Assembly (NCBI GenBank): GCA_045804265.1
Contig: JBJMNK010000116.1
Location: 1,867 to 65,866 of the forward strand
Direction of reading: 5' to 3'
Source of the DNA: Gemmatimonadaceae bacterium
GTDB taxonomy: Bacteria; Gemmatimonadota; Gemmatimonadetes; Gemmatimonadales; Gemmatimonadaceae
DNA: 64,000 bases
Shown here: piece by piece, positions 1 through 64,000 of the stretch
Layout: each line of letters begins with the position of its first letter
How positions within the stretch are numbered: the first letter of the stretch is position 1
The notes under the pieces: model-generated
Told to the model about the DNA's origin: nothing
The model's database searches: none
What the model saw: the letters and a program-made list of their open reading frames with translations, nothing else
Made by a program: the position numbers and the translations under genes

Positions 1-941
1 TAGCGGCTCAGGATCGGCGCGTAGGCGTCGACGCGCCGGTCGCGGAGGAATGGCCAGTTGCGACGGATCGTCTCCATCAGCTTCGGATCGAGCGTCGCGG
101 TCAGGATTGCCTCCTCGGTCCCCGCCTCGGCGATCAGCCGGCCGAACGGGTCGCTGATGAACGAGTGACCGAAGAAGGTGATGCCGTTCGTGTTCGGCTC
201 GTCCTCGTGGCCGATGCGATTCGGCGAGGCGACGAAGATTCCATTCGCAATCGCGTGCGACCGCTGCATCGTCCGCCACGCTTCCACCTGCGCGTCGCCC
301 CACTCTGCCTTCTCGGCTGGGTGCCATCCGATCGCGGTCGGATAGAACAGCACGTCAGCCCCGAGCAGGCTGGTGATGCGCGCGGCCTCGGGGTACCACT
401 GGTCCCAGCAGATGAGGACCCCGACGTTGGCGTAGCGCGTCTTCCAGACGTGGAAGCCGCTGGCCTGCTTCGCCAGCCGTCCGATCTGGTCGGCGCGGTC
501 GTCGTGCGTGCCGTGAACGTTAGGCACGGCGTCGCCGGGGGTGAAGTAGTACTTCTCGTTGAAGAGCGGGTCGTCGGGGATGTGCATCTTGCGATACACG
601 CCCAGCAGCGAGCCATCGGCGTCGATGATCGCCGCCGAGTTGCGGTAGACGCCGGCCGCCTGACGCTCGAACAGCGGCACGATGATCACGACCGCGAGCT
701 CCTTCGCGATCTTCTGCATGGCGGTCGTGGTCGGACCGGGAATCGGCTCGGCGTAGTCGAAGCGCTCGCACTGCTGCGACTTGCAGAAGTACGGCGCGTT
801 GAAGAGCTCCTTGAGGCAGATGATCTTCGCGCCACGGGCGGCGGCCTCGCGCACCTGCGCGACGCCACGCTCCACGTTCGCCGCGACGTCATTCGTCGCC
901 GCGTCCTGGATGATGCCGATGGTGAACGGGGAGGTTGTCAT
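1..941 (-). CDS. aguB: N-carbamoylputrescine amidase (carbon-nitrogen hydrolase), 3' end outside window
   Basis: The minus-strand frame is open from the window edge to the ATG at 941-939. It is absent from the ORF track because its stop lies outside the window. My translation reads MTTSPFTIGIIQDAATNDV...LKELFNAPYFC...YRKMHIPDDPLFNEKYYFTPGD...NVGVLICWDQWYPEAAR. This is the typical CN-hydrolase Glu/Lys/Cys signature of AguB-type amidases. Confidence 0.85.
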   Translation of the reverse strand, partial: MTTSPFTIGIIQDAATNDVAANVERGVAQVREAAARGAKIICLKELFNAPYFCKSQQCERFDYAEPIPGPTTTAMQKIAKELAVVIIVPLFERQAAGVYRNSAAIIDADGSLLGVYRKMHIPDDPLFNEKYYFTPGDAVPNVHGTHDDRADQIGRLAKQASGFHVWKTRYANVGVLICWDQWYPEAARITSLLGADVLFYPTAIGWHPAEKAEWGDAQVEAWRTMQRSHAIANGIFVASPNRIGHEDEPNTNGITFFGHSFISDPFGRLIAEAGTEEAILTATLDPKLMETIRRNWPFLRDRRVDAYAPILSR

Positions 942-974
942 GAAAACAAAGCTATTAGCCTTTAGCCGTCAGCG

Positions 975-1009
975 GAAAGCCACCGCGGTGCGTCACCGCG
1001 GTGGCTTTC
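975..1009 (-). terminator. GC-rich hairpin downstream of the peroxiredoxin gene (terminator-like, no clear U-tract)
   Basis: Perfect 16-bp stem GAAAGCCACCGCGGTG / CACCGCGGTGGCTTTC with a 3-nt loop. It lies between the stop of the gene at 1051 and the start of aguB. Confidence 0.45.
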
Positions 1010-1050
1010 ACGCAACTTTGCCGCCGTCTCTCGACGCTGACAGTTAAAGG

Positions 1051-1680
1051 CTAACGGCCGGTTTTCTGTTTCACCGCGCTGTCCTTTGGCGCGAGCGCAT
1101 CGACCGCGGCCGCGAGGTCGGTGTAGGACTTGGGCAAGAGCTCCTTGAAGGGCTGCGCAGCGTAGGTGACGCGCCCATCCGGCCCGACCACGAAGAGGCT
1201 GCGGTCGTCGAGCTTGTACTGCTCGTTGTGCGCGCCGTAGCGACGACCGATGTCACCGGTGGGGTCGCTGGCGAAGAGCATCGGGAACTGTTCGTCGCGG
1301 GCCCAGCTGGCGAGCGCGGTGTCGGGGTCGACACTGATGCCGATCACGGTGACGTGACGGCCGTTGTTGAAGAGCGTGGCGTACTGATCACGGTACGCCT
1401 CCATTTGAATCGTTCAGCCCTTTGTCCGCGCCTTGTAGAAGAACGCGATCACCACCGTCTGTCCACGGTAGTCGGAGAGTCGAACGGGCGAGGCGAGCAG
1501 TCCATACCGCGTCGCACCACGAAGCTCGAAGTCGGGCGCGATGGTGCCCACCGTTATGACGGGAGCAGGCGCCGCCGGCGCGGCGGCCTGTGTCGGCTGT
1601 TGCGCATGCCCCGATCGCGCGGCGAGCAGGAGCGCGGCGGCGACGGCGGACGCCGCAAGACGATGAGAGATGATGGCCAT
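1051..1680 (-). CDS. Secreted PrxQ/BCP-type peroxiredoxin (AhpC/TSA family) with in-frame TGA (1414-1416) at the peroxidatic Cys position; probable selenoprotein
   Basis: Track ORFs 1414..2118(-) and 1051..1404(-) are in the same frame and separated only by TGA plus 9 nt. The joined product is MAIISHRLAASAVAAALLLAARSGHAQQ (signal peptide)...GTIAPDFELRG...LSDYRGQTVVIAFFYKARTKG-[TGA]-TIQMEAYRDQYATLFNNGRHVTVIGISVD...LFASDPTGDIGRRYG. This reproduces the Prx motif PxxxTxxC as YKARTKG-U. Confidence 0.7.
1378..1399 (-). promoter_or_regulatory. SECIS-like stem-loop downstream of the in-frame UGA
   Basis: In mRNA sense the structure is GGCGUAC-CGUGAUCA-GUACGCC, a 7-bp stem with an 8-nt loop containing GU. 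The stem starts 14 nt after the UGA, so the loop begins 21 nt downstream. This is within the spacing range described for bacterial SECIS elements. Confidence 0.5.
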
Positions 1681-1945
1681 TGATCCCGAGGTGAGGGTTG
1701 TCGAACACCGGATGATGTACGGCAAGCACCACGCGCGAAAGGGTCCGGAGGTCGCGATCCGCAGCTTCGAAGATAGGCGGCTAAGCGGGCTCGTCTGCGT
1801 CGCGGGACATCTTGAGTTACTGCTGAGGACGACACCCGCCGTTAAGGCCGGAAATAGCCGCACAACTTGCGGCATTGGCCCTGCCTTTACATGGCCCGTC
1901 GGCCGGGCTGTTCCGGCCCGGATCCAATCGAGGAGGGCTTCGATC

Positions 1946-2416
1946 ATGCGTTCGATCATCAAATACATCGCGATTCCTGCCGTCGTTCTCGCCGCGGCCT
2001 GCCAGAGCAAGGACGAGGCGAAGCTGGATGATTCGCTGAGCAAGGACCTCGCGCTCGCGTCACAGGTCCAGCCGTATCCGCAGCAGCAGTTCGTGTCGCC
2101 GCAGGAGATGGGATACAACGGCTACGGCCAGCCGCAGCAATATCAGGTCGCGCAGCGTGGTGGCTACTACCAGACCGCTCCCGTCTACTCGGCGCCGGCC
2201 CCGGTTCGCCGGACCTCGAGCGCGAGCCGGTCGAGCGGGACGACCGTCGCACGCCAGCCGGTCCGCAACACCAAGCGCGACGCCGTCATCGGTGCCGTCG
2301 GTGGAGCAGCGGTCGGCGCAGTGACGAGCCGTGACAAGGTGAAAGGCGCGATCATCGGCGCCGCGGCCGGCGGAATCCTTGGTGGGATCATCGGCCACAC
2401 GGTCGACACGCACTGA
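1946..2416 (+). CDS. Lipoprotein with C-terminal glycine-zipper domain
   Basis: AGGAGG lies 9 nt upstream of the ATG. The lipobox is MRSIIKYIAIPAVVLAAAC. The C-terminus reads AVIGAVGGAAVGAVTS...GAIIGAAAGGILGGIIGH. The longer track ORF from 1670 has no supporting features upstream. Confidence 0.7.
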   Translation: MRSIIKYIAIPAVVLAAACQSKDEAKLDDSLSKDLALASQVQPYPQQQFVSPQEMGYNGYGQPQQYQVAQRGGYYQTAPVYSAPAPVRRTSSASRSSGTTVARQPVRNTKRDAVIGAVGGAAVGAVTSRDKVKGAIIGAAAGGILGGIIGHTVDTH

Positions 2417-2561
2417 TCTCGGCGCCGTGGGAGGCTATGACACGGCGACGAGAGATGAGAGATACCGCGATCGAGAGATGAGCGACGAGAGAGGGGCGAT
2501 CCTCCTCCGATCACTCCGTTGAAATGACCGATCGTTGTAGAAATTCATGACAGCGCGGGAC

Positions 2562-2604
2562 GAAACGCCGCGGTGGCTCGGGGGTCGAGCCACCGCGGCG
2601 TTTC
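2562..2604 (+). terminator. Strong GC hairpin (19-bp stem) downstream of the glycine-zipper lipoprotein gene
   Basis: GAAACGCCGCGGTGGCTCG-GGGGT-CGAGCCACCGCGGCGTTTC, followed by GGCGTTC. Confidence 0.45.
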
Positions 2605-2699
2605 GGCGTTCGGGCGCGGCGGCGCGCCGCCGGCGGAAGGGTGACGAAGAGCGGGGTGGGGGAGTCTGATATCGGACCCTCGTGCCCCCGGAATCCATC

Positions 2700-3095
2700 A
2701 TGTCGCCGACGAGCGAAGCGCAGCTAAATCTCATCATCGAAAAGCTCGTGAAGGACGTGGAGCTGTCGGTGCATGCGATGTATCGCGGCGACGTCAGGCA
2801 GAACACCGCCAAGGTTCGCACCGATACGCACCGCCGCGCGGCGTACGAGGCACTGCGCCCGCTGATCGGCGAGGGAAGTGCGCCGGCAGGCGCCCCGCCC
2901 GCACTGCCTAACGGCGGCGGGCTGACGGCTGCCGAAGCGACCGCGATCATGCGCTGCGTCTCGGCCTGGCTGCCGATGGGCGCGCCGAGTGCCGCCGCAC
3001 CCGACTCCCGCTGCGTTGCGGCGGCGCGCGAGCTGTTCCCGACCTGGGGTGAGCGCGAGCTGGCGCGTCAGGCAGTCAAGCGCGTGCACGGATGA
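2700..3095 (+). CDS. Hypothetical protein (start 2700 ATG or 2682 GTG)
   Basis: Open frame with GC3-rich codon usage ending 4 nt before the kinase start. I recognise no family. Confidence 0.5.
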   Translation: MSPTSEAQLNLIIEKLVKDVELSVHAMYRGDVRQNTAKVRTDTHRRAAYEALRPLIGEGSAPAGAPPALPNGGGLTAAEATAIMRCVSAWLPMGAPSAAAPDSRCVAAARELFPTWGERELARQAVKRVHG

Positions 3096-3099
3096 TCGG

Positions 3100-4893
3100 A
3101 TGATCGAGCCACCGACGAAACCAACGCAGACGTCGCCTGACGCGCTGACGATGCATGCCGGGATAGCCGGCGTGTGCTCGGCGTGCGGCTCGAGGGTGAG
3201 CGACCCGATGCATCCATGCCCGAAGTGCGGGGCGGCCGTGTCCGGAGGCGGTTCACCCGTCGCGCAGAACGAACGGATGCGCGTGCGGTTGCAGGAGTCG
3301 GTCGGCGACAGCTACAAGCTGCTCGAGCTGCTCGGGCGCGGCGGGATGGGCATCGTCTTCCGTGCGCGCGAAGTCGCACTCGATCGCGATGTCGCACTCA
3401 AGGTGCTCGCGCTCGACCCGATCCTCGCACCGGACGCATACACGCGCTTCGAGCGTGAGGCGAAGATGGCGGCGCGGCTCGACCATCCGCACATCGTGCC
3501 GATCTTCGCCGTCGGGCAGCGGCAGAACGTTGCGTTCTACACGATGCGGCTCGTCCGCGGTGGAAGCCTCGAGGACCTGATCGGCGCGGGGAAGCAGATC
3601 TCGCTCGATCATGTCGTGAAGCTGCTCAAGGAAGTCGCGGCCGCGCTCGATCATGCACACCGGCAGGGAATCGTCCATCGCGACATCAAGCCGGCGAACG
3701 TGCTCCTCAGCGAGAGCGGGCACGCGATGGTTGCCGACTTCGGAATCGCCAAGGCGCTGAGCAACACCGATAACGGGGCGACGGGCACAGGCATCATCGG
3801 GTCGCCGGGGTACATGTCACCCGAGCAGTGGCGAGGCGCGGACATCGATGGGCGCGCCGACCAGTACTCGTTAGGCATCGTCGCCTACGAGATGCTCACC
3901 GGGCGCCGCCCGTTCGAGACGCCGCAGGTGCAGGACCTGCTTCGGATGCACTTGTCGGCCGAGATGCCGCCGCTGTCGCACTCGCGTCCGGGACTTCCCG
4001 AGGGGGTGGATGAAGCGCTCCGTCGCGCGCTCTCGAAGGATCCTGCCCAGCGCTTTTCGACGGTCACGGCGTTCGTCGATGCGCTCGCCGGGCTGCGTCC
4101 GGCGAGCGTGGGCGCAACCCAGCGCGGCCCGCGCTACGACAAGCGGTCAGCCGCAGCGGCGCCGAAGCGCAGCCTCGTCGGCGCACTCGTGCCGATCGCG
4201 CTGATCGCGGCGGTGGGAGCGGCGTTCGTGTTCCCGCAGACGAGGGACCCGATCATGCTGGCGCTGCAGCCGGCGATCGTGTCGGTCGAGGGGATGGCGG
4301 GTGTTCGCGATGCGGGCCCGGTGACGCCGGATTCGGTCGCCGCCCGCGACAGCATCGCGCTCGCCGCGCAGCTCGCGCAGCACGACAGCCTCGCCAGCGC
4401 CGCCGGCGTGACGACAGCCGCGGTGATGGGAGGCGATACGCTGGCCCTTCGCGACTCGGCCGGCCGCGGCACATTGGCGCCGGCGCCGATCGGCCTCGAC
4501 ACCTCGCTCGTTGCGATGGCCGCAACGCGAACTGCGCCGCGCATGCAGTACGGCTGGCTGCGGATCGTGATCAACGGCGGAACGGCGCCGGCGAAGATCG
4601 ACGGCGTACGCCAAGGCTCGACTCCGATCATGCGCCGCGTCGAGGAAGGCGAGCACCTCGTTACAGTCGAAGGCGCGGGCGATTCGTTCCTTCCGTCGCA
4701 GATCACGGTCACCGTCTCCGCGGGCGACACGGCGACTGCGGTGTTCGCGACACCGGACGCGATGCGACGCGCGAAGAGCGCACGTGGCGCGATCGACAGT
4801 ACTGCACCGGTGCCGGCTTCGTCGCCCGGTGCGGCGGCGGCCGGGACGCCCGTGAGCGCGCCCGTGGACAGCGCCGCGCACCCCCCGCGCTGA
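3100..4893 (+). CDS. Ser/Thr protein kinase with N-terminal zinc-ribbon, TM segment and C-terminal PEGA-like domain
   Basis: Zinc-ribbon CSACG...CPKCG. Kinase motifs GRGGMGIVF, VALKVL, HRDIKPANVLL, DFGIAK and GSPGYMSPEQ. TM segment LVGALVPIALIAAVGAAFVF. C-terminal region GWLRIVINGG...GEHLVTVEG...ITVTVSAGDTA. The upstream part of track ORF 2989.. overlaps the preceding gene and was rejected. Confidence 0.9.
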   Translation: MIEPPTKPTQTSPDALTMHAGIAGVCSACGSRVSDPMHPCPKCGAAVSGGGSPVAQNERMRVRLQESVGDSYKLLELLGRGGMGIVFRAREVALDRDVALKVLALDPILAPDAYTRFEREAKMAARLDHPHIVPIFAVGQRQNVAFYTMRLVRGGSLEDLIGAGKQISLDHVVKLLKEVAAALDHAHRQGIVHRDIKPANVLLSESGHAMVADFGIAKALSNTDNGATGTGIIGSPGYMSPEQWRGADIDGRADQYSLGIVAYEMLTGRRPFETPQVQDLLRMHLSAEMPPLSHSRPGLPEGVDEALRRALSKDPAQRFSTVTAFVDALAGLRPASVGATQRGPRYDKRSAAAAPKRSLVGALVPIALIAAVGAAFVFPQTRDPIMLALQPAIVSVEGMAGVRDAGPVTPDSVAARDSIALAAQLAQHDSLASAAGVTTAAVMGGDTLALRDSAGRGTLAPAPIGLDTSLVAMAATRTAPRMQYGWLRIVINGGTAPAKIDGVRQGSTPIMRRVEEGEHLVTVEGAGDSFLPSQITVTVSAGDTATAVFATPDAMRRAKSARGAIDSTAPVPASSPGAAAAGTPVSAPVDSAAHPPR

Positions 4894-4981
4894 CGCATCC
4901 TCTCGCGGCGGTTCAGCAGAGGGCACGCTTCTGGCGCTTGCGTCCATCGAGCAGCCACCTGGTGAACCTCTCAGGAACCGA

Positions 4982-5689
4982 ATGTCGAACGACGAGCAGT
5001 CATCTTTCCCCGACCTCCCAGCGGGCGGGGCTTCGATGCCCGGCAACGCCGAGCGGCGAAGCGCACGCCATGTCGCGAATCGCGCCTACATGGCGATCAA
5101 GGCGCAGCGCGCCGCCGATCGCACTCGCGTCGAGGACATCGCCGAGTCGCTGAACGAGTTCGCATCGTCGACGCCGTTCCTGATCTTTCACGCAATCTGG
5201 TTCCTCATCTGGCTGCCCTGGAACATCGGCGCGTTTCGACCGATCGGGCTCGAGCCGTTCGATCCGTATCCGTTCGGTCTTCTCACGATGATCGTCTCGC
5301 TCGAGGCGATCTTCCTTTCGATCTTCGTCCTGCTCGCGCAGAAGCGGGAAGCAGCGATCGCCGAGCTGCGCGAGGAGCTCTCGCTGCAGGTTGGGCTCTG
5401 GACGGAACAGGAAGTGACGAAGACGCTGCAGCTGGTGACGGGCCTCTATCGCCGACTCGGACATCCGCTCGCCGAGGACGTGGAGCTGCGGCAGATGCTT
5501 GGCCCACTCGACGTCCACGGAATCGAGGCGAGACTGCTCGCCGAAATCGACTCGTCGAGCAGGAGTCGCTCTAGCTCCGGCCCGTCGATCTCGAAGCCGG
5601 AGCGCGCGAAAGCCGAGACGAGGCCGTCGCCTGACGCTGCGCCTGCGGCTGCGTCGCCGATCCCGCCGGCGAACTTGCCACCGCTGTGA
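4982..5689 (+). CDS. DUF1003 family membrane protein
   Basis: The core FASSTPFLIFHAIWFLIWLPWNIG...DPYPFGLLTMIVSLEAIFLSIFVLLAQ is typical of DUF1003. The low-complexity C-terminal tail overlaps the convergent lipid kinase gene. Confidence 0.75.
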   Translation: MSNDEQSSFPDLPAGGASMPGNAERRSARHVANRAYMAIKAQRAADRTRVEDIAESLNEFASSTPFLIFHAIWFLIWLPWNIGAFRPIGLEPFDPYPFGLLTMIVSLEAIFLSIFVLLAQKREAAIAELREELSLQVGLWTEQEVTKTLQLVTGLYRRLGHPLAEDVELRQMLGPLDVHGIEARLLAEIDSSSRSRSSSGPSISKPERAKAETRPSPDAAPAAASPIPPANLPPL

Positions 5690-6578
5690 CGAGCTGCAGC
5701 GCGGCGGGCACGCACTCGACGCGGAGCTCGGGGCTGCGTGCGTCATGCAGCTCGCCGTCCACCTGGAAGCGAGGAGCGGTGACGAAGCGCAAGGTGAACG
5801 TGGCGCGCCTAACGGTCTTCACCGCGTCCACCGATAGGTGACGTCCGGCCATCACCGAGTGGAAGACGAGCAGGCGTCGCAGTACCGGCACGTCCTCGAC
5901 GGTGACGAGGTCGATCATCCCGTCATCGGGACGCGCACCCGGCGCGATCGGGAGCCCGCCGCCATAGCGAAAGCCATTGGCAGCAACCGCGAGCAGCAGG
6001 GGGCGAGGCCCGTTGCCGTCGCCGGGGTCGAACTCGACCGCGCGATAGCGGAAGATCTGCTGCAGTGCCGCCAGCCGATATCGCAACGCACCGCGAACGA
6101 CACGCTCGATCCCGCTCAACTTCTGCAGCGCCTCGAGGACGCCGACATCGAAGCCGAAGCCGGCGACGTTGAGGGCGTGGCGCCCGTCGACGCGGAGCGT
6201 GTCGACCGCACGCACGGGCCCCTCGACCGCAAGGCGCGCGAGCGTGACCCACGCGCGCGACGTCCCGCCGATCGAGGCGACGAAGTCGTTGCCGGTGCCG
6301 CCCGCGAGGAGAAGGACGCGGCAGCTCGCGCCGGCGCCGGCGTCGACGATCGCGCCGGTCGCCTTGCTCCACGTCCCGTCGCCGCCGAGGATCGCGATCG
6401 TGTCCGCGCCGGCATCGAGTGCGCGCCTGACGCTGCGCACCTCGTCGCCGGGCGCGGTCGTGAGGATCGTCTCGCGGGCACCGACACCGTCGAAGGCGCG
6501 CCTAACGGTGGGAAGGAGGCGCGCCGCGAGGCCGCCACCGGCGGCGGGATTGGCGATGAGATAAATCGAGCGAGGCAC
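5571..6578 (-). CDS. Diacylglycerol/lipid kinase family protein (YegS/LCB5-like)
   Basis: MPRSIYLIANPAAGGG...TIAILGGDGTWSKA...LLAGGTGNDFVASIG matches DAGK catalytic domain motifs. Confidence 0.85.
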   Translation of the reverse strand: MPRSIYLIANPAAGGGLAARLLPTVRRAFDGVGARETILTTAPGDEVRSVRRALDAGADTIAILGGDGTWSKATGAIVDAGAGASCRVLLLAGGTGNDFVASIGGTSRAWVTLARLAVEGPVRAVDTLRVDGRHALNVAGFGFDVGVLEALQKLSGIERVVRGALRYRLAALQQIFRYRAVEFDPGDGNGPRPLLLAVAANGFRYGGGLPIAPGARPDDGMIDLVTVEDVPVLRRLLVFHSVMAGRHLSVDAVKTVRRATFTLRFVTAPRFQVDGELHDARSPELRVECVPAALQLVTAVASSPAGSATQPQAQRQATASSRLSRAPASRSTGRS

Positions 6579-6701
6579 GCGGTGACGTAACGCGGCGCGC
6601 TCGAGCGGGGCAAGAGGGACGACGTTCCTGTGCCGTAGATCACGTGCAGTGCCCGCGGATACACCGCGGGCAACAGGAGGCGCGAGAACGACGAGGCGCT
6701 G

Positions 6702-7274
6702 CTACTTCGCCTGGTACTTCGCGGCGAGCTTGCGAACGGTGGTCACGTTGCGAAAGGTCGCGGGTGAAGCGAGGAGTTTCTCGAGGCGGGCACCGGAGAA
6801 TTTCGAGTCGCTGGTTCGCGTACGGCAGAGCCAGAAGACTTCGCGGCCGACGATGCGGAAGTCGTCGATCTCGCTCACGTGCGCTTGCAGCTTCGTGAGC
6901 GCCGCTGATGAGGGAGCGGACTTCACGAAGCCGACCGAGAGCGTGTGGCCATCATCGAGTGGATCGGTGGCACCGAACGGTTGCTGCGCGACGACCGCGG
7001 CGAGCTCCGTCGGCGCGCGAAGAAAGGTTGCGACCTCGTAGCCCAGCTTCTTCGCGAGCTGGTGCTCGATCTCCTCTTCGAGCGACGTTGCACCGCCGGT
7101 GGGCGCGTCGAAGATCACGTTGCCGCTGGCGATGAACGTCTCGACGTTCGCGAGGCGCAGCGACTCGAAGTGCGTGCGCAACGCGTCCATCTTCACGACG
7201 TGGCCGCCGACGTTGATCGCGCGAAGAAAGGCGATGTAGCGTGTCAGCCCCGCGGCGGACTTTCTCGGGCTCAT
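6702..7274 (-). CDS. DUF1697 domain protein
   Basis: YIAFLRAINVGGHVVKMDALR...FIASGNVIF...TFRNVTTVRKL is characteristic of DUF1697. Confidence 0.8.
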   Translation of the reverse strand: MSPRKSAAGLTRYIAFLRAINVGGHVVKMDALRTHFESLRLANVETFIASGNVIFDAPTGGATSLEEEIEHQLAKKLGYEVATFLRAPTELAAVVAQQPFGATDPLDDGHTLSVGFVKSAPSSAALTKLQAHVSEIDDFRIVGREVFWLCRTRTSDSKFSGARLEKLLASPATFRNVTTVRKLAAKYQAK

Positions 7275-7310
7275 GGCGATCGTGGCTCGGCGGTGATGGT
7301 GCGCGGAGCG

Positions 7311-8132
7311 TCAGGCAGCGCCGCGCGCGGCGTGGCTCTCGATCGCGACATCGAACGCCTCGACGAGCCCCGCATCGTCGACGTGACCAACGGTGCGGCG
7401 GGCGATCGTGAGCACGCTGGCGTCGGCGTTGGCCATCGCGACCGGATGGCCGACGGCACGGAGCGCGGCGAGGTCGTTGTTCCCGTCGCCGACGAACATG
7501 ACGTCCTCGAGCGGGACGTCGTATTGCGCGGCGATCGATCGTACGGCCCGCGCCTTGTCGACGCCGGGTGCCGTCATGTTCACGAAGCAGGTATCGGGCA
7601 TCACCGGCGACGTCGACGCCGAGCGCTCGAGCGCGCCCGTCTCGTCGGCGAGCGCTGCGTCCTCCTCGTCGAGCGCGACGAGCCACTGGGCGCGGACGAT
7701 CGTTCCTTCGAGCGACTCGAACGGACGCGGCTCGAAGGGAACGCCGAGCAGGCGCGCGTGCTCGCGCGCACGCGGCGCCGTACTCTCGACCGCGTACGCG
7801 GAATCGGTGTAGAGCTCGAGGATCCGGCCGATGCTGCGCGCACGCTCGATGAGCGCACCAACCGACGCGCGTGGCAGTGGCGTGGAAAGCGATTGCGCGG
7901 TGGCGAGGTGGAGGACGCTCGCGCCATTCTGGAAGACGTGCCAGCCGTCGGCGTCGAGGCGTCGCGCGTAGCCGAGCGTGTCGCCAAAGGCGGGCCGGCC
8001 GGTACAGATCGCGAGGTGGATCTTCGCCGCACGGACGCGCTTCGCTCCTTCCCAGACGGCGGGGAGGACCGTACCTGACGAGCCGACGAGCGTCCCATCG
8101 ACGTCGGTGAACACGAGCTTGATCATGCCCAC
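7311..8132 (-). CDS. Cof-type HAD-IIB family hydrolase
   Basis: Motif I is LVFTDVDGTL. The C-terminal motif is FVGDGNNDLAALRAVGHPVAMANA. Confidence 0.85.
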   Translation of the reverse strand: MGMIKLVFTDVDGTLVGSSGTVLPAVWEGAKRVRAAKIHLAICTGRPAFGDTLGYARRLDADGWHVFQNGASVLHLATAQSLSTPLPRASVGALIERARSIGRILELYTDSAYAVESTAPRAREHARLLGVPFEPRPFESLEGTIVRAQWLVALDEEDAALADETGALERSASTSPVMPDTCFVNMTAPGVDKARAVRSIAAQYDVPLEDVMFVGDGNNDLAALRAVGHPVAMANADASVLTIARRTVGHVDDAGLVEAFDVAIESHAARGAA

Positions 8133-8150
8133 AGTCTAACGGCTGTCGGC

Positions 8151-10202
8151 GTGATCACCCACCGGTGGTCGAGGGGCCCGCCGCCATCAATGCTGTCACG
8201 GCGCAGGGCCAGCGCGGCGGACAGCGGTGACCCGGAGCGGGCGTCGGACGTCACCTGCATAGACGGGGCGCGAGCCCCTCGCGGGTCGCGCCGGCAGGGA
8301 GCCGGGCGACGCGCGGGGAGAGCGTCGCACCTCCTTTCCAGTCAGCACCGCTTGTCGAAACGTTTGCAGCTCGGGCTCGCCGCCCGCAGCGTCCGCTTGT
8401 TCGCCGCGCCTAACGCGCGCCGCATCAGCCTCACGCTCCTCCTCTCGCTGGCCGTCGCGGTCGCCTCCGCATACGAGCCGCTCCTCCTCAAGCGCGTCGT
8501 CGACCGGCTCGGCGTCGCCACCGCGCTGGGTGCCAGCGGGGTTGCATCGCGTCATGCGCTCGTCGCGGTGGTGATGCTCTTCGCCGCCGTGCTGACCGGC
8601 CGCATCCTCGGCGCAGCCTGGGTGAGCACGTCGGCGTGCGCGGTGCGGCTGAACATGGAGTACCAGGTTCGCCAGCGGGTCGCGGCGAAGCTCAGCGTCC
8701 TGTCATCGAAGACGCATGGCGAGATCGGGACCGGCGGGCTCCGCTACGCGATCGACGAGAGTGCGCCGCAGAGCGCGCGTGCATTCAGCGACATCGTCTT
8801 CCGGCTCTTTCCGACGATCGCTTACGTCGCGGTGGCCGCGTGGGGGATGACGCATCTCGACGGCGCGATCAGCGCCGCGGTGCTGCTGCTCGCGCCGATT
8901 CCGGCACTCGTCGCGCTCGTTGCCAAGCGCGCGCAGACGCGGCGCGACCGCATGCTGCACGGGTTCTGGATGCGCCTCTGGGGGCGCTACACCGAGATGC
9001 TCAACGGGATGGGCACGGTGCGCGCGTTCGGGATGGAGCGCGTCGAGGAACGGCAGCTGATGCGCCGGATGCGCTGGGCGTTCGCCAGCATCCAGCGCGG
9101 GGTCCATGTCGATGCGCGCGTGACGGTCGCCGCCGGACTGGCCGAGCTCGCGGCGCGCGTGGTCGTCCTGACGTTAGGCGGGTTCCTCGTCGTGCGGGGC
9201 GAGCTCACCGTCGGCTCGCTGCTCGCGTTCCTCGGCTACGTCGGCGGCGTCTTCGCGCCGATCCAGCAGATGGTCGACCTGTACCCGACGGCGCGCAAGG
9301 CGGGCGTCGCGCTCGAATCGGTGTTCACCGTGCTCGACGCGGAAGAGGAAGCGCCCGACGTGCCCGAGGCGATGCCGTGCGCACCGATCCGCGGCAAGGT
9401 TACGTTCGAGGGTGTCAGCTTCGGGTATCGCGAGCATCAGCGCGCGCTCGACCAGTTCGACGTCGTCGTGAACGCCGGCGAGACGGTCGCGCTGGTCGGT
9501 CCGTCGGGAAGCGGGAAGTCGACGGTGTTCCGGATGCTGCAACGCGTGCACAACCCGACCAGCGGCCGGGTGCTGATCGACGGGGCCGACCTGCGGACGC
9601 TCGAGATCGCGACGGTGCGGCAGCAGTTCGGCGTCGTCCCGCAGGACGTGGTCCTGTTCAACGACTCGATCGCGGCGAACATCTCGTACGGGCGCCCGAC
9701 CGCGAAGCGCGGCGAGGTGATGGCGGCGGCGATGGCCGCGAACGCGCACGAGTTCATCATGCGGCTGCCTAACGGCTACGACACGCGCGTCGGCGAGGGC
9801 GGACGCGGGCTGTCGGGGGGCCAGCGGCAACGCATCGCGATCGCCCGCGCGTTCCTGGTCAACCCGGCGGTGCTGCTGTTCGACGAAGCGACCGCGGCAC
9901 TCGACACCGAGAGCGAAGAGGCGGTGCAGCAGGCGCTGCGTGCCTTCCGCCGCGGGCGGACGACGTTCATCATCGCGCACCGCCTGAACACGGTGCGCGA
10001 TGCCGACCGCATCCTCGTGGTGAGCGACGGCCGCATCGTCGGCGACGGAACACACGACGCGCTCGTCGCGAGCTGCCCAGCGTATGCACGACTGGTACGG
10101 CACCAGCTCGGCGAAGCGCCCGAACCCCCTGCGGACGAGGCGACAGCGCCGCAGGCACCCGGCCTGCCGATCATGGACGTCGTCGCCGAGCGCGCCGCCT
10201 AG
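8151..10202 (+). CDS. ABC exporter, fused permease/ATP-binding protein (MsbA-like); start uncertain (8151 GTG, 8190 ATG or 8352 TTG)
   Basis: Six-TM exporter domain followed by Walker A GPSGSGKST, signature LSGGQRQRIAIARA and Walker B LLFDEATAALD. About 90 aa precede TM1. Only 18 nt separate 8151 from the divergent HAD gene, so a later start is plausible. Confidence 0.9.
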   Translation: MITHRWSRGPPPSMLSRRRASAADSGDPERASDVTCIDGARAPRGSRRQGAGRRAGRASHLLSSQHRLSKRLQLGLAARSVRLFAAPNARRISLTLLLSLAVAVASAYEPLLLKRVVDRLGVATALGASGVASRHALVAVVMLFAAVLTGRILGAAWVSTSACAVRLNMEYQVRQRVAAKLSVLSSKTHGEIGTGGLRYAIDESAPQSARAFSDIVFRLFPTIAYVAVAAWGMTHLDGAISAAVLLLAPIPALVALVAKRAQTRRDRMLHGFWMRLWGRYTEMLNGMGTVRAFGMERVEERQLMRRMRWAFASIQRGVHVDARVTVAAGLAELAARVVVLTLGGFLVVRGELTVGSLLAFLGYVGGVFAPIQQMVDLYPTARKAGVALESVFTVLDAEEEAPDVPEAMPCAPIRGKVTFEGVSFGYREHQRALDQFDVVVNAGETVALVGPSGSGKSTVFRMLQRVHNPTSGRVLIDGADLRTLEIATVRQQFGVVPQDVVLFNDSIAANISYGRPTAKRGEVMAAAMAANAHEFIMRLPNGYDTRVGEGGRGLSGGQRQRIAIARAFLVNPAVLLFDEATAALDTESEEAVQQALRAFRRGRTTFIIAHRLNTVRDADRILVVSDGRIVGDGTHDALVASCPAYARLVRHQLGEAPEPPADEATAPQAPGLPIMDVVAERAA

Positions 10203-10309
10203 CGGCGAGGGGAACCGAGGGGAGCTGCGACGACGACGCGGGCACGACCGTTGCCTCTCGTTCGGGAGTCAACCGTCGTGGCAGGTCATCTCCTCCGGAG
10301 CTAGGCAAC

Positions 10310-10561
10310 GTGATCATCACCATCATCGTCGGCATCATCGCTGGCTTTCTCGCCGGAAAGCTGATGAAGGGCTCGGGCTACGGTATCCTGATGGACCTGT
10401 TGCTCGGGTTGGTCGGAGGGCTGATTGGCGGGTGGGTCCTGCGTGCCGTTGGCGTCGGGGTGTCCGGCGGCATCATCTGGTCGATCGTCGTCGCGACGCT
10501 TGGCGCAGTGATCCTCGTCTGGCTGGTTCGCCTGATCACCGGGAATCGCGCCCGCGTCTGA
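10310..10561 (+). CDS. GlsB/YeaQ/YmgE family (transglycosylase-associated) stress membrane protein
   Basis: 83-aa protein IIVGIIAGFLAGKLMKGSGYGILMDLLLGLVGGLIGGW, typical of the family. GTG start. Confidence 0.8.
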   Translation: MIITIIVGIIAGFLAGKLMKGSGYGILMDLLLGLVGGLIGGWVLRAVGVGVSGGIIWSIVVATLGAVILVWLVRLITGNRARV

Positions 10562-10586
10562 CGCTGAATGAATCGATAGCGAAGTC

Positions 10587-10623
10587 GAACGCCCGCCTGC
10601 GATTGGTTCGCAGGCGGGCGTTC
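10587..10623. terminator. Bidirectional intrinsic-terminator-like hairpin between convergent genes
   Basis: GAACGCCCGCCTGCGA-TTGGT-TCGCAGGCGGGCGTTC, a perfect 16-bp stem followed by GATATTCC. Confidence 0.6.
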
Positions 10624-10651
10624 GATATTCCAGGGCGGTGCGCGGCGCTGT

Positions 10652-11260
10652 CTACCGTGCGCGGTGCGGTCGCGCCCGGAGGAGGACCTCCGACGCGATG
10701 CCAACCAGGATGACGCCGGCCATCAGCGCGAGCGGAGTCTTGCCAGTCATGCGATACGCACCCGACGTCACCAGCAGGGCGGTCGCGGCGGCGGGCGGGT
10801 GGTAGGCACGCAGCTGCGGCTGCACGAGGACCATCATCGCGAGCGCGCTTGCGCTCGCCCACACCCGCGGCATCGACATCGTCGCGGCGGCGAGCAGCGA
10901 TGGCGCGCTGGTCGCGTTGAGAAGCAGGAGCGCGAGATAGGCGCACCCGATCGCGACCAGGTGCCCGACGACGATCGAGCGGAAGCGGCTCGTCTCGTGC
11001 CCCGGATTGCTGGCGACGATGAGGATGGTCGGACCGAGGCCGGCGAAGAGCCACGGCTGGTGCAGCCAGAAGCCGATTGCGCCGACGACGATGATGAGCG
11101 CGGCGCAGACGCCGGGTGCCCAGGCCATCTCGATCAGGTGGGCCGCTGAGCGTCCGCGAAGCATGTCGGTGAAGCTCGACAGCTTGATGGGGGTGCCGGT
11201 GGTCCGCACCGCCGCAGGAGTCGGGTAGTTCGACATGGCATCAGGGGGTTGGGGAGGCAT
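10652..11260 (-). CDS. HPP family membrane protein (start possibly 11236)
   Basis: Multi-TM protein with the RAYHPPAAATALL (HPP) motif. Confidence 0.75.
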   Translation of the reverse strand: MPPQPPDAMSNYPTPAAVRTTGTPIKLSSFTDMLRGRSAAHLIEMAWAPGVCAALIIVVGAIGFWLHQPWLFAGLGPTILIVASNPGHETSRFRSIVVGHLVAIGCAYLALLLLNATSAPSLLAAATMSMPRVWASASALAMMVLVQPQLRAYHPPAAATALLVTSGAYRMTGKTPLALMAGVILVGIASEVLLRARPHRAR

Positions 11261-11552
11261 GGGGCGGCGCGATCCGAGCGCGACTCGCCCATGTATGCCG
11301 ACTCGCTGCCTCGGCTCGAGTCACGCCGGAAATCTCCGGTTTATGTGAGCCCCGTCACTGCAATCTGATGCGGCCTCGGCGGCGTAACTCGCCCGTAAGG
11401 CATCCGGCGACTGCGTCGGGGTCATTCGGGTCGTAGTCGTGACGATACGCTGACATCGGCACACGGTCTGCCCATAGAAGGAATTGGTGCGCGTGGTGGA
11501 CATGAGCGATCGCTCTCCCGCGCACCCGAAAAACCACAGGAGAAAAAGCACC

Positions 11553-12479
11553 ATGAAACGACATCTCTCGAATTCGATCGTCTGCGGCCTCGCGGCCGTG
11601 GTCACCCTGGGTCTCGCAGCGACTGCGAACGCCCAGAGTACCGATTCAACGAGAAGCACGACGTCCACGCGAAGCACCGCGACCAGCCGTTCGCGCGTGA
11701 CGTCGTCGCGGCGGATCCCGGTCCGCAAGGATGCGGCGAACAACAACACGACATCGAGCGAGTCGGCCGGTGCGGTGGCACCGACGCCTAACGCTGACTC
11801 GCTGGCGGCGGCGCAGCGGCAGGACTCGATCGCCAACGCCGAGCGGATGCGTCAGGACTCGATCGCGAACGCCGACCGGATGCGACAGGACTCGATCGCG
11901 GCAGTGCAGCGTGCGCGGCAGGACTCGATCGCGAACGCGGAGCGGATGCGCCAGGATTCGATCGCGCGCGCCGACTCGATCGCGCGGTGGAACCTCGCGC
12001 ACATGCGTCGCGCCGGCACGGGCCTGTACTTCCAGGTCGCGGGCGGCCCGAGCTACCCGAAGAGTGACTTCGACAACGCGTTCGATCGCGGCTTCAACGT
12101 GACCGGGTCGGTCGGCTACCACCCGATGACGTCACCCGTCGGTATTCGCTTCGATGTCGGCTACGATCGTTTCAACCCGACGACCTCGATCACCGGCACG
12201 AGTGACAAGCTGGCGCTCTGGTCCGGTCTAGCCGACGTGACGCTTCGCATCCCGAAGATGTGGGCGGTCTCGCCGTACCTCCTCGGCGGCGGCGGTGTCG
12301 CGCACTTCTCGGCGTACAACGGTGGGAACACGATGACGAAGGGCCAGTGGAACGCGGGCGGCGGCATCGGGTTCGGGCTCGGCAACGTGAAGCTGTTCGT
12401 CGAGTCGCGCTACATGCACGTCGCGACGCCGAACACGGCGACGAGCTACGTCCCGATCGTCCTCGGCATCTCGCTCTGA
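11553..12479 (+). CDS. Outer-membrane beta-barrel protein with Ser/Thr/Arg-rich spacer and five 11-aa repeats
   Basis: AGGAG lies upstream. Signal peptide MKRHLSNSIVCGLAAVVTLGLAATANA|QS. Repeats RQDSIANAERM x5. The C-terminal region has alternating beta-strand patterns (GLYFQVAGG...VGYDRF...GGGGVAHF...FVESRYMH...IVLGISL) typical of small OMP barrels. Confidence 0.7.
   Translation: MKRHLSNSIVCGLAAVVTLGLAATANAQSTDSTRSTTSTRSTATSRSRVTSSRRIPVRKDAANNNTTSSESAGAVAPTPNADSLAAAQRQDSIANAERMRQDSIANADRMRQDSIAAVQRARQDSIANAERMRQDSIARADSIARWNLAHMRRAGTGLYFQVAGGPSYPKSDFDNAFDRGFNVTGSVGYHPMTSPVGIRFDVGYDRFNPTTSITGTSDKLALWSGLADVTLRIPKMWAVSPYLLGGGGVAHFSAYNGGNTMTKGQWNAGGGIGFGLGNVKLFVESRYMHVATPNTATSYVPIVLGISL
11820..11987 (+). 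repeat. In-frame 33-nt tandem repeat, about 5 units
   Basis: Unit CAGGACTCGATCGCSAACGCSGASCGGATGCGN, repeated head-to-tail and encoding (R)QDSIANAERM. Confidence 0.8.
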
Positions 12480-13324
12480 TGCAGCACGGTTTGCGCACGG
12501 CGTTGGCCGCGCTCCTGGTGGTCGCCGGAACACCGGCGATCGCCTCGGCGCAGCGCCACGCCGCGCGCACGCCGCGCGCCGAGCGCGCGCGGCAGGTAAG
12601 GCTCGAACGCGGACCGGACACCGCGTACACGATCGAAAGCGCGCCCGAGCCCGACACGCTGCCGACTTTCCGTTCGCGCAGCGACAGCCTGATGTCGGCG
12701 CGAACGCTGCGCGCAGCGGTGCGCGATCGGGCGTTGCGGCTGGTGGTGTCGATCGACCAGAAGCAGCTCTGGGTGATCGAAGGGTCGGATACGCTGCACA
12801 CCGCGGCGGTCAACGTCGGGATGGGGCGGTTGCTCGAGTTCGGCGGGCGGCGCTGGACGTTCGCGACGCCGCGCGGCGTGCGGTCGATCATCGCCAAGTC
12901 GGCGGCGCCGAAGTGGCACCCGCCGGACTGGGCGTACGCGGAAGTCGCGCGCGAGTACGATCTCAAACTCGCGCATCTTCCGGCGAAGGGCTCGGTGACG
13001 CTGCGCGACGGCCGCAAGCTGCTCGTGCGCGACAGCCTCGTCGGGATCATGATGCCGGACGGCTTCGCGCCGCTGCCGGTGGACGAGCACATCGTATTCG
13101 ACTCGACGCTGTTCGTCCCGCCGTTAGGCACCGCCAACCGCGAGATCGATGGCGAGCTGGGGAACTACCGGCTCGACATGGGCAACGGGTACCTGTTGCA
13201 TGGAACGTCGAGCGGATCGACGCGGCGTGCGGCGACGACGCACGGCTGCGTGCGCCTCGGCGATGACGACCTGCAGTGGCTGTACGACTTCGTTCCCGTC
13301 GGGACGAAAGTCTACATCTACTAG
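12479..13324 (+). CDS. L,D-transpeptidase (YkuD domain)
   Basis: The ATG overlaps the upstream stop (ATGA at 12477-12481). Signal peptide MQHGLRTALAALLVVAGTPAIASA. Catalytic motif LHGTSSGSTRRAATTHGCVRL. Confidence 0.85.
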   Translation: MQHGLRTALAALLVVAGTPAIASAQRHAARTPRAERARQVRLERGPDTAYTIESAPEPDTLPTFRSRSDSLMSARTLRAAVRDRALRLVVSIDQKQLWVIEGSDTLHTAAVNVGMGRLLEFGGRRWTFATPRGVRSIIAKSAAPKWHPPDWAYAEVAREYDLKLAHLPAKGSVTLRDGRKLLVRDSLVGIMMPDGFAPLPVDEHIVFDSTLFVPPLGTANREIDGELGNYRLDMGNGYLLHGTSSGSTRRAATTHGCVRLGDDDLQWLYDFVPVGTKVYIY

Positions 13325-13331
13325 AGCAGTC

Positions 13332-13355
13332 GGGGCGCAGTCGCGCCTGCGCCCC
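13332..13355 (+). terminator. Short GC hairpin after the L,D-transpeptidase gene
   Basis: GGGGCGCAG-TCGCGC-CTGCGCCCC, 8 nt after the stop. Confidence 0.4.
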
Positions 13356-13572
13356 ACGCTGACGCCGCGCGTGACATGTCACACAACATCGCACCGGACT
13401 CGGCGCGGCCACATCGCGCCACGCGCGCAATCACGTCACCGTTAGGCGCCCAGTCGTGCGCGGTCCACGGTACGGGCACGGCGTCTGCCTTGCCATCTGT
13501 TTACCGCGCGTGGCGGCCACCATCGGTCCGCGACACCGGCGCGCAGCAACCACAGGAGCAGGAGGTAGCAGC

Positions 13573-14814
13573 ATGAGACGCCCATCGGCGATGACGATCG
13601 TCTGCGGCATTACGGCCGCGATCACACTCGGAATGGCGAGCACCGCGCGTGCGCAATCGGGCTCGACGAGCTCGACGTCCAGCACAAGCGCTGACACGAC
13701 CCACCGCGGGACGCGCGTGCGCAGCTCGACGAGGAAGGGGAAGTCGTCGAGCGGGTCGACCGCACGGAGATCATCACGCAGCTCTTCGGCGAGCGGGTCG
13801 AGCAGCTCGACGCGGCGAACGGGGTCGGCGCGTCGATCCTCGTCGAGCCGCACGTCGCCGCGTGACACGAGCATGAGCGGGAGCCGGAACGGGATGAGCG
13901 GCGGGAACAGCGGGTTGGTGAACGGCACGTCAAATGGCTCGATCGGGACGACCGGAGCGGGGAACGCGAACGGCTCCTACAATGGCTCGTACAACGGGTC
14001 GGCGGGCTACAACAATGGAGCGGTGAACGGCGCCAACGGCAGCCAGTATCCGTGCAACTACGGCCTGTCGAATGGCGGCGTGAATGGCACGATGAATGGC
14101 ACGATGAATGGCACGATGAATGGCACGATGAATGGCACGATGAACGGTACGACCAACGGCACGATTAATGGCACGGCGAATAGCTCGATGAATGGAACCG
14201 CGCCCGGCACGAACAACGGTTCAGTGAACGGCACGTCTAGCGCGACCACGAATGGGGGCGTTGCAGGAAACGCGTATCCGCAAGGGAATAACGCCGGCAC
14301 GAACGGCACCAATACCGCCAGCACGTATCCGGGTACCAGCGTCGCGGCGAACGGCGGCACGACGGGCGGCACGAGCAACAACGGCACGAACGTCGGCGTC
14401 AGCGGCGGCGTCAACAGCGGGATGAACAGCGGCGTGAACAACGGGACCACTGGCGGCGTGAACAACGGAACGAACGCTGGCGTCTACAACGGCACGAATG
14501 GTGGCGTGAACAACGGGACGGGAACAAACAGCGTGAACTGCACGCCTAACGGTTCGAACAGCGGCTACCAGGGTACGAACCAGGGGAACGGTCAGGGCAC
14601 GAACACCAATGGCTATCCCGGCACGGCGCCGCGCAATGGCACGAACGGGACGAACGGGACCAATGGTACGAACGGCACTCGCCAGCCGAATGGATCGGGC
14701 AGCGGGTCGACCGGAAGCTCCACCGGCACCACCGGTAACACCGGCGTCGGCACCGGTACCGGGACTGGCACCGGCAGTGGGAGCACCGGCACCGGCGGGC
14801 GGCCGCCGCGGTAG
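13573..14814 (+). CDS. Secreted low-complexity Asn/Gly/Thr-repeat protein with Ser/Arg-rich N-terminal spacer
   Basis: GGAGCAGGAGG lies upstream. Signal peptide MRRPSAMTIVCGITAAITLGMASTARA|QS. An S/T/R-rich segment follows, then about 300 aa dominated by NGT/NGS/NNG units (for example VNGTMNGTMNGTMNGTMNGTMNGTTNGTINGT and RNGTNGTNGTNGTNGT). The frame was chosen because it alone has an RBS and a signal peptide. Confidence 0.65.
   Translation: MRRPSAMTIVCGITAAITLGMASTARAQSGSTSSTSSTSADTTHRGTRVRSSTRKGKSSSGSTARRSSRSSSASGSSSSTRRTGSARRSSSSRTSPRDTSMSGSRNGMSGGNSGLVNGTSNGSIGTTGAGNANGSYNGSYNGSAGYNNGAVNGANGSQYPCNYGLSNGGVNGTMNGTMNGTMNGTMNGTMNGTTNGTINGTANSSMNGTAPGTNNGSVNGTSSATTNGGVAGNAYPQGNNAGTNGTNTASTYPGTSVAANGGTTGGTSNNGTNVGVSGGVNSGMNSGVNNGTTGGVNNGTNAGVYNGTNGGVNNGTGTNSVNCTPNGSNSGYQGTNQGNGQGTNTNGYPGTAPRNGTNGTNGTNGTNGTRQPNGSGSGSTGSSTGTTGNTGVGTGTGTGTGSGSTGTGGRPPR
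14080..14175 (+). repeat. In-frame 12-nt tandem repeat, 8 units (xNGT)
   Basis: GTGAATGGCACG, then ATGAATGGCACG x4, then ATGAACGGTACG, ACCAACGGCACG and ATTAATGGCACG. A second 9-nt repeat (AAYGGNACN x5) lies at 14635-14679. Confidence 0.8.
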
Positions 14815-14895
14815 ATCGCACTCGGCGATGGGCCGCACGAACGACGAACAAGCCGATCGGGCCGCTCACGCCTGACGACGAGAAGGAAGTGAACG

Positions 14896-14953
14896 GGAGG
14901 CACAGAGGGCACAGAGGAGTTCGATCAAAACCCTCTGTGCCCTCTGTGCCTCC
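14896..14953. repeat. Family A palindromic element (22-bp arms GGAGGCACAGAGGGCACAGAGG, 14-nt loop)
   Basis: Perfect inverted repeat between convergent genes. Near-identical copies lie at 40864-40924 and 63251-63313. Confidence 0.8.
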
Positions 14954-15133
14954 TGTGGTTGTGTCGTTGCAGTTCGATCTGCTTCGGTCGTCGCCGCTGC
15001 TTCACGGCGTTCGGTTGCGTGATACCAGGCTGACCAGCCGATCGCCCTTGGTCGCGCGACCAGCCGCAACCGCCCGACTCATGATCTGCTGACGGGGCGC
15101 TGCGCTCTGCCGCCATCCCGCGTGCCTCGCTGC

Positions 15134-16078
15134 CTAACGCTGTGGCGCCGGCGCGACCGGCAGCTGCTTCTCCAGCGTGACGTCGAGGGAACGAAGAAAC
15201 GACTCGACCGCGCTCGTGTACCCGGGATCGAGGCCAAGGCGGGCGTCGGCGTCGGCGTGGGATAGATCCTCGCGCAGCACCGACACGCGAACGCCGAGCG
15301 AGTCACCCTTCGCCGCAAATCGATCCGCCCGGTTACAACTCGCAGGGCGCCGGATCGAGCAGACGAGCAGGATCGGCCGCGCCGCGCCGGTCAGCGCGGC
15401 GATCGGCGACACGGAACGCCAGTACGCAGTGTCGCGCCCAAACGCACGATCGTACAAACGCACGTGCGGCGCGCGCATGATCTCCGGAATATCGAGCGCG
15501 CCACTCTCGATCGAGACGACTCCGAGCCATGGGATGATCGGCAGCTCGCGCGTCAGCGACGGCGATGTCGCCAGCAGCGTGACCAGGTGCGCGCCCGCGG
15601 AGTGCCCCATGAGGATGAATCTGGCCGCGCTTCCACCCCACTCGGTGACGCGCTGCTGCGCGACAGCGATCGCGCGCGCGACGTCCTTCGCCTGCTCGAG
15701 CGGGTCGGCCTCGGGCAGCATGCGATAGTTCGTCGAGATCACGATGAAGCCGCGGGGCACCCAGCGCGCGACCTTGTTCCCGGTCACGCCGCGCGCTGAC
15801 TTGTCGCCGTACGCCCACCCGCCGCCGTGCACCATGAAGATCACCGGCGCATCCTTCGCGTCAGGCGGCGCGTACACGTCGAAGCGCTGTCGGAGGTCAG
15901 GACCGAAGCGAACGTTGCGCACGATGCGCGGCGCGGCGGGCGCGGCCTGTCGCGACACAGCCTGTGGTTGCGCGGCCTGCAAGGAGTGGCCGAATGACGC
16001 GCGACACAGCCCGATGCTGACGAGCGCGATCGCGCCAAGGCGGACAGCGCCCGCGGCGCGCGATTGCAACGTTTCCAC
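15134..16078 (-). CDS. Alpha/beta hydrolase (esterase/lipase family), secreted
   Basis: Oxyanion motif VHGGGWAYGD, nucleophile elbow GHSAGAH, and an N-terminal signal-like segment. Confidence 0.85.
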   Translation of the reverse strand: METLQSRAAGAVRLGAIALVSIGLCRASFGHSLQAAQPQAVSRQAAPAAPRIVRNVRFGPDLRQRFDVYAPPDAKDAPVIFMVHGGGWAYGDKSARGVTGNKVARWVPRGFIVISTNYRMLPEADPLEQAKDVARAIAVAQQRVTEWGGSAARFILMGHSAGAHLVTLLATSPSLTRELPIIPWLGVVSIESGALDIPEIMRAPHVRLYDRAFGRDTAYWRSVSPIAALTGAARPILLVCSIRRPASCNRADRFAAKGDSLGVRVSVLREDLSHADADARLGLDPGYTSAVESFLRSLDVTLEKQLPVAPAPQR

Positions 16079-16173
16079 CCCGAAAAATTATCCAGTGCGA
16101 CGAGGCGGCGCAGGTCGGCGCAGATCACCAATCATGCGCCGCTCTCGTCGATCGCGCCGAGCGCTGACCGCGC

Positions 16174-16683
16174 TCAGCGCTCGTCGGCGGTCGGCCCGTA
16201 CATCTGGGGCACCTTCTCGTCGAGCAGCCGCAGGTAGAGGCCGAGCTGCGCGCGATGGTGCACGATGTGGTTGAGCACCATCGACCGCAGCATCTGGTAG
16301 CGCGGCGCGCTCATCATCGTTACGCCCGTCTTCTTCAGCGTCCACGGAACGTTGAAATCGTCGTCCGACGCCGCGGCGAGCGCGGCTCGTCCTGCCGTCG
16401 CGTTGCGGTCGAATTCCGCGAGCAGTGTCGCGGTTGTCTCGATGCTGTAGCCCGGGAACCGCGGACCGCTCGCGGGCATGATGTCGAGCTCAGTGCGCTG
16501 CATCATCATCGGCGCCCAGCCGGGGAGGCGAGCGACGAGCTGCGCGAGATGCGCCAGCGGAAACGACTTCGCGTGGGGCTTCCACTCGCCGCGGCCGTCA
16601 GGCACCCGCTCGAGCACGCGGCGCGTGCTCGGAATCTCGGCGTCGTATTCGGGGAGCAGCAGTTCAGCGATGCGCATGATCAT
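16174..16683 (-). CDS. DinB family protein
   Basis: HLAQLVARL...LNHIVHHRAQLGLYLRL is the typical DinB/YfiT-like four-helix His pattern. The start was chosen at MIMRIAELL. Confidence 0.8.
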   Translation of the reverse strand: MIMRIAELLLPEYDAEIPSTRRVLERVPDGRGEWKPHAKSFPLAHLAQLVARLPGWAPMMMQRTELDIMPASGPRFPGYSIETTATLLAEFDRNATAGRAALAAASDDDFNVPWTLKKTGVTMMSAPRYQMLRSMVLNHIVHHRAQLGLYLRLLDEKVPQMYGPTADER

Positions 16684-16829
16684 CGACCTGGTGAATGGTG
16701 GCGCAGGAGCAGCAGCCACGCGGTGATCCTGCTTGGCGCGCACGGGAAGACGAAGCTACGACGCATGGAACTCCCGCGATAGCGAGGGTGCGGGCTGGCC
16801 GCGGAGGTGGATCGGGGATAAGCTGCGCC

Positions 16830-18275
16830 ATGAAACGTCCTGCCCTGCTCATCATGACGCTGGCCGCGGCGGGCTGCGCCACGACGGTGCCGCGCTCGAC
16901 GAGCGTGGCCGACGGTGCAGGCAGCAGTTCGGCGTCGATCCCCGCGCGATCGACCTACTGCAACCCACTCGATCTGGACTATCGCTTCGCGCTCGACACG
17001 CCGAGCCGCCGCGACGCGGCGGATCCGGTGATCGTGTTCTTCGACGACGAGTACTATCTCTTCGCGTCGAACAGCGGCGGGTACTGGCACTCGCGCGACA
17101 TGCGCGAATGGGCGCTCGTAACTCCAGACGGTCTCCCACGCATAGACGATGTACCGGCGATCCTCGTCCGCGATCGACGCGTCTACTACACGGCGAGCGA
17201 GTCGATGGCGCTCTACACGAGCGACGCGCCAGGGACGGGATCGTGGCGCAAGGTGGCTGATCTCGCGAGCTATGCCGAGCCTGCGCTGTTCGCCGACGAC
17301 GATGGGCGCGTGTACCTCTACTATCGCTCGGCCGCCGGCGACGCGATCTCGGCGGTGGAGCTCGATCCTCATGACGCGTTCAAGGTGCTCGGCGCGCCGC
17401 ACGACGTCGTGCGTATGCGCGCGGCGGCGCGGCCATGGATGACGAAGCACGACGGGCAGTACCATCTCGAGCTGTCGGGCGGTGTTGCGACTGCCGGCGG
17501 TGCGCGGGAACGCGCCTTCGTTTCAAGCGCGCCAACGGGCTCGTTCGCCGAGCTCCCGGGCGCTCGCGTGGCGTCCGGGCGCGAGGATCTCCCTCCCGCG
17601 GGACGCTCGTCGACGTTCCGCGATCGCGGCGGCCATCTCTGGCGCGCGACGACGATGCCTCTGTCGGCAGGGCACGCCCCCGAGCGACGGTTAGGCATCC
17701 TCCCCGCCGGCTTCGACAGCAGCGGGACGCTGCGGGTAGACGCGTCGCACGAGGATTATCCGCGACTCCTGCCTGACGTCGCGGACGCGCAGCTCCATCA
17801 TGGCCTGACGGGTTGGACGCTCCTGTCGGCGAGAAGGATCGCGACTGCATCCTCGAGCCTCGCGGACCATCTGCCTGCGCTCGCGTTCGATGAGGATGCG
17901 AGCACCTGGTGGAGCGCGGCGAGCGGTGGCGTCGGCGAGTGGCTCCGCGTGGACCTCGGATCGATCGTCCGGGTCACCGCCATCCAGATCAACTTCGCCG
18001 AGCAGGACACTCACACCCTCGGTCGTGACGACGACAGCTACCAGCAGTACATCGTCGAATCCTCGATCGACGGCAGTCGCTGGACGACGCGGCTCGACGA
18101 GAGCGCGGCGAAGCGCGACACCCCGCATCATTACGTGCAGCTCGACACGGCGCGGAACGCGCGCTACGTGAGGATCACCAACGTTCACGCGGCCTCGGGA
18201 GGGACGTTCGCCCTGCGCGGGCTGCGGATCTTCGGCGTCGGATCAGCGCTGCCGCAACGTCCATCATCAAGATGA
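16830..18275 (+). CDS. Glycoside hydrolase family 43 protein with C-terminal F5/8 type C (discoidin) domain, lipoprotein
   Basis: Lipobox MKRPALLIMTLAAAGC. GH43-like region DPVIVFFDDEYYLFASNSGGYWHS. C-terminal region WWSAASGGVGEWLRVDLGSIVRVTAIQINF...YVRITNV. Confidence 0.85.
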   Translation: MKRPALLIMTLAAAGCATTVPRSTSVADGAGSSSASIPARSTYCNPLDLDYRFALDTPSRRDAADPVIVFFDDEYYLFASNSGGYWHSRDMREWALVTPDGLPRIDDVPAILVRDRRVYYTASESMALYTSDAPGTGSWRKVADLASYAEPALFADDDGRVYLYYRSAAGDAISAVELDPHDAFKVLGAPHDVVRMRAAARPWMTKHDGQYHLELSGGVATAGGARERAFVSSAPTGSFAELPGARVASGREDLPPAGRSSTFRDRGGHLWRATTMPLSAGHAPERRLGILPAGFDSSGTLRVDASHEDYPRLLPDVADAQLHHGLTGWTLLSARRIATASSSLADHLPALAFDEDASTWWSAASGGVGEWLRVDLGSIVRVTAIQINFAEQDTHTLGRDDDSYQQYIVESSIDGSRWTTRLDESAAKRDTPHHYVQLDTARNARYVRITNVHAASGGTFALRGLRIFGVGSALPQRPSSR

Positions 18276-18859
18276 AGAATCTCTGGAGCTCCACCGCCCG
18301 CGACGACTGGCAAGGCGCTCTGGGTCGCTACGCCGCCGTCGTCGCGGCGCAGGGGGTCGGCCCGCTTCCGGCGCTCGACTCATGGTATCGCGACAAGTTG
18401 CCGGGGCTGATCGGGGCGCGCCGGCGCCCGCACGTGACGCACCCCGAGCTGGTCCGGGTGACCGAGTGGAAGATGGCGCGCGGTGTATGGCGAGCGCGGA
18501 ACCTGGCGCTGGTGCGGGGCAACGATCCGGGGCTCGTGGAAGAGACGAGCGCCGAAGCGTTAGGCGCTATCCCCGATGAGAGCGCGCCGATCTCGACGCT
18601 CGCCGAGCTGGCCGGCGTCGGGCCGGCGACGGCGTCGGCCGTCGTGGCGGCGGCCCGTCCGGATCTCTATCCGTTCTTCGACGAGCTGGTCGGGGCGCAG
18701 GTCCCAGGGCTCGGCAAGCTGGCCTTCTCGCTCGGCTACTACAAGCGCTATGCGGCGGCGCTGCGCGAGCGGGCGCGGGAGCTGGGCGAGGCGTGGACCC
18801 CCGTCATGGTCGAGCGCGCGTTATGGGCGAACGTCGGAGGAAAGAAGGGGGCGAAGTGA
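18272..18859 (+). CDS. Hypothetical protein with helix-hairpin-helix-like segment
   Basis: ATGA overlap with the upstream stop. LAELAGVGPATASAVVAA resembles an HhH motif. I cannot name a family with confidence. Confidence 0.6.
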   Translation: MKNLWSSTARDDWQGALGRYAAVVAAQGVGPLPALDSWYRDKLPGLIGARRRPHVTHPELVRVTEWKMARGVWRARNLALVRGNDPGLVEETSAEALGAIPDESAPISTLAELAGVGPATASAVVAAARPDLYPFFDELVGAQVPGLGKLAFSLGYYKRYAAALRERARELGEAWTPVMVERALWANVGGKKGAK

Positions 18860-19714
18860 GGTGACGCGGACCCAATCGACGAGCACATCGCCCTGCCCGT
18901 TCCTGATGCGGTCGACCGTTTCCCGCGGAAGGCCGGGGTAGGGAAGTCGCACGCCGTTCGTCTTCAGCGGGTAGGCACCGCCTAACGCGAGGTTGAGGAT
19001 GAGGAACTTCGGATTGTCGTAGGCCCAGCGCCCATAGTTCTCGATCATCGGACGTGTCGCCCGATAGACGAGCGTCTGGTCGATGCGGAAGGTGATGGTG
19101 TCGGGGCGCCAGTCCACGGTGTAGACGTGCCAGTGCGTGACGTCGTCGCCAGCGGGGAGATAGAGGCGATTGAAGAGCGGCGTGTCGCCCGAATAGCCCG
19201 GCCCGTGAAGCGCGACGCTCGCCCAGTCGGGCTCACCGACGTTCTCCATCACGTCGATCTCCCCGGTCGCCGGCCAGTCGCCGGCGCCGAGCAGCCAGAA
19301 CGCCGGCCAGAAGCCACTACCCGCGGGCAGCTTCATTCGCGCCGAGGCGACGCCGTACGTGAAGTCGAAGTGATGGTGCGAGTCGAGGTGGGCCGAGACG
19401 AAGTCGTGGCGATTGCCGTCGGCCGAGACATACCCGGGCGCGTAGCGCGGCCGGATGACGAGCGCGCCGTTCGACGCGCCACGCGCCTCGGCGCCACGCG
19501 CGATGAACAGCGTCGGTGCGCTATCGACGTACGCCTGCTGCTCGTCGTTGTACGCGGCGCCGCGGACTTCGACGTTCCACTTCGTGCGGTCGAGCGCCGG
19601 GCCGGCGAAGTCGTCGAAGAAGACGACGTCGGACGGCGCAGGCGCGGATGCGGGGCGTCGGGTGCATCCCGCGGCGGCGATCACAACCAATGCAACGAAT
19701 CCCGTTAGGCGCAT
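18821..19714 (-). CDS. Glycoside hydrolase family 16 (beta-glucanase/laminarinase-like) lipoprotein
   Basis: Lipobox MRLTGFVALVVIAAAGC. GH16 catalytic motif GEIDVMENVG (ExDxxE), plus WPAFWLLG. Confidence 0.85.
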   Translation of the reverse strand: MRLTGFVALVVIAAAGCTRRPASAPAPSDVVFFDDFAGPALDRTKWNVEVRGAAYNDEQQAYVDSAPTLFIARGAEARGASNGALVIRPRYAPGYVSADGNRHDFVSAHLDSHHHFDFTYGVASARMKLPAGSGFWPAFWLLGAGDWPATGEIDVMENVGEPDWASVALHGPGYSGDTPLFNRLYLPAGDDVTHWHVYTVDWRPDTITFRIDQTLVYRATRPMIENYGRWAYDNPKFLILNLALGGAYPLKTNGVRLPYPGLPRETVDRIRNGQGDVLVDWVRVTSLRPLLSSDVRP

Positions 19715-19730
19715 CGAACCTCCTGACTGG

Positions 19731-19837
19731 GCTGTAAGCGATAAGCTATAAGCAGTCAGCGGATCGCGTCGCGGACCGCGTCACCGCAGGCCGGTTGCGC
19801 CGTCCGCTGACAGCTCATGGCTTACAGCTTATCGCGG
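19731..19837. repeat. Long imperfect palindrome with arms made of tandem xxxTAAG octamers
   Basis: GCTGTAAGCGATAAGCTATAAGCAGTCAGCGGA...TCCGCTGACAGCTCATGGCTTACAGCTTATCGCGG, lying between two same-strand genes. Confidence 0.6.
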
Positions 19838-19841
19838 ACTC

Positions 19842-21407
19842 CTACCAGTCCGTCGGCTTGTAGTCCTTGAGGAAGTGCCCCCAGACATGTTGTCCCGTAT
19901 TGAAGCCGTCGATGATCGGGTCGACGATGCGCGCGGCGCCATCGACGATGTCGAGCGGGGGATGGAAGCGGTGCTCGGCGACTTTTCGCGCGGCGATCTC
20001 CGCCGGGTCTTCGTCGGTGACCCAGCCGGTGTCGACGCTGTTCATGTGAATGCCGTCGGCGATGTAATCGGCGGCGGAGGTGCGCGTCATCATGTTCAGC
20101 GCGGCCTTCGCCATGTTCGTGTGCGGATGTCGCGTCGTCTTGAAGGTGCGATAGAACTGCCCTTCCATCGCCGAGACGTTGACGATGTGCTTGTCGCGCT
20201 CCGGCGTCTTCATCATCAGCGGCTTGAGGCGCGCGTTGAGGATGAATGGCGCGACGGCGTTGACGAGCTGTACCTCGAGCAACTCGACCGACGGCACTTC
20301 GGCGAGCATCAATCGCCACGAGTTGCGGCCGCGGAGGTCCACCTGCTGCATGTCCTGGTCGAGCCGTCCCTCGGGGAAGAGATCCTTCTGCGCGATGCGT
20401 TCCTCGGGGAGGAGCGCGACCTGTGAAAGCGCCGCGGCATGCGCGAGCCCGGCCGCGTCGGCGATCCCGGCGTCGAGCGCGAGCGAGCGGTCGCCCTCGG
20501 GGAGCATCGAGTATCCGCGCAGCCCCTCATAACGGCCGACCAGCTTGCGCACGTGCGCCGGCATCTCGCTCAGCGCCGCCATCTCGCCGGCCATCATGTG
20601 CTGGTAGAAGTCGGGCGGCCGCCTAACGGTCTGGCAGGCGTTGTTGACGATGAAGTCGAGCCGCTGGTGCGAGGTGACCAGCTCGTGGCAGAACGCCTCG
20701 ACGCTCGGCGTGTGCCGGAGGTCGAGGCCGAAGATCTCGAGGCGGTCGGACCAGTCCTCGAAGTCCGGCTCCTGCGCGTAGCGCGCCGCCGAGTCGCGCG
20801 GGAAGCGTGTGGTGACGATGAGGTGCGCGCCGGCGCGAAGCAGCTTGATCCCCGCCTGGTACCCGATCTTGACGCGACCGCCGGTGAGCAGCGCGACGCG
20901 ACCGCGGAGGTCGGCGGTCTCCGTGCGCTTGGCGAAGTTCAGCGTGGCGCAGGACGGGCAGAGCTGGTCGTAGAAGTGGTGCAGCTCGGCGTAGTCCCGC
21001 TTGCAGATGTAGCAGTTCTGGGTGATGCCATGATCGGCGCTGCCCGATTGACCAGGGAGCTCACCGATGCTGGCCGGCGGGAAAACGTTAGGCGAGGTAT
21101 AGACCGGCTGCCGCCGCAGCTTGCGGATCCCGGTCTCGGCGAGCGCACTCTCGGCGCGCTGGACCTTCTCGGCCTTGCGAGCCCGCTTGGTGAACTTGAG
21201 GAGCTGGCGCCGCTCGACCGCGTCAGGGCGCGAGACGCGCCCCGCCGCCTGAAGGAAGCGAGTCCGCTCCTCCGACGGGACGTGGCCAAGCAGCGCGCGA
21301 TCGGCGGCAACCGCCTCGAGCAGCTCGGTGGCCGCGCGAAGCTGGTCGAGCAGGGTGACGCCGTCGAGCCGGGGTGCAGCGGGCGCTTCGGGAAGACTTG
21401 TGGACAT
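19842..21407 (-). CDS. SDR family oxidoreductase with long N-terminal extension
   Basis: The Rossmann motif reads ALLTGGRVKIGYQAG. An SDR core follows. The N-terminal region contains a CxxC...CxxC pair (CYICKRD...CPSC). Confidence 0.8.
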   Translation of the reverse strand: MSTSLPEAPAAPRLDGVTLLDQLRAATELLEAVAADRALLGHVPSEERTRFLQAAGRVSRPDAVERRQLLKFTKRARKAEKVQRAESALAETGIRKLRRQPVYTSPNVFPPASIGELPGQSGSADHGITQNCYICKRDYAELHHFYDQLCPSCATLNFAKRTETADLRGRVALLTGGRVKIGYQAGIKLLRAGAHLIVTTRFPRDSAARYAQEPDFEDWSDRLEIFGLDLRHTPSVEAFCHELVTSHQRLDFIVNNACQTVRRPPDFYQHMMAGEMAALSEMPAHVRKLVGRYEGLRGYSMLPEGDRSLALDAGIADAAGLAHAAALSQVALLPEERIAQKDLFPEGRLDQDMQQVDLRGRNSWRLMLAEVPSVELLEVQLVNAVAPFILNARLKPLMMKTPERDKHIVNVSAMEGQFYRTFKTTRHPHTNMAKAALNMMTRTSAADYIADGIHMNSVDTGWVTDEDPAEIAARKVAEHRFHPPLDIVDGAARIVDPIIDGFNTGQHVWGHFLKDYKPTDW

Positions 21408-21465
21408 CCATGAAATCTAACCGCTCCAAGCGACCGGGAGTGCGTGCCGGTGCTACGAGGTTCGC

Positions 21466-22716
21466 CTACTCGTAGCGGAGTGCCTCGACCGGGTCCAATC
21501 TCGCTGCCCGTGCCGCCGGGAGCAGCCCGAAGACGATGCCGGCGAAGGCGCTGCCGAAGAGGGCGGCCGCGATGGCGGCGGGTGGAGCGGCGGCGTTGAT
21601 CGGCGTCGTCGAGCGAATGAGGTATGTGAGCCCGCCACCGACGACGAGACCGACAATCGCGCCGATGGTGGTGAGCGTCGCGGCCTCGACGAGGAACTGC
21701 CAGAGGATCGTCCCCTTCGTGGCGCCTAACGCCTTCCGGACGCCGATCTCGCGCGTCCGCTCGGTGACCGAGATCATCATGATCGCGACCACGCCGACAC
21801 CGCCGACGCAGAGGCCGATCGCGGAGAGGGTGATCATGACGATGAAGAAGACGCCGACGATCTTGTTGTACAGCTCCATGATCTTCTCGGGCGTCGACGT
21901 GAAGAAGTCGTTCTGCTGGGCGGGGCGGAGGTGACGGGTCGTGCGCAGGGCGGCGATCGTCTCGTCCATCGCGGCGTCGCGAGCGACCCCTTCGCGCGGC
22001 GTCACGGTGAGGTCCATCCAGTCGTCGTCGACGTTCATGTGACGGACGGCCGTCAGGTAGGGCATCACCAGCTTCCCCTTCGAGCCGGAGTCGAAGGCAT
22101 TGGCGAGCGGCTCGTAGACGCCGATCACCAGGAACGCCTTGCCGCGCAGGCGGATCGTCTTGCCGATGGCGTCGCCACCGGCGAACAACCGGTCGGCGAC
22201 CTTCTGGTTGATCAGCACGACGTTGGCCGCGTTGTCGTCCTCCTGCTGGGTGAAGTCGCGGCCGGCAATGATGTCGCCGCCGTTCACCTCGATCCAGCCG
22301 GTGGTGTAGGCGGCAAGGTCGACACCCGGGAGGTCGCGGTCACCGTAGCGCGCGGAGCTCGAGGACCCGATGTGCGCGACGACCGCCTTGATGCTCGGCA
22401 GCTGCGCGATGTCCTTCCCCTGATCGAGCGTGAGCGGCGCATTGTGCCGCCAGGGGCAGCTGTCGGCGCTTCCGTTGCAGCTGTTGATCTCCGGCGGCCA
22501 GCGAGTGAGGAAGAAGGTCGTCGGGCCCGCGGCAGCGATGCTCTGTCGGACCCCTTCGTTGATCCCGTGCACCGCCGCCGACATGACGGTGACGACGAAG
22601 ACGCCGACCGCGATGCCGAGGATGGTGAGGCCGGCGCGGACCTTGTTCGAGCGGATCGCGTCGATCGCGATACGGACGCCCTCGAGCAGCGAGTAGACCC
22701 TGGTGCCGATGGACAT
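21466..22716 (-). CDS. ABC transporter permease, MacB/FtsX type
   Basis: The layout is an N-terminal TM, a large periplasmic domain and a C-terminal FtsX 3-TM domain. Motif ERTREIGVRKALGATKGTILWQFLVEA. Confidence 0.85.
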   Translation of the reverse strand: MSIGTRVYSLLEGVRIAIDAIRSNKVRAGLTILGIAVGVFVVTVMSAAVHGINEGVRQSIAAAGPTTFFLTRWPPEINSCNGSADSCPWRHNAPLTLDQGKDIAQLPSIKAVVAHIGSSSSARYGDRDLPGVDLAAYTTGWIEVNGGDIIAGRDFTQQEDDNAANVVLINQKVADRLFAGGDAIGKTIRLRGKAFLVIGVYEPLANAFDSGSKGKLVMPYLTAVRHMNVDDDWMDLTVTPREGVARDAAMDETIAALRTTRHLRPAQQNDFFTSTPEKIMELYNKIVGVFFIVMITLSAIGLCVGGVGVVAIMMISVTERTREIGVRKALGATKGTILWQFLVEAATLTTIGAIVGLVVGGGLTYLIRSTTPINAAAPPAAIAAALFGSAFAGIVFGLLPAARAARLDPVEALRYE

Positions 22717-22719
22717 TGG

Positions 22720-23961
22720 CTACTCCGACCGCATCGCGGCGATGGGGTCGAGCCGCGACGCACGGCTCGCCGGATATGCGCCGGCGGTGATGCCGACACC
22801 GGCGCCGATGACGACGCCGAGCGCGATGGACCACGGCGCGACGGCGGCAGGGAGCGGGGAGACGGCGGCGATCAGCTGCGAGAGGCCGATGCCTAACGCG
22901 ATGCCGAGGATCGCCCCGACGACGCTCAGCGCCGCCGACTCGGCGAGGAACTGGCGCAGGATGTCGCGGTTGCGCGCGCCCAACGACTTGCGGATCCCGA
23001 TCTCGCGCGTGCGCTCGGCGACGGCGACGAGCATGATGTTCATGATGACGATGGACCCGACGATCAGGCCGATCGCGGGGAGCGCGATCCCGGCGAGCAC
23101 GAGATACTGCTTGATCTTGAGCCACCCGGAGAGCGCACTCTCGGAGCTCTCGAAGGAGAAGTTGTCCGGCTGCGCGGGGCGGAGGTGGCGGCGCCGGCGC
23201 ATCGTCTCCCGCACCATCTCCTGGAGCGGCTTGAGCTTCGACGGGTCCGGCGCCTGCACGACGACACCGTAGAGGTTCTGCCTGACGTTGGTGATCCGTC
23301 CCATGTACGAGTGGAAGGGCGCGATCACCTGGCGGTCGAGCGAGAGGCCGAAGACGGTGCCCTGTTTCTCGAGCACGCCGATCACGGTGAAGGGAAACTT
23401 GTTGACCTTGAGCTCGCGGCCGATCGGGTCGAGGTTCGGGAAATAATGCTCGGCGATCTCGGTCCCGATGACGACCACCGACGACCCGAGCTGGTCGTCC
23501 TGGTCGGTGAAGAGCCGCCCCTCAGTGACTGCGAGGTTCTTGATCCGGAAGAAATCGGGGGTCACCGCCTGGGCGAGTATCTGCGGACCGCCGGGGGTGA
23601 AGTGCGAGCTGCCGTCGCCCCAGGTAATCCCGTGCATCGCCCAGCCCGCGCCACTCGGCAGCGCCTCGCGGACGGCGAGCGCGTCGTCCACCGAGATCTT
23701 GGGACGCCTGAGCCACATCTTCCACGTCTCTTCCGTCTCGTCGGTGTTGATGTCCGGGAAGCGGCGCAGGTTGAAAGTGTTGACGCCGAGGAATTTCCCG
23801 GCGAAGTCCTCCTCGACGTAGCGGCTCATCCCCTGCACGATCGACACGACCGCGATCAGGAACATCACGCTGATGGTGACGCCAATCAGCGTGAAGAAGC
23901 TCTTCAGCTTCTGGACGCGAAGCTGCTGAAGGGCGAGACGAACGGCTTCGAAGACTGGCAT
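22720..23961 (-). CDS. ABC transporter permease, MacB/FtsX type (paralogue of the adjacent gene)
   Basis: Same architecture as the adjacent gene. Motif ERTREIGIRKSLGARNRDILRQFLAES. Confidence 0.85.
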   Translation of the reverse strand: MPVFEAVRLALQQLRVQKLKSFFTLIGVTISVMFLIAVVSIVQGMSRYVEEDFAGKFLGVNTFNLRRFPDINTDETEETWKMWLRRPKISVDDALAVREALPSGAGWAMHGITWGDGSSHFTPGGPQILAQAVTPDFFRIKNLAVTEGRLFTDQDDQLGSSVVVIGTEIAEHYFPNLDPIGRELKVNKFPFTVIGVLEKQGTVFGLSLDRQVIAPFHSYMGRITNVRQNLYGVVVQAPDPSKLKPLQEMVRETMRRRRHLRPAQPDNFSFESSESALSGWLKIKQYLVLAGIALPAIGLIVGSIVIMNIMLVAVAERTREIGIRKSLGARNRDILRQFLAESAALSVVGAILGIALGIGLSQLIAAVSPLPAAVAPWSIALGVVIGAGVGITAGAYPASRASRLDPIAAMRSE

Positions 23962-24043
23962 GACGTTGTACCGGCGGGGGGATTCCGGGCTTTACGCGGG
24001 GAGGGCTGAGTTGGTGTCAGCGATCGCGATGCATGGTGATTCT

Positions 24044-24261
24044 GAACTGCGGAGATGGGGCCCTACGAAACCGCGGCGCCATGGATCGGGAGAAAGCCCG
24101 GTAGGCGACAGGGCGCGGAGCGCGGATAAGAAATCGCAATGCGCCGTGGTCCTCGTTCCGCCGGCAAGCCGGTTTCACCTCCCCTGGCCCCGCGCCGTGT
24201 CAGCTATCCGGCTTTCTCCCGATCCGCCCTCCGCGTTTTCGTAGGGCCCCTGTCCGCAGTT
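24044..24261. repeat. Family B MITE-like element (about 75-bp imperfect terminal inverted repeats)
   Basis: The left arm is AACTGCGGAGATGGGGCCCTACGAAACCGCGG...GGATCGGGAGAAAGCCCGG. It pairs with the right arm CCGGCTTTCTCCCGATCC...TTTTCGTAGGGCCCCTGTCCGCAGTT. The right arm is closely similar to 56170-56250. Confidence 0.65.
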
Positions 24262-24284
24262 TCGAGTTCGCCCTGCATCGACAC

Positions 24285-24566
24285 TCAGCCACCGCTGACG
24301 GCGGGGACAATTGTTATCGTCGCTCCCTCGTCGAGCTTTGTCCCGAGTCCGTCAAGAAACTTGATGCTCTCGTCGCCGACGAAGACGTTGACGTGGCGAC
24401 GGAGCTCGCCCTGCTCGGTGAGGACGCGATCGGTGAGGGCAGGGAGTCTCGCGGCCACGGCCGCGAGGGCGTCGGCCACGGTTGCACACCGCTCGCTGAC
24501 CACCAGGGTGCCGACGCCCCTGCTATAGGGCGTCAGCGCGTTAGGCACGATCACCGAGATTGCCAT
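24285..24566 (-). CDS. MoaD/ThiS family sulfur-carrier-like protein (C-terminal GG)
   Basis: 93-aa beta-grasp-like sequence ending ...TITIVPAVSGG. Confidence 0.8.
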   Translation of the reverse strand: MAISVIVPNALTPYSRGVGTLVVSERCATVADALAAVAARLPALTDRVLTEQGELRRHVNVFVGDESIKFLDGLGTKLDEGATITIVPAVSGG

Positions 24567-24588
24567 GTCGCTCGTCGTCGCGGGTCGG

Positions 24589-25719
24589 TCAGGCAGTGCC
24601 GACGACGGCGGCCTTCACGCAGCAGACCGGTGGCAGCGCATCGGCCAGCTCCATCCAGCTTTCACCGGCGTCGTTCGAGCCGAAGACCTTGCCGCTGCGC
24701 GTGCCGAAGTAGACACCAGCCGGGTCGTGGCTGTCGGCGGTGAGCCCGTCGCGAAGGACGTTCTCGTAGGCCTGCTCCTGCGGGAGCCCGTTCGCGAGGG
24801 GCTGCCATGACTTGCCGGCGTCGCGCGTGCGATAGACGCGGAGCTTCCCATCGGGGACGACGCGGAACTCGTCGGACTTGATCGGGACGATGTAGACGGT
24901 GTCGGGATCGTGCGGGTGCATCTGCATCGCGAAGCCGAAGTCCGACGGGACGCCGTTGGCGATGTCCTGCCATGTGTCGCCCCAATCGTCGCTCCGGTAC
25001 AAGCCCCAGTGGTTCTGGAGGAAGAGGCGTTCGGGGCGCGAGGGATGGTTCACCACCTTGTGCACGCACTGCCCGAACTCGGGATACTTGTTGGGGAGGA
25101 AGACGGCGCGGACGCCGTTGTTGCGCGGACGCCAGCTCTTGCCGCCATCGTCGGTGCGATAGAAGCCGGCGGTCGAGATGGCGATCGCCATCCGCTGCTT
25201 GTCCTTTGGGTCCGAGACGATCGTATGGAGACAGAGCCCGCCCCCACCGGGCATCCAGTACTGCCGATGCTCGTGCTTGAGCAGTCCGTCCACCGGCGCC
25301 CAGCTCTCGCCGGCGTCGCGCGACTCGAAGAGTGCGGCCGGTTCGACGCCGCACCAGACGACGTCCGGCTCGTCGGCGCGCCCGGGGGTGATCTGCCATA
25401 CCTGAGCGAGCGAGAGCCCCGAGTCCTCGGGGAAGCGCACTGCCTGACGTTCGGGGCCGGTCCACGTCCGTCCGAAATCGTCGCTGAGGCGGATCGTGCT
25501 CCCCCAGTGATTGCTGTGCGCACCGACCAGCGTTCGCGTGCGCCCGCCGCGCTGATCGTACGCGATCGAGTAGATCGCCTCACCGGGAAAATGCGGCCCG
25601 TCCACCTTCCACTTCTTCCGCGACTTGTCGGCGGAGAGGATGAATGCGCCCTTCATCGTCCCGACGAGAAGTAGCACGTCGCCGTCGCGTGGACTGGTCG
25701 AAGCAGTGGCTGTGGTCAT
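24589..25719 (-). CDS. BNR/Asp-box repeat beta-propeller protein (sialidase-fold, function unknown)
   Basis: Repeated SxDxGxTW-type boxes: SDDFGRTW, SRDAGESW, TDDGGKSW, SDDWGDTW, TRDAGKSW and SNDAGESW. The start was set at MTTATAS. The upstream part of the track ORF is Arg-rich. Confidence 0.8.
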   Translation of the reverse strand: MTTATASTSPRDGDVLLLVGTMKGAFILSADKSRKKWKVDGPHFPGEAIYSIAYDQRGGRTRTLVGAHSNHWGSTIRLSDDFGRTWTGPERQAVRFPEDSGLSLAQVWQITPGRADEPDVVWCGVEPAALFESRDAGESWAPVDGLLKHEHRQYWMPGGGGLCLHTIVSDPKDKQRMAIAISTAGFYRTDDGGKSWRPRNNGVRAVFLPNKYPEFGQCVHKVVNHPSRPERLFLQNHWGLYRSDDWGDTWQDIANGVPSDFGFAMQMHPHDPDTVYIVPIKSDEFRVVPDGKLRVYRTRDAGKSWQPLANGLPQEQAYENVLRDGLTADSHDPAGVYFGTRSGKVFGSNDAGESWMELADALPPVCCVKAAVVGTA

Positions 25720-25721
25720 CG

Positions 25722-26225
25722 TCAGGGTTGGTTGAAGCGGACCGAGCGCAGCACGGTGAGCAGTGCGCGTTGCCCGTTGGGAGTGTTGGCGGCGCCGCCC
25801 ATCCAGAGATGCGTGCCCGCGCCGACGTCGCGCCACGCCGCGGCCGCGCCGAACGCAAGCCGATCCGGCCAGGTGAGCATCACGACCGCGGGACGACCAC
25901 CGATCGATCCCGGACATTCGAGGTGCATGTCCGTCGCGTCGGCGGTCGATCGCAGGTCATCGGCGGAATTTCCATAGTCGATGCTCAGCGTCAGCCCCTC
26001 GGCTTCGAAGCCGCGCACGTGCGATCGCACCTGCTCGACCTTGTTCTCACGAAAGCCGGGCGGAAGGAGGAACGAGAATCCGTTCTCGTCAGCGACCCGG
26101 CTCCAGCCGCTGGTGTCGGCGGACGCCGTCAGGCAGTTGAGCTGGGAGCTCGTCCCGCTGGACAGCGGGACGCAGGCGACGCTGCCTAACGCGAGGATGA
26201 GCGAAAGCTGGCGGACGGACGGCAT
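25722..26225 (-). CDS. Hypothetical lipoprotein
   Basis: MPSVRQLSLILALGSVAC lipobox. No recognisable family. Confidence 0.55.
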   Translation of the reverse strand: MPSVRQLSLILALGSVACVPLSSGTSSQLNCLTASADTSGWSRVADENGFSFLLPPGFRENKVEQVRSHVRGFEAEGLTLSIDYGNSADDLRSTADATDMHLECPGSIGGRPAVVMLTWPDRLAFGAAAAWRDVGAGTHLWMGGAANTPNGQRALLTVLRSVRFNQP

Positions 26226-26327
26226 GCGGCTGGAATCGGAGGCGTGAATCATCGGCGATCGCCGGAAGACGAACATGCACACCACGCGAACCGGTCGCCA
26301 GAGCACCCACCGCCCCGGCGGCGCGAA

Positions 26328-26981
26328 TCACGGCTTCAGCTCATCGATGTCGGGGCGGCGATGCGTGCCGCTTTCGCGCAGCTCGAAGGCGGGAAGCATC
26401 AGCTCCCAGCGAATCGCCGCGAGCCGGAGGAGCGCGACGAGTGCCATCCCCGACAGGACCGCGGGGCGCTGCGCGACGCCGGCTCGAACCAAGCCGACGT
26501 AGACGCTGGTGCCGGCGATCGCAGCGGTCGCGTACAGGCTGCCCCGCTGCAGCACCATCGGGATCTGCGCGGTGAGGACGTCGCGAATCACGCCGCCCGC
26601 GGCGCCGGTGACGGTGCCGAGCAGCACACAGGCGACGGCAGGCATCCCGGCACGCTCGGCGATCTGCGCACCGGCGACGCTGAACAACGCCAGGCCTAAC
26701 GCGTCGGCGATGTCCAGCGTCTGCCAGGGGACGCGCGCCCAGCGGGTGTAGAGCAGCGTCACCACCGCGGCACTGACGATCACGAGGAGGTACGACGGGT
26801 CGGCAAGCCAGAAGATCGGCCGCCGGTCGAGCAGCAGGTCGCGGATCGTCCCACCACCGATCGCGGTCACCGCCGCGAGCACGACGACACCGATGAGGTC
26901 GAGCCGGCGTCGTCCGGCCGCGAGCGCGCCGCTGATCGCGAAGACCGCGACGCCGATCAGGTCGAGCAGGTGCAGCATCAC
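26328..26981 (-). CDS. Trimeric intracellular cation channel family protein (UPF0126/YadS-like)
   Basis: Two UPF0126 repeats: FAISGALAAGRRRLDLIGVVVLAAVTAIGGGTIRDLL and FSVAGAQIA...LLGTVTGAAGGVIRDVL. Confidence 0.85.
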   Translation of the reverse strand: MMLHLLDLIGVAVFAISGALAAGRRRLDLIGVVVLAAVTAIGGGTIRDLLLDRRPIFWLADPSYLLVIVSAAVVTLLYTRWARVPWQTLDIADALGLALFSVAGAQIAERAGMPAVACVLLGTVTGAAGGVIRDVLTAQIPMVLQRGSLYATAAIAGTSVYVGLVRAGVAQRPAVLSGMALVALLRLAAIRWELMLPAFELRESGTHRRPDIDELKP

Positions 26982-26984
26982 GCG

Positions 26985-28883
26985 TTATGGTGTGACGCGC
27001 GATCGGAGCCACTCGCTGCGGCGTGTTCGCATTGCGTCGGTGAGCGGCAACCCGGCCTTCTCGTACGTCATCACGGTGATCGCCGGCGACTCGGCCAGCG
27101 TTACCGGCACCGTGTGGCGCTCGCCGCGCTGCTCGACGTCCACCATGATGACGTCGCCCGGCTTGTGACGGTTGACGATCGCCGACAAAGCCGCAATGCT
27201 CGCTGTCCCCTCGCCGTCGATCGCATAGATCAGGTCTCCGCTGGCGATGCCCGCTGCCCACGCTCCGCCGTCTTCGCCTGTCCAGTTGACGGAGACACGT
27301 GTCGTGTCATCGTCCATCGACGCTCCGAAGAACGGATGACCGGCGCCGGTGTGCTGCACGCTCACGCCGACCGTCGCGAGGAGCCGCTGGTAATCGGGTG
27401 CGTCCTTCCCCTCGATGTAGCGGCGGAAGAAGTCGTTCGCGAATTCGTTGTCATGGGTGACGTCACCGAGGACACGGCGGAGGTCGGCCAGCGTGTAGGG
27501 ACGCGACGGCGCGAGCGCCTTGCTTTGATACTGGCCATACGCGCGCCACATCGCGCGCATGTAGTCCTCGAGCGTGAGCCTGTAGCGATCGCGGAGCGTG
27601 AGGTCGAGCGCGAGCCCGAGCGCGGAGCCATAGGTGTAGTACGAGATGAAGGTGTTGGCGCCATTGGTCGGATCGATCGAGACCGCCGCGTCGACGAACG
27701 GAGCCTGCATGCTCATCTCGACCGCGGAGAAGTGCTTGCGACCGGGGGCAGTGAGCACCGTGTTCACGGCGGCGGTGAGCCCGGCGACATAGTCGTCGTC
27801 GTTGTAGTAGCCGGCGCGGCGCACGAAGAGCCGGTCGAAGTAGCTGGTGAATCCTTCGGCGAACCAGAGCTCGCCCGACATGTTCTCACGCTCGAAGTCG
27901 AAGGGCTCGAGTGCGCGCGGGCGCAGCCGCTTGACGTTCCACGAATGAAAGAACTCGTGCGAGAGCGTGTTGAGGTTCGCTCGCCGCTGCGCGGCGTCGG
28001 CGAGCGAGCGGCGACTCGTGATGACCGTCGAGTTGCGATGCTCCATACCGTCGCCATCCGCCCACGGCAGGTAGTCGGCAAGAAAGGTGTACGTGCCGAA
28101 GTCATAGCCGGCCGGCGTGCCCCACGCCGCGACTTCCTCGGCGACTACCTTCTTCGCCATCGCGGCGAAGGTATCCGCCTGGGCTTCAGTCCCGAGGTGG
28201 TGGAGCGCGAGCCGCCACGTCGAGCGCTTCCCAGCGGTCGAGTCGGTCCAGCTGCGGAAGGTCAGCGGTCCCACTTCGACCGGAGAGTCCATGAACCATT
28301 CCAGGTTCGGCGCGGTGAACGTGCTGGAATCGGCGGTGGGCACGAGCTGCGTGGCGATACGCCAGCCGGCGCGCGGATGCAGCGTCAGGCGGAACGGCGC
28401 GGCGTCCATCCCGCGCGCCCACATGAAGAGCGCGGGCATGTTGATGTGCGCGTGCGTGCGATCGACGCCGAGGTACGTGCCGTCGGTGAGATCGCCAAAG
28501 ACCGTGTAGCTGACGCGGACGACGCCGTCGCCGCGCGCCACGTCCCACCCGTGCGGATCAGGGCGCGTGATCGCGAGCGACCGGCCGTGTCCGTCCACCG
28601 CGCTCACGTCGTAAACGTTCTTGGCGAACGAATGGAGTGCGTAGCGTCCCGGCGACGAGCGACTCATCCGCAGGTGGAGCAGCTGGCCGGCCGGGATGCC
28701 CCGGTAGGTCGCGGTCACTCGCGCCTCGTGAACCTCGGCGCGCGGGAACGACACGTCGTACTCGGTGCGCGACTGCTGCGCGACGAGAGGAGTGGCGAGT
28801 GCCGCTGATGCGGCAAGAACGACGAGCGACGCGGATGCGAAGTTCACGACGGGCGGGACGAAGGTGAAGGCGCGAGCTGCCAT
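26985..28883 (-). CDS. M61 family metallopeptidase (glycyl aminopeptidase-like) with C-terminal PDZ domain
   Basis: Signal peptide MAARAFTFVPPVVNFASASLVVLAASAALA. Zinc motif HEFFHSWNVKRLRP. PDZ-like region GDLIYAIDG...PGDVIMVDVEQRG. Confidence 0.85.
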   Translation of the reverse strand: MAARAFTFVPPVVNFASASLVVLAASAALATPLVAQQSRTEYDVSFPRAEVHEARVTATYRGIPAGQLLHLRMSRSSPGRYALHSFAKNVYDVSAVDGHGRSLAITRPDPHGWDVARGDGVVRVSYTVFGDLTDGTYLGVDRTHAHINMPALFMWARGMDAAPFRLTLHPRAGWRIATQLVPTADSSTFTAPNLEWFMDSPVEVGPLTFRSWTDSTAGKRSTWRLALHHLGTEAQADTFAAMAKKVVAEEVAAWGTPAGYDFGTYTFLADYLPWADGDGMEHRNSTVITSRRSLADAAQRRANLNTLSHEFFHSWNVKRLRPRALEPFDFERENMSGELWFAEGFTSYFDRLFVRRAGYYNDDDYVAGLTAAVNTVLTAPGRKHFSAVEMSMQAPFVDAAVSIDPTNGANTFISYYTYGSALGLALDLTLRDRYRLTLEDYMRAMWRAYGQYQSKALAPSRPYTLADLRRVLGDVTHDNEFANDFFRRYIEGKDAPDYQRLLATVGVSVQHTGAGHPFFGASMDDDTTRVSVNWTGEDGGAWAAGIASGDLIYAIDGEGTASIAALSAIVNRHKPGDVIMVDVEQRGERHTVPVTLAESPAITVMTYEKAGLPLTDAMRTRRSEWLRSRVTP

Positions 28884-30370
28884 CGGGCGGCGTAGCGGCG
28901 AAGCGCGGCGAGATCGGCGGTCTCGTCGGCGAACCCGACATAGCCGTCCGGCCGAATGAGGTACAGCGCACTGCGCGCCAGCCCGGCTGCCTCGGCGGCT
29001 GGCGACCAGGGAAAGACGTGCAGCGTGAGGCCTAACGCCGCGCACGTCGCCGGCGCATCGGGCGGCGGGTCGCCGTAAACGTGGAGCTGCCAGGCGAGGG
29101 CGGTCAGCGCCGCGAAGTTGTCATGGGCCGATCCCCGCACCCAGGGCAGCCGGTCGCCGGCGTGCACGCGCCCGGCCCTGCCGGTGCTGAGGGGGCTGCT
29201 TCGATACTGGATCACGAGCTGCGACACGGTGCGGAACATGAACCGCCGGATAGCGGCCACGCGGGCGAGTACCGGCACGACTCGCGGGACGATCCTCGTG
29301 CGGACGAAGGCGGCGAGCTTTCCCTGCGCCGTCGCGAGGGTGAACAGCCGGTCCGTCGTCGCGACGAGTCGCTGGGCGAAGGCGATCCGCTCCGGCTCGT
29401 AGCTGTCGAGCAGCTGTCCGGATCCTCGCCCCTGGATCACGGCGGCGAGCTTCCACGAGAGATTGATCGCGTCGGAGATGCCGGTGTTCATCCCCTGACC
29501 GCCGACCGGGCTATGGATGTGCGCTGCATCGCCGAGGAGGAAGGCGCGACGTTCGCGGAAACGCGACGCGACGCGGTGATGCACGTGATAGGTCGAGAAC
29601 CAGTTGACCTTCGACACGGTAACACCGACCTGCTGCAGCACGACGTGGCTCACCTCGTCGAACGTCACGTCGCGTTGATCGGCCCCACCACGATCGCGGG
29701 CGACACCGATCAGCCGAGTACGCCCGGGGCCCTTTATCGGGAAGACGATGAGGAAGTCGGCAGTGTCGAGCGCGACATGCACCTCCCCGTTGGTCGTCGG
29801 GCCCGTGCCCTGCACATCGGCGACGTAGAAGTACTGCGAGTACGTGCCGCCAGTGAAGTCGATGCCGATCGACCGGCGCACGGCGGAGCGCGCGCCGTCG
29901 CAGCCGGCAACGTAGAGCGCGTCGCACCGCTCGGTGCTGCCGTCCCCCTGGAGGAGCATCGCGTGGACACCGCTCTCATCCTGCGTGAGCGAGGTGAGTG
30001 TCGTCGAGCGCTCGACGACCACGCCGAGCCGGGAGAGCTCGGCGATCAGCAGTCGCTCATGCTCGTCCTGCGGGAAGATGAGGACGAACGGGAAGGGTGT
30101 CATCCCCTCGCCGGTCGGCGCGAGCGGGACGACCGCGGCACGCCGGCCGGCGATCCAGAGGTTGAGCGCTTCGCCCTTGAACCCTCGAGCGATGACGGCG
30201 CTCGCGATGCCGAGCTGGTCGTACATCTCGAGGACGCGCGCCTGAACGGCGAGGGCGCGCGAGGTCGTCGAGGGCTCCGCGGCGCGGTCGATGATCCGCA
30301 CGCGCACGTCGAGGCGGGTGAGCCAGATGGCGAGCGCAAGCCCGGTCGGGCCGGCGCCGACGATGAGCAC
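28844..30370 (-). CDS. FAD-dependent monooxygenase (aromatic-ring hydroxylase family); start uncertain
   Basis: VLIVGAGPTGLALA dinucleotide fold. DAAHIHSPVGGQGMNTGISDAINLSWKL motif. The GTG at 30370 sits just before the GxGxxG. The track ATG at 30532 would overlap the divergent gene and passes through an AT-rich stretch. Confidence 0.8.
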   Translation of the reverse strand: MLIVGAGPTGLALAIWLTRLDVRVRIIDRAAEPSTTSRALAVQARVLEMYDQLGIASAVIARGFKGEALNLWIAGRRAAVVPLAPTGEGMTPFPFVLIFPQDEHERLLIAELSRLGVVVERSTTLTSLTQDESGVHAMLLQGDGSTERCDALYVAGCDGARSAVRRSIGIDFTGGTYSQYFYVADVQGTGPTTNGEVHVALDTADFLIVFPIKGPGRTRLIGVARDRGGADQRDVTFDEVSHVVLQQVGVTVSKVNWFSTYHVHHRVASRFRERRAFLLGDAAHIHSPVGGQGMNTGISDAINLSWKLAAVIQGRGSGQLLDSYEPERIAFAQRLVATTDRLFTLATAQGKLAAFVRTRIVPRVVPVLARVAAIRRFMFRTVSQLVIQYRSSPLSTGRAGRVHAGDRLPWVRGSAHDNFAALTALAWQLHVYGDPPPDAPATCAALGLTLHVFPWSPAAEAAGLARSALYLIRPDGYVGFADETADLAALRRYAARWQLAPSPSSRPS

Positions 30371-30494
30371 CTGGGGCGCGGCGGGAGCGTTAGGCAGGGC
30401 GGGTCTCGTGTGACGAACGGAGGAGGGCGGGGCGCCCCTAATTCTTACTGTTTCCTGGCTTGCGCGATACCCCTGTTTTCGCGTACGTGACGGA

Positions 30495-32945
30495 ATGCAA
30501 ATCCGCTTCGTGACCCTCGCGCTCGTGTGCACGATTGCAATCGGCAGTCGCGCCGCGGCAGAGTGCCCCGCCAGGGACCCGGCCGGCGCGTGTCTCGTGG
30601 CGATTGCCCCGACCGCGAGCGATGCCAGCGACGTCTATGTCGGGCGCGCGGGCCAGACGAGGGTAAGGCCGCCGCGGCTCGAGGAGAGCGGCTCGAGCGT
30701 GGATGGGGTGCTCGACGACGCACAGTGGCAGCACGCGGCGCTGCTCACGGGGTTTTCGGAGTTCTCGCCGCTCGACGGGGTCGCGGCCGAGGATTCGAGC
30801 GAGGTGCTCGTCTGGTACTCGGCGACGGCGATCCATTTCGGCATCCGCGCGTTCGAGCCGCACGGCGCGGTGCGGGCGACGCTGGCGAACCGCGACAACA
30901 TCGCGAGCGACGACAACATCCAGCTGCTGCTCGGGACGTTCAACGACGGGCGGCAGGCGATGGTGTTCGGCGTGAACCCGCTCGGCGTGCAGATGGACGG
31001 CGTGCTGGTCGAGACGAACCAGTCGCACGGGAACGACTTCAACGCCAAGGCGACGTCACGCGACCAGGCGGACCTCAGCCCGGACTTCGTCTTCGAGTCG
31101 AAGGGGCGCCTAACGGCGTACGGCTACGAGGTCGAGGTGCGCATCCCGTTCAAGAGCCTCAAGTACCCCAACGCGGCCGAGCAGGCGTGGGGACTCAACA
31201 TCGTGCGGATCGTCCAGCACTCCGGACACGAGGATTCGTGGGCGCCGGCGAAGCGCGCGTCGCTCTCGTTCCTCGGCCAGTCGGGGACCGTCGAGGGGAT
31301 GACCGACCTGCGGCGCGGGCTTGTAGTGGACGTGACGCCGGAGATCACGCAGCGCACGACGGGTGCACCGCTGACGGCGCCTGGTGCCGGTGGCTGGGAC
31401 TATTCGGCCGCTAATCCGCAGATCGGGGGCACCGTTCGCTGGGGGGTCACGAACAACATGACGCTCAACGCGACGGCGAATCCCGATTTCTCGCAGGTGG
31501 AGTCGGATGCCGGGCAGGTGGTGTTCGACCCGCGCGCAGCGTTGTACTTCACCGAGAAGCGGCCGTTCTTCCTCGACGGGAGCGAGCAGTTCTCGACACC
31601 GCACAACCTGGTCTACACGCGGCGGATCGTGCAGCCGGTCGCGGCGGCGAAGCTGACCGGGAAGATGTCGGGATTGAACCTCGCGCTGCTGTCGGCGGTG
31701 GACCGTCGTACCGCGTCGCTGACCGGTGATGGGCATCCCGTGTTCAACATCGTGCGGCTGCAGCGCGATCTCGGCGGGCAGTCGCGGGTCGGCATGACGT
31801 ACACCGATCGCATCGACGGCTCGGGGTACAACCGCGTCGCCGACGCCGACGGACGCTACGTGTTCCGCGGGATCTACAGCGTGCAGGGGCAATATGCGCG
31901 CAGCTTCACGAAGGATGTCGCGAGCGCGCCGATGGTGGCGGCGCCGTTATGGAACACGGTGGTGAGTCGCAACGGGAAGGCGTTCGGGCTGCGCTACTCG
32001 CTCGACGGGGTGAGCGACCGGTTCCGCACGCGCAGCGGCTTCATCTCGCGCGGCGGGATCGTCACACTCGGACTCGATCATCGCTTCACCTGGACCGCGC
32101 CGGCGGGTGCGTGGCTCGAGACGTTCAGCTTCAGCCCGGTGGTGAACACGACGTGGCGCTACGAGCGGTTCGTGCAGCAGAAGGACGCGATCGAGAAGCT
32201 TCTGCACTTCAACCTCTCGGCCACTGCGCGCGGCGGATGGAACGCGGGGTTCGGGCTGCTGACCGAGACGTTCGGCTTCGACCCCGATCTCTACGCGAAC
32301 TATCGGATCCTGCGCGGGCCGGGCGACACGATCGCGTTTCGCGGCGTGGGGCGAATCCCGAACCAGGATTGGGTCTTCTCGGCGAGCACTCCGGAGTGGC
32401 AGAAGCTGTCGGCGAACGCGCTCTATCTCTGGGGGCGGGACGAGAACTTCTTCGAGTGGCAGTCGGCGAACATCGTCTTCGCGAGCTACGGACTCACGTT
32501 GCGGCCGAACCAGAAGCTGCGTGTCGATGGGAGCTACCAGCTGCAGACGTACCGGCGGCGCCCGGAAGGCACGATGGTCGGCGAGTTCAAGATTCCGCGG
32601 CTCAAGCTCGAGTACCAGCTCCAGCGCGCGATCCTGCTGCGTCTCGTCGGCGAGTATGACTCGGGCGCGCAGGCGGCGCTGGTCGACGCCGGGCGAACCG
32701 GGCTTCCGCTGCTGGTGAACAACGCGCTCGCGCCGGCGCAGACCGACAGCCGCTTCCGCGGCGACTTTCTCTTCTCGTACACACCGGTGCCCGGCACGGT
32801 GTTCTTCGTCGGCTATGGCGCAGGGTACGAGGACGTGCGCGACGTACCGAAGCAGTTCAGCTTCCCGCGATCGTTAGGCCTGGCGGGCTACGCGCGTGAC
32901 GGCGACGCACTGTTCATCAAGGCGAGCTACCTGATACGGATGTAG
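30495..32945 (+). CDS. DUF5916/CBM9-like domain outer-membrane protein
   Basis: Signal peptide, then VDGVLDDAQWQHAA...WYSATAIHFGIRAFE...DNIQLLLGTFNDGRQAMVFGVNPLG, then a long beta-rich C-terminus ending in F/Y-rich strands. It is a paralogue of 53286..56003. Confidence 0.8.
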   Translation: MQIRFVTLALVCTIAIGSRAAAECPARDPAGACLVAIAPTASDASDVYVGRAGQTRVRPPRLEESGSSVDGVLDDAQWQHAALLTGFSEFSPLDGVAAEDSSEVLVWYSATAIHFGIRAFEPHGAVRATLANRDNIASDDNIQLLLGTFNDGRQAMVFGVNPLGVQMDGVLVETNQSHGNDFNAKATSRDQADLSPDFVFESKGRLTAYGYEVEVRIPFKSLKYPNAAEQAWGLNIVRIVQHSGHEDSWAPAKRASLSFLGQSGTVEGMTDLRRGLVVDVTPEITQRTTGAPLTAPGAGGWDYSAANPQIGGTVRWGVTNNMTLNATANPDFSQVESDAGQVVFDPRAALYFTEKRPFFLDGSEQFSTPHNLVYTRRIVQPVAAAKLTGKMSGLNLALLSAVDRRTASLTGDGHPVFNIVRLQRDLGGQSRVGMTYTDRIDGSGYNRVADADGRYVFRGIYSVQGQYARSFTKDVASAPMVAAPLWNTVVSRNGKAFGLRYSLDGVSDRFRTRSGFISRGGIVTLGLDHRFTWTAPAGAWLETFSFSPVVNTTWRYERFVQQKDAIEKLLHFNLSATARGGWNAGFGLLTETFGFDPDLYANYRILRGPGDTIAFRGVGRIPNQDWVFSASTPEWQKLSANALYLWGRDENFFEWQSANIVFASYGLTLRPNQKLRVDGSYQLQTYRRRPEGTMVGEFKIPRLKLEYQLQRAILLRLVGEYDSGAQAALVDAGRTGLPLLVNNALAPAQTDSRFRGDFLFSYTPVPGTVFFVGYGAGYEDVRDVPKQFSFPRSLGLAGYARDGDALFIKASYLIRM

Positions 32946-32970
32946 TGGTGATCGCAGCGCGCGGACCGAG

Positions 32971-33561
32971 TCAGGGATGACGCGTGGCCTGATAGCCGAT
33001 CTTGGCGCCAACTCCCTGCAACGGCGCGACGACAACCACACCGAGCACCATCGCGTAGGGGTCGTTCCAGGCAAGCCCGACGAGCGTCGTCGGGATCGCC
33101 GCGCCTAACGCTGTGGCCAGCAGCGATCCGTGCGACCCGTCGCTGCGGCCGATGGCGTAAGCAACCGAGGTGCTCCCGACGAAAGAACCGATCGCGTAAG
33201 CGACGTTCGCTTTCGGGCTGTACCCCTCGTCGCCTTTCACGCGCCGATCGGGCGAATCGACTTTGCTGTAAGGCCTGGCGGCGAGGAGCCCGACGGCAAT
33301 CGCGCCGAGCATGCCGCCGGCGATCTGCAGACGCCGCGTTCGGCCGGACGCTTTCGCCGGGGCATCGCTCTCATCGAGTGCGAAGGTCGCGATGGAAGCG
33401 CCAACCGGAAATGCACCGGTCGCGGGCACCGACGCGTGCAGGCGCGCCATTGACGGCGTGAGGAACGCCGGCTCCGCGATGCGCTGTGCCAGCGCCGTCG
33501 GCGCGTACAAGGCGACGACGGCAGCGAGTACCATCGCGCAAGCCGAGCGATTCGCGAGCAT
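32971..33561 (-). CDS. Hypothetical membrane protein
   Basis: Signal/TM segment MLANRSACAMVLAAVVALYAPTALA plus further hydrophobic segments. No family recognised. Confidence 0.5.
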   Translation of the reverse strand: MLANRSACAMVLAAVVALYAPTALAQRIAEPAFLTPSMARLHASVPATGAFPVGASIATFALDESDAPAKASGRTRRLQIAGGMLGAIAVGLLAARPYSKVDSPDRRVKGDEGYSPKANVAYAIGSFVGSTSVAYAIGRSDGSHGSLLATALGAAIPTTLVGLAWNDPYAMVLGVVVVAPLQGVGAKIGYQATRHP

Positions 33562-33623
33562 GAGATCTTCTCCGCGGCTGGTCGAGCGACAAAACCTCGC
33601 GGCCAGCAGCCGCGTCACTCTGG

Positions 33624-35075
33624 TCAGGGCTTGCCACCTGGCGGCTGGGTGCAGCTGGCGCCGGTCGTGTTCTCGAGCGACGGACGCGCCGGCTCGGCGG
33701 GCACATTGACGTCGATCGTGACGTCGGTCGGCTTTCCCGGCTCGATCACGACCGGCTTGAGGATCTTGTTCTTGAGGAACCAGATCTTGTCTCCGCACAT
33801 GAAGTCGGTGATCTCGACCTCGTACTTCCCCGGAGGACGGACGACGGCCGGGCCCCAGCCATCGGGATTCGCGCCGGTGCGCAGCGTCCCGTAGAGCCAG
33901 TGGCCGTCAGGGAGGTGCAGCGAGTACTTCGTCGGGAAGTAGTTGTTCGAGGCGATGTCGTAGATGCGGACACGGAGTGGCGCCGCGCCCGGTGCGGTGC
34001 TCGTCGCCGGCGCGGAGGTCGCGGGCGCGGCCGCGCTGGTGCTCGCCGGGGCTGCGGCGGCCAGCGAGGCGGCGGGCGCCGCACGAGTGGCCGCAGCGTT
34101 AGGCGGACCGGCCACCGCGTCAGGCGCCGCGTTGGTCACGCCAGGGGCGCTGGTCGTCGCGGCGGGCGGAGCCGAGGCAGCGTTAGGCACCGTGCGCGCG
34201 GCGACGCGGATCGCCGCCGCCGAGTCCTTCTTCGCCTGCGCGAGCGCCACTGCCTGTGCCTTCGCCGAGTCGCGCGCCTGCTGCCTGGCCAGCGCGTCCG
34301 CCTTCGCCTTTGCCAGCGTCGCCGCGCGCGCAACCACTCGCGCACTGTCGGCCGCTTTCGCCTTGGCGATCGCCTCGGCGCGCGCCTGTGCGCGAAGCTG
34401 CGCCTTCGTCAGCGGCTTCGGTGGTGGCGCGGCGGCGACGGCGACGGGGGCAGGGCGTCCATCGGGAATCGCCGCGACATTCACGGGGTCCTTCGAGATG
34501 CGTCGCAGGACGAAGTGTCCTTCGCCGTCGGTGCCGCGGCGGTCCCATCTCCCTTTGGCGGAGTCGCCGAAGAAACGTCCCCACATCGAGATGCCGCCGT
34601 GATCGATCCGCGGAATGAAGTCGATGTTCACCGAGTCGCCGCGTACGTTGCCGCTGATCTCCGTCACCATCGACGTGTCGCCCGGCCCGAACGCGGTGAC
34701 GTTTGCCGGTCGCAGGAACGAGCGGCCGAAGAACGATTGCAGGTCGAGGTTGTGGCGGCCGAAGCGATCGCGCGGGTTCCACCACGCAGTGTTGCTGAAG
34801 GCGATTTCGCCGTTGATCTGGCCGGCCATCGGCTCGGTTCGCGCGCTCGGCGTGTCGAGATAGAGCTCGAGTCTCCAGCGTCCCTCGAGCGCCTTGCTCG
34901 GTCCGTCCGCGCCTGGCTGCTGCGCGGCAGCGGGTGCGGTCGCGGCGGCGAGCGCGATCGTCAGGCAGCGCAGCGCGCGCCAGGTCGAGTGGGCCCGCGC
35001 ACCGTACGAACGTGCATCCAATCCCGAAGGCAGCTGCATGCTTTCACGCTGACATCCCATCCGCGTCCTCACCAT
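33624..35075 (-). CDS. Hypothetical secreted protein with Ala/Lys-rich linker and C-terminal beta-sandwich-like domain
   Basis: Signal-like region LTIALAAATAPAAAQQ. Central AKAKA/AQA low-complexity region. C-terminal region LRVRIYDIASNNYFP...GKYEVEITDF. The start is uncertain (35075 or 35039). Confidence 0.55.
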   Translation of the reverse strand: MVRTRMGCQRESMQLPSGLDARSYGARAHSTWRALRCLTIALAAATAPAAAQQPGADGPSKALEGRWRLELYLDTPSARTEPMAGQINGEIAFSNTAWWNPRDRFGRHNLDLQSFFGRSFLRPANVTAFGPGDTSMVTEISGNVRGDSVNIDFIPRIDHGGISMWGRFFGDSAKGRWDRRGTDGEGHFVLRRISKDPVNVAAIPDGRPAPVAVAAAPPPKPLTKAQLRAQARAEAIAKAKAADSARVVARAATLAKAKADALARQQARDSAKAQAVALAQAKKDSAAAIRVAARTVPNAASAPPAATTSAPGVTNAAPDAVAGPPNAAATRAAPAASLAAAAPASTSAAAPATSAPATSTAPGAAPLRVRIYDIASNNYFPTKYSLHLPDGHWLYGTLRTGANPDGWGPAVVRPPGKYEVEITDFMCGDKIWFLKNKILKPVVIEPGKPTDVTIDVNVPAEPARPSLENTTGASCTQPPGGKP

Positions 35076-35222
35076 TCGAAAAAGACCGGAGCCCAGGCCA
35101 GGAGCATCGCCCTCCCCGGATACGGGTGGGCGGCTCGCAGTGCTGACGTCGCTAGTGCACAGGACACGCCAGCGGGGGCCGCCGGCGTCCGGCGTTCGCC
35201 AGGCCGCGCCCGCTTGGTGGAC

Positions 35223-36557
35223 TCAGCGGGTCAGGACCAGGACAATCCCGGCGACGCCCACTACCAGCACGAGCCCGACGCCGACCAGCGCGAAGCGCAG
35301 CCAGCGCTGGTACGGAACACCGGCAGCGAGAAGGACGGCCATCAGTGCGCCGTTGGTCGGGGTGAGCAGCTCGGTGAGTCCGGCGCCCATCTCGTAGGCC
35401 AGCACCGCCGACAGCCGCGGGAGGCGAAGCAGGTCGGCGAGCGGAACGAACACCGGCATCGTCAGCACGGCCTGTCCGCTGACGCTCGGCACGAATACGT
35501 GGATCAGCGACTGGGCCGGGATCATCAGGAGCACGGCACCCGCCGGTGGTGCGCTGCCTAACGGTCCGGCCATCGCCTGCAGGATCGTGTCGATGACGTG
35601 ACCGTCGGTGAGGACGAGCGAGATGCTGCGCGCGAGCCCGATCAGCACTCCCGCCGAGATGACGCTCTGCATCCCCTCGATGTAGGCGGTGGTCGTACCG
35701 CCAACTCCCAGTCCGCCGACCATTCCAGCGAGGACGCCGCCGACGAGGAAGAGCGCCGAGAGCTCGTTGAATCCCCAACCCAGCTTCAGCGAGCCGTAGA
35801 CGTAGACCACCACCGGCGCCGCGACGAGAACGAGCACGAAAACGTCGCGCGCGGACACGGGAACGCGACCGACCGTCGAGACCTCGGGCATCGCGGTGCG
35901 CATCTTCGCGGCGTGACGCATCGTCCACGCGATCCAGAGCGTGATCGCAACCACGAACATCACCAGTCGCAGCGCGCCGGCGGTCGTCACCGGAAGCTGC
36001 GCGAGCTGCAGAGCGATTCCCGCCTGGAACGGATTGCTCGGTCCGAACGCGCTCCCGATCATCGCCGCACCGGCGCTCATCGCGACGACGCTGACCGCGT
36101 CGATGCCGAGTCCGGTGCCGAGAATGAGCAGCACGGGGACGAGCGGGATGATCTCTTCCTGCATGTTCTCGAGCGCGCCCATCGCGGCGAAGAAGAGCGC
36201 GATGATCGGGATCGCGACCAGCCCGCGGTCGCGGAGCCCGCCGACGAGGGCGCCGACCAGCCTGCCTAACGATCCGATCCGGTCGACGACGACCCACGCG
36301 CCGCCGGCGAGGAGGATCAGCGCGATCACGTCGGCCGCCTCGACGATGCCGCGCGGCACGGCGACGACGGCGGCGAACGGCCCGACCGGCGCGCGCGCCA
36401 CCGAGTGGTAGGTGCCGGCGACAACGACATTCCGATGGGTGACGGGATCTTCGCGCCGGTCGTAGTCGCCGGCGGGAAGGATCCACGTCAGGACCGCGGC
36501 AACGCCGATCGCGCAGAGGAGAAGGACGAGCGGGTGCGGCAGCTGGAAGCGCTTCAC
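35223..36557 (-). CDS. YfcC family (C4-dicarboxylate anaerobic carrier-like) membrane transporter
   Basis: The GTG at 36557 lies 5 nt after the upstream stop. MKRFQLPHPLVLLLCAIG...ILPAGDYDR...GALENMQEEIIPLVPVLL is typical of YfcC proteins. Confidence 0.8.
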   Translation of the reverse strand: MKRFQLPHPLVLLLCAIGVAAVLTWILPAGDYDRREDPVTHRNVVVAGTYHSVARAPVGPFAAVVAVPRGIVEAADVIALILLAGGAWVVVDRIGSLGRLVGALVGGLRDRGLVAIPIIALFFAAMGALENMQEEIIPLVPVLLILGTGLGIDAVSVVAMSAGAAMIGSAFGPSNPFQAGIALQLAQLPVTTAGALRLVMFVVAITLWIAWTMRHAAKMRTAMPEVSTVGRVPVSARDVFVLVLVAAPVVVYVYGSLKLGWGFNELSALFLVGGVLAGMVGGLGVGGTTTAYIEGMQSVISAGVLIGLARSISLVLTDGHVIDTILQAMAGPLGSAPPAGAVLLMIPAQSLIHVFVPSVSGQAVLTMPVFVPLADLLRLPRLSAVLAYEMGAGLTELLTPTNGALMAVLLAAGVPYQRWLRFALVGVGLVLVVGVAGIVLVLTR

Positions 36558-36561
36558 GGCC

Positions 36562-37263
36562 TCAGGCCGCGACGTGGAACAGCCGGCCGACGCCGGCGGT
36601 GATCGCCATCGCCAGTCCGCCCCACAGTGCAACCCGGAAGGCGCCGACCCATGGCGACGCGCCGCCCGTGCGCGCGGCGACTCCACCGAGCACGGCGAGC
36701 ATCACGATGCTGAAGACGACGACGAGTGGCGTGACGAGCCGCCAGGGTGCGATCGCGGCGAGCAGCACGGGAATGAGCGCGCCGATGGCGAAGCTCACCG
36801 CCGACGCCAGCGCGGCCTGCAGTGGCCGCGCCGAGAGAACTTCCGAGAGGCCGATCTCGTCGCGGGCGTGCGCGCCTAACGCGTCGTGGGCCATCAGCTG
36901 CGTCGCCACCTGCTCGGCAAGGTCGCGCGTGAGGCCACGTCCCTCGTAGATGGCGGTCAGCTCCTCGCGCTCGCCCGGCTCGTTTGCGGCGAGCGCTCGG
37001 CGCTCCACCTCCAGATCGGCGCGCTCGGTGTCGAGCTGCGATCCGACCGACACGTACTCGCCCGCGGCCATCGACATCGTGCCGGCGGCGAGCCCGGCGA
37101 CGGCGGCGGTGAGCACCGCCCCGCGAGCCGCGCTCGCCGCGGCAACGCCGACGATCAGGCTCGACGTCGAGATCAGCCCGTCGTTCGCGCCGAGCACCGC
37201 GGCGCGCAACCAGCCGACGCGGTGCGTGCGGTGCGCTTCACCGTGCATCGTCGATTCCGTCAT
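36562..37263 (-). CDS. VIT1/CCC1 family iron/manganese transporter
   Basis: VLGANDGLISTSSLIVGVA...MAAGEYVSV motifs. ATGA overlap with the upstream acylase stop. Confidence 0.85.
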   Translation of the reverse strand: MTESTMHGEAHRTHRVGWLRAAVLGANDGLISTSSLIVGVAAASAARGAVLTAAVAGLAAGTMSMAAGEYVSVGSQLDTERADLEVERRALAANEPGEREELTAIYEGRGLTRDLAEQVATQLMAHDALGAHARDEIGLSEVLSARPLQAALASAVSFAIGALIPVLLAAIAPWRLVTPLVVVFSIVMLAVLGGVAARTGGASPWVGAFRVALWGGLAMAITAGVGRLFHVAA

Positions 37264-39506
37264 TGGCCCGGATGGTAGGTGCGTTCGGTGTGCCCGACGA
37301 GCTGCGACGGATAGTAATAGACCTCGCGCAGGTTGCCACTGGCGTAGCGGAGCGCTTCGTCGTTGAAGTGCGGCGAGTCGGGGTGGCCACTCTCGCCACC
37401 AGCAGTGACCGCGCGGGCGCGAACGCTGTCGCCGAATTCGACGATCGCGACGAAGCTGTTGCCGCTGGTGCCGTAATACTTCTTCGTCCCCGGGTATCGA
37501 CGCGCGCCGAACGATGCGAGCGATCCCCACTGTGACGAAGTGAACGGGACCGGGATGCTCGGTGCGGCGTCGTTGAACGGCTGGACGATGTCGCCCGTCA
37601 GGCGCTGGAAGCGATTGATATCGCCCCACGGCGTGCGCCAGCTCCCGAAGTCACTCTCGAGGCGCGCCGACGCGTCGGCGAGCGCCTGCAGCTTCTCCTG
37701 CGCCGACATGCGCGTCGCCATGTAGTCGTAGGTGGACATGACCTCGTCGCGCTCTTCGGCGCGGGCGGCGCCCCAGAGTCGCTCGCCCCAGAAGACCGCG
37801 AGCGCGGTCGGTATCGATGTCGCCGACCAGCGGTAGTCCCACGAGCGGAGCAGCGCAACCTGGTCGGCGAGCTTCGCCTTGAGCGGATTCGACGCCGGCG
37901 TCGAGTCATAGGCGGCGGTCAGCGTCGGGATGAGCTGCGCGAACGCCGGGAGATACGAGTCGAATGCGGCGGTGTTGAGCGACGCGGCGGTGAAGTCGTG
38001 CTTGCCCTCGAGCAGCATGCGCGCGTGGATCCCGCGCGGATTCTCGCCGGCGGTGTCCATGTACCTCGGATAATTCTCGCGCTTCGGGCTGTAGGGACCG
38101 GCAGCCGAGTAGGGCCAGTCGTTGGTGTTGAAGATCCAGCCGTTAGGCGGGTTGAGCACGTGCGGCGCCGAGTCGAGCGGGGTGAGTCCCTTCCAGTCGG
38201 TGGCCGGGTCGCTGCCATCCACTGGGCGCGTGTAGTCGAAGCGGGCGTCGCGCCGCGGGATGAACTGCGGGTGGAGGTAGGCGATGTTCCCGCTGGCGTC
38301 GGCAAAGATCGTGTTGTTCGACGAGTTCGCGCGGAGCTGCGCGACCTTGACGAAGGAGATGAAGTCGGTCGCCTTGGTGCGCAGCCACGACTGCTCGAGC
38401 GCGGGCATCGGCGTGTTCATCAGCGCCACGCTGATCCACTTGCCGTTCGCCTCGCGCACGATCGGGCCGTGGTGGGTGCGGTAGACGGTGAAGCGACGTT
38501 GCTGCATGCTGCCGTCGGCGCCACGGTACGGCACCGTTATGACCGAGCTCGTGACCGGGCGTTCCTCGCTTCCATAGCGATAGGTGAGCCGCCCGCCGCG
38601 ATCGGTGATCGTCTCGGCGAATTCGTCGATGACGTCGACCCCGCTCGACGTGTGCATCCAGCCGGCGTGCGCGTTGAAGCCCTGGTAGATGAAGAACTGT
38701 CCCCACGTCGCCGCGCCGTAGGCATCGAGCCCTTCGTCGCTCGACATCTGCAGCTCGGAGCGGAAGAAGAACGACGTGTGCGGGTTGATCAGGAGCAGTG
38801 CGTGGTGGTTCGCGGTGTTGGAGGGGGCGATCGCGATGCCATTGGACCCGGTGGGCTCAGTGAACACCGTACGATCGGGCTCGCTCTCGCGCGCGGCGAG
38901 GAGCGCGCCGTCGTTAGGCGAGGCCATGGCGCCGACCATGTGCTTGCCGTAGAAGGCGCCGAGCTGCGAGATGGAGATGCTCTCGATGTCGCCGCCGATG
39001 CTTCCCTCGCTGAACGAGAGCGCCATCCAGGGCTCGAAACGCGTTATGACGCGGGGCTTCACCGAAGGATGCGTCGCGAGATAGTAATTCAGCCCGTCGG
39101 CCCAGGCGTTCATCAACTGCTGCAGCCAGACGGGACTCGCCGCGTACTGTGCCTTCAGGGTGTCGGGGTCGATGAAGAGCTTCATCCGCAGGTCCTGGTA
39201 GACCGCGGACTCGCCCTCGGCCTCGGCGAGACGGCCCATCGCGTTGATGAAGTTCGTCTCGACGCGATTGAAGTCGTCCTCGGCCTGCGCGTAGATCATC
39301 CCGAACACCGCGTCGGCGTCGGTCTTCCCGTGGACGTGCGCGATCCCCCAGTCGTCGCGGACGATCGTCACGCCCTGCGCGCGTTGCTGAAGGCGAGCGA
39401 GATCCGAGGCAGGCGTGGAGCTCGCAGGGGTGGTCGACGTGGCGACGGGCGCGCAGGCGGCGAGCAGGACGAGTGCGGCGGCTCGCAGGCGAACGGGAAG
39501 ACTCAT
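37260..39506 (-). CDS. Penicillin acylase family (S45 Ntn-hydrolase; AHL-acylase-like) protein
   Basis: Signal peptide. Autoprocessing site and nucleophile context FTEPTGSNGIAIAPSNTANHHALLLINPH. The length of about 750 aa is typical. Confidence 0.85.
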   Translation of the reverse strand: MSLPVRLRAAALVLLAACAPVATSTTPASSTPASDLARLQQRAQGVTIVRDDWGIAHVHGKTDADAVFGMIYAQAEDDFNRVETNFINAMGRLAEAEGESAVYQDLRMKLFIDPDTLKAQYAASPVWLQQLMNAWADGLNYYLATHPSVKPRVITRFEPWMALSFSEGSIGGDIESISISQLGAFYGKHMVGAMASPNDGALLAARESEPDRTVFTEPTGSNGIAIAPSNTANHHALLLINPHTSFFFRSELQMSSDEGLDAYGAATWGQFFIYQGFNAHAGWMHTSSGVDVIDEFAETITDRGGRLTYRYGSEERPVTSSVITVPYRGADGSMQQRRFTVYRTHHGPIVREANGKWISVALMNTPMPALEQSWLRTKATDFISFVKVAQLRANSSNNTIFADASGNIAYLHPQFIPRRDARFDYTRPVDGSDPATDWKGLTPLDSAPHVLNPPNGWIFNTNDWPYSAAGPYSPKRENYPRYMDTAGENPRGIHARMLLEGKHDFTAASLNTAAFDSYLPAFAQLIPTLTAAYDSTPASNPLKAKLADQVALLRSWDYRWSATSIPTALAVFWGERLWGAARAEERDEVMSTYDYMATRMSAQEKLQALADASARLESDFGSWRTPWGDINRFQRLTGDIVQPFNDAAPSIPVPFTSSQWGSLASFGARRYPGTKKYYGTSGNSFVAIVEFGDSVRARAVTAGGESGHPDSPHFNDEALRYASGNLREVYYYPSQLVGHTERTYHPGQ

Positions 39507-39699
39507 GGCGCGGATCGGAGAGGTGAATCGCGAAGCTCGATGGCGTGCGCCAAAGATACGCGCCGATCCCGCGGGTGGCGATTGTCAAAGATCTGGCGCG
39601 TGTTGGACGAGCGTCTTCCGATGCGGATCGAGAGGTATCTCGATCAGCATCGCGATCGCTCAACGGTTACGCGTGCCGGATGGCCGTAACGGTGGAACG

Positions 39700-40041
39700 A
39701 CAATCACGCGGATTACGCGGACTACACGGATCGCTCCTCGACGGGGGAGCTCCATGCGACGGGGCTGAACAATTTGGGGGCACGCGAGGCGAGATCGTCG
39801 CACCCTGCGTGCCCCAATCAGTTCACCCCGCCATCCCGACCTTTGCCCTCGCGGCAGTTCTTAGCGGTGGAAATGAAGTTGCTGATATTCAACAGCTAAT
39901 GAACCGCTGAGAACCGCTGCGCCATTCGAAGGCTCGCGGTCGCATGCAGGCCGAAGCGTTTCGCCGGATGCCGACGACCGGAGCGGAGCCCGGCCCGCCG
40001 GTTGGAGCAATCCGCGTGATCCGCGTAATCCGCGTGATTGT
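39700..40041. repeat. 342-bp MITE-like element with 35-bp terminal inverted repeats built from tandem CACGCGGAT-like 9-mers
   Basis: The left TIR is ACAATCACGCGGATTACGCGGACTACACGGATCGC. The reverse complement of the right TIR is ACAATCACGCGGATTACGCGGATCACGCGGATTGC. An internal hairpin TTGGGGGCACGC...GCGTGCCCCAA lies at 39774-39817. Confidence 0.65.
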
Positions 40042-40113
40042 AGGTCACCCGTTGACCTCCTTCCGCGCGCACGACCACAGGCCGCGCATGCGCCTAACGA
40101 TACAGCCCGCGGG

Positions 40114-40716
40114 TCAGTGCGGCTTGGTCGCTCCTTTCCGCTCCGGCGAGGCGATCGCCTCGAGGAGGAGGCGCTCGAGCTCTTCGTCCTTCGTCTCGGC
40201 CAATCGCGCGGGCGCGCAGGGGAGGCGGCGACGCGCGGGGCGGTCGAGCGACTCGAAGCAGATCCACCCGCGCTGGAATTCGCCGAGGTAATGCTTCGGA
40301 CGCCCGGTGCGCGAGAGCCCGGGGATGACTGGCCACGCCCGCCACTGCTCGCCTCTGCTGTCGCGGAACTCGCGGACAGTGTGTTCACCGAGCTGCTCGC
40401 GGGCATCGTCGAGGTCGGCGAGAAGCGTCGTTTCACGGGCGTCGGCGGAATCCGAGGGTGGTGGGGACTGGTGGGCCTTCTCCTTCTCCTGCTCCTTCGC
40501 CTGATCCTGAGCGATGTGGCGCCGAAGCGAGATCGCTTCACCGGCAGCTACCGCCGCGGCGAGCAGCGAGTCCTCGATCTCGCGGATCTCCGCGCTCGTC
40601 TTGGTGGCGACGCCACCAGCTTCAGCAGCGCAGGCATCGTGCAGCCGGCGCGAGAGCTCGTCTTCCGCTTCCTGAAGAATCGGCTTGAGCTGGTCGTTCT
40701 TCGCGGGTTCGGTCAT
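40114..40716 (-). CDS. Hypothetical protein
   Basis: Open frame with normal codon bias: MTEPAKNDQLKPILQEAEDELSRRLHD...WRAWPVIPG...GWICFESLDRPARRRL. No family name recalled. Confidence 0.5.
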   Translation of the reverse strand: MTEPAKNDQLKPILQEAEDELSRRLHDACAAEAGGVATKTSAEIREIEDSLLAAAVAAGEAISLRRHIAQDQAKEQEKEKAHQSPPPSDSADARETTLLADLDDAREQLGEHTVREFRDSRGEQWRAWPVIPGLSRTGRPKHYLGEFQRGWICFESLDRPARRRLPCAPARLAETKDEELERLLLEAIASPERKGATKPH

Positions 40717-40863
40717 GCGATCCTCAGTACGCGCTCGATTGCAGTGCCCGGCCATTCCGACCAGAAAGAAGTGCAGGGGTCGAGCCAGAATTTGGGGTCA
40801 GGTCACGTATACACCGTGCCTCGCCAAACCAGTCCTGCCCTCCTGATCAACGGATGAATTGAA

Positions 40864-40924
40864 CAGGAGGCACAGAGAGCACAGAGAGGTTTGATCAATC
40901 CCTCTGTGCCCTCTGTGCCTCCTG
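40864..40924. repeat. Family A palindromic element
   Basis: CAGGAGGCACAGAGAGCACAGAGAGG-TTTGATCAATC-CCTCTGTGCCCTCTGTGCCTCCTG. Confidence 0.8.
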
Positions 40925-41174
40925 TGGATTTGCCGTTGAAGTTGCAGGTGCTGTAAGTGATTCAGCTTCTGAGTGCCCTCGCTTCCTCCCGTGATCTGCC
41001 CTTCTCCCAACGTCGCTCTCGATGACTCCGCGCGGCGACGAGGAACCGGCGAGCCGGTGAAGCGGACGACCGGTCATCGTCAGGCCGGCGGACCGGAGAC
41101 GAGTTCGACAGGACGGTTCAGAGCGTACGGTCGCGCGACGGCTGCGATGGCGCGAACCCTCCGCATTTCGTGGA

Positions 41175-41203
41175 TTGACATCGCGGCCTGAAACGCCCAT
41201 AGT
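41175..41203 (+). promoter_or_regulatory. Sigma70-like promoter candidate (TTGACA-17 nt-CATAGT)
   Basis: TTGACA lies at 41175-41180 and CATAGT at 41198-41203, about 220 nt upstream of the 41423 CDS. Whether E. coli-type consensus applies to this organism is unknown. Confidence 0.3.
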
Positions 41204-41422
41204 CGGCACGACGGACTCCTCGAGTCCCGGTGCGATGTGCCGCGAACCGTTGCTTCTCATTCTGATCCAGCCGGCCTGACACGGAGCGCTGCTCGCGCCC
41301 TGACAGGTCGGCTTTTTCATTTGCCGGTCTTCGATGTGAAGATGACCGGTGTTGCTCCACCCGGGCCATTGCGCCACTGAATCGATCAGCGCCGTCACGG
41401 CCCGACTGATCGGGAGGCCACG

Positions 41423-41986
41423 ATGACATATCACATGGCGGCACTGACACTCTGCGTCTTCACGGCTGGCATCAGCGCATGCGCCGACCGTGCTACGGCT
41501 CCCGACGCAGACGGGGGTGCGGCCCGCAGTCCGGCGCGCGCGGAAACTTTCGCGGTCACTTCCGCTGGCGCCGAACAGGCGTGGGGAACGAGCGCGTTCA
41601 TCGGCGATGGAAGCGAGTACCGGGAGTGCCTCGGCGAGGTCGTACACATCCACAATGAGATGCCCATCCGCTGGCACCGGGTGATCGCGCCATCGGGCAA
41701 CGTAATGTTCAGTGATCCCTTCATTCCGAACGCAGGAACCGGGCAAACAGAAGGGCTGACGAGCGGCAGGATCTGGACGCTCGATCGCGTCGTGAGCCCG
41801 GAAGTGATCAATACGAATGCCGGGGTCGAACAGCACTTCGTGGCGGTGCTGTACTGGGCGCGCCCGACGGGACCGAACTTCACCATGGAAAACACTTATC
41901 GTTTCGTACAGAACGCGAACGGTGACGTCACGATGAACAGCTTCGAGGCGCGCTGCGTGTTGCAGGGTCGCACGCCTAACGTGTAG
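41423..41986 (+). CDS. Hypothetical lipoprotein
   Basis: GGGAGG lies upstream of the ATG. Lipobox ALTLCVFTAGISAC. No family recognised. Confidence 0.55.
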   Translation: MTYHMAALTLCVFTAGISACADRATAPDADGGAARSPARAETFAVTSAGAEQAWGTSAFIGDGSEYRECLGEVVHIHNEMPIRWHRVIAPSGNVMFSDPFIPNAGTGQTEGLTSGRIWTLDRVVSPEVINTNAGVEQHFVAVLYWARPTGPNFTMENTYRFVQNANGDVTMNSFEARCVLQGRTPNV

Positions 41987-42041
41987 GCGGGGGCTCCAGC
42001 TCGCCCTGGGTATCCGCCCCCCAATGTTCGCGGCCCAATTA

Positions 42042-42076
42042 GCCTCGACTCCGGCGGATGGCGGCGGAGTCGAGGC
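42042..42076 (+). terminator. Hairpin downstream of hypothetical lipoprotein gene
   Basis: GCCTCGACTCC-(13 nt)-GGAGTCGAGGC. Confidence 0.35.
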
Positions 42077-42117
42077 AACTACTCTCCGTAACGCTTCCCG
42101 AGCAATAACTTCCAGTC

Positions 42118-44226
42118 GTGACGCGACCCATCCACGCTCTCGACTCGCCATTCGTGCGCACCGCCGCCGCTGCAACGATCCTGCTCCTCTGCGCCGCTGC
42201 CCCGCTCTACGCCCAGACGCAGCCCTCCCCCGCGATCGATCCCCCTTCCGCGACCGCGACCCGCCCGATCCCCGGCCCCGTCTACGAGATCCCCGAGTAT
42301 TCGCGCGCGGTGACCAACGGTACGCGCTCGCGCGACGGTCGCCCCGGTACGAAGTACTGGGTGAACCGCGCGTCATACTCGATCGACGCCACCCTCGACG
42401 ACGCGCGGCATCGTGTGATCGCGCACGAGGTGGTCCTCTATCGCAACAATTCGCCGGACACGCTGCGCCGGGTCGCGGTGCATCTCCGACAGAATGCCTT
42501 CGTCGCCGGCAACGCCCGCAACCAGCCGGCCCCAGTGACGAACGGGATGTTGCTCTCGCGCGTGGCGGTGAACGGCCAGCAGGTCATCGCGCGGTCTAAC
42601 GGTCCGGCGGCGCTGCCGATCACGTCGGTCGGGAAGCGTCGGGTGTCGACGGAGACTGGCTACATAATCGACGGCACCGTGATGTGGCTGCAGCTCGCCG
42701 CGCCGATCCTCCCGGGCGAGAGCGCAAGACTGGAATTCGCCTGGAGCTACGAGCCGCCACTCTCGCCATCCGATGGTCGGCAGGGGCGTGAGGAGCAGCT
42801 ATACATGGCCGGCTACTGGTACCCGCAGGTCGCGGTCTACGACGACGTCACCGGATGGGTGGCCGACCAGTACACGTTAGGCGCCGAGTTCTACATGGAT
42901 CACGCCGACTACGACGTGCGCCTGACGGTGCCGCATGGCTGGGTGATCGGCGCGACCGGGACGCTGCAGAACGCGAGCGAGGTCCTGTCGGCGAGCGCTC
43001 GCTCGCGACTGGCCGATGCTCGGCGCACGGGCGCGGTCATCCATGTCGTCGAGCCGGGGAAGGGGGCAGCATCCGCGTTCACCGGCAAGGGGACGACGGC
43101 GACCTGGCACTTCGTCGCGTCCGACGTCCGTGACTTCTTCTGGGGGACGAGCAACCGTTATGTCTGGGACGCGACGCGCGCGCTCGTCGCCCGCGACGGT
43201 GCGCCGGCCGGCGGTGCGCCGGCCGGCGGTGCGCCGGCCGGCGGTGCGCCGGATACGGTCGACATCTTCAGCTTCTACCGGCGGAGCGCGGCGGCGGCGG
43301 CCTGGCCGTTAGGCGGGGCGCGGCTCACCCGCGACGCGATCGAGCAGCTCTCGAAGTACCTCTGGAAGTACCCGTGGCCGGTCATGTCGTCGATGGAAGG
43401 GGTGCTGGAGAGCGGCGGGATGGAGTACCCGATGGTGACGACGATGCAGCCGTGGGCGGACACGCTCTCGCTCGCCGGTGACCTCATGCACGAGACGGGA
43501 CACATGTGGTTCCCGATGCAGGTCGGGTCGAACGAGACGCGCTATCCGTGGATGGACGAGGGATTCACCCAGTTCGACGTCGCGCAGGCGATGCGGCCAC
43601 TCTATGGCGAACCGCGTGCAGGCGGACGGCCCGGCGACTCGGAGCCGGGACAGCGCGAGCTCTACCTCCGCGTCGCGCGCAGCGGGCGAGACATGACGCT
43701 GATGTGGAACGGCGACCTGTACCCGCCGAACCTCTACTTCATCATGTTCTACGACAAGACCGCGGCGGCGCTGGCCGCGCTGCGCGGCGTGATCGGCGAG
43801 GAGACGTTCCACCGCGCATACCGTGAATACGGCCGCCGCTGGACGGGGAAGCACCCCTACCCGTACGATTTCTTCAACACCGTGAACGACGTCGCCGGCC
43901 AGGATCTGTCATGGTTCTGGCAGAGCTGGTTTTATCAGCCCTGGCCGCTGGACCAGGCGGTAGCTTCGGTGCAGGCCGCCGGCGACTCGACGGCGATCAC
44001 CATCGAGGACCGCGGCCTCGCGCCGATGCCCGTCCGCCTGACGGTGACGCGGAGCGACGGGACGAAGCAGCAGCTCATGCTGCCCGTGACGGTGTGGCTG
44101 GGTGGCTCGCGGCGGCAGGTCGTGCGCGTCGCATCGCGCCCGGCGGTGACGAGAGTCGAGATCGATCCTGAAGGCTTCTTTCCTGACATGAACAGGCAGA
44201 ACCAGCTCTGGGAGAACAGCAAATGA
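42118..44226 (+). CDS. M1 family metallopeptidase (secreted)
   Basis: Zinc motif HETGHMWFPMQVGSNETRYPWMDEGF (HExxH-18-E). Signal-like N-terminus. GTG start. Confidence 0.85.
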   Translation: MTRPIHALDSPFVRTAAAATILLLCAAAPLYAQTQPSPAIDPPSATATRPIPGPVYEIPEYSRAVTNGTRSRDGRPGTKYWVNRASYSIDATLDDARHRVIAHEVVLYRNNSPDTLRRVAVHLRQNAFVAGNARNQPAPVTNGMLLSRVAVNGQQVIARSNGPAALPITSVGKRRVSTETGYIIDGTVMWLQLAAPILPGESARLEFAWSYEPPLSPSDGRQGREEQLYMAGYWYPQVAVYDDVTGWVADQYTLGAEFYMDHADYDVRLTVPHGWVIGATGTLQNASEVLSASARSRLADARRTGAVIHVVEPGKGAASAFTGKGTTATWHFVASDVRDFFWGTSNRYVWDATRALVARDGAPAGGAPAGGAPAGGAPDTVDIFSFYRRSAAAAAWPLGGARLTRDAIEQLSKYLWKYPWPVMSSMEGVLESGGMEYPMVTTMQPWADTLSLAGDLMHETGHMWFPMQVGSNETRYPWMDEGFTQFDVAQAMRPLYGEPRAGGRPGDSEPGQRELYLRVARSGRDMTLMWNGDLYPPNLYFIMFYDKTAAALAALRGVIGEETFHRAYREYGRRWTGKHPYPYDFFNTVNDVAGQDLSWFWQSWFYQPWPLDQAVASVQAAGDSTAITIEDRGLAPMPVRLTVTRSDGTKQQLMLPVTVWLGGSRRQVVRVASRPAVTRVEIDPEGFFPDMNRQNQLWENSK

Positions 44227-46193
44227 TCGCGAGCAACAGGCGCGGGCGGTGGAGCATGCAGCTTCTGGAGCCGGCGCTGGTCGGTGCCGCGGCGCTCGTC
44301 GTATCGCCTAACGCGTCGGCAGCCCAGGCGCCGGCTGCGCGAGTTGCGACGCCATCGCTATACCAGCCCCGCGCGGTCCGCGCCGCCTATGCGAAGGGAA
44401 CGCGTTCCCCGGACGGACGTCCCGGCGCGAAGTACTGGCAGAACCACGGGCGCTACGCGATCACCGTCACGGCCGCGCCGCCGAGTCGCGCGATCACGGG
44501 GACAGAGCAGATCACCTACTGGAACGCGAGCCCCGATTCGCTGCACACGCTGATCATCAAGCTGCTGCTCAACACTCACAAGCCAGGCGCTCCGCGCGAC
44601 GGCGGCGCTGATTCGCTGTACCTGACGTCGGGGGTGCACATCGACCGCGTCACGGTGAACGGCCAGCCTTTCCCATGGCAGGAGTCCGGGCGCTACTTCA
44701 CCTGGGCACCGCTGCGCCTGACGTCTCCGGTCGCGCCGGGGGACTCGATCCGCCTGACGTTCGACTGGCACTTCGACCTCTCGCGCGAGAGTGGCCGCGA
44801 GGGGATGATCGACTCGACCACCGCCTTCCTCGCCTACTTCTATCCCCGCGTTGCCGTCTACGACGACTACAATGGCTGGGACACGATGACGTTCACGGGG
44901 AGTCAGGAGTTCTACAGCGACTTCAACGACTACGACGTCACCGTGAACGCGCCGGCGAACTTCATCGTCTGGGGGACGGGCACGTTAGGCAACGCGTCGG
45001 CGGTGCTGCAGCCGGCGGTGGTCGATCGTTACCAGCGATCGCTGACCGCCGACACCACCGTGCACGTGGTGACGAAGGAGGATCTCGCCGCGCATCGCGT
45101 CACCGCGCAGCAGCCGCAGAACGCCTGGCACTTCTCGGCGCGCAACGTCCCCGACATGGCGTTCGCGATCAGCGACCACTACGACTGGGACGCGACCAGC
45201 GTCGACGTCGATGACGCGACGCAGCGCCGCGCCAGCGCCAACGCGGCGTTCGCCGATTCGTCGAAGGACTACCACCGGGTCGCGCAGTACGCGCGCCACT
45301 CGCTCGACTGGCTCTCGCACAACTGGCCGGGCGTCCCGTACCCGTACGAGAAGTCGACCGTCGTGCAGGGCTTCGCCGGGATGGAGTACCCGATGATGGC
45401 CAACGACGAGACGTACAGCGACACGGTCTTCTCCCGCTTCGTCGCCGAGCACGAGATCGCGCACACGTACTTCCCCTTCTACATGGGGATCAACGAGACG
45501 CGCTACGCCTTCATGGACGAAGGCTGGGCGACGACGTTCGAGTACCTGATCGGCACCGCCGATCTCGGCCACGAACGGGCAACCGAGTTCTTCAAGCAAT
45601 TCCGCGTCAACAGCTGGATCAGCAGCTCCTCGCCGGTCGAGGACCTGCCGATCATCACCCCCGAGGACGTCCTCCGCGCCGAGGCGTGGGGGAACAACGC
45701 CTATGGCAAGGCGGCGTTAGGCTATCTCGCGCTGAAGGACATGCTCGGCGACGACGTGTTCCGGGCGTCGCTGCACGCGTTCATGGACCGCTGGCACGGC
45801 AAGCACCCCATCCCCTGGGACTTCTTCAACACCGTCAACGACGTCTCGAAGAGGAATCTCGACTGGTTCTGGAACAGCTGGTACTTCCAGAACAGCTACA
45901 TCGACATCGGCGTGACCGGAGCGACGAAGACGCGCGGCGGCTACAGCCTGACGCTGGCGAACATCGGCGGGATGCCAGCGCCGGTGGACCTGAAGCTGAC
46001 GTATAGTGACGGCGGCAGCGCGACCGTGCACGAGACGTCGGCGATCTGGCAGGCGAACCAGCAGCGTGCTAGCATAACGCTCCCGACGAAGAAGGGGCTG
46101 CGGTCAGTCGCGCTCGACCACTCGATCTGGGTCGACGCCGACACGACGAACGATTCCTGGCCGACCCACCCCCACCCACCCGCGACCCACTGA
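44223..46193 (+). CDS. M1 family metallopeptidase (paralogue, secreted)
   Basis: ATGA overlap with the upstream stop. Zinc motif HEIAHTYFPFYMGINETRYAFMDEGW. Confidence 0.85.
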   Translation: MIASNRRGRWSMQLLEPALVGAAALVVSPNASAAQAPAARVATPSLYQPRAVRAAYAKGTRSPDGRPGAKYWQNHGRYAITVTAAPPSRAITGTEQITYWNASPDSLHTLIIKLLLNTHKPGAPRDGGADSLYLTSGVHIDRVTVNGQPFPWQESGRYFTWAPLRLTSPVAPGDSIRLTFDWHFDLSRESGREGMIDSTTAFLAYFYPRVAVYDDYNGWDTMTFTGSQEFYSDFNDYDVTVNAPANFIVWGTGTLGNASAVLQPAVVDRYQRSLTADTTVHVVTKEDLAAHRVTAQQPQNAWHFSARNVPDMAFAISDHYDWDATSVDVDDATQRRASANAAFADSSKDYHRVAQYARHSLDWLSHNWPGVPYPYEKSTVVQGFAGMEYPMMANDETYSDTVFSRFVAEHEIAHTYFPFYMGINETRYAFMDEGWATTFEYLIGTADLGHERATEFFKQFRVNSWISSSSPVEDLPIITPEDVLRAEAWGNNAYGKAALGYLALKDMLGDDVFRASLHAFMDRWHGKHPIPWDFFNTVNDVSKRNLDWFWNSWYFQNSYIDIGVTGATKTRGGYSLTLANIGGMPAPVDLKLTYSDGGSATVHETSAIWQANQQRASITLPTKKGLRSVALDHSIWVDADTTNDSWPTHPHPPATH

Positions 46194-46198
46194 CGCCG

Positions 46199-47614
46199 AT
46201 GAACGCGCCAACCGTTCCCCCCATGGAAGACGCGTCACCGGAAAAACCACAGCTCGTCCGCCGATTCGGGTTGCTCCCGGCGACGGCGCTGAACATGACG
46301 AACATGATCGGCGTCGGGCCGTTCATCACGATCCCGCTGCTGATGTCCGCGTTAGGCGGCCCCCAGGCGATGCTCGGCTGGATCGTCGCGCTGGTGATCG
46401 TGATCTGCGACGGGATGGTGTGGAGCGAGCTCGGTGCGGCGATGCCGGGCTCGGGGGGATCGTTCCACTATCTCCGCGAGGCGTTCGGCCGCGAGCGCCT
46501 CGGGCGGCTGATGGCGTTCCTCTTCGTCTGGCAGTTCGTGCTCAGCGGCCCGCTCGAGATCGCGTCCGGTTACATCGGCTTCGCCGACTACGCGAGCTAC
46601 ATCTGGAAGGGGCTCACGCGGCCGGGGGTGATCGCGCTCATAACGGTGGTCGGCGTGGTGAACATCGCGCTGCTCTACCGGCGCATCCATTCGATCGCGA
46701 AGATCACCGTCTCGCTCTGGATCGGGACGCTGATCACCGTGCTCGCCGTGATCGTCACCGGCGCGATGCACTTCGACCCGCACGTCGCCTTCGACTTTCC
46801 CCCCGGCGCGTTCAGCTTCTCGCTCGGCTTCTTCCTCGGGCTCGGCGCCGCGTCGCGCATCGGGATCTACGACTACCTCGGCTACTACGACGTCTGCTAC
46901 ATCGGTGACGAAGTGCGCGACCCGGGCCGCGTGATTCCGCGCTCGATCCTGATCAGCACCGCGGCGGTCGCCGTGATCTACTTCGGCATCAACCTGTCGG
47001 TCGTCGGAGTAGTACCGTGGCGCGAGTTCGTGCCGGCGGCGGCGCACGCCGAATCGAGCTTCATCGTCTCGATCTTCATGGAGAAGATCTATGGCGGGAC
47101 GGTGGCGACGGTGTTCACGCTGCTCGTCCTCTGGACGGCGTTCGGCTCGGCGTTCGCGTTGCTGCTCGGCTACTCACGAATACCCTACGCGGCGGCGGAG
47201 AGCGGCTACTTCTTCCGGGCCTTCGCGCGGCTCCATCCAACGAAGGAATTTCCCTACATCTCGCTGCTGGTCCTTGGGGTGCTGTCGATCATCGCGGGTT
47301 TCTTCTCGTTGGGCACGGTGATCGATGCGTTGATCGTGACGCGAATACTGGTGCAGTTCATGGGACAGATCGTCGGGCTGATCGTGCTGCGAAAGCGGGC
47401 GCCGACGATGAACCGTCCCTACCGCATGTGGCTCTATCCAGTGCCGGCGCTGGTCGCGCTGCTCGGCTGGATCTTCGTCTTCGCCACGACGCAGGCCGAG
47501 GTCATCCTGTTCGGGGTCGGAGTTCTCGCGTTAGGCGGTGTGGCGTTCATGCTCTGGTCCTGGAACACGAAACGGTGGCCATTCGGCCTCGGGGGGAGGG
47601 AAGTCACTACATGA
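46199..47614 (+). CDS. APC superfamily amino acid permease
   Basis: A protein of about 12 TM segments. LNMTNMIGVGPFITIP and WSELGAAMPGSGGSFHYLREAFG motifs. Confidence 0.85.
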   Translation: MNAPTVPPMEDASPEKPQLVRRFGLLPATALNMTNMIGVGPFITIPLLMSALGGPQAMLGWIVALVIVICDGMVWSELGAAMPGSGGSFHYLREAFGRERLGRLMAFLFVWQFVLSGPLEIASGYIGFADYASYIWKGLTRPGVIALITVVGVVNIALLYRRIHSIAKITVSLWIGTLITVLAVIVTGAMHFDPHVAFDFPPGAFSFSLGFFLGLGAASRIGIYDYLGYYDVCYIGDEVRDPGRVIPRSILISTAAVAVIYFGINLSVVGVVPWREFVPAAAHAESSFIVSIFMEKIYGGTVATVFTLLVLWTAFGSAFALLLGYSRIPYAAAESGYFFRAFARLHPTKEFPYISLLVLGVLSIIAGFFSLGTVIDALIVTRILVQFMGQIVGLIVLRKRAPTMNRPYRMWLYPVPALVALLGWIFVFATTQAEVILFGVGVLALGGVAFMLWSWNTKRWPFGLGGREVTT

Positions 47615-50277
47615 AGCGGATCGCGCAGGGGATCGTCGGTGTAGCGTTCGCAGTCGGATCGGTGGCCGCGGCAGGGGTAGCCGGTGCGCAGCAGCGGCAG
47701 ATGTTGCACGCGGGATGGCGACTCCAGTCGTCGGAGAAGGTGGGGACAGATGGAGCGCGCATCTCGACACGCTCCTACAAGGCAACGGGATGGTACCAGG
47801 CGACGGTCCCGTCGACGGTGGTCGGCACGCTCGTCGACGACAGCGTCTATCGCAACCCGTTCTTCGGGATGAACATGCGGCAGCTCCCGGGGATGGACTA
47901 TCCGATCGGGGCGAGCTTCGTGCACCGGCCGATGGCCGACTCGAGCGCGTTCGCGAAGCCGTGGTGGTATCGCACGACGTTCACCGTGGGCTCCGCACTG
48001 CGCGGACGCCGCCTGACGCTGCACTTCGACGGGATCAACTACCGGGCGAACGTGTGGCTCAATGGAAAGCTGCTCGCCGATTCGTCGGCCATCGCCGGGA
48101 GCTACCGGCACTTCGACCTCGACGTCACCGGCGCGGCCAGCACGACGGCGCCTAACGTCCTGGCGGTCGAGATCTTCGCGCCGACACCGGCCGACCTGCA
48201 GACGACGTGGGTGGACTGGAACCCGTCGCCGCCGGACAAGGACATGGGGATCTGGCAGCCGGCCTGGCTCGCGGCGAGCGGTGACGTCGTCGTCCGCGAT
48301 CCGATGGTGACGAGCCACGTCGACACCGCGTCGCTACGCAGCGCCGACCTGACCGTCGCCGCCGACCTGGTGAACCTGACGGCGCAGCCGGTGACGGGAG
48401 AGCTGCGCGGACACATCGGCGGCGTGAAGTTCAGCAAGCCGATCGCCCTCGCCGCGCACGACAGCGCGTTCGTGCACTTCACCCCCGACAGCTTCCCGCA
48501 GCTCCACTTCGCGAACGCGAAGCTCTGGTGGCCGGTGGAGCTCGGCGGTACCAAGCCGGCGCTCTACGACCTCGACATCGAGTTCGTCCGCAACGGCCGA
48601 GTGTCGGACAGCCGGCACATCCCGTTCGGTATCCGCGAGATCACCTCCGAGACGACGCCCACCGGCGGACGGCTCTTCCGCGTGAACGGCCGACGGATCC
48701 TGATCCGCGGCGGCGGCTGGGCGCCGGACATCTTCTTCCGCCCGCAGCCCGAGCGTCAGGCAGCGCAGCTGCAGTACGCGCTCGACATGCACCTCAACAC
48801 GCTGCGCCTCGAGGGGAACTACGAGAACGATCAGTTCTGGCAGCGCACCGACAGTCTCGGCATCCTCGTGATGACCGGGTGGGTGTGCTGCAGCGCGTGG
48901 GAGGAGTGGCCGAAGTGGGGCGACGAGCAGTTCGCGATCGCCGCCGCATCGTTAGGCGACCAGATCCGGCGAGTGCGCGGACATCCGAGCGCGCTGGTCT
49001 GGCTGAACGGCAGCGACAATCCGCCGCCGGCGAAGGTCGAGCAGATGTATCTCGACATCGAGCAGAAGGAAGGATGGCCGAACCCGACGATCTCGTCGGC
49101 GAGCGCGAAGCCCGCCGAGTTCTCCGGCGCGAGCGGAGTGAAGATGACCGGACCGTACGACTGGGTGCCGCCGTCGTACTGGCTGCAGGACAGCACGCAC
49201 GGCGGCGCCTGGGCATACAACACCGAGACGAGCCCTGGTGCAGCAGTGCCGGTGATCGAGAGCATGCGCCGCATGCTCCCGGCGAGTGACCTGCAGTGGC
49301 CGCTCGACAGCGTCTGGCTCTTTCACGCCGCGGGCGGGCAGTTCACGCACCTCCTCGACAAGTACAACACCGCGCTCTCCACGCGTTATGGTGAGCCGAA
49401 GAGCGTCGAGGACTACACCGAGACGTCGCAGCTGATGACGTACGAAGGCGAGCGGGCGATGTTCGAGGCCTACCGCCGCAACGAGTTCCGCGCGACCGGC
49501 GTGATCCAGTGGATGTTCAACAACGCCTGGCCGTCGATCTACTGGCACCTCTTCGACTGGTACCTGCAGCCGGCCGGTGGCTACTTCGGCACGAAGAAGG
49601 CGAACGAGCCGGTGCACGTGCTCTACTCGTACGACGACCGCTCGGTCGCGGTGGTGCAGAGCGGCCCGTCGCGCGCGCCGATCAAGGGCGCGCGGCTGCA
49701 GGCGCGGATCGTCGGGCTCGACGGCACGATCCAGCTCGCGCGCGATACGGTGATCGACATCGCGCCGGACACCAGCGCGCGCGTGCTCCATCTCCCCGAG
49801 CCGACCGACACGAGCGTGGTCTCGTACTTCGTCGACCTGCGACTGAGCGACGCGAAGGGCCGACCACTGAGCACGAACTTCTACTGGCTGTCGAAGCACC
49901 CCGACGTGCTGTCCGACAGCTCGACGTGGTACATGACGCCGGTAAAGCAGTACGCGGACTACACCGCACTGCGGACGATGCCGCGCGGAACGTTAGGCGC
50001 GAAGGCGACGTTCAGCGGTGGTGAGAAGGCGGGCGAGCAGCTGGCGCGCGTGACGCTGACCAACCCGGGGAAGACGCTCGCCTTCTTCGTCCGGCTGCAG
50101 GTGACGGGACGCAAGGGCGAGGAAGCGCTGCCGGTGCGCTGGTCGGACAACTACGTGACACTGCTGCCGGGGGAGAAGCGCGTTGTGACGGCGCGGTACG
50201 CGACGGCGGATCTGCACGACGGCGCGCCGAAGGTGGTGGTGAGCGGGTGGAATGTTGGAAGGAGCGTGGCGCGGTAG
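47611..50277 (+). CDS. Glycoside hydrolase family 2 protein (beta-mannosidase/exo-glucosaminidase-like), secreted
   Basis: ATGA overlap with the permease stop. Signal peptide MKRIAQGIVGVAFAVGSVAAAGVAGA. GH2 sugar-binding region LHFDGINYRANVWLNGKLL. TIM-barrel region NTLRLEGNYE...VWLNGSDN. The 198-codon upstream extension of the track ORF was rejected. Confidence 0.85.
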   Translation: MKRIAQGIVGVAFAVGSVAAAGVAGAQQRQMLHAGWRLQSSEKVGTDGARISTRSYKATGWYQATVPSTVVGTLVDDSVYRNPFFGMNMRQLPGMDYPIGASFVHRPMADSSAFAKPWWYRTTFTVGSALRGRRLTLHFDGINYRANVWLNGKLLADSSAIAGSYRHFDLDVTGAASTTAPNVLAVEIFAPTPADLQTTWVDWNPSPPDKDMGIWQPAWLAASGDVVVRDPMVTSHVDTASLRSADLTVAADLVNLTAQPVTGELRGHIGGVKFSKPIALAAHDSAFVHFTPDSFPQLHFANAKLWWPVELGGTKPALYDLDIEFVRNGRVSDSRHIPFGIREITSETTPTGGRLFRVNGRRILIRGGGWAPDIFFRPQPERQAAQLQYALDMHLNTLRLEGNYENDQFWQRTDSLGILVMTGWVCCSAWEEWPKWGDEQFAIAAASLGDQIRRVRGHPSALVWLNGSDNPPPAKVEQMYLDIEQKEGWPNPTISSASAKPAEFSGASGVKMTGPYDWVPPSYWLQDSTHGGAWAYNTETSPGAAVPVIESMRRMLPASDLQWPLDSVWLFHAAGGQFTHLLDKYNTALSTRYGEPKSVEDYTETSQLMTYEGERAMFEAYRRNEFRATGVIQWMFNNAWPSIYWHLFDWYLQPAGGYFGTKKANEPVHVLYSYDDRSVAVVQSGPSRAPIKGARLQARIVGLDGTIQLARDTVIDIAPDTSARVLHLPEPTDTSVVSYFVDLRLSDAKGRPLSTNFYWLSKHPDVLSDSSTWYMTPVKQYADYTALRTMPRGTLGAKATFSGGEKAGEQLARVTLTNPGKTLAFFVRLQVTGRKGEEALPVRWSDNYVTLLPGEKRVVTARYATADLHDGAPKVVVSGWNVGRSVAR

Positions 50278-50320
50278 CGAAAGACTGGCGGTCACTGCTC
50301 TCGGGGGCGAGCAGCGACTG

Positions 50321-50670
50321 TTGCTGCTTGGTTCGTTCGAGCCGTTGGCGTTCTGGTATGTCGGCCTTGGTCCTCAGCATTCGACCGGCGTACAGTCTGC
50401 GGGGGAGGCACCGAGGCACCGAGGGCACCGAGGACTGCACGCCAGACCAGTATCGTTGCGCTACTGCCAAACGACTTGGGGCAAGCAGGTGAGATGGTCT
50501 CGCCCCGCTTGCCCCCAAGCTGTTCGGGGCTGGCGCGAACGGCTCAGCCCCTGCGGGGCTGTCCTCGGTGTCTCGGTGTCTTGCAAGAATAGACTGTCAC
50601 GCAGATGGGATGCTGAGGACAACGGCCGACATACGACGACGCCAGCGGCTCGAACGAATCGATCAGCAAA
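50321..50670. repeat. About 350-bp element with ~110-bp imperfect terminal inverted repeats ending in tandem GGCACCGAG 9-mers
   Basis: The left arm is TTCGTTCGAGCCGTTGGCG...GTATGTCGGCC...TCCTCAGCAT...GGCACCGAGGCACCGAGGGCACCGAGG. It pairs with the right arm CCTCGGTGTCTCGGTGTC...ATGCTGAGGA...GGCCGACATAC...CGGCTCGAACGAA. A central hairpin CTTGGGGCAAGC...GCTTGCCCCCAAG lies at 50475-50519. Confidence 0.65.
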
Positions 50671-50732
50671 AGCCTGAACCCCAGTGCACCCTCGAGCATG
50701 ATCGCTGAGCTTCCGGCTCTTATATTTCGCGT

Positions 50733-51131
50733 ATGCTCAATCCTGCGCCCACCCCGTACGACCAGATCGGCGGCGATGCCGCCGTCAGGCAGCTCGTCGA
50801 CCGCTTCTATGACCTGATGGACTCGGCGCCAGAGGCGAAGCATGTGCGTGCGCTCCATGCCGCGAGCCTCAAGGCGTCGCGCGAGAAGCTGTACATGTTC
50901 CTCACCGGGTGGCTCGGTGGTCCGCAGCTGTACGTCGAGAAGCACGGACACCCGCGGCTCCGGCAGCGGCACTTTCCGTTCGCGATCTCGAGCCGGGAGC
51001 GCGACGAGTGGCTCTGGTGCATGGACCGGGCGATGGACGAGCAGCCGATGCCGGCCGAGCTGCACGCGATGCTGAAGCAGAAGCTCCACGCGCTCGCCGA
51101 TCACATGCGGAACCAGCCCGACTCAGCGTGA
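50733..51131 (+). CDS. glbO: Group II truncated haemoglobin
   Basis: PYDQIGGDAAVRQLVDRFYDLM...LTGWLGGPQLY...GHPRLRQRHFPF is typical of trHbO. TATATT lies 6 nt upstream of the ATG, so the transcript may be leaderless. Confidence 0.85.
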   Translation: MLNPAPTPYDQIGGDAAVRQLVDRFYDLMDSAPEAKHVRALHAASLKASREKLYMFLTGWLGGPQLYVEKHGHPRLRQRHFPFAISSRERDEWLWCMDRAMDEQPMPAELHAMLKQKLHALADHMRNQPDSA

Positions 51132-51797
51132 GCGCGCGACCCTCGACGTCGTGTCGGTGACCAGCTTCGCGGTGACGATGTAGTCGAGGTGCGGGAACAT
51201 CCGCAGCAGGTAGTTGTTGCCTAACGTCGAGATGAGCTGCTGCTTCGGCGTGTCGCCGTACTCGTCGTCGAGCGAGTCGACGACCTCCATCCCCGAGACG
51301 ACCCGACCGAAGGGGACGAAGCCCTGCGTGTCGAGCTTCGGGTTGTCCTTGAGGTTGATGAAGAGCTGGTGCGAGCGCGTGTTCGGGCCGCTGGTGGTGA
51401 ACACGAGCGTCCCGCGGGCGTTGCTCTGCGTTCGCGGGTCATCGGGGAGCGGACGCTTGTCCCACTCCTCGTTGACCTTTTTCTCGTTGTTGATCCCGAA
51501 CTGCGCAATGTAGCCCGGGAGGACGCGGAAGAAGCGGTTGTCGTCGAAGAAACCGGTCGTCGCCAGCGCGTAGAAGCGATCGACGCCGTTAGGCGCCCAG
51601 CCGCGGTTGGCCTGGACGACGAAGCTGCCCTTGCTGGTGGTGAAGGCGACACGGAAGGAATCCGGGGCCGGGCCGGTGGGAACCGCCGCCGGCCTGGACT
51701 TCTCGCCGCAGGCAGCGAGAAGCGTGGCGACGCCGAGCACCACGACCCATGCAACCCTCCGCGCCCTCCGTGGCTCCTGTCGAGACATCGTCATTCT
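51123..51797 (-). CDS. Peptidylprolyl isomerase, cyclophilin type, lipoprotein
   Basis: Lipobox VVLGVATLLAAC. Cyclophilin core FFDDNRFFRVLPGYIAQFG...RGTLVFTTSGPNTRSHQLFINL. Confidence 0.85.
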   Translation of the reverse strand, partial: RMTMSRQEPRRARRVAWVVVLGVATLLAACGEKSRPAAVPTGPAPDSFRVAFTTSKGSFVVQANRGWAPNGVDRFYALATTGFFDDNRFFRVLPGYIAQFGINNEKKVNEEWDKRPLPDDPRTQSNARGTLVFTTSGPNTRSHQLFINLKDNPKLDTQGFVPFGRVVSGMEVVDSLDDEYGDTPKQQLISTLGNNYLLRMFPHLDYIVTAKLVTDTTSRVARSR

Positions 51798-51838
51798 CTC
51801 CCGCCGTGAACGCGCGCTGAGACAGAGTGCCGCCGCGC

Positions 51839-52531
51839 TCACCGCGCGCCTCCCGTACCTGACACGGCGCCGTCGACGACCGCGATCGTCAGCCCATCCC
51901 ATCCCTTGCTCCCCACCGTCTGGATCGTCGTCGCCGTCACACGGGGATTGCTCCGCAGCATCTCGTTCAGCTTCCGCACCCCGCGCACGCTCGGGTCGGT
52001 GCTCGATGCATCCACGATCGCGCCGTCGCGGATGACGTTGTCGACGACGATCACCGCGCCGGGCGTCGCCAGCTTCATCGCCCAGTCGAAGTAGGACGGG
52101 ATGTTCGGCTTGTCGGCGTCGATGAAGATGAAATCGAATGGACCCTCCTGCTCCGAGCGGAGGCGGGGCAGCGTCTCGAGCGCGGCGCCGAGCCTGACGT
52201 CCACCACTCTATCGAGCCCGGCGCGGGCAATGTTGGCGCGGGCGACCGTCGCGTGCTTCTCGTCGGCCTCGAGCGTGACCAGCCGCCCGCCAGCCGGGAG
52301 CGCCCGCGCGAGCCAGATGGTGCTGTAGCCGCCTAACGTTCCGATCTCGAGGATCTTCCGCGCCCCGCGCAGGCGGGCGAGCATCGCCAGCAGCTTCCCC
52401 TGGTTCGGGGCGACGGCGATCTGCGGCAGGCCGGCTGCCGCGCTCGCCTCGAGCGCCGCGTCGAGCGTGTCGTCAGGGTCGACGAGCGCCTCGGTGATGT
52501 AGCGATCGACTTCGGTCCACTGCTCTTCCAT
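51839..52531 (-). CDS. Class I SAM-dependent O-methyltransferase (caffeoyl-CoA OMT family)
   Basis: ILEIGTLGGYSTIWLA...FDFIFIDADKPN...GAVIVVDNV motifs. Confidence 0.85.
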   Translation of the reverse strand: MEEQWTEVDRYITEALVDPDDTLDAALEASAAAGLPQIAVAPNQGKLLAMLARLRGARKILEIGTLGGYSTIWLARALPAGGRLVTLEADEKHATVARANIARAGLDRVVDVRLGAALETLPRLRSEQEGPFDFIFIDADKPNIPSYFDWAMKLATPGAVIVVDNVIRDGAIVDASSTDPSVRGVRKLNEMLRSNPRVTATTIQTVGSKGWDGLTIAVVDGAVSGTGGAR

Positions 52532-52734
52532 GTCGACACCCCGTACGCGCTCCGCGAACGCACGCCATCCAGCTCTCTCGCCCCGTCCGCAATCTGCTCG
52601 CGTCGCTCGGCACCCGGTAGCCGCGGCGAAGGAGCCGTCGCGCCCGGCAGGGTCGACGACGATGCAGCGCGGCGGAACGCCTTTCGCATTTCTCCGCACC
52701 CCATCACCAACCGCGACCCACGACGGAGAAGCTT

Positions 52735-53088
52735 ATGCGCAAACCAATCAGCCCTCGGATTCACGGAGTCATCGACTACAGCACCTCGGCGATGGTCGCC
52801 GCCGCACCGGCGGTGTTCGACTTCCCCAAGCCGGCGGCCCGGCTGTTCGAGGGACTCGCGGCCGGGTACACGGGACTCTCGTCGGTGACCGACTATCCGC
52901 TGGCCGTGAAGCGGAAGGTCCCGTTCAAGGCACACGGTGCGACCGAGCTCGCGATCGCGGCGGTGCTCCCGGTGCTGCCATGGGCACTCGGCTTCGCCGA
53001 CAACAAGGCGGCGCGCAATCTCTGCTTCGCGCTGACCGGGGTGACGCTCCTCGTCGCCGCACTGACGGACTGGGACTCGGACCAGTAG
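52735..53088 (+). CDS. Hypothetical small membrane protein
   Basis: 117 aa with 3-4 hydrophobic segments. GGAGAAG lies upstream of the ATG. Confidence 0.5.
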   Translation: MRKPISPRIHGVIDYSTSAMVAAAPAVFDFPKPAARLFEGLAAGYTGLSSVTDYPLAVKRKVPFKAHGATELAIAAVLPVLPWALGFADNKAARNLCFALTGVTLLVAALTDWDSDQ

Positions 53089-53153
53089 CCGCGCCGGCGA
53101 GACCGGCGAGAGCTCAGGGGGATCAGCCAGGGGCGGGCCAAAAACTCGCCCTT

Positions 53154-53184
53154 GCTGATTTTTCAACAGTGTTGAATATTCAGC
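53154..53184. promoter_or_regulatory. AT-rich 31-bp palindrome (operator- or terminator-like)
   Basis: GCTGATTTTTCAACA-G-TGTTGAATATTCAGC. The stretch is unusually AT-rich for this DNA. It lies between the gene ending at 53088 and the gene starting at 53286. Confidence 0.35.
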
Positions 53185-53285
53185 ACTAACGGTGCGCGGC
53201 AGGGACTCCTGTTGACCGGCGCGGGCCAAGTGTCAACGCCGCGTCAACCCTTCGACCGCACCGCCTGTCAAACACCGTCGGCCCG

Positions 53286-56003
53286 ATGCCGGGCACACTG
53301 GCCCCGATCACCAGCCCCCCTCGCATGCGCTCTCCATTCCTTTTCGTCCTCGCCTTCGGCACGTTCTCCGTCCCGGCCTGGGCGCAGCAGGGCACCAAGG
53401 CGCCTAACGTCACGACACCGCCGCGGACGATGAGCGCCGTTCGGCGGAACGGGCCGATCGTCCTCGACGGAAAGCTCGACGAGGCCGCGTGGGCGGCGGC
53501 GACGCCGAGCGGGGATTTCCTGCAGAGCTATCCCGCACCGGGGAAGCCGGCACCCGATCGCACCGAGGTTCGCGTCCTCTACGACGACGCGGCGCTGTAC
53601 GTCGGGATCCGGATGTTCGATGCGCACCCCGATTCGATCGCCGCCGGCCTCGCGCGGCGCGACGCGACCGCGGCGACCGGGATCTACTCCGACTGGGTGC
53701 ACCTGATCATCGACTCGTATCACGACCGCCGCACCGCGTTCCGTTTCTCGACCACGCCGCGCGCCGTGCAGAAGGACGTCTACACCTCGAACGACGGGAA
53801 CGAGGACATCAACTGGGACGCGATCTGGGAGGTCGGCACGCGCGTCGACTCGGCCGGATGGGTCGCCGAATACCGGATCCCACTCAGCCAGCTCCGCTTC
53901 GGCGACGAGCAGGGCGAGAGCCGAACGTGGGGATTCCAGGTCCAGCGCGACATCGCCCGCCGCAACGAGCGCGACACGTGGGCCCCGTGGACGCCTAACG
54001 ACGGCGGCTTCGTCTCGCGGTTCGGCGACCTGGTCGGGATCAGCGGCATCCGCGCGCCGGAGCGGCTCGAGGTCATCCCCTACGTCAGCTCGACGTTCAC
54101 CCGCGCGCCGGGCGACCCGGCCGATCCCTTCTTCCATGCGACGAACAGCCAGCCCAAGGTCGGCGGCGACCTCCGCTACGGCCTGCCGTTAGGCCTGACG
54201 CTGAGCGCGACGATCAACCCCGACTTCGGCCAGGTCGAGGTCGACCCGGCGGTGGTCAACCTGTCGGCGTTCGAGATCTCCTTCCCGGAGAAGCGGCCGT
54301 TCTTCCTCGAGGGGAGCGACGTCTTCAGCTTCGGCCAGGTCGTCAGGCAGAACGACTACGGCGGCCAGAGCTTCCTCTACTCGCGCCGGGTGGGGCGGCA
54401 GCCGCAGCTCGGCATCCCCGACAGCGCCCAGTTCGCCGACTTCCCGACCCAGACCACCATCGCCGGCGCGGCCAAGGTCACGGGCAAGAACGGACCGTGG
54501 ACGGTCGGCATCCTCGACGCCGTGACCACCGAGCAGCAGGCACAGCTCCTCTCGGAGAACGGCACGCGCTTCGAGCGGGCGGTCGAGCCGCTGACCAACT
54601 ACTTCGCCGGGCGGCTGCGCCGCGACTTCCGCGCCGGGGCGACCACGGTCGGCGCGATGATCGAGAACACCAACCGCGCGTTAGGCGACACGGTCTTCAC
54701 CCCGCGGCTGCGCGCGAACGCGACCTTCGGCGGGATCGACTTCGAGCACAACATGAAGAAGCGGGCATGGGCGCTGAGCGGGTTCGCCGCCGCGAGCACC
54801 GTCCGCGGCAGCGCCGACGCGATCGCGGCGACGCAGCGCAACAGCACGCACAACTTCGCCCGCCCCGACGCACCATACCTCAGCTACGACCCGACGCGGA
54901 CCTCGCTCGACGGCTACATCAGCGAGCTGGCACTGGCCAAGCGCGGCGACGTGTTCGGCTCGATCGCGGTGAAGACGACCAGCCCCGGGCTCGAGCTCAA
55001 CGACCTCGGCTTCCAGAGTCGCACCGGGTACAAGGCAGTCTCGACGCTGATCGGGAAGTCGAGCTACACCGCAACGAAGCACCTGCAGAGCTGGACCACG
55101 TTCGTCTACCAGAACGACGCGTGGAACTACGGCGACCGTCCGATCTTCCACGGCTACGCCGGGCAGGCCAGCGCCACACTGAGAAACTTCTGGGGGGGTG
55201 ACGTCGGTGTCACCTACGCACCGAAGTTCTACGACGACAACCTCCTCCGAGGCGGCCCCGAGGCGGCGCAGCCGACGAGCACCTACGCGAACGTCAACGT
55301 CAACAGCGATTCGCGAAAGCCGGTCGTGATGAACCTCGGGCTCGCGTACGCGCACGATGTGCTCTCCGGTTATTCCAAAGGGGCGAACCTCTCGCTCGAC
55401 CTGCGGCCGACGTCGAACATCCATGTCAACCTCGGGCCCAGCTTCAGCCAGCTCTATGACACCGAGCAGTATCGCGCCTCAGTGAGCGACCCGCTGGCGA
55501 CCAACACCTTCGGCCGCCGTTATGTCCTCGCGGCGCTGCGGCAGAACACCCTCTCGCTCGACACACGGATGGACGTGACGTTCACGCCGCGCCTGAGCTT
55601 CGTCATGTACGCGCAGCCGTTCGTCTCCGCGGGACGCTACAACTCGTTCAAGGAGTTCCTCACCCCCGGGCAGACCGCGTTCAAGGTCTACGACCCGGCG
55701 AAGGGCGAGATCTCCTACAACGCGACGACGCAGCGCTACACGATCGATCCCGACGGCACCGCCGGCCCGGCGCCGAGCTTCACCATCGGCCAGCCGAACT
55801 TCAACATCCGCTCGCTGCGAGGCAACGCCGTGCTGCGCTGGGACTATCGTCCCGGCTCGGCGTTCTACGTCGTCTGGCAGCAGGAGCGCAGCGGCTTCCT
55901 GCCGTTAGGCCAGTTCGAGACCCGCCGCGACGTCGGCGCGATCTTCCGCACCGTGCCGACGAACGTGTTCCTGATCAAGGCGACGTACTGGATCGGCCGC
56001 TGA
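53286..56003 (+). CDS. DUF5916/CBM9-like domain outer-membrane protein (start 53286 or 53325)
   Basis: Signal peptide MRSPFLFVLAFGTFSVPAWA. LDGKLDEAAWAAA...VLYDDAALYVGIRMFD...DWVHLIIDSYHDRRTAFRFSTTPR. It is a paralogue of 30495..32945. Confidence 0.8.
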   Translation: MPGTLAPITSPPRMRSPFLFVLAFGTFSVPAWAQQGTKAPNVTTPPRTMSAVRRNGPIVLDGKLDEAAWAAATPSGDFLQSYPAPGKPAPDRTEVRVLYDDAALYVGIRMFDAHPDSIAAGLARRDATAATGIYSDWVHLIIDSYHDRRTAFRFSTTPRAVQKDVYTSNDGNEDINWDAIWEVGTRVDSAGWVAEYRIPLSQLRFGDEQGESRTWGFQVQRDIARRNERDTWAPWTPNDGGFVSRFGDLVGISGIRAPERLEVIPYVSSTFTRAPGDPADPFFHATNSQPKVGGDLRYGLPLGLTLSATINPDFGQVEVDPAVVNLSAFEISFPEKRPFFLEGSDVFSFGQVVRQNDYGGQSFLYSRRVGRQPQLGIPDSAQFADFPTQTTIAGAAKVTGKNGPWTVGILDAVTTEQQAQLLSENGTRFERAVEPLTNYFAGRLRRDFRAGATTVGAMIENTNRALGDTVFTPRLRANATFGGIDFEHNMKKRAWALSGFAAASTVRGSADAIAATQRNSTHNFARPDAPYLSYDPTRTSLDGYISELALAKRGDVFGSIAVKTTSPGLELNDLGFQSRTGYKAVSTLIGKSSYTATKHLQSWTTFVYQNDAWNYGDRPIFHGYAGQASATLRNFWGGDVGVTYAPKFYDDNLLRGGPEAAQPTSTYANVNVNSDSRKPVVMNLGLAYAHDVLSGYSKGANLSLDLRPTSNIHVNLGPSFSQLYDTEQYRASVSDPLATNTFGRRYVLAALRQNTLSLDTRMDVTFTPRLSFVMYAQPFVSAGRYNSFKEFLTPGQTAFKVYDPAKGEISYNATTQRYTIDPDGTAGPAPSFTIGQPNFNIRSLRGNAVLRWDYRPGSAFYVVWQQERSGFLPLGQFETRRDVGAIFRTVPTNVFLIKATYWIGR

Positions 56004-56035
56004 CCGCAGTACCGTTGCGCGTGTCCGCCGTCGTA

Positions 56036-56250
56036 CTGCAGGAGGGCGGGGCCTATGAAACGGCGGAGTGGGGAGCAAGGAATTCCCGGAGAGCGAACCG
56101 GCGCGGGCAAGGGGCGAGAAAACGCGTTGGTGTCGCTCCGCGTTCAGATTGCGCTTTGGAAGTTTCTTCTCCCCGGGCCCCGCGCCTTGTCGCCTTTCGG
56201 GCTATCTCCCGATCCACGGGCTCCGCTGTTTGGTAGGGCCCGCACCCCTG
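56036..56250. repeat. Family B MITE-like element (degenerate copy)
   Basis: The right arm is CCCCGCGCCTTGTCGCCTTTCGGGCTATCTCCCGATCCACGGGCTCCGCTGTTTGGTAGGGCCC. It aligns with 24188-24250. The left arm is a degenerate inverted copy. Confidence 0.6.
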
Positions 56251-56315
56251 TTGTTTCGCGCACCGCTCACCAGATGCACGGAACAACGGTTGACCTGCGT
56301 GACAGGGGACTGGCG

Positions 56316-57659
56316 TTAGGCGCCGATGCCCGCCGCCAGCAGCGTGAATGCCAGTCCCGCCACGCCGATGATCGTCTCCGCGACTGTCCACGTCGCCAGC
56401 GTCTGCGGGACGGTCATGTCGAAGTATTCCTTGATCAGCCAGAACCCCGAATCGTTGACGTGTGACAGCACGAGCGATCCGGCGCCGGTCGCGATCACGA
56501 GGAGCTCAGCGCTCGTGCCGGGAACCAGAAGGGCGATCGGGGCGACGATGCCGGCGGCGGTCGTCATCGCGACGGTTGCCGAACCGGTCGCGACGCGGAT
56601 CAGGGCGGCGATCGACCAGGCGAGCAGCAGGGGCGACGCGTGCGAGGTCGCGGCGATTCCGGCGATGGCGCTGCCGACACCGCTCGCGATCAGCACCCTG
56701 TTGAAGCCGCCGCCGGCGCCGATGACGAGGATGATCGCCGCGGTCGGGGCGAGGCAGTCGTTGGTGAACTTGAGGATGTCGTGGCGGGTGAATCCCTGCC
56801 GCGCGCCTAACGACCAGAAGGAGATCAGCAGCGCGATCAGCAGCGAGACGACCGGGTTGCCGGCGAAGTCGAGCGCCTGGCGAACGCGGTCGCTGCTGCC
56901 TGACGTCATGTCGGCCACGCTCGCCGCCATCATCAGGATGACGGGCACGAGCACCGTCAGCACCGCGACGGCGAACGACGGCATCGCCGTCGGCGCCGTC
57001 CCTTCCAGAATTGCGGCCATCGGGTTGTCGCGCGCGAGCCGGATGCGCGGCGCTACCCACGACGCGTAAATCGGCCCGGCCAGCGCCGCCGTCGGCAGCC
57101 CGATCAGCAGCGACCAGAGGATCGTCTTCCCGACGTCGGCGTGATATGCGCCGACCGCGAGCATCGCCGCCGGATGCGGCGGCACCATCCCGTGCACCAC
57201 CGACAGCCCGGCGACGAGCGGGATCCCGATCTTCACCAGCGAGAGCCCGGTGCGCCGCGCGATCGTGAACACGAGCGGGATGAGCAGGACGAACCCGACC
57301 TGGAAGAAGACCGGGATCCCGACGATGAAGGCGACGAACATGATCGCCCAGTGGACGCGCCGCTCGCCGAACCGACCGATCAGCGTCGTCGCGATTCGCG
57401 TCGCGCCCCCCGACTCGGCCATCATCTTCCCGAGCATCGTCCCCAGCCCGACGACGACGGCGATGAAACCGAGTGCGGTTCCGACGCCCTCCTGGAAGGC
57501 GCCGACGACGCCGCCTAACGGCATCCCGGCCGCCCCGCCGAGCGCGAGCGAGACGACCACCAGAGCGACGAACGGGTGCAGCCGGAAGCGCGCGATGAGG
57601 ATGATCAGCGCGACGACCGCGCCGCCGGCGAGGAGGAGGAGCCGGGCGTCGTGCGTCAC
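56316..57659 (-). CDS. GntP family permease (gluconate:H+ symporter family)
   Basis: 447 aa and about 12 TM segments. Its overall pattern, including GAFQEGVG, matches GntP-family permeases. GTG start overlapping the gluconokinase stop. Confidence 0.9.
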   Translation of the reverse strand: MTHDARLLLLAGGAVVALIILIARFRLHPFVALVVVSLALGGAAGMPLGGVVGAFQEGVGTALGFIAVVVGLGTMLGKMMAESGGATRIATTLIGRFGERRVHWAIMFVAFIVGIPVFFQVGFVLLIPLVFTIARRTGLSLVKIGIPLVAGLSVVHGMVPPHPAAMLAVGAYHADVGKTILWSLLIGLPTAALAGPIYASWVAPRIRLARDNPMAAILEGTAPTAMPSFAVAVLTVLVPVILMMAASVADMTSGSSDRVRQALDFAGNPVVSLLIALLISFWSLGARQGFTRHDILKFTNDCLAPTAAIILVIGAGGGFNRVLIASGVGSAIAGIAATSHASPLLLAWSIAALIRVATGSATVAMTTAAGIVAPIALLVPGTSAELLVIATGAGSLVLSHVNDSGFWLIKEYFDMTVPQTLATWTVAETIIGVAGLAFTLLAAGIGA

Positions 57660-58246
57660 GCGTCATCCTCCGATGGTGGCTTGCCCACGCCCCGCGGTGC
57701 GGTGCGAGCCCCCATGTTCGCCCTGATGCGCGACGTCAGCTGCGCGATGATCTCGTCCGGCGCCTGCTCGGCGTCGTAGATCCAGGCGCCCTCGTCGGGC
57801 GACGGGATTTCGAGCGTCGCGAGCTGGCTGTCGAGCAGCACCGCCGGCATGTAATGTCCGTGCCGGTTCTCCAGTCGCTCGGCGATCAGCGGGCGCGGCG
57901 CGGTGAGGAGTATGAACTGCACGTCGGGATCGCCGCCGCGCAGCAGGTCGCGATAGCTGCGCTTGAGCGCCGACGCGGCGATGACGAGTCCCTTGCCGGC
58001 GCGCCGGGCGTCGAGCAGCCGCGCGGCGAGCGCGGCGAGCCAGCCCTGGCGGTCGGCATCGGTGAGCGGGGTCCCCGACCGCATCCGCGCCACGTTCTCC
58101 GGCGGATGGTAGTCGTCGCCCTCGGCGAAGTCGCTGCCTAACGCGCGGGCGAGCCGCGAGCCGATCAGCGACTTTCCCGCGCCGGAGACTCCCATCACGA
58201 CGTAGCGACCAGTGTCCAGTGCGGCCTCGAGTGCAGAGGGTGGCAT
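57656..58246 (-). CDS. gntK: Gluconokinase
   Basis: P-loop VVMGVSGAGKSLIGSRLA, then DDYHPPENVARM and SALKRSYRDLL. Only the last 196 codons of the 675-aa track ORF are credible. Confidence 0.85.
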   Translation of the reverse strand: MPPSALEAALDTGRYVVMGVSGAGKSLIGSRLARALGSDFAEGDDYHPPENVARMRSGTPLTDADRQGWLAALAARLLDARRAGKGLVIAASALKRSYRDLLRGGDPDVQFILLTAPRPLIAERLENRHGHYMPAVLLDSQLATLEIPSPDEGAWIYDAEQAPDEIIAQLTSRIRANMGARTAPRGVGKPPSEDDA

Positions 58247-58381
58247 CGAGCGAGTGGAAAGTACAGCCGAAGCTAGCGAAGTGCTCGGGTCCGTTCGACG
58301 AGCGCCGGCGCGAGGGCTCGCTGGCCGCTCGCGCCAGGATGTGGTACGTTCGCGAAGGCGTTGCTCCCCCCCGGAGGGCCC

Positions 58382-60244
58382 ATGCTGCTCCTCGCACTCG
58401 CACTCGCCGCCTCGACTACGATCGCCGGCACGACCACGCACCCGGTCGCCGACGTCGTGCCTAACGACAACCGCATACCGGCTGGACGTCTCGACGGGGG
58501 AGTCCTCACTCTCCGCGTCGTCGCCGAGGACGCAACCTTCTACCCGGAGACGAAGCGCGGGCCGGGAATCGCCGTGTATGCGTTCGCCGAGGAAGGAAGC
58601 GGACCGACCGTGCCGGGGCCGTTGATTCGCGTGCCGGCAGGCACCGAGATTCGTGTCTTCCTGCGCAATGCGCTCGCCACGCCGCTCTGCGTCCGTGGGC
58701 TGCAGGACCACACGACCTCGATGCTCGACACGGTCGACATCGCAGCGGGTGCGACGCGCGAGGTGCGCTTCCGCGCGAACTCGGCGGGAACATTCATCTA
58801 CTGGGCGCGCGCGACGCAGGATGGGACCGGGTTTGGCTGGAGCCAGGACTCGCAGCTCACCGGCGCTTTCATCGTCGACCCGCCGAACACGAAGCCGCGC
58901 GCCGATGAGCGGATCATGGTCATGACGCTCTACGCCGACACGCTCGACCAGAACGGGCATGAGGTGCGTCGCGAGCCGATCACCATCAACGGCGTCGCCT
59001 GGCCGTGGACGGAGCGCCTGACGTACACAGTCGGCGACACGGTGCGCTGGCGCGTCCTCAACGCCACTATCGCGAACCACCCGATGCACCTGCACGGGTT
59101 CTACTTCGACGTCACCAGCAAGGGCGACACGACGCGCGACACCGTCTACACGCCGGTACAGCGCCGCAAGGCAGTGACCGAGATGCTCACTCCCGGCGCG
59201 ACGATGTCCGTTGCCTGGATCCCGACGAGGCCGGGGAACTGGCTCTTCCACTGCCATCTCATCTATCACATCGACGCCAGCCGCAGGCTCGCCGACGCGG
59301 TGCCGGTGGGCTACGAGCACAATCACGCCTTCGACGGGATGTCGGGGCTGGTGATGGCGATCCAGGTCGCACCGGCGCACGGCGCGGTCGCCACCGCGCC
59401 CGACCCAATTGCCCGCCGGCGCATCTACCTCTTCATCGACGAAAGGCCTAACGTTTTCGGCGACCGTCCCGGCTACGCTTTCGTGCTCCAGCGCGACAGC
59501 ATGCCGCCAGCGGTGGATTCGGCGCCATCCCCCAGCTCGACGCTGGTGCTCCACCGCAACGAGCCGACCGAGATCGTCGTCGTCAACCGGCTGCAAGCCG
59601 GTCACGCCAGCATCCACTGGCATGGCATCGAGCTCGAGAGCTTCTATGACGGCGTCGGTGGCTGGAGCGGAGCAGGGGATCATCTCGCGCCGGTGATCGC
59701 CCCGGGTGATTCATTCGTCGTGCGGATGACTCCCGATCGCGCCGGGACTTTCATCTATCACACGCATGTCGACGAGGGGAAGCAGCTCACGTCCGGGCTC
59801 TATGGCCCGCTGATCGTCCTCGCCGAGGGCGCCGCGGTGGACACCACCGATCGCATCTTCCTCATCGGCGACCCGGGCCCGACCGACACGCCGCGCCTCG
59901 TCGTCGCGCCCTTCATCAACGGTTCGACCACACCACCGCCGCTCGAGCTGCGCGCCGGCACTACGCATCGCATCCGCTTCGTCAGTATCTCCGGGGCGTT
60001 CGTGCGTCGTGTGCGGCTCATCTCCGAGACTGGCATCGAGCGCTGGCGCGCCGTAGCCAAGGACGGCGCCGACCTTCCGCTCCGTCAGGCCACCATGCGC
60101 AACGCGCAAGTCGACCTCGGCCCCGGCGAGACCGCCGACTTCGAGGTGCGCCGGGACAAGCCCGAAGTCCTGACAATGGAGATCGTGACCGCGCCGGCGC
60201 AGAAGCGGCCGCACCTGATGAAGATCCCGGTGATCGTGCGGTGA
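58382..60244 (+). CDS. Multicopper oxidase family protein (secreted)
   Basis: GGAGGG lies upstream of the ATG. Copper ligand motifs HPMHLHG, HCHLIYH, IHWHGIE and YHTHVDE. Confidence 0.8.
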   Translation: MLLLALALAASTTIAGTTTHPVADVVPNDNRIPAGRLDGGVLTLRVVAEDATFYPETKRGPGIAVYAFAEEGSGPTVPGPLIRVPAGTEIRVFLRNALATPLCVRGLQDHTTSMLDTVDIAAGATREVRFRANSAGTFIYWARATQDGTGFGWSQDSQLTGAFIVDPPNTKPRADERIMVMTLYADTLDQNGHEVRREPITINGVAWPWTERLTYTVGDTVRWRVLNATIANHPMHLHGFYFDVTSKGDTTRDTVYTPVQRRKAVTEMLTPGATMSVAWIPTRPGNWLFHCHLIYHIDASRRLADAVPVGYEHNHAFDGMSGLVMAIQVAPAHGAVATAPDPIARRRIYLFIDERPNVFGDRPGYAFVLQRDSMPPAVDSAPSPSSTLVLHRNEPTEIVVVNRLQAGHASIHWHGIELESFYDGVGGWSGAGDHLAPVIAPGDSFVVRMTPDRAGTFIYHTHVDEGKQLTSGLYGPLIVLAEGAAVDTTDRIFLIGDPGPTDTPRLVVAPFINGSTTPPPLELRAGTTHRIRFVSISGAFVRRVRLISETGIERWRAVAKDGADLPLRQATMRNAQVDLGPGETADFEVRRDKPEVLTMEIVTAPAQKRPHLMKIPVIVR

Positions 60245-60259
60245 TCGCGCGTTAGGCGG

Positions 60260-60979
60260 TCAGTCGGTCACAGCCACCGGCACGAGCGCGTCCGCCGCGT
60301 CGTACCCGGGATTGTTGATCCGCGGCGAGATGCGATCGGCGTCCAGCTCGGCCATCGGGTACGGATTCGTCTCGAGCAGCCGCTGCACCGCGTCGGCGTC
60401 GGTCAGGTCGGGGTCGAGCCAGTCGGCGTAGCGCTCGGGGGTGAGCAGCCGCGCCATGCGATGGTGGAACTTCCCGAACCAGTCGTCGGCCGCGCCGACG
60501 ATCACCGTGCAGCTCCACAGCTCTTCGCCCTTGTCCGCCGAGCACCAGCGATCCCAGAGGCCGGCCATCGCGAACGGAACGCTGTCGGGGTGGCGGATGC
60601 GGAACGGGATCCGCGCACCCTTCGCGCCCGTCCACTCGATGATCCCGTCGACGATCACCAGGCAGCGCTGCCGCTGCCACGCGCGACGGAACGTCGGCGC
60701 GCTGCTCGCGCGCTCCAGGCGTGCGTTGAAGGTGCTGTAGTCGCGGTCGAAGCGCGCGACTTCCTCGGCGCTGCGCAGGTGTCCCGGCACGAGGTTCCAG
60801 TGCATCGGTCGCAGCGTGAGCTGGCCGCTGTCGGGATCGACGTGGACGACGGGAATGTCCTGCCGCGGCGAAAGATTGAAACGCGGCTGGAACAAGTCAT
60901 AGCTGTTCGTCCGCTCGGTGAAGCTGAAGCGGTCGGGGAGGATCTCCCCCGTCTCGGTGATCGTCGCGCGTCCACACAT
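60260..60979 (-). CDS. SOS response-associated peptidase (SRAP/YedK family, abasic-site sensor)
   Basis: The protein starts MCGR (catalytic Cys2). NLSPRQDIPVV...FNARLE...RRCLVIVDGIIEW...FAMAGLW motifs. Confidence 0.85.
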   Translation of the reverse strand: MCGRATITETGEILPDRFSFTERTNSYDLFQPRFNLSPRQDIPVVHVDPDSGQLTLRPMHWNLVPGHLRSAEEVARFDRDYSTFNARLERASSAPTFRRAWQRQRCLVIVDGIIEWTGAKGARIPFRIRHPDSVPFAMAGLWDRWCSADKGEELWSCTVIVGAADDWFGKFHHRMARLLTPERYADWLDPDLTDADAVQRLLETNPYPMAELDADRISPRINNPGYDAADALVPVAVTD

Positions 60980-61108
60980 GGTGCGGATAGTATCGCCGGG
61001 TCGCACGCTGCCACAACCGCGTCACCCTCAGCCTTGCGGGGCGCTCATGGAAGGGGCATGCTCTTCAGCCCAGCGGATTCCCTATCAGCGAAATGCGCGG
61101 AGGACATC

Positions 61109-62521
61109 ATGAACATCGAAGCGCTCGAGCGCGAGTTCCGAGGCGAGATCCTGACGGCTGAATCGCCCGGCTACGAGGAGGCCCGCCACATCTGGAATGC
61201 GATGATCGACAAGCGACCGGCCGCGATCGCGCGCTGCCGCAATGCGGACGACGTCGTCGCTGCGGTCCGCTTCGCGGCGCGGGAGGGAATCTTCCCCGCA
61301 GTGCGCGGCGGCGGTCACAATGCCGCCGGACTGGCGATGGTCGATGATGGACTCGTGATCGACGTCTCGCCGATGAAGCGCATACGCGTTGACACCGACG
61401 CGCGGACTGCCGTGGCCGAGACCGGGCTCACCTGGGGCGAGTTCGACCGCGCGACGCAGGCACACGGGCTGGCGGTCACCGGCGGACTGATCTCGAGCAC
61501 GGGGATCGCCGGGCTCACGTTAGGCGGCGGCGTCGGCTGGCTGATGGGGCAATGCGGACTCTCCTGCGACAACACGCTCTCGTACGACGTGGTCACTGCG
61601 AACGGCGAGATGATCACCGCCAGCGCCGACGAACATCAGGACCTGTTCTGGGCGCTGAAGGGCGGTGGTGGCAACTTCGGCGTCGTCACTTCGATCACGT
61701 ATCGCCTCTATCCGGTCACGCAGGTGATCTCGGGAATGCTGATTCACCCGATCGCGCGGGCGCGCGAGGTGCTCACCTTTTATCGCGATTTCGTCTCCGC
61801 CGGCCTCCCCGATGAACTGGTGATCTACGCTTCGGCCATCACGACGCCGGAAGGGGTGCCGGTGATCGCGCTGATCCCCGCGTACACTGGAAAGGACCTC
61901 GCGGAAGGCGAGCGTATCCTCGCGCCGCTGCGCGCGTTCGGTCCGCCGGTCGTCGACATGGTGCAACGGATGCCCTACCTCGCGATGCAGTCGATGATCG
62001 ATCCAGCATGTCCTTACGGAAAGATGCGCAGCTACTGGAAGTCGCACTTCCTCAGCGCGCTCCCCGACGCGGCGATCGAAACCTTCGTGCAGCACGCCGA
62101 GCAATGCACGTCGCCGCGTACGTTCGTGATCATCGAGCACGCGCACGGCGCGGCGGCTCGCGTCGCGCCCGACGCGACCGCGTTCCCGGTTCGCGAGCAC
62201 GAGTTCAACCTCGTCGTGCTCAGCCTCTGGGACGACGCGAGCGACGACGCGCGGCAGATTGCGTGGACACGCGCCTTCTATCAGGCGATGCAGCCCTGGT
62301 CGGCGGCGCTGGTGTACGTCAACGCCCTCAGCGACGACGACGGCGGTCGTGTCGCCGAAGCGTACGGACAGAACTTCGAGCGGCTCGCCGACGTGAAGGC
62401 GAAGTACGATCCGGGAAACATGTTCCGGCGGAACCAGAACGTACCGCCGGCGCGGGTTTCAGGCGGGGCAGGGCTGCCGATGCGCGACGAGTCGGCGGTG
62501 TGGAGCGCGCCGCCGGCCTGA
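61109..62521 (+). CDS. FAD-binding oxidoreductase (FAD-linked oxidase / BBE-like family)
   Basis: GGAGGA lies upstream of the ATG. VRGGGHNAAGLA...GGLISSTGIAGLTLGGGVGWL...DLFWALKGGGGNFGVVT. C-terminal BBE-like region KAKYDPGNMFRRNQNV. Confidence 0.85.
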   Translation: MNIEALEREFRGEILTAESPGYEEARHIWNAMIDKRPAAIARCRNADDVVAAVRFAAREGIFPAVRGGGHNAAGLAMVDDGLVIDVSPMKRIRVDTDARTAVAETGLTWGEFDRATQAHGLAVTGGLISSTGIAGLTLGGGVGWLMGQCGLSCDNTLSYDVVTANGEMITASADEHQDLFWALKGGGGNFGVVTSITYRLYPVTQVISGMLIHPIARAREVLTFYRDFVSAGLPDELVIYASAITTPEGVPVIALIPAYTGKDLAEGERILAPLRAFGPPVVDMVQRMPYLAMQSMIDPACPYGKMRSYWKSHFLSALPDAAIETFVQHAEQCTSPRTFVIIEHAHGAAARVAPDATAFPVREHEFNLVVLSLWDDASDDARQIAWTRAFYQAMQPWSAALVYVNALSDDDGGRVAEAYGQNFERLADVKAKYDPGNMFRRNQNVPPARVSGGAGLPMRDESAVWSAPPA

Positions 62522-62539
62522 CTCGTCGCGCGCCTCTGC

Positions 62540-63076
62540 CTAACGTGCTGCTGGCCGCGCGCGGACGAGCGTGAGCCGGGCGAATGGCGACAGCTGCCCC
62601 GCGTTGTCGTTGTCCATCCGCCACGTCCAGCTGTCCGCGCGACGGTCGTAGGTCATGGTGTTGTGGAAGCTGGTGGTCGCGTCGTGATGAAAGACGAACG
62701 GGATCGAGTCGCCGCTCGGCGCGACCTGCGCCAGCGAACCCGGCGCGATCCCACCATAGACGTCGAGCCAGACGCACGCGTACTGCTTCGCGTCGCCGTT
62801 CCACCCGACGTAGATGTCAGCCTGGTACTGCGGGTCCCCGTTGCCGCCCTTCTCGCGCGAGACCTCGTGCAGATGCACGTACTGGTGGCCGAGCACCCAC
62901 TCGGCGGTGACGTCGTGCGTGGTCGGCTGGTCGTCGATGGTGCCGGTGAGCGTCCAGCGTCCGACCATGCGATCAAGCAGCGGGTCGCTGAGCGTCGGCT
63001 GTTGCGCGAGCGCAGGACGCGGGTGCAGCGACGCGATGGTGAGCAGCGCGGCGACGGCGAGGGAGAGGTGGCGCAT
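62540..63076 (-). CDS. DUF1579 domain secreted protein
   Basis: Signal peptide MRHLSLAVAALLTIASLHPRPALA. GRWTLTGT...WVLGHQYVHLH pattern. Confidence 0.7.
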   Translation of the reverse strand: MRHLSLAVAALLTIASLHPRPALAQQPTLSDPLLDRMVGRWTLTGTIDDQPTTHDVTAEWVLGHQYVHLHEVSREKGGNGDPQYQADIYVGWNGDAKQYACVWLDVYGGIAPGSLAQVAPSGDSIPFVFHHDATTSFHNTMTYDRRADSWTWRMDNDNAGQLSPFARLTLVRARPAAR

Positions 63077-63157
63077 GGGGGCTCCTCGAGGATGTCGGTG
63101 ATTCGTGTTCCGGAATCAACGGGTCGCGGGTGCGTCCGGTAAGTACCGGGGGAGACG

Positions 63158-63313
63158 GAAGCAACGGCAACAGCATTTCCACAGGAGCCACAGAGGGCGC
63201 AGACCGTCTGGATGAAGTGGCACGACTGAAGCAACGGCAACAGCATTTCCACAGGAGCCACAGAGGGCACAGAGGGGTCTGATCAAACCCTCTGTGCCCT
63301 CTGTGGCTCCTGT
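63158..63313. repeat. Family A palindromic element with a 70-bp-period direct duplication of its left flank and arm
   Basis: GAAGCAACGGCAACAGCATTTCCACAGGAGCCACAGAGGGC occurs at 63158-63199 and again at 63228-63269. The second copy continues into the hairpin ACAGGAGCCACAGAGGGCACAGAGGGG-TCTGATCAAA-CCCTCTGTGCCCTCTGTGGCTCCTGT. Confidence 0.75.
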
Positions 63314-63858
63314 TCAATTCGTGCTCGTTGTCTGTAGTGGGAGGAACGGCTGCTTCGATCTGAGGCTCATCGGTGCCTCGGGCGCACTGGTTGCTCGTCT
63401 TGACCCGCCCTCGCGCCTCCTCACCTCCCGAAACGCGAAACGTCAGCCCCACATCGACAGTCTATCGAATGTGTCCGCCTCTTCGAGCCGGATTCGCCGA
63501 CACGGATCGACGGCTCCCCGGGTCGGGACGCCGAACATCAGACTCCTCCCAACCTCACCCCACATGCGCGAGCTCACCCCCATCTACTCCGCCGCAACGC
63601 CGGCTCGGCTGCGCTCGACGCTCGTGGGATTCCTCGCGCTGATGCTCGCGCTCGGCGTCGTCGCATCGATCGCCAGCGTCTGACGCTCGCCGCGCGGCCC
63701 GCGTGTCCCGGGTCGCCGCACGTTAGGCAGCCGATGACCGGAAAATGTGAGCTGCGCCCACTTGTGAAGACAGTGGCCGCCTGGCGATCATGATCACTCT
63801 CGTCGCGGAAGGCGCGCGAGCTCACCAGAGTGGAGATGCGGGAATGGAACGGCGACTG

Positions 63859-64000
63859 ATGAAGAGCCTCGCAGCGATCGCGGCGGGGGCGGTGCTCGTT
63901 GGCGCGATCGCGGCCTGCGACAACGACGGCCACACGATCTCGGGACCGCAGGTGACCCAGTACACCCTGACGTCGATCGACAGCGAGCCGCTCCCGCACG
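63859..64000 (+). CDS. Hypothetical lipoprotein, 5' fragment running off the window (start 63859 or 63844)
   Basis: MKSLAAIAAGAVLVGAIAAC lipobox. The frame stays open to the window end. Confidence 0.5.
   Translation, partial: MKSLAAIAAGAVLVGAIAACDNDGHTISGPQVTQYTLTSIDSEPLPH

What the first reader, a model, noticed from the sequence alone, without database searches (positions are those of the whole stretch)
518..63728. Hyper-abundant, strand-symmetric 8-mer GCCTAACG (about 1 per kb): candidate DNA uptake or recognition sequence
A manual scan finds the exact word GCCTAACG 34 times on the + strand. The starts are 2906, 5807, 6500, 8408, 9767, 11786, 14544, 15132, 18980, 20621, 21724, 22891, 26184, 26694, 29030, 31108, 33103, 35556, 36264, 36874, 40092, 41974, 44306, 48150, 51219, 52331, 53402, 53993, 56805, 57513, 58136, 58459, 59446 and 62538. 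Its complement CGTTAGGC occurs 31 times. The starts are 518, 3869, 9172, 13122, 13440, 18558, 19703, 21086, 24539, 30388, 32872, 34097, 34181, 38141, 38912, 42875, 43307, 44983, 45715, 46350, 47529, 48950, 49991, 51587, 54187, 54679, 55903, 56314, 60250, 61518 and 63721. I may have missed a few. A zero-order estimate predicts only about 2-3 copies on both strands in 64 kb. That estimate uses my assumed composition of G=C about 0.34 and A=T about 0.16, which I did not compute. Flanking bases are not conserved, so this is not a fragment of a longer repeat. One-mismatch relatives are few: GGCTAACG at 1049, GTCTAACG at 8134 and 42594, and GGTTAGGC at 17689. The two orientations are interleaved and about equal. 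Gaps are mostly 0.3-2.4 kb, with a minimum of 84 bp and a maximum of about 3.4 kb. 58 copies sit inside the coding body of functionally unrelated genes. Three more overlap stop codons and four are intergenic. A density near 1 per kb, strand symmetry and tolerance inside coding DNA are the hallmarks of Neisseria DUS and Pasteurellaceae USS. As far as I know, no comparable word has been described for high-GC soil lineages.
Basis: partly seen in the sequence, partly recalled or inferred. Interest (0 to 1): 0.88.

Follow-up and report, generated by a model that had tools for sequence, protein, structure and literature searches.

The report
Hyper-abundant DNA word in Gemmatimonadaceae
A group of soil bacteria (Gemmatimonadaceae) and some of their viruses carry the 8-letter DNA word GCCTAACG about once per 1000 bases, roughly 250 times more often than relatives, a signature seen so far only in the "take up my own DNA" tags of Neisseria and Haemophilus and in the cyanobacterial HIP1 word.

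Summary
GCCTAACG occurs 65 times (34+/31-) at every listed coordinate. Expected counts are 1.1 (dinucleotide shuffle), 2.3 (order-3 Markov) and 1.0 (codon shuffle that keeps all proteins and codon usage).

It is not confined to the window. Eleven contigs from Gemmatimonadaceae relatives in independent assemblies carry it at 0.5-1.5 per kb, while 280 kb of other Gemmatimonadota DNA holds one copy.

The motif is Y-GCCT(A>G)ACG. Copies are evenly spaced (CV 0.60 vs 0.98), unoriented, unstructured, and sit in unrelated genes in two favoured codon phases. All 17 Pro-Asn sites able to encode the word do so, and 24 of 32 TTA codons lie inside it. The encoded peptide context is about twice as frequent as in relatives lacking the word.

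Sites are conserved above background but also turn over. Sister lineages show dialects (RCCTAACG, GCCTAACR). Phage contigs carry the word too.

Every sequence-level hallmark of a DNA uptake sequence that I could test is met, and a polar Chi/KOPS signal is excluded. Competence genes, methylation and uptake bias could not be tested, so the function remains an inference (about 0.4).

The parts
518..525 (-). GCCTAACG copy; sense xxG-CCT-AAC-Gxx (Pro-Asn), ORF 3-968(-)
2906..2913 (+). GCCTAACG copy; intergenic or ORF uncertain
3869..3876 (-). GCCTAACG copy; anti xCG-TTA-GGC (Leu-Gly), ORF 2926-4893(+)
5807..5814 (+). GCCTAACG copy; anti xxC-GTT-AGG-Cxx (Val-Arg), ORF 5571-6701(-)
6500..6507 (+). 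GCCTAACG copy; anti xxC-GTT-AGG-Cxx (Val-Arg), ORF 5571-6701(-)
8408..8415 (+). GCCTAACG copy; sense xxG-CCT-AAC-Gxx (Pro-Asn), ORF 8079-10202(+)
9172..9179 (-). GCCTAACG copy; anti xCG-TTA-GGC (Leu-Gly), ORF 8079-10202(+)
9767..9774 (+). GCCTAACG copy; sense xxG-CCT-AAC-Gxx (Pro-Asn), ORF 8079-10202(+)
11786..11793 (+). GCCTAACG copy; sense xxG-CCT-AAC-Gxx (Pro-Asn), ORF 11478-12479(+)
13122..13129 (-). GCCTAACG copy; anti xCG-TTA-GGC (Leu-Gly), ORF 12206-13324(+)
13440..13447 (-). GCCTAACG copy; sense xGC-CTA-ACG (Leu-Thr), ORF 13431-13976(-)
14544..14551 (+). GCCTAACG copy; intergenic or ORF uncertain
15132..15139 (+). GCCTAACG copy; overlaps TAG stop of the esterase gene 15134-16078(-)
18558..18565 (-). 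GCCTAACG copy; anti xCG-TTA-GGC (Leu-Gly), ORF 18029-18859(+)
18980..18987 (+). GCCTAACG copy; anti xCG-TTA-GGC (Leu-Gly), ORF 18821-19780(-)
19703..19710 (-). GCCTAACG copy; sense xGC-CTA-ACG (Leu-Thr), ORF 18821-19780(-)
20621..20628 (+). GCCTAACG copy; anti xxC-GTT-AGG-Cxx (Val-Arg), ORF 19842-21416(-)
21086..21093 (-). GCCTAACG copy; sense xxG-CCT-AAC-Gxx (Pro-Asn), ORF 19842-21416(-)
21724..21731 (+). GCCTAACG copy; anti xCG-TTA-GGC (Leu-Gly), ORF 21466-22719(-)
22891..22898 (+). GCCTAACG copy; anti xCG-TTA-GGC (Leu-Gly), ORF 22720-23991(-)
24539..24546 (-). GCCTAACG copy; sense xxG-CCT-AAC-Gxx (Pro-Asn), ORF 24285-24614(-)
26184..26191 (+). GCCTAACG copy; anti xCG-TTA-GGC (Leu-Gly), ORF 25722-26327(-)
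26694..26701 (+). GCCTAACG copy; anti xCG-TTA-GGC (Leu-Gly), ORF 26328-26984(-)
29030..29037 (+). GCCTAACG copy; anti xxC-GTT-AGG-Cxx (Val-Arg), ORF 26985-29120(-)
30388..30395 (-). GCCTAACG copy; sense xxG-CCT-AAC-Gxx (Pro-Asn), ORF 29121-30634(-)
31108..31115 (+). GCCTAACG copy; sense xGC-CTA-ACG (Leu-Thr), ORF 30414-32945(+)
32872..32879 (-). GCCTAACG copy; anti xCG-TTA-GGC (Leu-Gly), ORF 30414-32945(+)
33103..33110 (+). GCCTAACG copy; intergenic or ORF uncertain
34097..34104 (-). GCCTAACG copy; sense xxG-CCT-AAC-Gxx (Pro-Asn), ORF 33624-35222(-)
34181..34188 (-). GCCTAACG copy; sense xxG-CCT-AAC-Gxx (Pro-Asn), ORF 33624-35222(-)
35556..35563 (+). GCCTAACG copy; anti xCG-TTA-GGC (Leu-Gly), ORF 35223-36701(-)
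36264..36271 (+). GCCTAACG copy; anti xCG-TTA-GGC (Leu-Gly), ORF 35223-36701(-)
36874..36881 (+). GCCTAACG copy; intergenic or ORF uncertain
38141..38148 (-). GCCTAACG copy; sense xxG-CCT-AAC-Gxx (Pro-Asn), ORF 37260-39584(-); shared with L001
38912..38919 (-). GCCTAACG copy; sense xxG-CCT-AAC-Gxx (Pro-Asn), ORF 37260-39584(-)
40092..40099 (+). GCCTAACG copy; intergenic or ORF uncertain
41974..41981 (+). GCCTAACG copy; intergenic or ORF uncertain
42875..42882 (-). GCCTAACG copy; anti xCG-TTA-GGC (Leu-Gly), ORF 42109-44226(+)
43307..43314 (-). GCCTAACG copy; anti xCG-TTA-GGC (Leu-Gly), ORF 42109-44226(+)
44306..44313 (+). GCCTAACG copy; sense xxG-CCT-AAC-Gxx (Pro-Asn), ORF 44187-46193(+)
44983..44990 (-). 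GCCTAACG copy; anti xCG-TTA-GGC (Leu-Gly), ORF 44187-46193(+)
45715..45722 (-). GCCTAACG copy; anti xCG-TTA-GGC (Leu-Gly), ORF 44187-46193(+)
46350..46357 (-). GCCTAACG copy; anti xCG-TTA-GGC (Leu-Gly), ORF 46199-47614(+)
47529..47536 (-). GCCTAACG copy; anti xCG-TTA-GGC (Leu-Gly), ORF 46199-47614(+)
48150..48157 (+). GCCTAACG copy; sense xxG-CCT-AAC-Gxx (Pro-Asn), ORF 47617-50277(+)
48950..48957 (-). GCCTAACG copy; anti xCG-TTA-GGC (Leu-Gly), ORF 47617-50277(+)
49991..49998 (-). GCCTAACG copy; anti xCG-TTA-GGC (Leu-Gly), ORF 47617-50277(+)
51219..51226 (+). GCCTAACG copy; anti xCG-TTA-GGC (Leu-Gly), ORF 51123-51902(-)
51587..51594 (-). GCCTAACG copy; sense xxG-CCT-AAC-Gxx (Pro-Asn), ORF 51123-51902(-); shared with L165
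52331..52338 (+). GCCTAACG copy; anti xCG-TTA-GGC (Leu-Gly), ORF 51839-52732(-); shared with L161
53402..53409 (+). GCCTAACG copy; sense xxG-CCT-AAC-Gxx (Pro-Asn), ORF 53190-56003(+); shared with L161/L162
53993..54000 (+). GCCTAACG copy; sense xxG-CCT-AAC-Gxx (Pro-Asn), ORF 53190-56003(+); shared with L161/L162
54187..54194 (-). GCCTAACG copy; anti xCG-TTA-GGC (Leu-Gly), ORF 53190-56003(+); shared with L161/L162
54679..54686 (-). GCCTAACG copy; anti xCG-TTA-GGC (Leu-Gly), ORF 53190-56003(+); shared with L161/L162
55903..55910 (-). GCCTAACG copy; anti xCG-TTA-GGC (Leu-Gly), ORF 53190-56003(+); window-only
56314..56321 (-). GCCTAACG copy; supplies TAA stop of GntP gene 56316-57659(-)
56805..56812 (+). 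GCCTAACG copy; anti xCG-TTA-GGC (Leu-Gly), ORF 56316-57662(-); shared with L161-L164, L167
57513..57520 (+). GCCTAACG copy; anti xCG-TTA-GGC (Leu-Gly), ORF 56316-57662(-); shared with L161-L168
58136..58143 (+). GCCTAACG copy; anti xCG-TTA-GGC (Leu-Gly), ORF 57656-58198(-); shared with L161-L168
58459..58466 (+). GCCTAACG copy; sense xxG-CCT-AAC-Gxx (Pro-Asn), ORF 58277-60244(+); shared with L164
59446..59453 (+). GCCTAACG copy; sense xxG-CCT-AAC-Gxx (Pro-Asn), ORF 58277-60244(+); L164 has GCCTGACG here
60250..60257 (-). GCCTAACG copy; anti xxC-GTT-AGG-Cxx (Val-Arg), ORF 60245-62521(+)
61518..61525 (-). GCCTAACG copy; anti xCG-TTA-GGC (Leu-Gly), ORF 60245-62521(+)
62538..62545 (+). GCCTAACG copy; overlaps TAG stop of ORF 62540-63076(-)
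63721..63728 (-). GCCTAACG copy; intergenic or ORF uncertain
658..665 (+). GCCTGACG (G-form) copy; anti CGT-CAG-GCx (Arg-Gln-Ala), ORF 3-968(-)
2792..2799 (-). GCCTGACG (G-form) copy; intergenic or ORF uncertain
3066..3073 (-). GCCTGACG (G-form) copy; anti xxC-GTC-AGG-Cxx (Val-Arg), ORF 2926-4893(+)
3135..3142 (+). GCCTGACG (G-form) copy; sense xxG-CCT-GAC-Gxx (Pro-Asp), ORF 2926-4893(+)
5629..5636 (+). GCCTGACG (G-form) copy; anti CGT-CAG-GCx (Arg-Gln-Ala), ORF 5571-6701(-)
6425..6432 (+). GCCTGACG (G-form) copy; anti xxC-GTC-AGG-Cxx (Val-Arg), ORF 5571-6701(-)
7309..7316 (-). GCCTGACG (G-form) copy; intergenic or ORF uncertain
14870..14877 (+). GCCTGACG (G-form) copy; intergenic or ORF uncertain
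15859..15866 (-). GCCTGACG (G-form) copy; sense xxG-CCT-GAC-Gxx (Pro-Asp), ORF 15134-16087(-)
16596..16603 (-). GCCTGACG (G-form) copy; sense xxG-CCT-GAC-Gxx (Pro-Asp), ORF 16174-16755(-)
17771..17778 (+). GCCTGACG (G-form) copy; sense xxG-CCT-GAC-Gxx (Pro-Asp), ORF 16695-18275(+)
17803..17810 (+). GCCTGACG (G-form) copy; sense xGC-CTG-ACG (Leu-Thr), ORF 16695-18275(+)
23280..23287 (+). GCCTGACG (G-form) copy; anti xxC-GTC-AGG-Cxx (Val-Arg), ORF 22720-23991(-)
25442..25449 (+). GCCTGACG (G-form) copy; anti CGT-CAG-GCx (Arg-Gln-Ala), ORF 24589-25956(-)
26127..26134 (-). GCCTGACG (G-form) copy; sense xGC-CTG-ACG (Leu-Thr), ORF 25722-26327(-)
28383..28390 (-). GCCTGACG (G-form) copy; sense xGC-CTG-ACG (Leu-Thr), ORF 26985-29120(-)
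34118..34125 (-). GCCTGACG (G-form) copy; sense xxG-CCT-GAC-Gxx (Pro-Asp), ORF 33624-35222(-)
34959..34966 (-). GCCTGACG (G-form) copy; sense xGC-CTG-ACG (Leu-Thr), ORF 33624-35222(-)
37596..37603 (-). GCCTGACG (G-form) copy; sense xGC-CTG-ACG (Leu-Thr), ORF 37260-39584(-); L017/L036 have GCCTAACG here
41078..41085 (-). GCCTGACG (G-form) copy; intergenic or ORF uncertain
42920..42927 (+). GCCTGACG (G-form) copy; sense xGC-CTG-ACG (Leu-Thr), ORF 42109-44226(+)
44036..44043 (+). GCCTGACG (G-form) copy; sense xGC-CTG-ACG (Leu-Thr), ORF 42109-44226(+)
44716..44723 (+). GCCTGACG (G-form) copy; sense xGC-CTG-ACG (Leu-Thr), ORF 44187-46193(+)
44752..44759 (+). GCCTGACG (G-form) copy; sense xGC-CTG-ACG (Leu-Thr), ORF 44187-46193(+)
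45946..45953 (+). GCCTGACG (G-form) copy; sense xGC-CTG-ACG (Leu-Thr), ORF 44187-46193(+)
48011..48018 (+). GCCTGACG (G-form) copy; sense xGC-CTG-ACG (Leu-Thr), ORF 47617-50277(+)
48754..48761 (-). GCCTGACG (G-form) copy; anti CGT-CAG-GCx (Arg-Gln-Ala), ORF 47617-50277(+)
50783..50790 (-). GCCTGACG (G-form) copy; anti xxC-GTC-AGG-Cxx (Val-Arg), ORF 50709-51131(+)
52192..52199 (+). GCCTGACG (G-form) copy; anti xxC-GTC-AGG-Cxx (Val-Arg), ORF 51839-52732(-)
54193..54200 (+). GCCTGACG (G-form) copy; sense xGC-CTG-ACG (Leu-Thr), ORF 53190-56003(+); L165 has GCCTAACG here
54341..54348 (-). GCCTGACG (G-form) copy; anti xxC-GTC-AGG-Cxx (Val-Arg), ORF 53190-56003(+)
56898..56905 (+). GCCTGACG (G-form) copy; anti xCG-TCA-GGC (Ser-Gly), ORF 56316-57662(-)
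59016..59023 (+). GCCTGACG (G-form) copy; sense xGC-CTG-ACG (Leu-Thr), ORF 58277-60244(+)
60083..60090 (-). GCCTGACG (G-form) copy; anti CGT-CAG-GCx (Arg-Gln-Ala), ORF 58277-60244(+)

Best explanation
GCCTAACG (full consensus Y-GCCT[A>G]ACG, invariant core CCTAACG) is a lineage-specific self-identity tag of one clade of Gemmatimonadaceae. The shown part is this. It is a DNA-level signal, not a by-product of proteins, codons, RNA structure or a mobile repeat. It is written mostly into wobble positions of unrelated genes, on either strand, about once per kb and more evenly than chance. It is kept above background in relatives while individual sites turn over. It differs slightly between sister lineages, and phage DNA of the clade carries it too. 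The inferred part is this. It is read on duplex DNA by a sequence-specific protein of the DNA-uptake (competence) machinery. DNA fragments that carry the word are then imported and recombined preferentially. New copies therefore spread and lost copies are restored through the population, which is the molecular drive proposed for Neisseria DUS and Pasteurellaceae USS. The A-form is the optimal signal. The G-form is a weaker or decaying version, tolerated where a wobble G is favoured.
For: Over-representation is about 250x against related genomes (1.02/kb vs 0.004/kb) and 49 vs 1.0 against a codon-preserving null. That is the range reported for uptake sequences: 183x and 392x for perfect copies and about 2-5x for singly mismatched forms (PMC1939737). 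Here the mismatch class is enriched only through GCCTGACG. Density is about 1 per kb, against one DUS per 400-1100 bp (PMC7371117). Strands are balanced at 34:31, orientation order is random, and the count is 25:24 within uniform GC skew. Spacing is even, CV 0.60 vs 0.98 with 0 of 5000 simulations as low, and 8 of 10 other loci show the same trend. Even spacing is also reported for USS (Karlin et al., cited in PMC1939737). Reading-frame preference and saturation: 47 of 55 coding copies share one phase class, 17/17 Pro-Asn sites and about half of the [APST]-Leu-Gly sites are occupied, and relatives lacking the word have 1/30 and 0/126. The encoded peptide context is 1.9x commoner than in relatives lacking the word, matching the 'approximately doubled' tripeptides of PMC2817400. 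Copies also sit at poorly conserved residues. The word is present in every contig fetched from GntP relatives at 79-94% identity and in L085, and absent from L169 (78%) and 280 kb of other Gemmatimonadota. Dialects are RCCTAACG in L171/L172 and GCCTAACR in L085. Sites are conserved above the identical-8-mer baseline, with gains and losses. Phage contigs carry the word with the same frame hierarchy, as expected if prophages co-evolve with the host (PMC7371117).
Against: No competence gene, pilin or receptor was seen, and none could be looked for outside the fetched fragments. Natural transformation is, to my knowledge, not documented in Gemmatimonadota, and the literature searches found nothing. 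Complete saturation of one class of sites (17/17) and heavy use of TTA, the rarest Leu codon in word-free relatives, are stronger effects than I know of for DUS or USS. In PMC2817400, frames correlate with preferred codons. No inverted pairs acting as terminators were found. One viral contig (L239) has twice the host density, 24 copies in 11.8 kb, which a drive acting through the host gene pool does not obviously predict. The G-form is common in hosts but nearly absent from viral contigs, which is unexplained. HIP1 shows the same sequence-level signature and its function is still disputed (PMC5861425).
Confidence: 0.4

Rival explanations
1. It is a self-marker read by a DNA-processing or defence nuclease, a Chi-like attenuator that works in both orientations. 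DNA that carries the word at high density is spared or channelled into recombinational repair. Phages of the clade copy the word to pass as self.
For: The motif is asymmetric, 8 bp and digitally exact, as Chi is. Even spacing and high density on both strands would minimise DNA loss from two-ended breaks. Bona fide phage DNA carries the word at or above host density, with L239 at 2.0 per kb and the L196 tail module at 0.78 per kb. Orientation is coherent within several viral contigs, for example 7:1 and 18:6. Clade-specific dialects would fit co-evolution with a recognition subunit.
Against: To my knowledge every characterised Chi is skewed toward the leading strand and only a few-fold over-represented. 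Here there is no skew (25:24 within uniform GC skew) and about 250x enrichment. The orientation coherence in phage contigs is largely explained by co-oriented genes and by which peptide sites are available, and part of that set was ascertained with a same-orientation search pattern.
Confidence: 0.15
2. It is a HIP1-like word: the target of an orphan DNA methyltransferase and/or a nucleoid-structuring protein, kept by selection for a chromosome-wide role such as compaction, domain structure or strand marking for repair.
For: It is an octamer with enrichment in the 15-300x range of HIP1, sites conserved above background, and no support for an RNA- or peptide-level motif (no strand or hairpin signal). 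Those are the arguments used for HIP1 (PMC5861425). Even spacing near 1 kb would suit a repair or architectural mark. An R at one position and a TRAC-like end resemble specificities of some adenine methyltransferases (my own recollection, not tested).
Against: The word is not palindromic, whereas HIP1 and its methyltransferase sites are. Contiguous asymmetric specificities of 8-9 bp are unusual for methyltransferases (my knowledge). A restriction-linked methylation target would be avoided by phages, not accumulated. HIP1 itself is now reported to enhance transformation (bioRxiv 10.1101/2024.09.10.611283), which blurs the line with the best explanation.
Confidence: 0.15
3. It is the product of a neutral sequence-specific mutational or repair bias: a 'writer' such as very-short-patch-type repair that converts near-matches into the word in any DNA replicating in these cells.
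For: Phage DNA acquires the word with the same frame hierarchy as host DNA. Non-shared sites usually differ at 2-4 bases, so few intermediates persist. The commonest single-step difference between relatives is the transition GCCTGACG <-> GCCTAACG.
Against: Even spacing is not expected from a local repair bias. Near-matches such as GCCGAACG remain at background frequency, 0.14 vs 0.13 per kb. Twelve to thirteen GCCTGACG copies are a single synonymous transition from the word and remain unconverted. Sites are conserved above background, the argument used against biased repair for HIP1 (PMC5861425).
Confidence: 0.07
4. It is a compositional or coding artefact, or a fragment of a longer repeat or mobile element.
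For: The genome is very G+C-rich with strong codon bias. Other 'enriched' 8-mers in the comparison loci did turn out to be tandem arrays, REP-like repeats or repeat-protein genes.
Against: The codon-preserving shuffle expects 1.0 against 49 observed. Relatives with the same composition have 1 copy in 280 kb. Flanks are not conserved beyond one base each side, there is no hairpin context and no Rfam match.
Confidence: 0.01

Closest known systems
DNA uptake sequences of Neisseriaceae (DUS, AT-GCCGTCTGAA and dialects; receptor ComP)
   Same: Density near 1 per kb, over-representation of hundreds of fold, strand symmetry, location inside unrelated genes, lineage dialects differing at one or two positions around a fixed core, and reduced or lagging density in foreign DNA with accumulation as elements co-evolve (PMC7371117, PMC1939737).
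   Different: Unrelated sequence, 8-9 bp rather than 10-12 bp, and a different phylum. About 85% of copies are in coding bodies (55 of 65), against 35% for N. meningitidis (PMC2817400). There are no inverted pairs at terminators. Receptor and competence are unknown.
Uptake signal sequences of Pasteurellaceae (USS, AAGTGCGGT core)
   Same: Even spacing, preferred reading frames, about a two-fold inflation of the encoded peptides, placement at poorly conserved residues, most copies inside ORFs, and perfect copies vastly outnumbering mismatched ones (PMC2817400, PMC1939737).
   Different: There is no AT-rich flanking extension, only Y at -1 and not-A at +2. The favoured frame uses a very rare codon (TTA) instead of preferred codons. 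One site class is completely saturated (17/17).
HIP1 (GCGATCGC) of cyanobacteria
   Same: A hyper-abundant octamer, about one per gene, conserved between genomes beyond background, with no RNA or peptide role, in a non-proteobacterial phylum (PMC5861425).
   Different: HIP1 is a palindrome recognised by two known methyltransferases. This word is asymmetric and no modifying enzyme is known. I could not test long-range periodicity in 64 kb.
Chi sites (RecBCD/AddAB) and KOPS/architecture-imparting 8-mers
   Same: Asymmetric, exact, species-specific 5-8-mers dispersed in coding DNA.
   Different: Those are strand-skewed with replication and only modestly over-represented (my knowledge). This word is unskewed and about 250x enriched.

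Membership tests
DNA uptake enhancing sequences (DUS/USS) | Short exact motif over-represented by two orders of magnitude, at roughly 1 per kb | tested here: met
   65 copies in 64 kb. 1.02/kb vs 0.004/kb in 280 kb of related DNA. 49 vs 1.0 under the codon-preserving null.
DNA uptake enhancing sequences (DUS/USS) | Both orientations about equal, no replication polarity | tested here: met
   34:31 in the window, 25:24 inside uniform GC skew, runs test z = 0.9, and 36:44 when I sum eight non-redundant relatives.
DNA uptake enhancing sequences (DUS/USS) | Tolerated in coding DNA in preferred frames, with inflation of the encoded peptides | tested here: met
   47 of 55 coding copies are in one phase class. 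The Pro-Asn context is 0.99 vs 0.53 per 1000 codons.
DNA uptake enhancing sequences (DUS/USS) | Shared by a clade, with dialects between related lineages and absence outside | tested here: met
   Present in L161-L168, L170-L172, L085, L017, L036 and L001. RCCTAACG in L171/L172 and GCCTAACR in L085. Absent from L169 and other Gemmatimonadota.
DNA uptake enhancing sequences (DUS/USS) | Lower density in recently acquired DNA | tested here: inconclusive
   Density rises with GC3 from 0.59 to 1.31 per kb, but the per-gene correlation is not significant. Phage contigs range from 0.4 to 2.0 per kb.
DNA uptake enhancing sequences (DUS/USS) | Host is naturally competent (type IV pilus, ComEA/ComEC/DprA) and has a motif-specific receptor | not testable with these tools
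   The window and fetched fragments hold no such genes. Whole genomes could not be retrieved.
DNA uptake enhancing sequences (DUS/USS) | DNA carrying the motif is taken up or transforms preferentially | not testable with these tools
   Needs an experiment.
Chi / KOPS-type polar motifs | Orientation skewed with the direction of replication | tested here: not met
   25+:24- across 52 kb of uniformly positive GC skew, with random orientation order.
HIP1-type iterated palindromes | Palindromic octamer that is the target of cognate methyltransferases | tested here: not met
   GCCTAACG is not its own reverse complement (read directly from the sequence). Methylation could not be tested.
HIP1-type iterated palindromes | Sites conserved between genomes beyond the background of other 8-mers | tested here: met
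   8/9 vs 0.40, 4/5 vs 0.23 and 3/3 vs 0.27. The excess is weaker at greater distance: 3/7 vs 0.25 and 3/8 vs 0.24.
REP / MITE / longer dispersed repeat | Conserved flanks or hairpin around the core | tested here: not met
   Flank information is near zero apart from -1 and +2. Fold energies and flank complementarity are like controls. No Rfam family matches.
Restriction-modification / BREX target | Motif avoided, or at most neutral, in host and phage genomes | tested here: not met
   It is strongly enriched in hosts and in phage contigs of the clade.

The most novel reading that the evidence does not exclude
The word is not an uptake signal. It is the readout of a new kind of self/non-self system in which a nuclease, repair or defence machine measures the density of an exact 8-mer on any DNA in the cell, in either orientation. 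Phages of the clade have evolved to copy or even exceed the host density. A variant of this reading is an enzyme that actively writes the word into DNA.
Probability: 0.2. Interest if true: 0.9.

Novelty: new variant of a known kind. Interest (0 to 1): 0.8.

Why it matters
Hyper-abundant genomic words of this strength are known from only three lineages: Neisseriaceae, Pasteurellaceae and cyanobacteria. This would be a fourth, independent case, in an abundant but little-studied soil phylum with no genetic system and no reported competence.

If it is an uptake signal, it predicts natural transformation in Gemmatimonadaceae. It also gives a simple handle for making them genetically tractable: put GCCTAACG on the donor DNA.

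Whatever its function, the word is a near-digital lineage barcode, at about 1 per kb against 1 per 280 kb. It can assign metagenomic contigs and uncultivated phages to this host clade, as the viral scans here did by accident. It also offers a clean comparative system of word-bearing, dialect and word-free sister genomes. Phylogenetic profiling across those genomes could identify the protein that reads the word, which is still unknown for USS and debated for HIP1.

The saturation of permissive sites and the five-fold rise in TTA codons show how strongly a DNA-level signal can reshape codon use and protein sequence.

Tried and rejected
1. Literature search for the word itself found only primers and constructs. 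Searches for Gemmatimonadota competence or other hyper-abundant words found nothing relevant.

2. I first thought other soil lineages had their own dispersed 8-mers. Inspection showed tandem 7- to 14-mer arrays, REP-like repeats or a repeat-protein gene. Only CAGCCTTC in L030 remains a candidate.

3. The window's own proteins are not in the contig look-up collection, so the source genome could not be extended.

5. Hidden-stop ('ambush') idea: TAA and TAG inside the word end many spurious ORFs, but an exact 8-mer is not needed for that and G-form antisense copies give no stop. Rejected.

6. RNA-level or translation-level signal: sense and antisense copies are about equal (21:34 for the A-form, 39:46 with the G-form) and there is no structure. 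Rejected.

7. Test of whether G-form copies fill the gaps between A-form copies: not significant.

8. Orientation polarity in phage contigs: suggestive, but confounded by gene co-orientation, site availability and ascertainment.

9. Attempt to tie phage L196 to named Gemmatimonadaceae prophages: the homologues carry no organism names.

10. The AACGCGTT palindrome flagged by the differential screen is only 4 sites and unrelated.

Full report
**Observation.** GCCTAACG occurs 65 times in the 64 kb window, 34 on the + strand and 31 on the - strand. Expected counts are 1.11 under dinucleotide-preserving shuffles (largest 4), 0.9-2.3 under Markov orders 1-3, and 1.03 +/- 1.0 (max 5) under a codon shuffle, against 49 copies inside called genes. 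The codon shuffle permutes synonymous codons while keeping every protein sequence and the overall codon usage. GCCTAACG has the highest z-score of all 8-mers in the window. Markov orders 4-6 'explain' the count only because nearly every CCTAA, CTAAC and GCCTAA in the window lies inside the word: 65 of 67, 65 of 71 and 65 of 66.

**Motif anatomy.** There is no longer repeat, since flank information is near zero. But position -1 is C or T in 58 of 65 copies (p = 4e-11) and position +2 is never A. Distinct copies from relatives show the same pattern, 56 of 64 and 1 of 64.

- As an empirical background I used 280 kb of Gemmatimonadota DNA of the same G+C that lacks the word. Against it, GCCTAACG is 1.02/kb in the window, 0.755/kb in clade relatives and 0.004/kb in the background.
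- One neighbour, GCCTGACG, is also enriched: 0.53, 0.24 and 0.032 per kb, and 30 vs 5.8 +/- 2.3 under codon shuffling. No other one-mismatch variant is enriched.
- The G-form shares the flank preferences, with Y at -1 in 28 of 34 copies.
- The two forms split by codon phase. Where the R position is not a wobble base, A outnumbers G 47:6, although Pro-Asp and Ser-Gly sites could host the G-form. Where R is a wobble base, G outnumbers A 19:8, and A is still far above the background CTA/CTG and GTT/GTC ratios.
- So the A-form is the optimum and the G-form a tolerated or decaying second best. The consensus is Y-GCCT(A>G)ACG.

**Relation to genes.** The window encodes ordinary, unrelated functions: nitrilase-type hydrolase, Ser/Thr kinase, ABC and MacB transporters, glycoside hydrolases, peptidases M1 and M61, penicillin amidase, two DUF5916 proteins, and GntP, DcuC and amino-acid permeases. 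No competence, pilus, restriction or methylase gene was seen.

- Fifty-five copies lie in coding bodies, 3 overlap stop codons (15132, 56314, 62538) and 7 are intergenic or in uncertain ORFs.
- Among coding copies, 29 read xCG-TTA-GGC on the antisense strand (Leu-Gly), 18 read xxG-CCT-AAC-Gxx on the sense strand (Pro-Asn), 5 are Val-Arg and 3 are Leu-Thr. So 47 of 55 share one phase class, with word positions 1, 4 and 7 at wobble sites, whichever strand carries the gene.
- Occupancy is extreme. All 17 X-Pro-Asn-[ADEGV] sites that could encode the word synonymously do so. So do 22-24 of 40-44 [APST]-Leu-Gly sites, and 24 of 32 TTA codons lie in the word.
- In 56,672 codons of Gemmatimonadota lacking the word, occupancy is 1/30 and 0/126 and TTA is five-fold rarer (0.35 vs 1.75 per 1000 codons).
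- The Pro-Asn context is 0.99 per 1000 codons in the window and 0.83 in clade relatives, against 0.53 in those relatives. The proteome itself has therefore been shifted.
- Alignments with orthologues show both purely synonymous cases and cases at variable residues. NPPNGW uses CCT where others use CCG or CCC. Elsewhere the word has brought a Leu or Pro-Asn that orthologues lack.

**Distribution along the DNA.** Gaps have a CV of 0.60 against 0.98 for random placement, and 0 of 5000 simulations were as low. Eight of ten other loci show the same tendency, three of them individually significant. Orientation order is random (runs z = 0.9), and inside the 52 kb with uniformly positive GC skew the count is 25+:24-. 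Copies are uniform along ORFs, show no hairpin context or flank complementarity, and no Rfam family matches. Density rises with gene GC3 from 0.59 to 1.31 per kb, but not significantly.

**Who has it.** The closest relatives of window proteins are Gemmatimonadaceae MAGs.

- Contigs fetched through a graded series of GntP homologues carry the word at 1.47, 1.46, 0.93, 0.86, 0.62, 0.63, 0.63, 0.97, 0.77, 0.56 and 0.49 per kb. These are at 94-79% identity and come from independent JGI, ENA, NCBI and Logan assemblies.
- A 78% relative has none in 21 kb.
- A 74.6% G+C metagenome contig whose DUF5916 protein is only 52% identical has 12 copies in 20 kb, with the same frame preference.
- Three short Gemmatimonadota contigs have 0.3-0.5 per kb.
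- Dialects exist. L171/L172 carry ACCTAACG 7 times besides GCCTAACG 12 times, while the window has 65 G and no other base before CCTAACG. L085 carries GCCTAACA 4 times.

**Conservation and turnover.** In blastn alignments, window copies are retained in relatives more often than arbitrary 8-mers are identical: 8/9 vs 0.40 (L161), 7/8 vs 0.40, 4/5 vs 0.23 and 3/3 vs 0.27. The excess falls at greater distance, to 3/7 vs 0.25 and 3/8 vs 0.24. All pairwise comparisons within the clade lie above baseline, though many share the same three sites. Relatives also have copies where the window has none, and L085 shares none of the aligned sites. Non-shared sites usually differ at 2-4 of 8 bases. The recurrent single-step difference is GCCTGACG <-> GCCTAACG.

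**Phages.** Two-word pattern scans of IMG/VR mostly returned chance pairs, but a set of contigs has many dispersed copies with unrelated flanks.

- These are L239 (24 in 11.8 kb, 62% G+C), L352 (11), L196 (9), L252 (9), L354 (8), L183 (8), L353, L282 and L190 (7 each) and L174 (6).
- L196 is a siphovirus-type tail module, with tape measure, tail assembly and tail proteins, and Pfam BR0599 plus phiJL001_Gp84_N domains.
- Occupancy follows the host hierarchy: Pro-Asn 20/29, Leu-Gly 30/88, Leu-Thr 11/50, Val-Arg 7/53.
- The G-form is nearly absent, at about 4 against about 70.
- Orientation is coherent within several contigs. This largely follows from co-oriented genes and which peptide sites are available, and part of the set was found with a same-orientation pattern.
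- Three other viral contigs (L176, L207, L288) contain the 8-mer inside longer repeated elements and are a different thing.

**Interpretation.** The data show a DNA-level, strand-agnostic, clade-specific signal under a force strong enough to saturate permissive sites, use the rarest codon and change proteins.

The closest quantitative match is the uptake sequences of Neisseriaceae and Pasteurellaceae. The matching features are:

- density of one per 400-1100 bp (PMC7371117);
- over-representation of 183x and 392x for perfect copies and 2-5x for single mismatches (PMC1939737);
- even spacing (Karlin et al., cited in PMC1939737);
- frame preferences, about two-fold inflation of encoded peptides, and placement at poorly conserved residues (PMC2817400);
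- dialects, and accumulation in co-evolving prophages (PMC7371117).

I therefore rank a DUS/USS-like uptake tag, spreading by biased uptake plus homologous recombination, first at about 0.4. What is inferred and not shown is that the clade is competent, that a receptor reads the word, and that uptake is biased.

Rivals, in order:

- An unpolarised Chi-like or defence self-marker that phages mimic (0.15). It is favoured by phage densities up to twice the host and disfavoured by the lack of skew and the size of the enrichment.
- A HIP1-like methylation or nucleoid word (0.15). The signature is the same, but this word is not palindromic and phages accumulate it.
- A neutral repair or mutational writer (0.07). 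It is disfavoured by even spacing, by unconverted one-step neighbours and by site conservation.
- An artefact or repeat fragment (0.01), refuted.

A classical polar Chi/KOPS signal fails its defining test.

**Membership and novelty.** Every sequence-level feature of the uptake-sequence family that could be tested is met. The functional features could not be tested, so I do not file the word as a member. It works like one as far as sequence can tell. It differs in four ways: unrelated sequence and phylum, almost exclusively coding location, reliance on a rare codon, and complete saturation of one site class. Searches of 8 million papers found no report of this word or of any such word in Gemmatimonadota. 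Elhai et al. noted that very few bacterial genomes have octamers as frequent as HIP1 (PMC3497702).

**Limits.** Gene calls are my own GC3-based calls and are uncertain for about 10% of the window. The relatives are fragments of 3-22 kb. Conservation counts are small and phylogenetically non-independent. No whole genome, methylome or experiment was available.

Noticed in passing
window 14901-14950, 40901-40925, 63189-63310: Intergenic perfect hairpins built from tandem 9-mers (GGCACAGAG/CACAGAGGG) on one arm and their complement on the other, around a GATCAAA-type loop. CACAGAGG occurs 11 times vs 0.3 expected. A related CCACAGAGG array occurs in Gemmatimonadota contig L014.
   Followed up: partly
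L012 (12223-17786), L022 (5102-5163, 20928-21354), L032 (371-399, 1373-1429, 9801-9871): Other Gemmatimonadota and Acidobacteria contigs carry intergenic tandem 7-mer arrays (CCCCAGG, TGAGTCC, CAGGTGG), often as inverted pairs. This looks like a family of heptamer-array hairpin elements similar in design to the window's 9-mer arrays.
   Followed up: partly
L030 (Allosphingosinicella sp. MAG, 22 kb): CAGCCTTC occurs 12 times (6+/6-, unrelated flanks, 0.54/kb) against 0.034/kb in 2.5 Mb of all other fetched loci and 0.05-0.16/kb in other Sphingomonadales. It may be a second lineage-specific dispersed word.
   Followed up: partly
window 37260-39506 (-), loci L001-L080: The penicillin amidase has 62-78% identical homologues scattered over Gemmatimonadota, Lysobacteraceae, Caulobacteraceae, Sphingomonadales, Acidobacteriota and Eremiobacterota. 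That suggests frequent exchange of this gene between soil phyla.
   Followed up: no
L176 (IMGVR_UViG_3300023212_000464, 563-2984): A 41.5% G+C viral contig has 11 same-strand copies of an 18-base element, TTCCCATCGCCTAACGGC, within 2.5 kb. It contains the 8-mer by coincidence and is probably a phage regulatory repeat. L207 and L288 have other longer repeats containing it.
   Followed up: partly
L196 5214-6068 (-) and neighbours: The word-rich phage tail module encodes a protein with Pfam Phage_BR0599 plus phiJL001_Gp84_N domains next to a tape measure and a 1223-aa tail protein. From memory, this arrangement resembles the distal tail genes of RcGTA-like gene transfer agents. Whether this is a phage or a GTA-like element in Gemmatimonadaceae was not resolved.
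   Followed up: partly
window 54187-54200: An antisense A-form copy and a sense G-form copy overlap by two bases (CGTTAGGCCTGACG). In relative L165 the second is the A-form.
   Followed up: partly
L164 3111-4847: A clade relative encodes a DMP19-family protein (PF14300). From memory, this is a DNA-mimic protein family first described in Neisseria. It sits next to a MazE/PIN toxin-antitoxin pair.
   Followed up: no

Follow-up and report, generated by a model that had tools for sequence, protein, structure and literature searches.

A Gemmatimonadaceae gene that public annotation divides at an in-frame UGA is very probably one secreted peroxiredoxin with selenocysteine (Sec) as its peroxidatic residue. 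The gene lies on the minus strand of the 64,000-nucleotide stretch of contig JBJMNK010000116.1 that was analysed as a whole, here called the window. A first-pass annotation, made from the letters of this stretch, had proposed Sec recoding of the UGA at the catalytic Cys with the help of a downstream SECIS element. The follow-up supports that proposal on several counts: the UGA is conserved among orthologues, Sec and Cys forms of the protein pair at the same position, purifying selection acts on both halves of the gene, and the synonymous sites of the hairpin are frozen in Sec forms and released in Cys forms.

Gene structure and the peroxiredoxin domain

Translation of the minus strand from 1680 to 1051 gives a single frame of 209 codons with one internal stop, a TGA at 1416..1414, in a window with a G+C content of 67.6%. 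The residues that flank this stop are VVIAFFYKARTKG on its N-terminal side and TIQMEAYRDQYATLF on its C-terminal side; the translation of the whole frame starts with MAIISHRLAASAVAAALLLAARSGHAQQ, reaches the stop through VVIAFFYKARTKG, continues beyond it as TIQMEAYRDQYATLFNNGR and ends in KQKTGR ahead of the terminal stop. The features of the gene that are used below are as follows.

1051..1680, minus strand: complete gene of the predicted selenoprotein, with ATG at 1680..1678, the Sec-UGA as codon 89 and the terminal TAG at 1053..1051
1603..1680, minus strand: predicted Sec-type signal peptide, residues 1-26 (MAIISHRLAASAVAAALLLAARSGHA, followed by QQ), read from the sequence
1414..1416, minus strand: in-frame UGA, residue 89, at the peroxidatic Cys position, read as selenocysteine on the basis of alignment, orthologue conservation and TGT/TGC in Cys homologues
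1423..1437, minus strand: codons of the active-site motif Y82-K-A-R-T86, with Thr86 conserved and Tyr82 at the peroxiredoxin Pro position
1201..1203, minus strand: codon of the conserved active-site Arg160 (in LDDRSLFVV), from its invariance and the alignment with AhpE

The first-pass annotation had joined two open reading frames, 1414..2118 and 1051..1404, as one frame split by a lone TGA. The shared frame and the lone TGA stand; the start does not, as position 2118 is a mechanical TTG and translation really begins at ATG 1680. That read-through would yield a 209-residue AhpC/TSA protein is borne out by the translation and by a Pfam match that crosses the TGA. With the stop replaced by Cys, the match to AhpC-TSA (PF00578) extends from residue 44 to residue 173 (E 6.5e-28; score 97.6 bits, cutoff 26), so that one domain spans the TGA. 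Redoxin is matched as well, again with Cys in place of the stop (E 2e-15).

Public annotation treats the gene differently. GenBank entry MFL5562427.1 (117 aa), labelled 'MAG: redoxin domain-containing protein [Gemmatimonadaceae bacterium]' and located on a 70,388-bp contig, corresponds to the last 117 codons of the gene and is identical to the C-terminal fragment in the window. Orthologous contigs likewise have the gene called in two pieces, of 88 aa and 117 aa; on contigs that carry a 114-117-aa protein, an 88-aa AhpC-TSA fragment stops 9 nt ahead of the 117-aa call. The neighbours on such contigs match those in the window: upstream lies a divergent Gly-zipper gene, and downstream lie CN_hydrolase and PAD_porph genes.

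The precursor probably carries an N-terminal signal peptide, judging by eye from a basic n-region, an Ala/Leu h-region and G-H-A ahead of QQ. Homologues have similar N-termini and a conserved A-Q-Q.

Alignment with solved peroxiredoxins places the TGA at the peroxidatic Cys of Mycobacterium tuberculosis AhpE (FFPLAFTGIC) and of an archaeal BCP (FYPAAFTQVC), which are also the top matches among solved structures, at E 1.9e-12 for AhpE, a 1-Cys peroxiredoxin, and 2.4e-12 for the BCP. Thr86 aligns with the motif Thr of both proteins and is 99-100% conserved. Arg160 is invariant in 77 Sec forms and 49 homologues, and its segment LDDRSLFVV aligns with IANRGTFVV, the catalytic Arg region of AhpE. 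The earlier placement of the TGA at the Cys of PxxxTxxC is thus upheld by the alignments and by the retained Thr; the description of that motif as universal fails, because the Pro has given way to Tyr. Tyr82 of the window protein stands opposite the Pro of AhpE and BCP, and 74% of the 77 Sec forms likewise have Tyr there; the others have Phe or, rarely, Pro. Tyr, Phe or Val replaces the Pro in nearly all Sec forms, and Pro is kept in 100 of 101 Cys forms.

The window protein contains no cysteine, and its Cys-form relatives have a single Cys each. No resolving Cys lies about five residues past the peroxidatic residue, where atypical 2-Cys BCP/PrxQ proteins have one. To obtain a fold, we modelled the Cys homologue P0002, which is 59% identical to the window protein. 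The model is a thioredoxin-type peroxiredoxin fold (pLDDT 84.8) that matches Bcp4 in Foldseek at E 4e-14; its TM-scores to Bcp4 and AhpE are 0.82-0.83, and AhpE gives the best TM-score and identity (0.83, 31%). The window protein falls below every NCBIfam equivalog cut-off, with 58.1 bits against 270 for PrxU (NF040737), and 55.1 against 140 and 39.3 against 260 for the BCP/PrxQ models NF006960 and NF053650. The label PrxQ/BCP given in the first pass is therefore not established, since the match is as good to AhpE as to BCP structures and the equivalog cut-offs are missed. By its sequence and by the modelled fold of the Cys homologue, the product would sit between AhpE and BCP/PrxQ.

Conservation of the UGA and its Cys counterparts

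Protein searches returned two kinds of relatives. One is a set of 114-117-aa proteins (81-88% identity) that all begin with MEAYRD, which marks them as truncated gene calls; the other consists of full-length Cys-containing homologues of 187-231 aa at about 51-67% identity. A metagenome scan with an alignment of the fragments gave 554 relatives, of which the top 80 were retained. In the window and 82 close orthologous loci (67-87% protein identity), a TGA stands at the codon four positions ahead of the ATG in 83 of 83 cases, and it is also present in four more distant loci (L126, L129, L131 and L132). The TGA is thus kept in all 87 loci checked, at about 52-88% protein identity, with no other disruption of the gene. 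A scan of genome contigs with the U-to-C protein returned only distant peroxiredoxins, whose best segments had 23-43% identity, and found no orthologue in Gemmatimonadota; of its six peptide patterns, one spanned the Cys and was unable to match a TGA.

Two other residues occur at the site of residue 89. Five 'full-length' JGI gene calls (P0001, P0015, P0080, P0118 and P0120) have Trp there. Four of these five hits were examined as DNA, at the four distant loci named above, and all have TGA, which indicates that the gene caller used another genetic code. Leu is found in two relatives, encoded by TTA in L130; this, like the loss of the canonical Pro from the active site, was counted against the Sec reading.

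Cys-containing homologues number 101 in the protein set, and TGT or TGC was confirmed in the DNA of L127, L128 and L133-L135. The first-pass annotation had named Cys/Sec alternation among aligned orthologues as a check on its proposal, and such alternation was found, including at a syntenic locus. This locus, L128, encodes the Cys form HJU88720.1 in the Gemmatimonadaceae MAG GCA_035253585.1, and its neighbours are those of the window: DUF1003 and DAGK/YegS genes upstream, CN_hydrolase and PAD_porph genes downstream. Given this neighbourhood, L128 is the orthologous locus with Cys in place of Sec.

In a neighbor-joining tree of the C-terminal 112 residues, which is short and unbootstrapped, the Sec forms fall into three or four groups among the Cys forms. 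All Sec forms have the hairpin core described below in common, and L127, a Cys form beside the main Sec clade, keeps 6 of the 7 pairs. A core shared across interleaved groups, together with its near-complete retention in a Cys form, tentatively suggests one origin followed by repeated Sec-to-Cys reversions.

The hairpin and the frozen synonymous sites

Two further features lie around and just beyond the UGA.

1378..1399, minus strand: SECIS-like hairpin with a 7-bp stem (GGCGUAC/GUACGCC) and the 8-nt loop CGUGAUCA, from folding, orthologue pairing and the bSECIS constraints
1363..1419, minus strand: zone of suppressed synonymous change, codons -1 to +17, from codon entropies and pS; it holds the invariant non-preferred codons CAA, CGT and GAT

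On the minus strand, the 5' arm of the hairpin occupies 1399..1393, the loop 1392..1385 and the 3' arm 1384..1378. The 7-bp stem, the 8-nt loop containing GU and the 14-nt distance from the UGA were all reported in the first pass, and each was confirmed. The hairpin has a dG of -10.3 kcal/mol, its loop begins C-G-U, and 21 nt separate the UGA from the apical loop. The published bSECIS constraints call for a loop of 3-9 nt, a stem of 4-16 bp, a G at loop position 1 or 2 with a U after it, a UGA-to-loop distance of 16-37 nt and an MFE of -7.5 kcal/mol or lower (PMC13188914); the hairpin falls within every numerical limit.

Such hairpins are common by chance, however. Among the 1469 TGA triplets of the window, 12.7% pass the bSECIS constraints and 5.7% do so with a hairpin at least as stable, and the 76-nt fold is no more stable than its shuffles (z = -0.49). 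The encoded peptide, EAY..QYA, dictates four of the seven stem pairs. On its own, then, the hairpin is weak evidence for Sec, and being both frequent by chance and partly dictated by the peptide, it leaves the case to rest on comparative data. A longer RNAfold structure, with a UGGAG/CUUCA lower stem, GCGU/ACGC and CGUG/UACG helices and the loop AUCAG, was rejected: 6 of its 13 pairs are lost in one orthologue or another, with no compensation. Rfam gave nothing in the window at gathering thresholds; over positions 1000-1800 at E <= 10 it gave only chance hits (sR32, glutamine riboswitch, asX3) and no SECIS family.

Across 33 distinct orthologue sequences, distant Sec forms included, 99.1% of the alignment cells of the 7-bp hairpin are paired, and six of its pairs are invariant. 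The outer stem pair shows one compensatory change from G-C to C-G (L129) and two losses (L111, L132); with so little variation in the element, covariation amounts to this one event. The loop CGUGAUCA is likewise constant except for CGG in one case and GAC in two, which fits a recognition that would be sequence-specific.

This constancy extends to synonymous sites. Among the 77 distinct sequences used to analyse selection, the 17 codons after the UGA have a pS of 0.18, the sole minimum in a sliding-window profile along the gene. Within the frozen zone, GCG, TAC, CGT, CAG, TAC and GCC are the codons in 77 of 77 sequences, and GAG (76/77), GAT (75/77) and CAA (74/77) are nearly invariant. Codon entropies are close to 0 there, compared with 1-2 bits for Ala, Arg, Gly and Thr codons elsewhere. 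CGT, GAT and CAA are non-preferred in this type of genome; elsewhere in the gene Gln is encoded by CAG over CAA at 52:1.

The Cys forms differ exactly at these frozen sites. We compared four distinct Cys-form genes, three of which encode the identical peptide MEAYRDQYATLFNN, while L128 differs by one residue (MET for MEA). They carry CAG for CAA, along with GAA, GCA or GCT, TAT, CGC (in 4 of 4), GAC, GCA and ACA. The equivalent segment folds at -2 to -8.4 kcal/mol in Cys forms vs. -8 to -10.3 kcal/mol in Sec forms.

Reading of the UGA and relation to known systems

If the UGA is read through, the residue inserted might be something other than Sec, either by near-cognate decoding as Trp or Cys or because UGA is a sense codon here, with the hairpin merely stimulating read-through. 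The Trp placed at this codon by the JGI caller would agree with such decoding, and so would the results for Sec machinery within the window: no SelA, SelB or SelD domain occurs among its approximately 36 Pfam-scanned genes, and ARAGORN found no tRNA genes, tRNA-Sec (selC) included, in the 64-kb window or in the 60 orthologous loci L044-L103. We nevertheless consider non-Sec read-through very unlikely. Ordinary genes of the window end in TGA more often than in any other stop (19 of 34 Pfam-confirmed genes), so the code has not been reassigned; when the window was scanned for in-frame TGAs with coding signal on either side, the one at 1414 was the sole case apart from ordinary gene ends, and no other gene has a conserved in-frame TGA. 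The 'W' proteins carry TGA in their DNA, and the codon is that of the catalytic Cys, a position at which Trp would give no activity. Moreover, in its spacing and in the G-U of its loop the hairpin is like a bacterial SECIS, and a Sec/Cys pair is the standard signature of a selenoprotein (PMC13188914).

A pseudogene or a truly split gene, in which the TGA terminates translation and the 88- and 117-residue pieces are dead or separate, the second starting at ATG 1404, has a smaller chance still and is highly improbable. It would agree with the public annotation, in which the 117-aa 'redoxin domain-containing protein' and the two-piece calls on other contigs reflect a split, and with the presence of an ATG four codons past the TGA. 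Against it stands the same TGA codon in all 87 loci, which show no other disruption. Selection also acts equally on the two halves: the 47 codons 5' of the UGA have a pS of 0.66, a pN of 0.14 and a pN/pS of 0.22, and the 87 codons from +18 on have a pS of 0.61, a pN of 0.13 and a pN/pS of 0.21. Equal ratios at near-saturated synonymous divergence indicate that both halves are translated and similarly constrained. The TGA falls inside a single thioredoxin-fold domain, so neither half could fold by itself. Where the window has ATG 1404, L131 has CTG and L132 has TTC, so the downstream half has no independent start in these loci and re-initiation is excluded. Met at this position also occurs in Cys forms, which identifies it as a normal residue, not as a start signal.

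A sequencing or assembly error in an ordinary Cys-peroxiredoxin gene, although TGA is one base from TGC or TGT and MAG assemblies contain errors, has a negligible probability: the TGA recurs on 87 independent contigs, which come from numerous samples and from several sources (JGI, ENA, NCBI), and this excludes an error.

With Sec as the preferred reading, expression of the gene would proceed as follows. The UGA at 1416..1414 would not be read as a stop; instead, the mRNA hairpin with the loop CGUGAUCA would recruit SelB with Sec-tRNA(Sec), and Sec would be inserted as residue 89. The 209-residue precursor would be exported by means of its N-terminal signal peptide. The mature, Cys-free protein would then act as a 1-Sec thiol peroxidase, its selenolate held by Thr86 and Arg160 and oxidized to selenenic acid as it reduces peroxide, and an external reductant would recycle the enzyme. 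We infer the participation of SelB, SelA, SelD and tRNA-Sec, all encoded outside the window, as well as export, peroxidase activity and the reductant. Confidence in the Sec reading is held back chiefly by the Sec genes, for which the coverage was the 64-kb window, and by the silence of the literature on Sec in this phylum.

An immediate consequence is a corrected annotation, as GenBank entry MFL5562427.1 and the JGI and ENA calls give 88-aa and 117-aa pieces or a false Trp. This misannotation touches at least 87 loci and probably many of the 554 metagenome relatives. Should the Sec machinery be confirmed, Gemmatimonadaceae would join the lineages that use Sec, and selenium would be required for extracytoplasmic peroxide defence in this family. 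A literature search turned up no relevant report of Sec use in Gemmatimonadetes, Gemmatimonadota or Gemmatimonas. It is quite possible, if somewhat short of probable, that the clade (>550 metagenome contigs in one scan) is both the first sign of Sec decoding in Gemmatimonadaceae and a distinct catalytic variant, exported, with a lone Sec and with a change from Pro to Tyr/Phe in step with that from Cys to Sec. If so, the family would be a natural experiment on what selenium buys an extracellular peroxidase. The linked change at the Pro position, together with closely related Sec and Cys forms at one syntenic locus, makes a clean system for the effect of Sec on peroxiredoxin chemistry.

Among peroxiredoxins without Sec, M. 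tuberculosis AhpE (Rv2238c) is similar in that it has one redox residue and lacks a resolving Cys. It differs in being cytoplasmic and in having Cys and the canonical Pro, and an identity of only about 30% does not establish membership of its subfamily. Proteins of the BCP/PrxQ type (E. coli BCP, Sulfolobus Bcp4, Aeropyrum/Sulfurisphaera BCP) resemble the window protein in size, in fold and around the motif; the Cys-homologue model has Bcp4 as its best fold match, and 'peroxiredoxin Q/BCP' is the JGI name for the orthologues. Unlike them, the window protein misses the BCP equivalog, has no resolving Cys and is predicted to be secreted.

The hairpin resembles the SECIS elements of E. coli fdhF and fdnG and the bSECIS model in being a stem-loop within the coding sequence just past the UGA, with G and then U early in a small apical loop. 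It differs from the E. coli elements in having no sequence similarity to them and no bulged U, and its 8-nt loop is 1 nt above the commonest loop pattern.

The closest parallel in Sec use is with the TxxU peroxiredoxins, an established family of bacterial selenoproteins whose prototype is PrxU of Eubacterium acidaminophilum and which were found in 78 organisms in a 2016 survey and as 253 sequences in the GOS metagenome (PMC13188914, PMC5029168, PMC2398784). With this class so well known, the gene would be no surprise to a selenoprotein specialist: the type of enzyme is already known, and its occurrence in Gemmatimonadaceae is what appears to be unreported. Its interest is moderate, and lies in the lineage, the predicted export and the active-site variation (Tyr/Phe for Pro). 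Like other Sec-peroxiredoxins (PF00578), the gene product has an AhpC/TSA domain, a putative Sec at the peroxidatic T-x-x-U, mostly Cys homologues and a SECIS-like element straight after the UGA. Unlike PrxU, it scores below the NF040737 cut-off, has a predicted signal peptide, is free of Cys and has Tyr/Phe in place of the motif Pro. The host, too, differs: it is an aerobic-type, high-GC member of the Gemmatimonadaceae and does not belong to a clostridial, deltaproteobacterial or marine lineage.

The peroxiredoxin motif in Sec and Cys forms

Where the peroxiredoxin motif has its "invariant" Pro, nearly all Sec forms, i.e., relatives with TGA at the codon for the peroxidatic residue, carry Tyr, Phe or Val instead (window 1435-1437, minus strand, where the residue is Tyr82; same codon in the relatives' loci L044-L132). 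Among the Cys forms, 100 of 101 keep this Pro, a raw count over related sequences. Judged from these sequences, replacement of the Pro looks coupled with the Cys/Sec switch.

Trp and Leu at the Sec codon

Four JGI gene calls (P0001, P0015, P0080 and P0120) have Trp at the Sec codon and correspond to the TGA-containing genes at the more distant Sec-form loci L126, L129, L131 and L132; by reading TGA as Trp, the JGI caller has put into the databases full-length proteins whose active-site W is false. Leu occupies the Sec position in two relatives, locus L130 (101-664) and protein P0004. The codon is TTA in L130 vs. TGA in L129 (548-1120), with the rest of the stretch identical, and coverage of the L130 contig is 1.6. 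A G-to-T error may account for this TTA, or else it may represent a rare allele, brought to view because full-length ORFs are ranked high.

Surroundings of the gene and other ORFs

Two features flank the peroxiredoxin gene:

975-1009, minus strand: long, perfect inverted repeat, GAAAGCCACCGCGGTG ... CACCGCGGTGGCTTTC, in the stretch from the stop codon of the peroxiredoxin gene to the CN_hydrolase gene downstream of it
1946-2416, plus strand: Gly-zipper (YMGG-like) protein, divergent upstream neighbour

The repeat went unflagged in the terminator scan because no T run follows it. The Gly-zipper protein likely has a start giving a lipoprotein-type signal, MRSIIKYIAIPAVVLAAAC, and its gene remains paired with the peroxiredoxin gene on orthologous contigs, in Sec and Cys forms alike.

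Elsewhere in the window lie:

13456-14814, plus strand: 452-codon ORF, Asn/Gly/Thr/Ser-rich low-complexity protein
19845-21416, minus strand: short-chain dehydrogenase ORF, Pfam match in two pieces
21469-23991 (minus), 42109-46190 (plus), 30414-32942 and 53190-56000 (plus): paralogous gene pairs (two MacB/FtsX-type permeases, two M1-type peptidases, two DUF5916 proteins)

The low-complexity protein has a signal-like N-terminus followed by many NGT and NGTMNGT repeats, and AT skew is unusual in this region, at 0.355; the ORF tested on the opposite strand had no Pfam match. The permease and peptidase pairs are in tandem, and the two DUF5916 genes are separated by ~20 kb. In the dehydrogenase, residues 174-265 match adh_short positions 2-90 and residues 373-475 match adh_short_C2 positions 91-185, a split that points to an insertion of ~100 residues within the Rossmann domain.

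Follow-up and report, generated by a model that had tools for sequence, protein, structure and literature searches.

Published DNA uptake sequences (USS/DUS) leave a footprint of doubled tripeptides, a reading-frame bias that goes with codon usage, and scarcity in genes that lack homologues (PMC2817400). In the soil bacterium analysed here, a member of the Gemmatimonadaceae, the word CGTTAGGC is spaced through genes at approximately one copy per kb and leaves the same footprint.

Enrichment of the word

The window, i.e. the whole stretch of 64,000 nucleotides that was analysed, contains 65 copies of CGTTAGGC/GCCTAACG, as counted in the first-pass annotation, against 0.96 expected from dinucleotide-preserving shuffles, the largest shuffle holding 4. 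Across the whole genome there are 3,479 copies, and CGTTAGGC tops all 8-mers in observed/expected ratio. Genes were called with a self-trained caller and left uncurated (3,428 genes, 87% coding). The enrichment is at the DNA level and extends to intergenic sequence, where 508 copies were found genome-wide against 20.7 expected (25-fold), with flanks that are weak and the same as those of coding copies (R-S before the word and R-G after it). Strand use is equal and replication skew is absent (309/310 and 234/219).

Reading frames of the window copies

The earlier division of the window copies into Leu-Gly, Pro-Asn, Val-Arg, Leu-Thr, stop-codon and intergenic classes (32/21/3/2/3/4) is revised slightly by the present gene calls, to 32/20/3/2/3/5. 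The 32 xCG-TTA-GGC (Leu-Gly) copies lie on the + strand at 3869–3876, 9172–9179, 13122–13129, 18558–18565, 32872–32879, 42875–42882, 43307–43314, 44983–44990, 45715–45722, 46350–46357, 47529–47536, 48950–48957, 49991–49998, 54187–54194, 54679–54686, 55903–55910 and 61518–61525, and on the − strand at 18980–18987, 21724–21731, 22891–22898, 26184–26191, 26694–26701, 29030–29037, 33103–33110, 35556–35563, 36264–36271, 36874–36881, 51219–51226, 52331–52338, 56805–56812, 57513–57520 and 58136–58143. The 20 G-CCT-AAC-G (Pro-Asn) copies are found on the + strand at 518–525 (the gene being on the − strand), 21086–21093, 24539–24546, 34097–34104, 34181–34188, 38141–38148, 38912–38919 and 51587–51594, and on the − strand at 2906–2913, 8408–8415, 9767–9774, 11786–11793, 14544–14551, 41974–41981, 44306–44313, 48150–48157, 53402–53409, 53993–54000, 58459–58466 and 59446–59453. 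Two of these, at 38141 and 38912, are within a penicillin amidase gene, the former where homologues carry PPNG, PASG, PKSG or PANG and the latter in a variable loop rich in indels.

The remaining coding frames are sparsely used, with three C-GTT-AGG-C (Val-Arg) copies (5807–5814, 6500–6507 and 20621–20628, all −) and two xGC-CTA-ACG (Leu-Thr) copies, at 31108–31115 (−) and at 13440–13447 (+), the latter in a doubtful gene call and possibly non-coding. Three copies supply stop codons at gene ends exactly as previously described: CGT-TAG at 15132–15139 (−) and 62538–62545 (−), ending the − strand genes 15134–15958 and 62540–63076, and GCC-TAA, read on the − strand, at 56314–56321 (+), ending the − strand gene 56316–57659. 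The five intergenic copies are at 19703–19710 (+), which had been read as Leu-Thr, 30388–30395 (+), 40092–40099 (−), 60250–60257 (+) and 63721–63728 (+). Genome-wide, the Leu-Gly, Pro-Asn, Val-Arg and Leu-Thr classes number 1816/752/67/102, and the word supplies the stop codon of 251 genes.

Codon usage and peptide supply

The first-pass annotation had proposed a force on the DNA word acting against codon preference, a reading that was to fall if TTA and CCT codons were common elsewhere or if the frame distribution followed peptide supply under neutral synonymous choice. TTA is not common elsewhere, with 83% of TTA codons genome-wide falling inside the word, as do 32 of the 35 in the window. 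Those outside it include CCG-TTA-TGG at 31947–31949 (+), correctly singled out earlier as an exception near 31946, and a codon at 17691–17693 (+) in the one-mismatch context CGG-TTA-GGC. The accompanying expectation that TTA, CTA, CCT and AGG are all among the least used codons was borne out for the first two, which outside the word are used less than any other sense codon (0.31 and 0.51 per 1000); for CCT and AGG the rarity there is only moderate (2.3 and 2.8 per 1000), and 22% of CCT codons genome-wide fall inside the word and 78% outside.

Peptide supply does not account for the frame bias. Compatible Leu-Gly, Pro-Asn, Val-Arg and Leu-Thr peptide sites number 3683/961/1926/1775, and the word occupies 49%/78%/3.5%/5.7% of them, respectively. 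Both results leave the proposed force standing. Leu-Gly occupancy also varies with the base that comes next on the 3' side, at 68% for A, 53% for G, 42% for T and 23% for C. The proteome itself is distorted, with 3683 encoded [SPTA]LG peptides against 2872 in shuffles and 961 x-P-N-[VADEG] peptides against 455, a 1.3–2.1-fold excess of the word-encoded Leu-Gly and Pro-Asn peptides; an excess of Val-Arg and Leu-Thr peptides over shuffles was looked for and none was seen.

A fourth-base variant whose use depends on codon phase

Among the 24 one-mismatch variants of the word, only CGTCAGGC, with C at the fourth base, is enriched in every context: observed/expected counts are 218/37.5 in intergenic DNA, 360/16 as GTC-AGG, 335/23 as CCT-GAC, 162/25 as TCA-GGC and 411/171 as CTG-ACG. 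The driven motif in this genus is CGTYAGGC. Window copies of the variant occur as C-GTC-AGG-C (Val-Arg, wobble C) at 2792–2799, 50783–50790 and 54341–54348 (+) and 6425–6432, 23280–23287 and 52192–52199 (−); as xGC-CTG-ACG (Leu-Thr, wobble G) at 26127–26134, 28383–28390, 34959–34966 and 37596–37603 (+) and 17803–17810, 42920–42927, 44036–44043, 44716–44723, 44752–44759, 45946–45953, 48011–48018, 54193–54200 and 59016–59023 (−); as G-CCT-GAC-G (Pro-Asp) at 15859–15866, 16596–16603 and 34118–34125 (+) and 17771–17778 (−); and as xCG-TCA-GGC (Ser-Gly) at 56898–56905 (−).

The use of the variant depends on codon phase and differs between lineages. In the disfavoured phase, the variant outnumbers the canonical word by 771 copies to 169 in this genome (G000), and the sister species G005 follows suit; the relative G019 (GC3 73%) instead has 187 canonical and 16 variant copies (p = 8e-93 versus G000). 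G019, with its lower GC3, uses all four frames (Leu-Gly/Pro-Asn/Val-Arg/Leu-Thr 193/107/120/67). G019, G005 and the word-poor relative G022 were each sampled at 240–490 kb rather than as whole genomes.

These patterns are probably best explained by a DNA-level force that favours the word, with the frame pattern being what coding constraints allow through, given a flexible base 4. Such a force would act on DNA rather than on protein or mRNA, favouring CGTTAGGC on either strand and anywhere in resident DNA, with base 4 being T or C in this genus (CGTYAGGC) and T approximately four times stronger than C. One codon phase is possible solely at gene ends because it holds TAG or TAA in both orientations. 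Where word bases 1, 4 and 7 fall at wobble positions, a change at base 4 is synonymous (GTT/GTC-AGG and CTA/CTG-ACG) and strong GC3 and codon bias would pick C, such that the canonical word would seem rare in this phase because most driven sites there carry CGTCAGGC. Where bases 2, 5 and 8 are at wobble, the base-4 change would alter the residue (TTA Leu to TCA Ser, or AAC Asn to GAC Asp), and the canonical xCG-TTA-GGC or G-CCT-AAC-G would therefore be retained. The approximately 10:1 frame preference, previously noted without explanation, is thus largely accounted for by a degenerate base 4 that is at wobble solely in the disfavoured phase.

The TTA frame is still approximately 10-fold over-used in this genus, beyond what the frame explanation covers. 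In G000 and G005 the Leu-Gly (TTA) frame is approximately 500–1000-fold over motif-free codon usage, and the other frames lie below it at approximately 40–190-fold. Odds ratios versus motif-free synonymous usage are 39–60 for Val-Arg and Leu-Thr in these two genomes and 42–161 across all four frames in G019. Set against the 25-fold intergenic enrichment, the TTA excess and that of the other frames make a single uniform codon-filtered force a quantitative misfit.

Origin and maintenance of copies

Once formed, copies are maintained. Identical 8-mers were found at the same positions in the sister species for 62% of Leu-Gly and 53% of Pro-Asn copies, and for 4/5 Val-Arg and 4/6 Leu-Thr copies, against a baseline of 16–18%; with another genus, at 62% amino-acid identity, 23% of the Leu-Gly copies and 19% of the Pro-Asn copies are still held in common. 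Of 63 variant copies compared between G000 and G005, 16 are identical and 6 canonical in the partner. This conservation is little above baseline. Instead of a second functional form, the variant may represent a state that is transient or weakly favoured. Of the 59 Leu-Thr or Val-Arg copies of G019, only 3 are variant in G000 and none is canonical there, which gives no direct support to a conversion of shared ancestral copies.

In G022, CTC/CTG-GGN stands at 30 of 69 Leu-Gly copies and CCG-AAY at 8 of 28 Pro-Asn copies, the spellings that had been predicted for orthologues lacking the word. Approximately half of in-frame copies arose via amino-acid change instead of synonymous recoding. Copies would originate in part by synonymous recoding of Leu-Gly and Pro-Asn dipeptides and in part by amino-acid change at tolerant positions.

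Candidate nature of the force

Readings of the word through Vsr repair, through Chi/KOPS or as attC sites themselves were excluded. The leading candidate, put forward tentatively, is a molecular drive of the uptake-sequence type acting via natural transformation, for which the footprint shared with USS/DUS argues. ComEC, PilT and ComEA-like genes are present in the genome; however, competence genes are equally found in word-poor relatives, and no specificity factor was identified. In codon-atypical genes the word thins out to 0.46/kb, and the largest island without it is a foreign defence island. Against the uptake reading, a phage contig bears the word at 2 per kb. As a separate observation, CGTTAGGC is also the core site of integron attC.

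Abundance and coding context of the word

The octamer CGTTAGGC and its reverse complement GCCTAACG, counted on either strand and referred to here as the word, occur 65 times in the window (31 copies on the + strand and 34 on the − strand), against 0.96 copies expected from dinucleotide-preserving shuffles. The genome from which the window derives (G000), a 3.99 Mb metagenome-assembled genome of a Gemmatimonadaceae bacterium with 67.6% GC, contains 3,479 copies, 1816 on the + strand and 1663 on the − strand, and the word has the highest observed/expected ratio among all 8-mers in this genome. Copies are spaced near exponentially with a mean of 1.1 kb, at densities of 0.97 per kb in intergenic and 0.79 per kb in coding DNA, i.e. 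the strand-symmetric excess of about one copy per kb in genes and spacers that is expected of uptake-type signals. The edges of the word are sharp, with weak flanking preferences for a non-T two bases before and a purine directly after.

Genes were predicted with a self-trained codon-usage caller (3,428 genes, 87% coding), after which each copy was classified by context. The word is read as xCG-TTA-GGC (Leu-Gly) in 32 window and 1816 genomic copies, as G-CCT-AAC-G (Pro-Asn) in 20 and 752, as C-GTT-AGG-C (Val-Arg) in 3 and 67, and as xGC-CTA-ACG (Leu-Thr) in 2 and 102, with 3 and 234 copies at gene boundaries and 5 and 508 in intergenic DNA. The effect on this genome is unusually large: at least one copy is present in 53% of the genes of G000, and word-derived stop codons end 7.5% of them, CGT-TAG-GC supplying 193 of the 811 TAG stops and GCC-TAA-CG 58 of the 332 TAA stops. 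The tallies per frame that a first-pass annotation had made from the window sequence alone hold to within one or two copies when reclassified with these gene calls, and its three stop-codon cases agree exactly. The Leu-Thr reading of the copy at 13440 may be wrong and the copy non-coding, because the ORF predicted around it (13431-13928, − strand) is doubtful and overlaps the leader of an Asn-Gly-Thr repeat gene.

A survey of word counts across roughly 300 genomes, with a control word for comparison, revealed a lineage-specific and patchy distribution. Each of the 12 genomes in the genus of G000 has 1,000-2,700 copies, counts in other Gemmatimonadaceae genera reach 6,360, and two further families of the order also include carriers (in one genus and in two genera, respectively), while no surveyed genome outside the order exceeded the control word. 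A single genus contains both states, with 66 copies in genome G297 and about 3,900-4,100 in each of G244 and G301, a natural pair for dating the gain or decay of the word.

Evidence for a force acting on the DNA word

Intergenic copies number 508 against 20.7 expected, a 25-fold enrichment, and share the flank preferences of coding copies; occupancy in the Leu-Gly frame depends on the next base in the same way as in spacers (A 68%, G 53%, T 42%, C 23%). Peptide supply combined with neutral synonymous choice, under which the frames would simply mirror dipeptide abundance, does not explain the frames. Leu, Gly and Ala-type residues are indeed plentiful, and [SPTA]-L-G is the most abundant of the four compatible classes in G000 (3683 sites, compared with 961 for x-P-N-[VADEG], 1926 for Val-Arg and 1775 for Leu-Thr). 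However, the fraction of compatible sites occupied by the word is 49% for Leu-Gly and 78% for Pro-Asn but 3.5% for Val-Arg and 5.7% for Leu-Thr, a 14-22-fold spread across classes of similar supply, motif-free synonymous usage predicts just 1.8-18 copies per class, and the intergenic enrichment is likewise contrary to an origin in peptide supply, which is refuted.

Comparison with relatives shows that word copies are maintained. In the sister species G005, which is syntenic across the window at 81% amino-acid identity, the identical 8-mer is present opposite 62% of Leu-Gly, 53% of Pro-Asn, 4 of 5 Val-Arg and 4 of 6 Leu-Thr copies, compared with a baseline match of 16-18% for ordinary 8-mers in the same phases. 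Of the G000 copies, 23% in the Leu-Gly frame and 19% in the Pro-Asn frame coincide with copies in G019, a word-dense carrier of another genus at 62% identity. In the word-poor relative G022, the same dipeptides are written with other codons, as CTC/CTG-GGN opposite 30 of 69 Leu-Gly copies and CCG-AAY opposite 8 of 28 Pro-Asn copies, the remainder aligning to other residues or gaps; a distinct replacement word, or ‘dialect’, was not found in 292 kb of G022. The proposal of the first-pass annotation that a force acts on the DNA word against codon preference is thus supported by the intergenic excess, by frames that peptide supply does not match and by the maintenance of copies. To our knowledge, genome-wide driven words are known in very few bacterial groups, and they are among the clearest cases of a DNA-sequence force overriding codon choice and even protein sequence.

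The proteome of G000 carries a corresponding footprint. The peptide [SPTA]LG is 1.28-fold more frequent than in within-protein shuffles (0.96 for the reversed peptide) and x-P-N-[VADEG] 2.11-fold (1.20 reversed), with no excess for the Val-Arg and Leu-Thr peptides; from the excess over the shuffles, about 1,300 of the 2,568 favoured-frame copies correspond to extra peptides. In the comparison with G022, Pro-Asn copies lie at dipeptides less conserved than Pro-Asn outside the word (p = 0.017), and the equivalent difference for Leu-Gly was not significant (p = 0.11). In the penicillin amidase gene of the window, one copy falls within an indel-rich loop and a second at a position where homologues have PPNG, PASG, PKSG or PANG.

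Word density climbs with the codon-usage typicality of the gene, from 0.46 to 0.95 per kb, and in metagenome bins the word serves as a marker of resident as opposed to foreign DNA. In G000, the longest stretch that lacks it is a defence island of atypical codon usage (contig C39:1204-16223) encoding a C5 cytosine methylase, Vsr, a HATPase_c_3 protein and a GmrSD-type restriction enzyme.

The presence of an over-represented 8-mer throughout core genes could also reflect a Chi-like or KOPS-like chromosome maintenance signal, read directionally in recombination or segregation, and word-carrying phage DNA could in that case be protected from nucleases. Known signals of these types are strongly co-oriented with replication, but no replication-strand skew was observed for the word in G000, where the two orientations number 309 and 310 in regions binned as having positive GC skew and 234 and 219 in those with negative skew; the window has 31 copies on the + strand and 34 on the − strand. 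This lack of skew excludes polar signals such as Chi and KOPS, and a maintenance role of this kind is highly improbable.

Rare codons and the TTA frame

The word holds 1816 of the 2177 TTA codons of G000 (83%) and 32 of the 35 in the window, and the TTA that the first-pass annotation had placed outside the word is confirmed at 31947. Outside the word, TTA is the rarest sense codon (0.31 per 1000) and CTA the next (0.51 per 1000). The annotation's observation that most TTA codons lie inside the word is therefore borne out, and its expectation that the word is written in very rare codons holds for TTA and CTA but not for CCT and AGG, which are only moderately rare and of which the canonical word holds just 22% and 2%, respectively. 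Masking of the word will be needed in annotation and codon-usage studies of Gemmatimonadota, since TTA, AGG and TAG usage would otherwise be misread.

The concentration of TTA in the word raises the alternative that TTA (and CCT) codons are themselves selected as slow or regulatory codons, as with the bldA-dependent TTA of Streptomyces, the DNA word being a by-product. The TTA frame is approximately 10-fold more enriched than any other class in the genus, and a tRNA-Leu(UAA) gene was found in G000, as were tRNA genes for CTA, CCU and AGG. Against codon selection, enrichment extends to the reverse-complement orientation, to intergenic DNA and to stop-codon positions, and copy density peaks in the genes of most typical codon usage. 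Further, xCC-TTA-GGC occurs just twice compared with 1,816 occurrences of xCG-TTA-GGC, so that it is the full 8-mer that counts rather than the TTA codon. A translation-level function is consequently very unlikely.

The excess of the TTA frame is nonetheless left unexplained. Measured against each genome's own motif-free synonymous usage, the odds ratio of the Leu-Gly frame is approximately 1000 in this genus and 111 in G019. TTA outside the word makes up 0.3% of Leu codons in G000, ten times rarer than the 2.9% in G019, and Leu-Gly occupancy in G000 is the same or higher (49% vs 39%). To the same excess belongs the partial word GGTTAGGC, which is favoured in the Leu-Gly frame only, as xGG-TTA-GGC (85 copies genome-wide vs 0.9 expected; window example at 17691-17693), and is not enriched in intergenic DNA (24 vs 20.7 expected). 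One possible contribution is that a word-embedded TTA may be a protected state, since its single-base exits would either change the amino acid or give a poor codon (TTG or CTA) and lose the word. The scarcity of CTG at xCG-Leu-GGC sites (CTC 589, CTG 82) was considered as a sign of the mutational path, a reading withdrawn because a word-free relative also prefers CTC over CTG before Gly (23 vs 3).

A flexible fourth base and the choice of codon phase

The two favoured frames, Leu-Gly and Pro-Asn, are a single codon phase in which bases 2, 5 and 8 of the word fall at wobble positions, whichever gene strand carries it. The two disfavoured frames, Val-Arg and Leu-Thr, likewise form one phase, whose wobble positions coincide with bases 1, 4 and 7, and the third phase holds a stop codon in both orientations. 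Phase typing from GC3-periodicity patterns, i.e. in place of gene calls, was dropped because of cross-talk, the pattern count being 322 for 169 true disfavoured-phase copies.

Among the 24 single-mismatch variants of the word, only CGTCAGGC, in which base 4 changes from T to C, was enriched in every context in G000. This variant occurs 218 times in intergenic DNA (37.5 expected), 360 times as C-GTC-AGG-C (16 expected), 335 as G-CCT-GAC-G (23), 162 as xCG-TCA-GGC (25), 119 as CGT-CAG-GC (29) and 411 as xGC-CTG-ACG (171). The remaining two AT-to-GC transitions of the word are depleted, so the excess of CGTCAGGC is not general decay, and its enrichment everywhere indicates that the motif favoured in this genus is CGTYAGGC, with T approximately four times stronger than C.

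A flexible base 4 largely solves the puzzle of why one open phase should be so strongly preferred. Base 4 is a wobble base in the disfavoured phase only, where codon bias takes GTC over GTT and CTG over CTA, while in the favoured phase the same T-to-C change would convert Leu to Ser or Asn to Asp. In G000, the disfavoured phase contains 771 variant and 169 canonical copies, and the occupancy of both forms together rises to 22% (Val-Arg) and 29% (Leu-Thr). Relatives bear this prediction out. G005 resembles G000, in that 15 of its disfavoured-phase copies are canonical and 48 are the variant, with 8 intergenic variants vs 1.8 expected, and G019 uses all four frames with the canonical word. The latter genome, with a GC3 of 73% and 1.2 copies per kb, distributes its coding copies 193/107/120/67 across the four frames; the canonical form dominates its disfavoured phase (187 copies, against 16 of the variant), and the variant is not in excess in its intergenic DNA. 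G000 and G019 differ in both the phase ratio (p = 5e-72) and the proportion of canonical to variant copies (p = 8e-93). Odds ratios were 42-161 across the four frames of G019 and 39-60 for Val-Arg and Leu-Thr in G000 and G005; that of Pro-Asn was 135-190, falling to about 60 once sites created by amino-acid change were removed.

Conversion of ancestral disfavoured-phase copies from T to C in the genus of G000 was unsupported, as just 3 of 59 such G019 copies are the variant in G000, and from this alignment the disfavoured-phase copies of G019 look like lineage-specific additions. The frame analysis in effect provides a specificity profile of whatever reads the word, i.e. eight bases of which the fourth tolerates C in one genus and is strict in another, and this profile supplies concrete probes for locating the reader.

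Relationship to uptake sequences

The closest parallels are the uptake signal sequences of Pasteurellaceae (USS, AAGTGCGGT core) and the DNA uptake sequences of Neisseriaceae (DUS, GCCGTCTGAA), which double the frequency of their encoded tripeptides relative to reversed-peptide controls, show a frame bias linked to codon usage and are scarce in genes without homologues (Findlay & Redfield 2009, PMC2817400). The word shares with them a density of approximately one copy per kb on both strands and in genes and spacers alike, a lineage-specific distribution, a strong frame bias tied to codon usage, proteome enrichment of the encoded tripeptides (here 1.3-2.1-fold, with reversed peptides as control), location at variable protein positions and a paucity of copies in foreign-looking genes; its frame bias, enriched tripeptides and scarcity in foreign genes thus reproduce the published coding footprint (PMC2817400). 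The differences are that the word belongs to the phylum Gemmatimonadota, that its core spans 8 bases rather than 9-12, that few copies form inverted pairs at terminators and that its commonest frame takes the rarest sense codon of the genome, unlike USS and DUS, in which preferred frames use preferred codons.

Competence genes also do not track the word. Uptake machinery is nearly universal, with ComEC in 40 of 41 relatives, PilT in 41 of 41 and ComEA-like proteins in 39 of 41, and because word-poor and word-rich genomes alike have these genes, as they do the integron integrase IntI, such profiles are uninformative on the driver. In Neisseria, the minor pilin ComP is a motif-specific receptor; no candidate for such a receptor emerged for the word. 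In many genomes of the order (e.g. G033:C34, G035:C5, G013:C2, G003:C284, G008:C115 and G010:C557), a ComEA-like helix-hairpin-helix gene and a PilT gene are 2-3 kb apart within a conserved neighbourhood. No orthologue of this PilT copy was found in G000 (91% complete). The word adds a new phylum to those with genome-wide words of the uptake-sequence/HIP1 type, and is distinguished by its use of the rarest codon, its identity with an integron core site and a specificity that differs between lineages. No published description of the 8-mer was found in a literature search, in which the matches were primers or unrelated.

Methylation, repair and phage DNA

The word may alternatively be linked to methylation or mismatch repair, as for HIP1 or Vsr-driven CCWGG; a sequence-specific methyltransferase or repair enzyme would then bias repair or gene conversion toward the word in all resident DNA, phages included. 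HIP1 is a palindrome recognised by known methylases, whereas the word is asymmetric and no methylase has been linked to it. The HIP1 of cyanobacteria (GCGATCGC) is a clade-conserved, hyper-abundant 8-mer of debated function, located in genes at roughly kilobase spacing (PMC13756078), properties that the word shares. Its HIP1-like length and density favour a process of this type, as do a sharp 8-base specificity and a single tolerated transition, which are typical of an enzyme recognition site. Against it, the word is non-palindromic, and no methyltransferase family was found to track it, Vsr being the only one profiled across genomes. Vsr (very short patch repair) as the driver is excluded by its presence in 4 of 41 relatives only; it is missing from G019 and from 11 of the 12 genomes of the genus, occurring there in G000 alone, where it lies beside the C5 methylase on the foreign, word-free island, the only Dcm-Vsr pair found.

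The viral contig L234 (IMGVR_UViG_3300049057_000028; 62% GC), which encodes both the large and the small terminase subunit, has 24 solitary copies over 11.8 kb, a density above that of every sampled host genome. This fits a prophage with a history shared with its host but equally fits cell-wide repair, under which it is easily accommodated, or selection, so that the methylation/repair alternative stays alive as a minority possibility. A second viral contig, L180, is similar, with 10 copies in 12.5 kb. Two low-GC viral contigs, L208 and L222 (32% GC), were rejected as word-rich because their copies lie inside tandem repeats and have multiplied by descent; the repeat units are about 108 nt and 18 nt long, the latter being CAATTGCACGTTAGGCGA, and these arrays have no connection with the genome-wide abundance of the word.

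Identity with the integron core site

An attC site consists of RYYYAAC, an imperfect palindrome of 57-141 bp and GTTRRRY, and occurs in arrays beside intI. Over bases 2-8, the word (GTTAGGC) and its complement (GCCTAAC) conform to this core and inverse-core consensus (GTTRRRY / RYYYAAC; PMC3053210), and the resident integrons of the order use exactly this version. In relatives, attC sites in cassette arrays (G027:C80, G027:C95 and G025:C3) are bounded exactly by GCCTAAC(A) and (C)GTTAGGC, and integron integrases above the family cut-off were detected in 27 of 41 relatives. The word might accordingly have originated as an attC core site spread by the activity or binding of an integrase or a relative of one. 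However, more than 99% of copies are solitary, lying inside ordinary genes with neither partner box nor palindrome, attC-like pairs number just 14 among the 3,479 copies in G000, and true arrays were seen in the relatives only. Integrase presence does not follow the word across the 41 relatives, IntI being found in many word-poor genomes and present as a pseudogene with a frameshift in G019, which has the highest word density of the relatives sampled. We know of no integrase activity that places solitary core sites into reading frames, and direct spread by an integrase is unlikely.

An improbable further reading makes the word a mark by which incoming or single-stranded DNA is recognised as self, whether as an uptake sequence or as the target of some other factor that processes DNA. 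Under this reading, the word would have been recruited from the attC core box of the integrons resident in the order, or have co-evolved with it, such that transformation-type exchange and cassette capture would share one recognition sequence, and base 4 would have relaxed in one genus. If it were correct, uptake-type signals would for the first time extend beyond Proteobacteria and, also for the first time, be functionally linked to integrons.

The few copies found in word-poor relatives cluster in the cassette arrays (L162, G027:C80:1-8000; L159, G027:C95:1-20000; L161, G025:C3:1-12000), where attC sites of about 90-100 nt lie one cassette (about 500-700 bp) apart, and a partial intI is located at G027:C80:6419-7148. 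Outside the window, the region C50:6092-7192 of G000 contains a partial integron integrase (model positions 123-314, 254 bits) adjoined by an attC-like pair, GCCTAAC...GTTAGGC, at C50:6092-6223, a locus resembling the remains of an integron in the very genome that holds the window.
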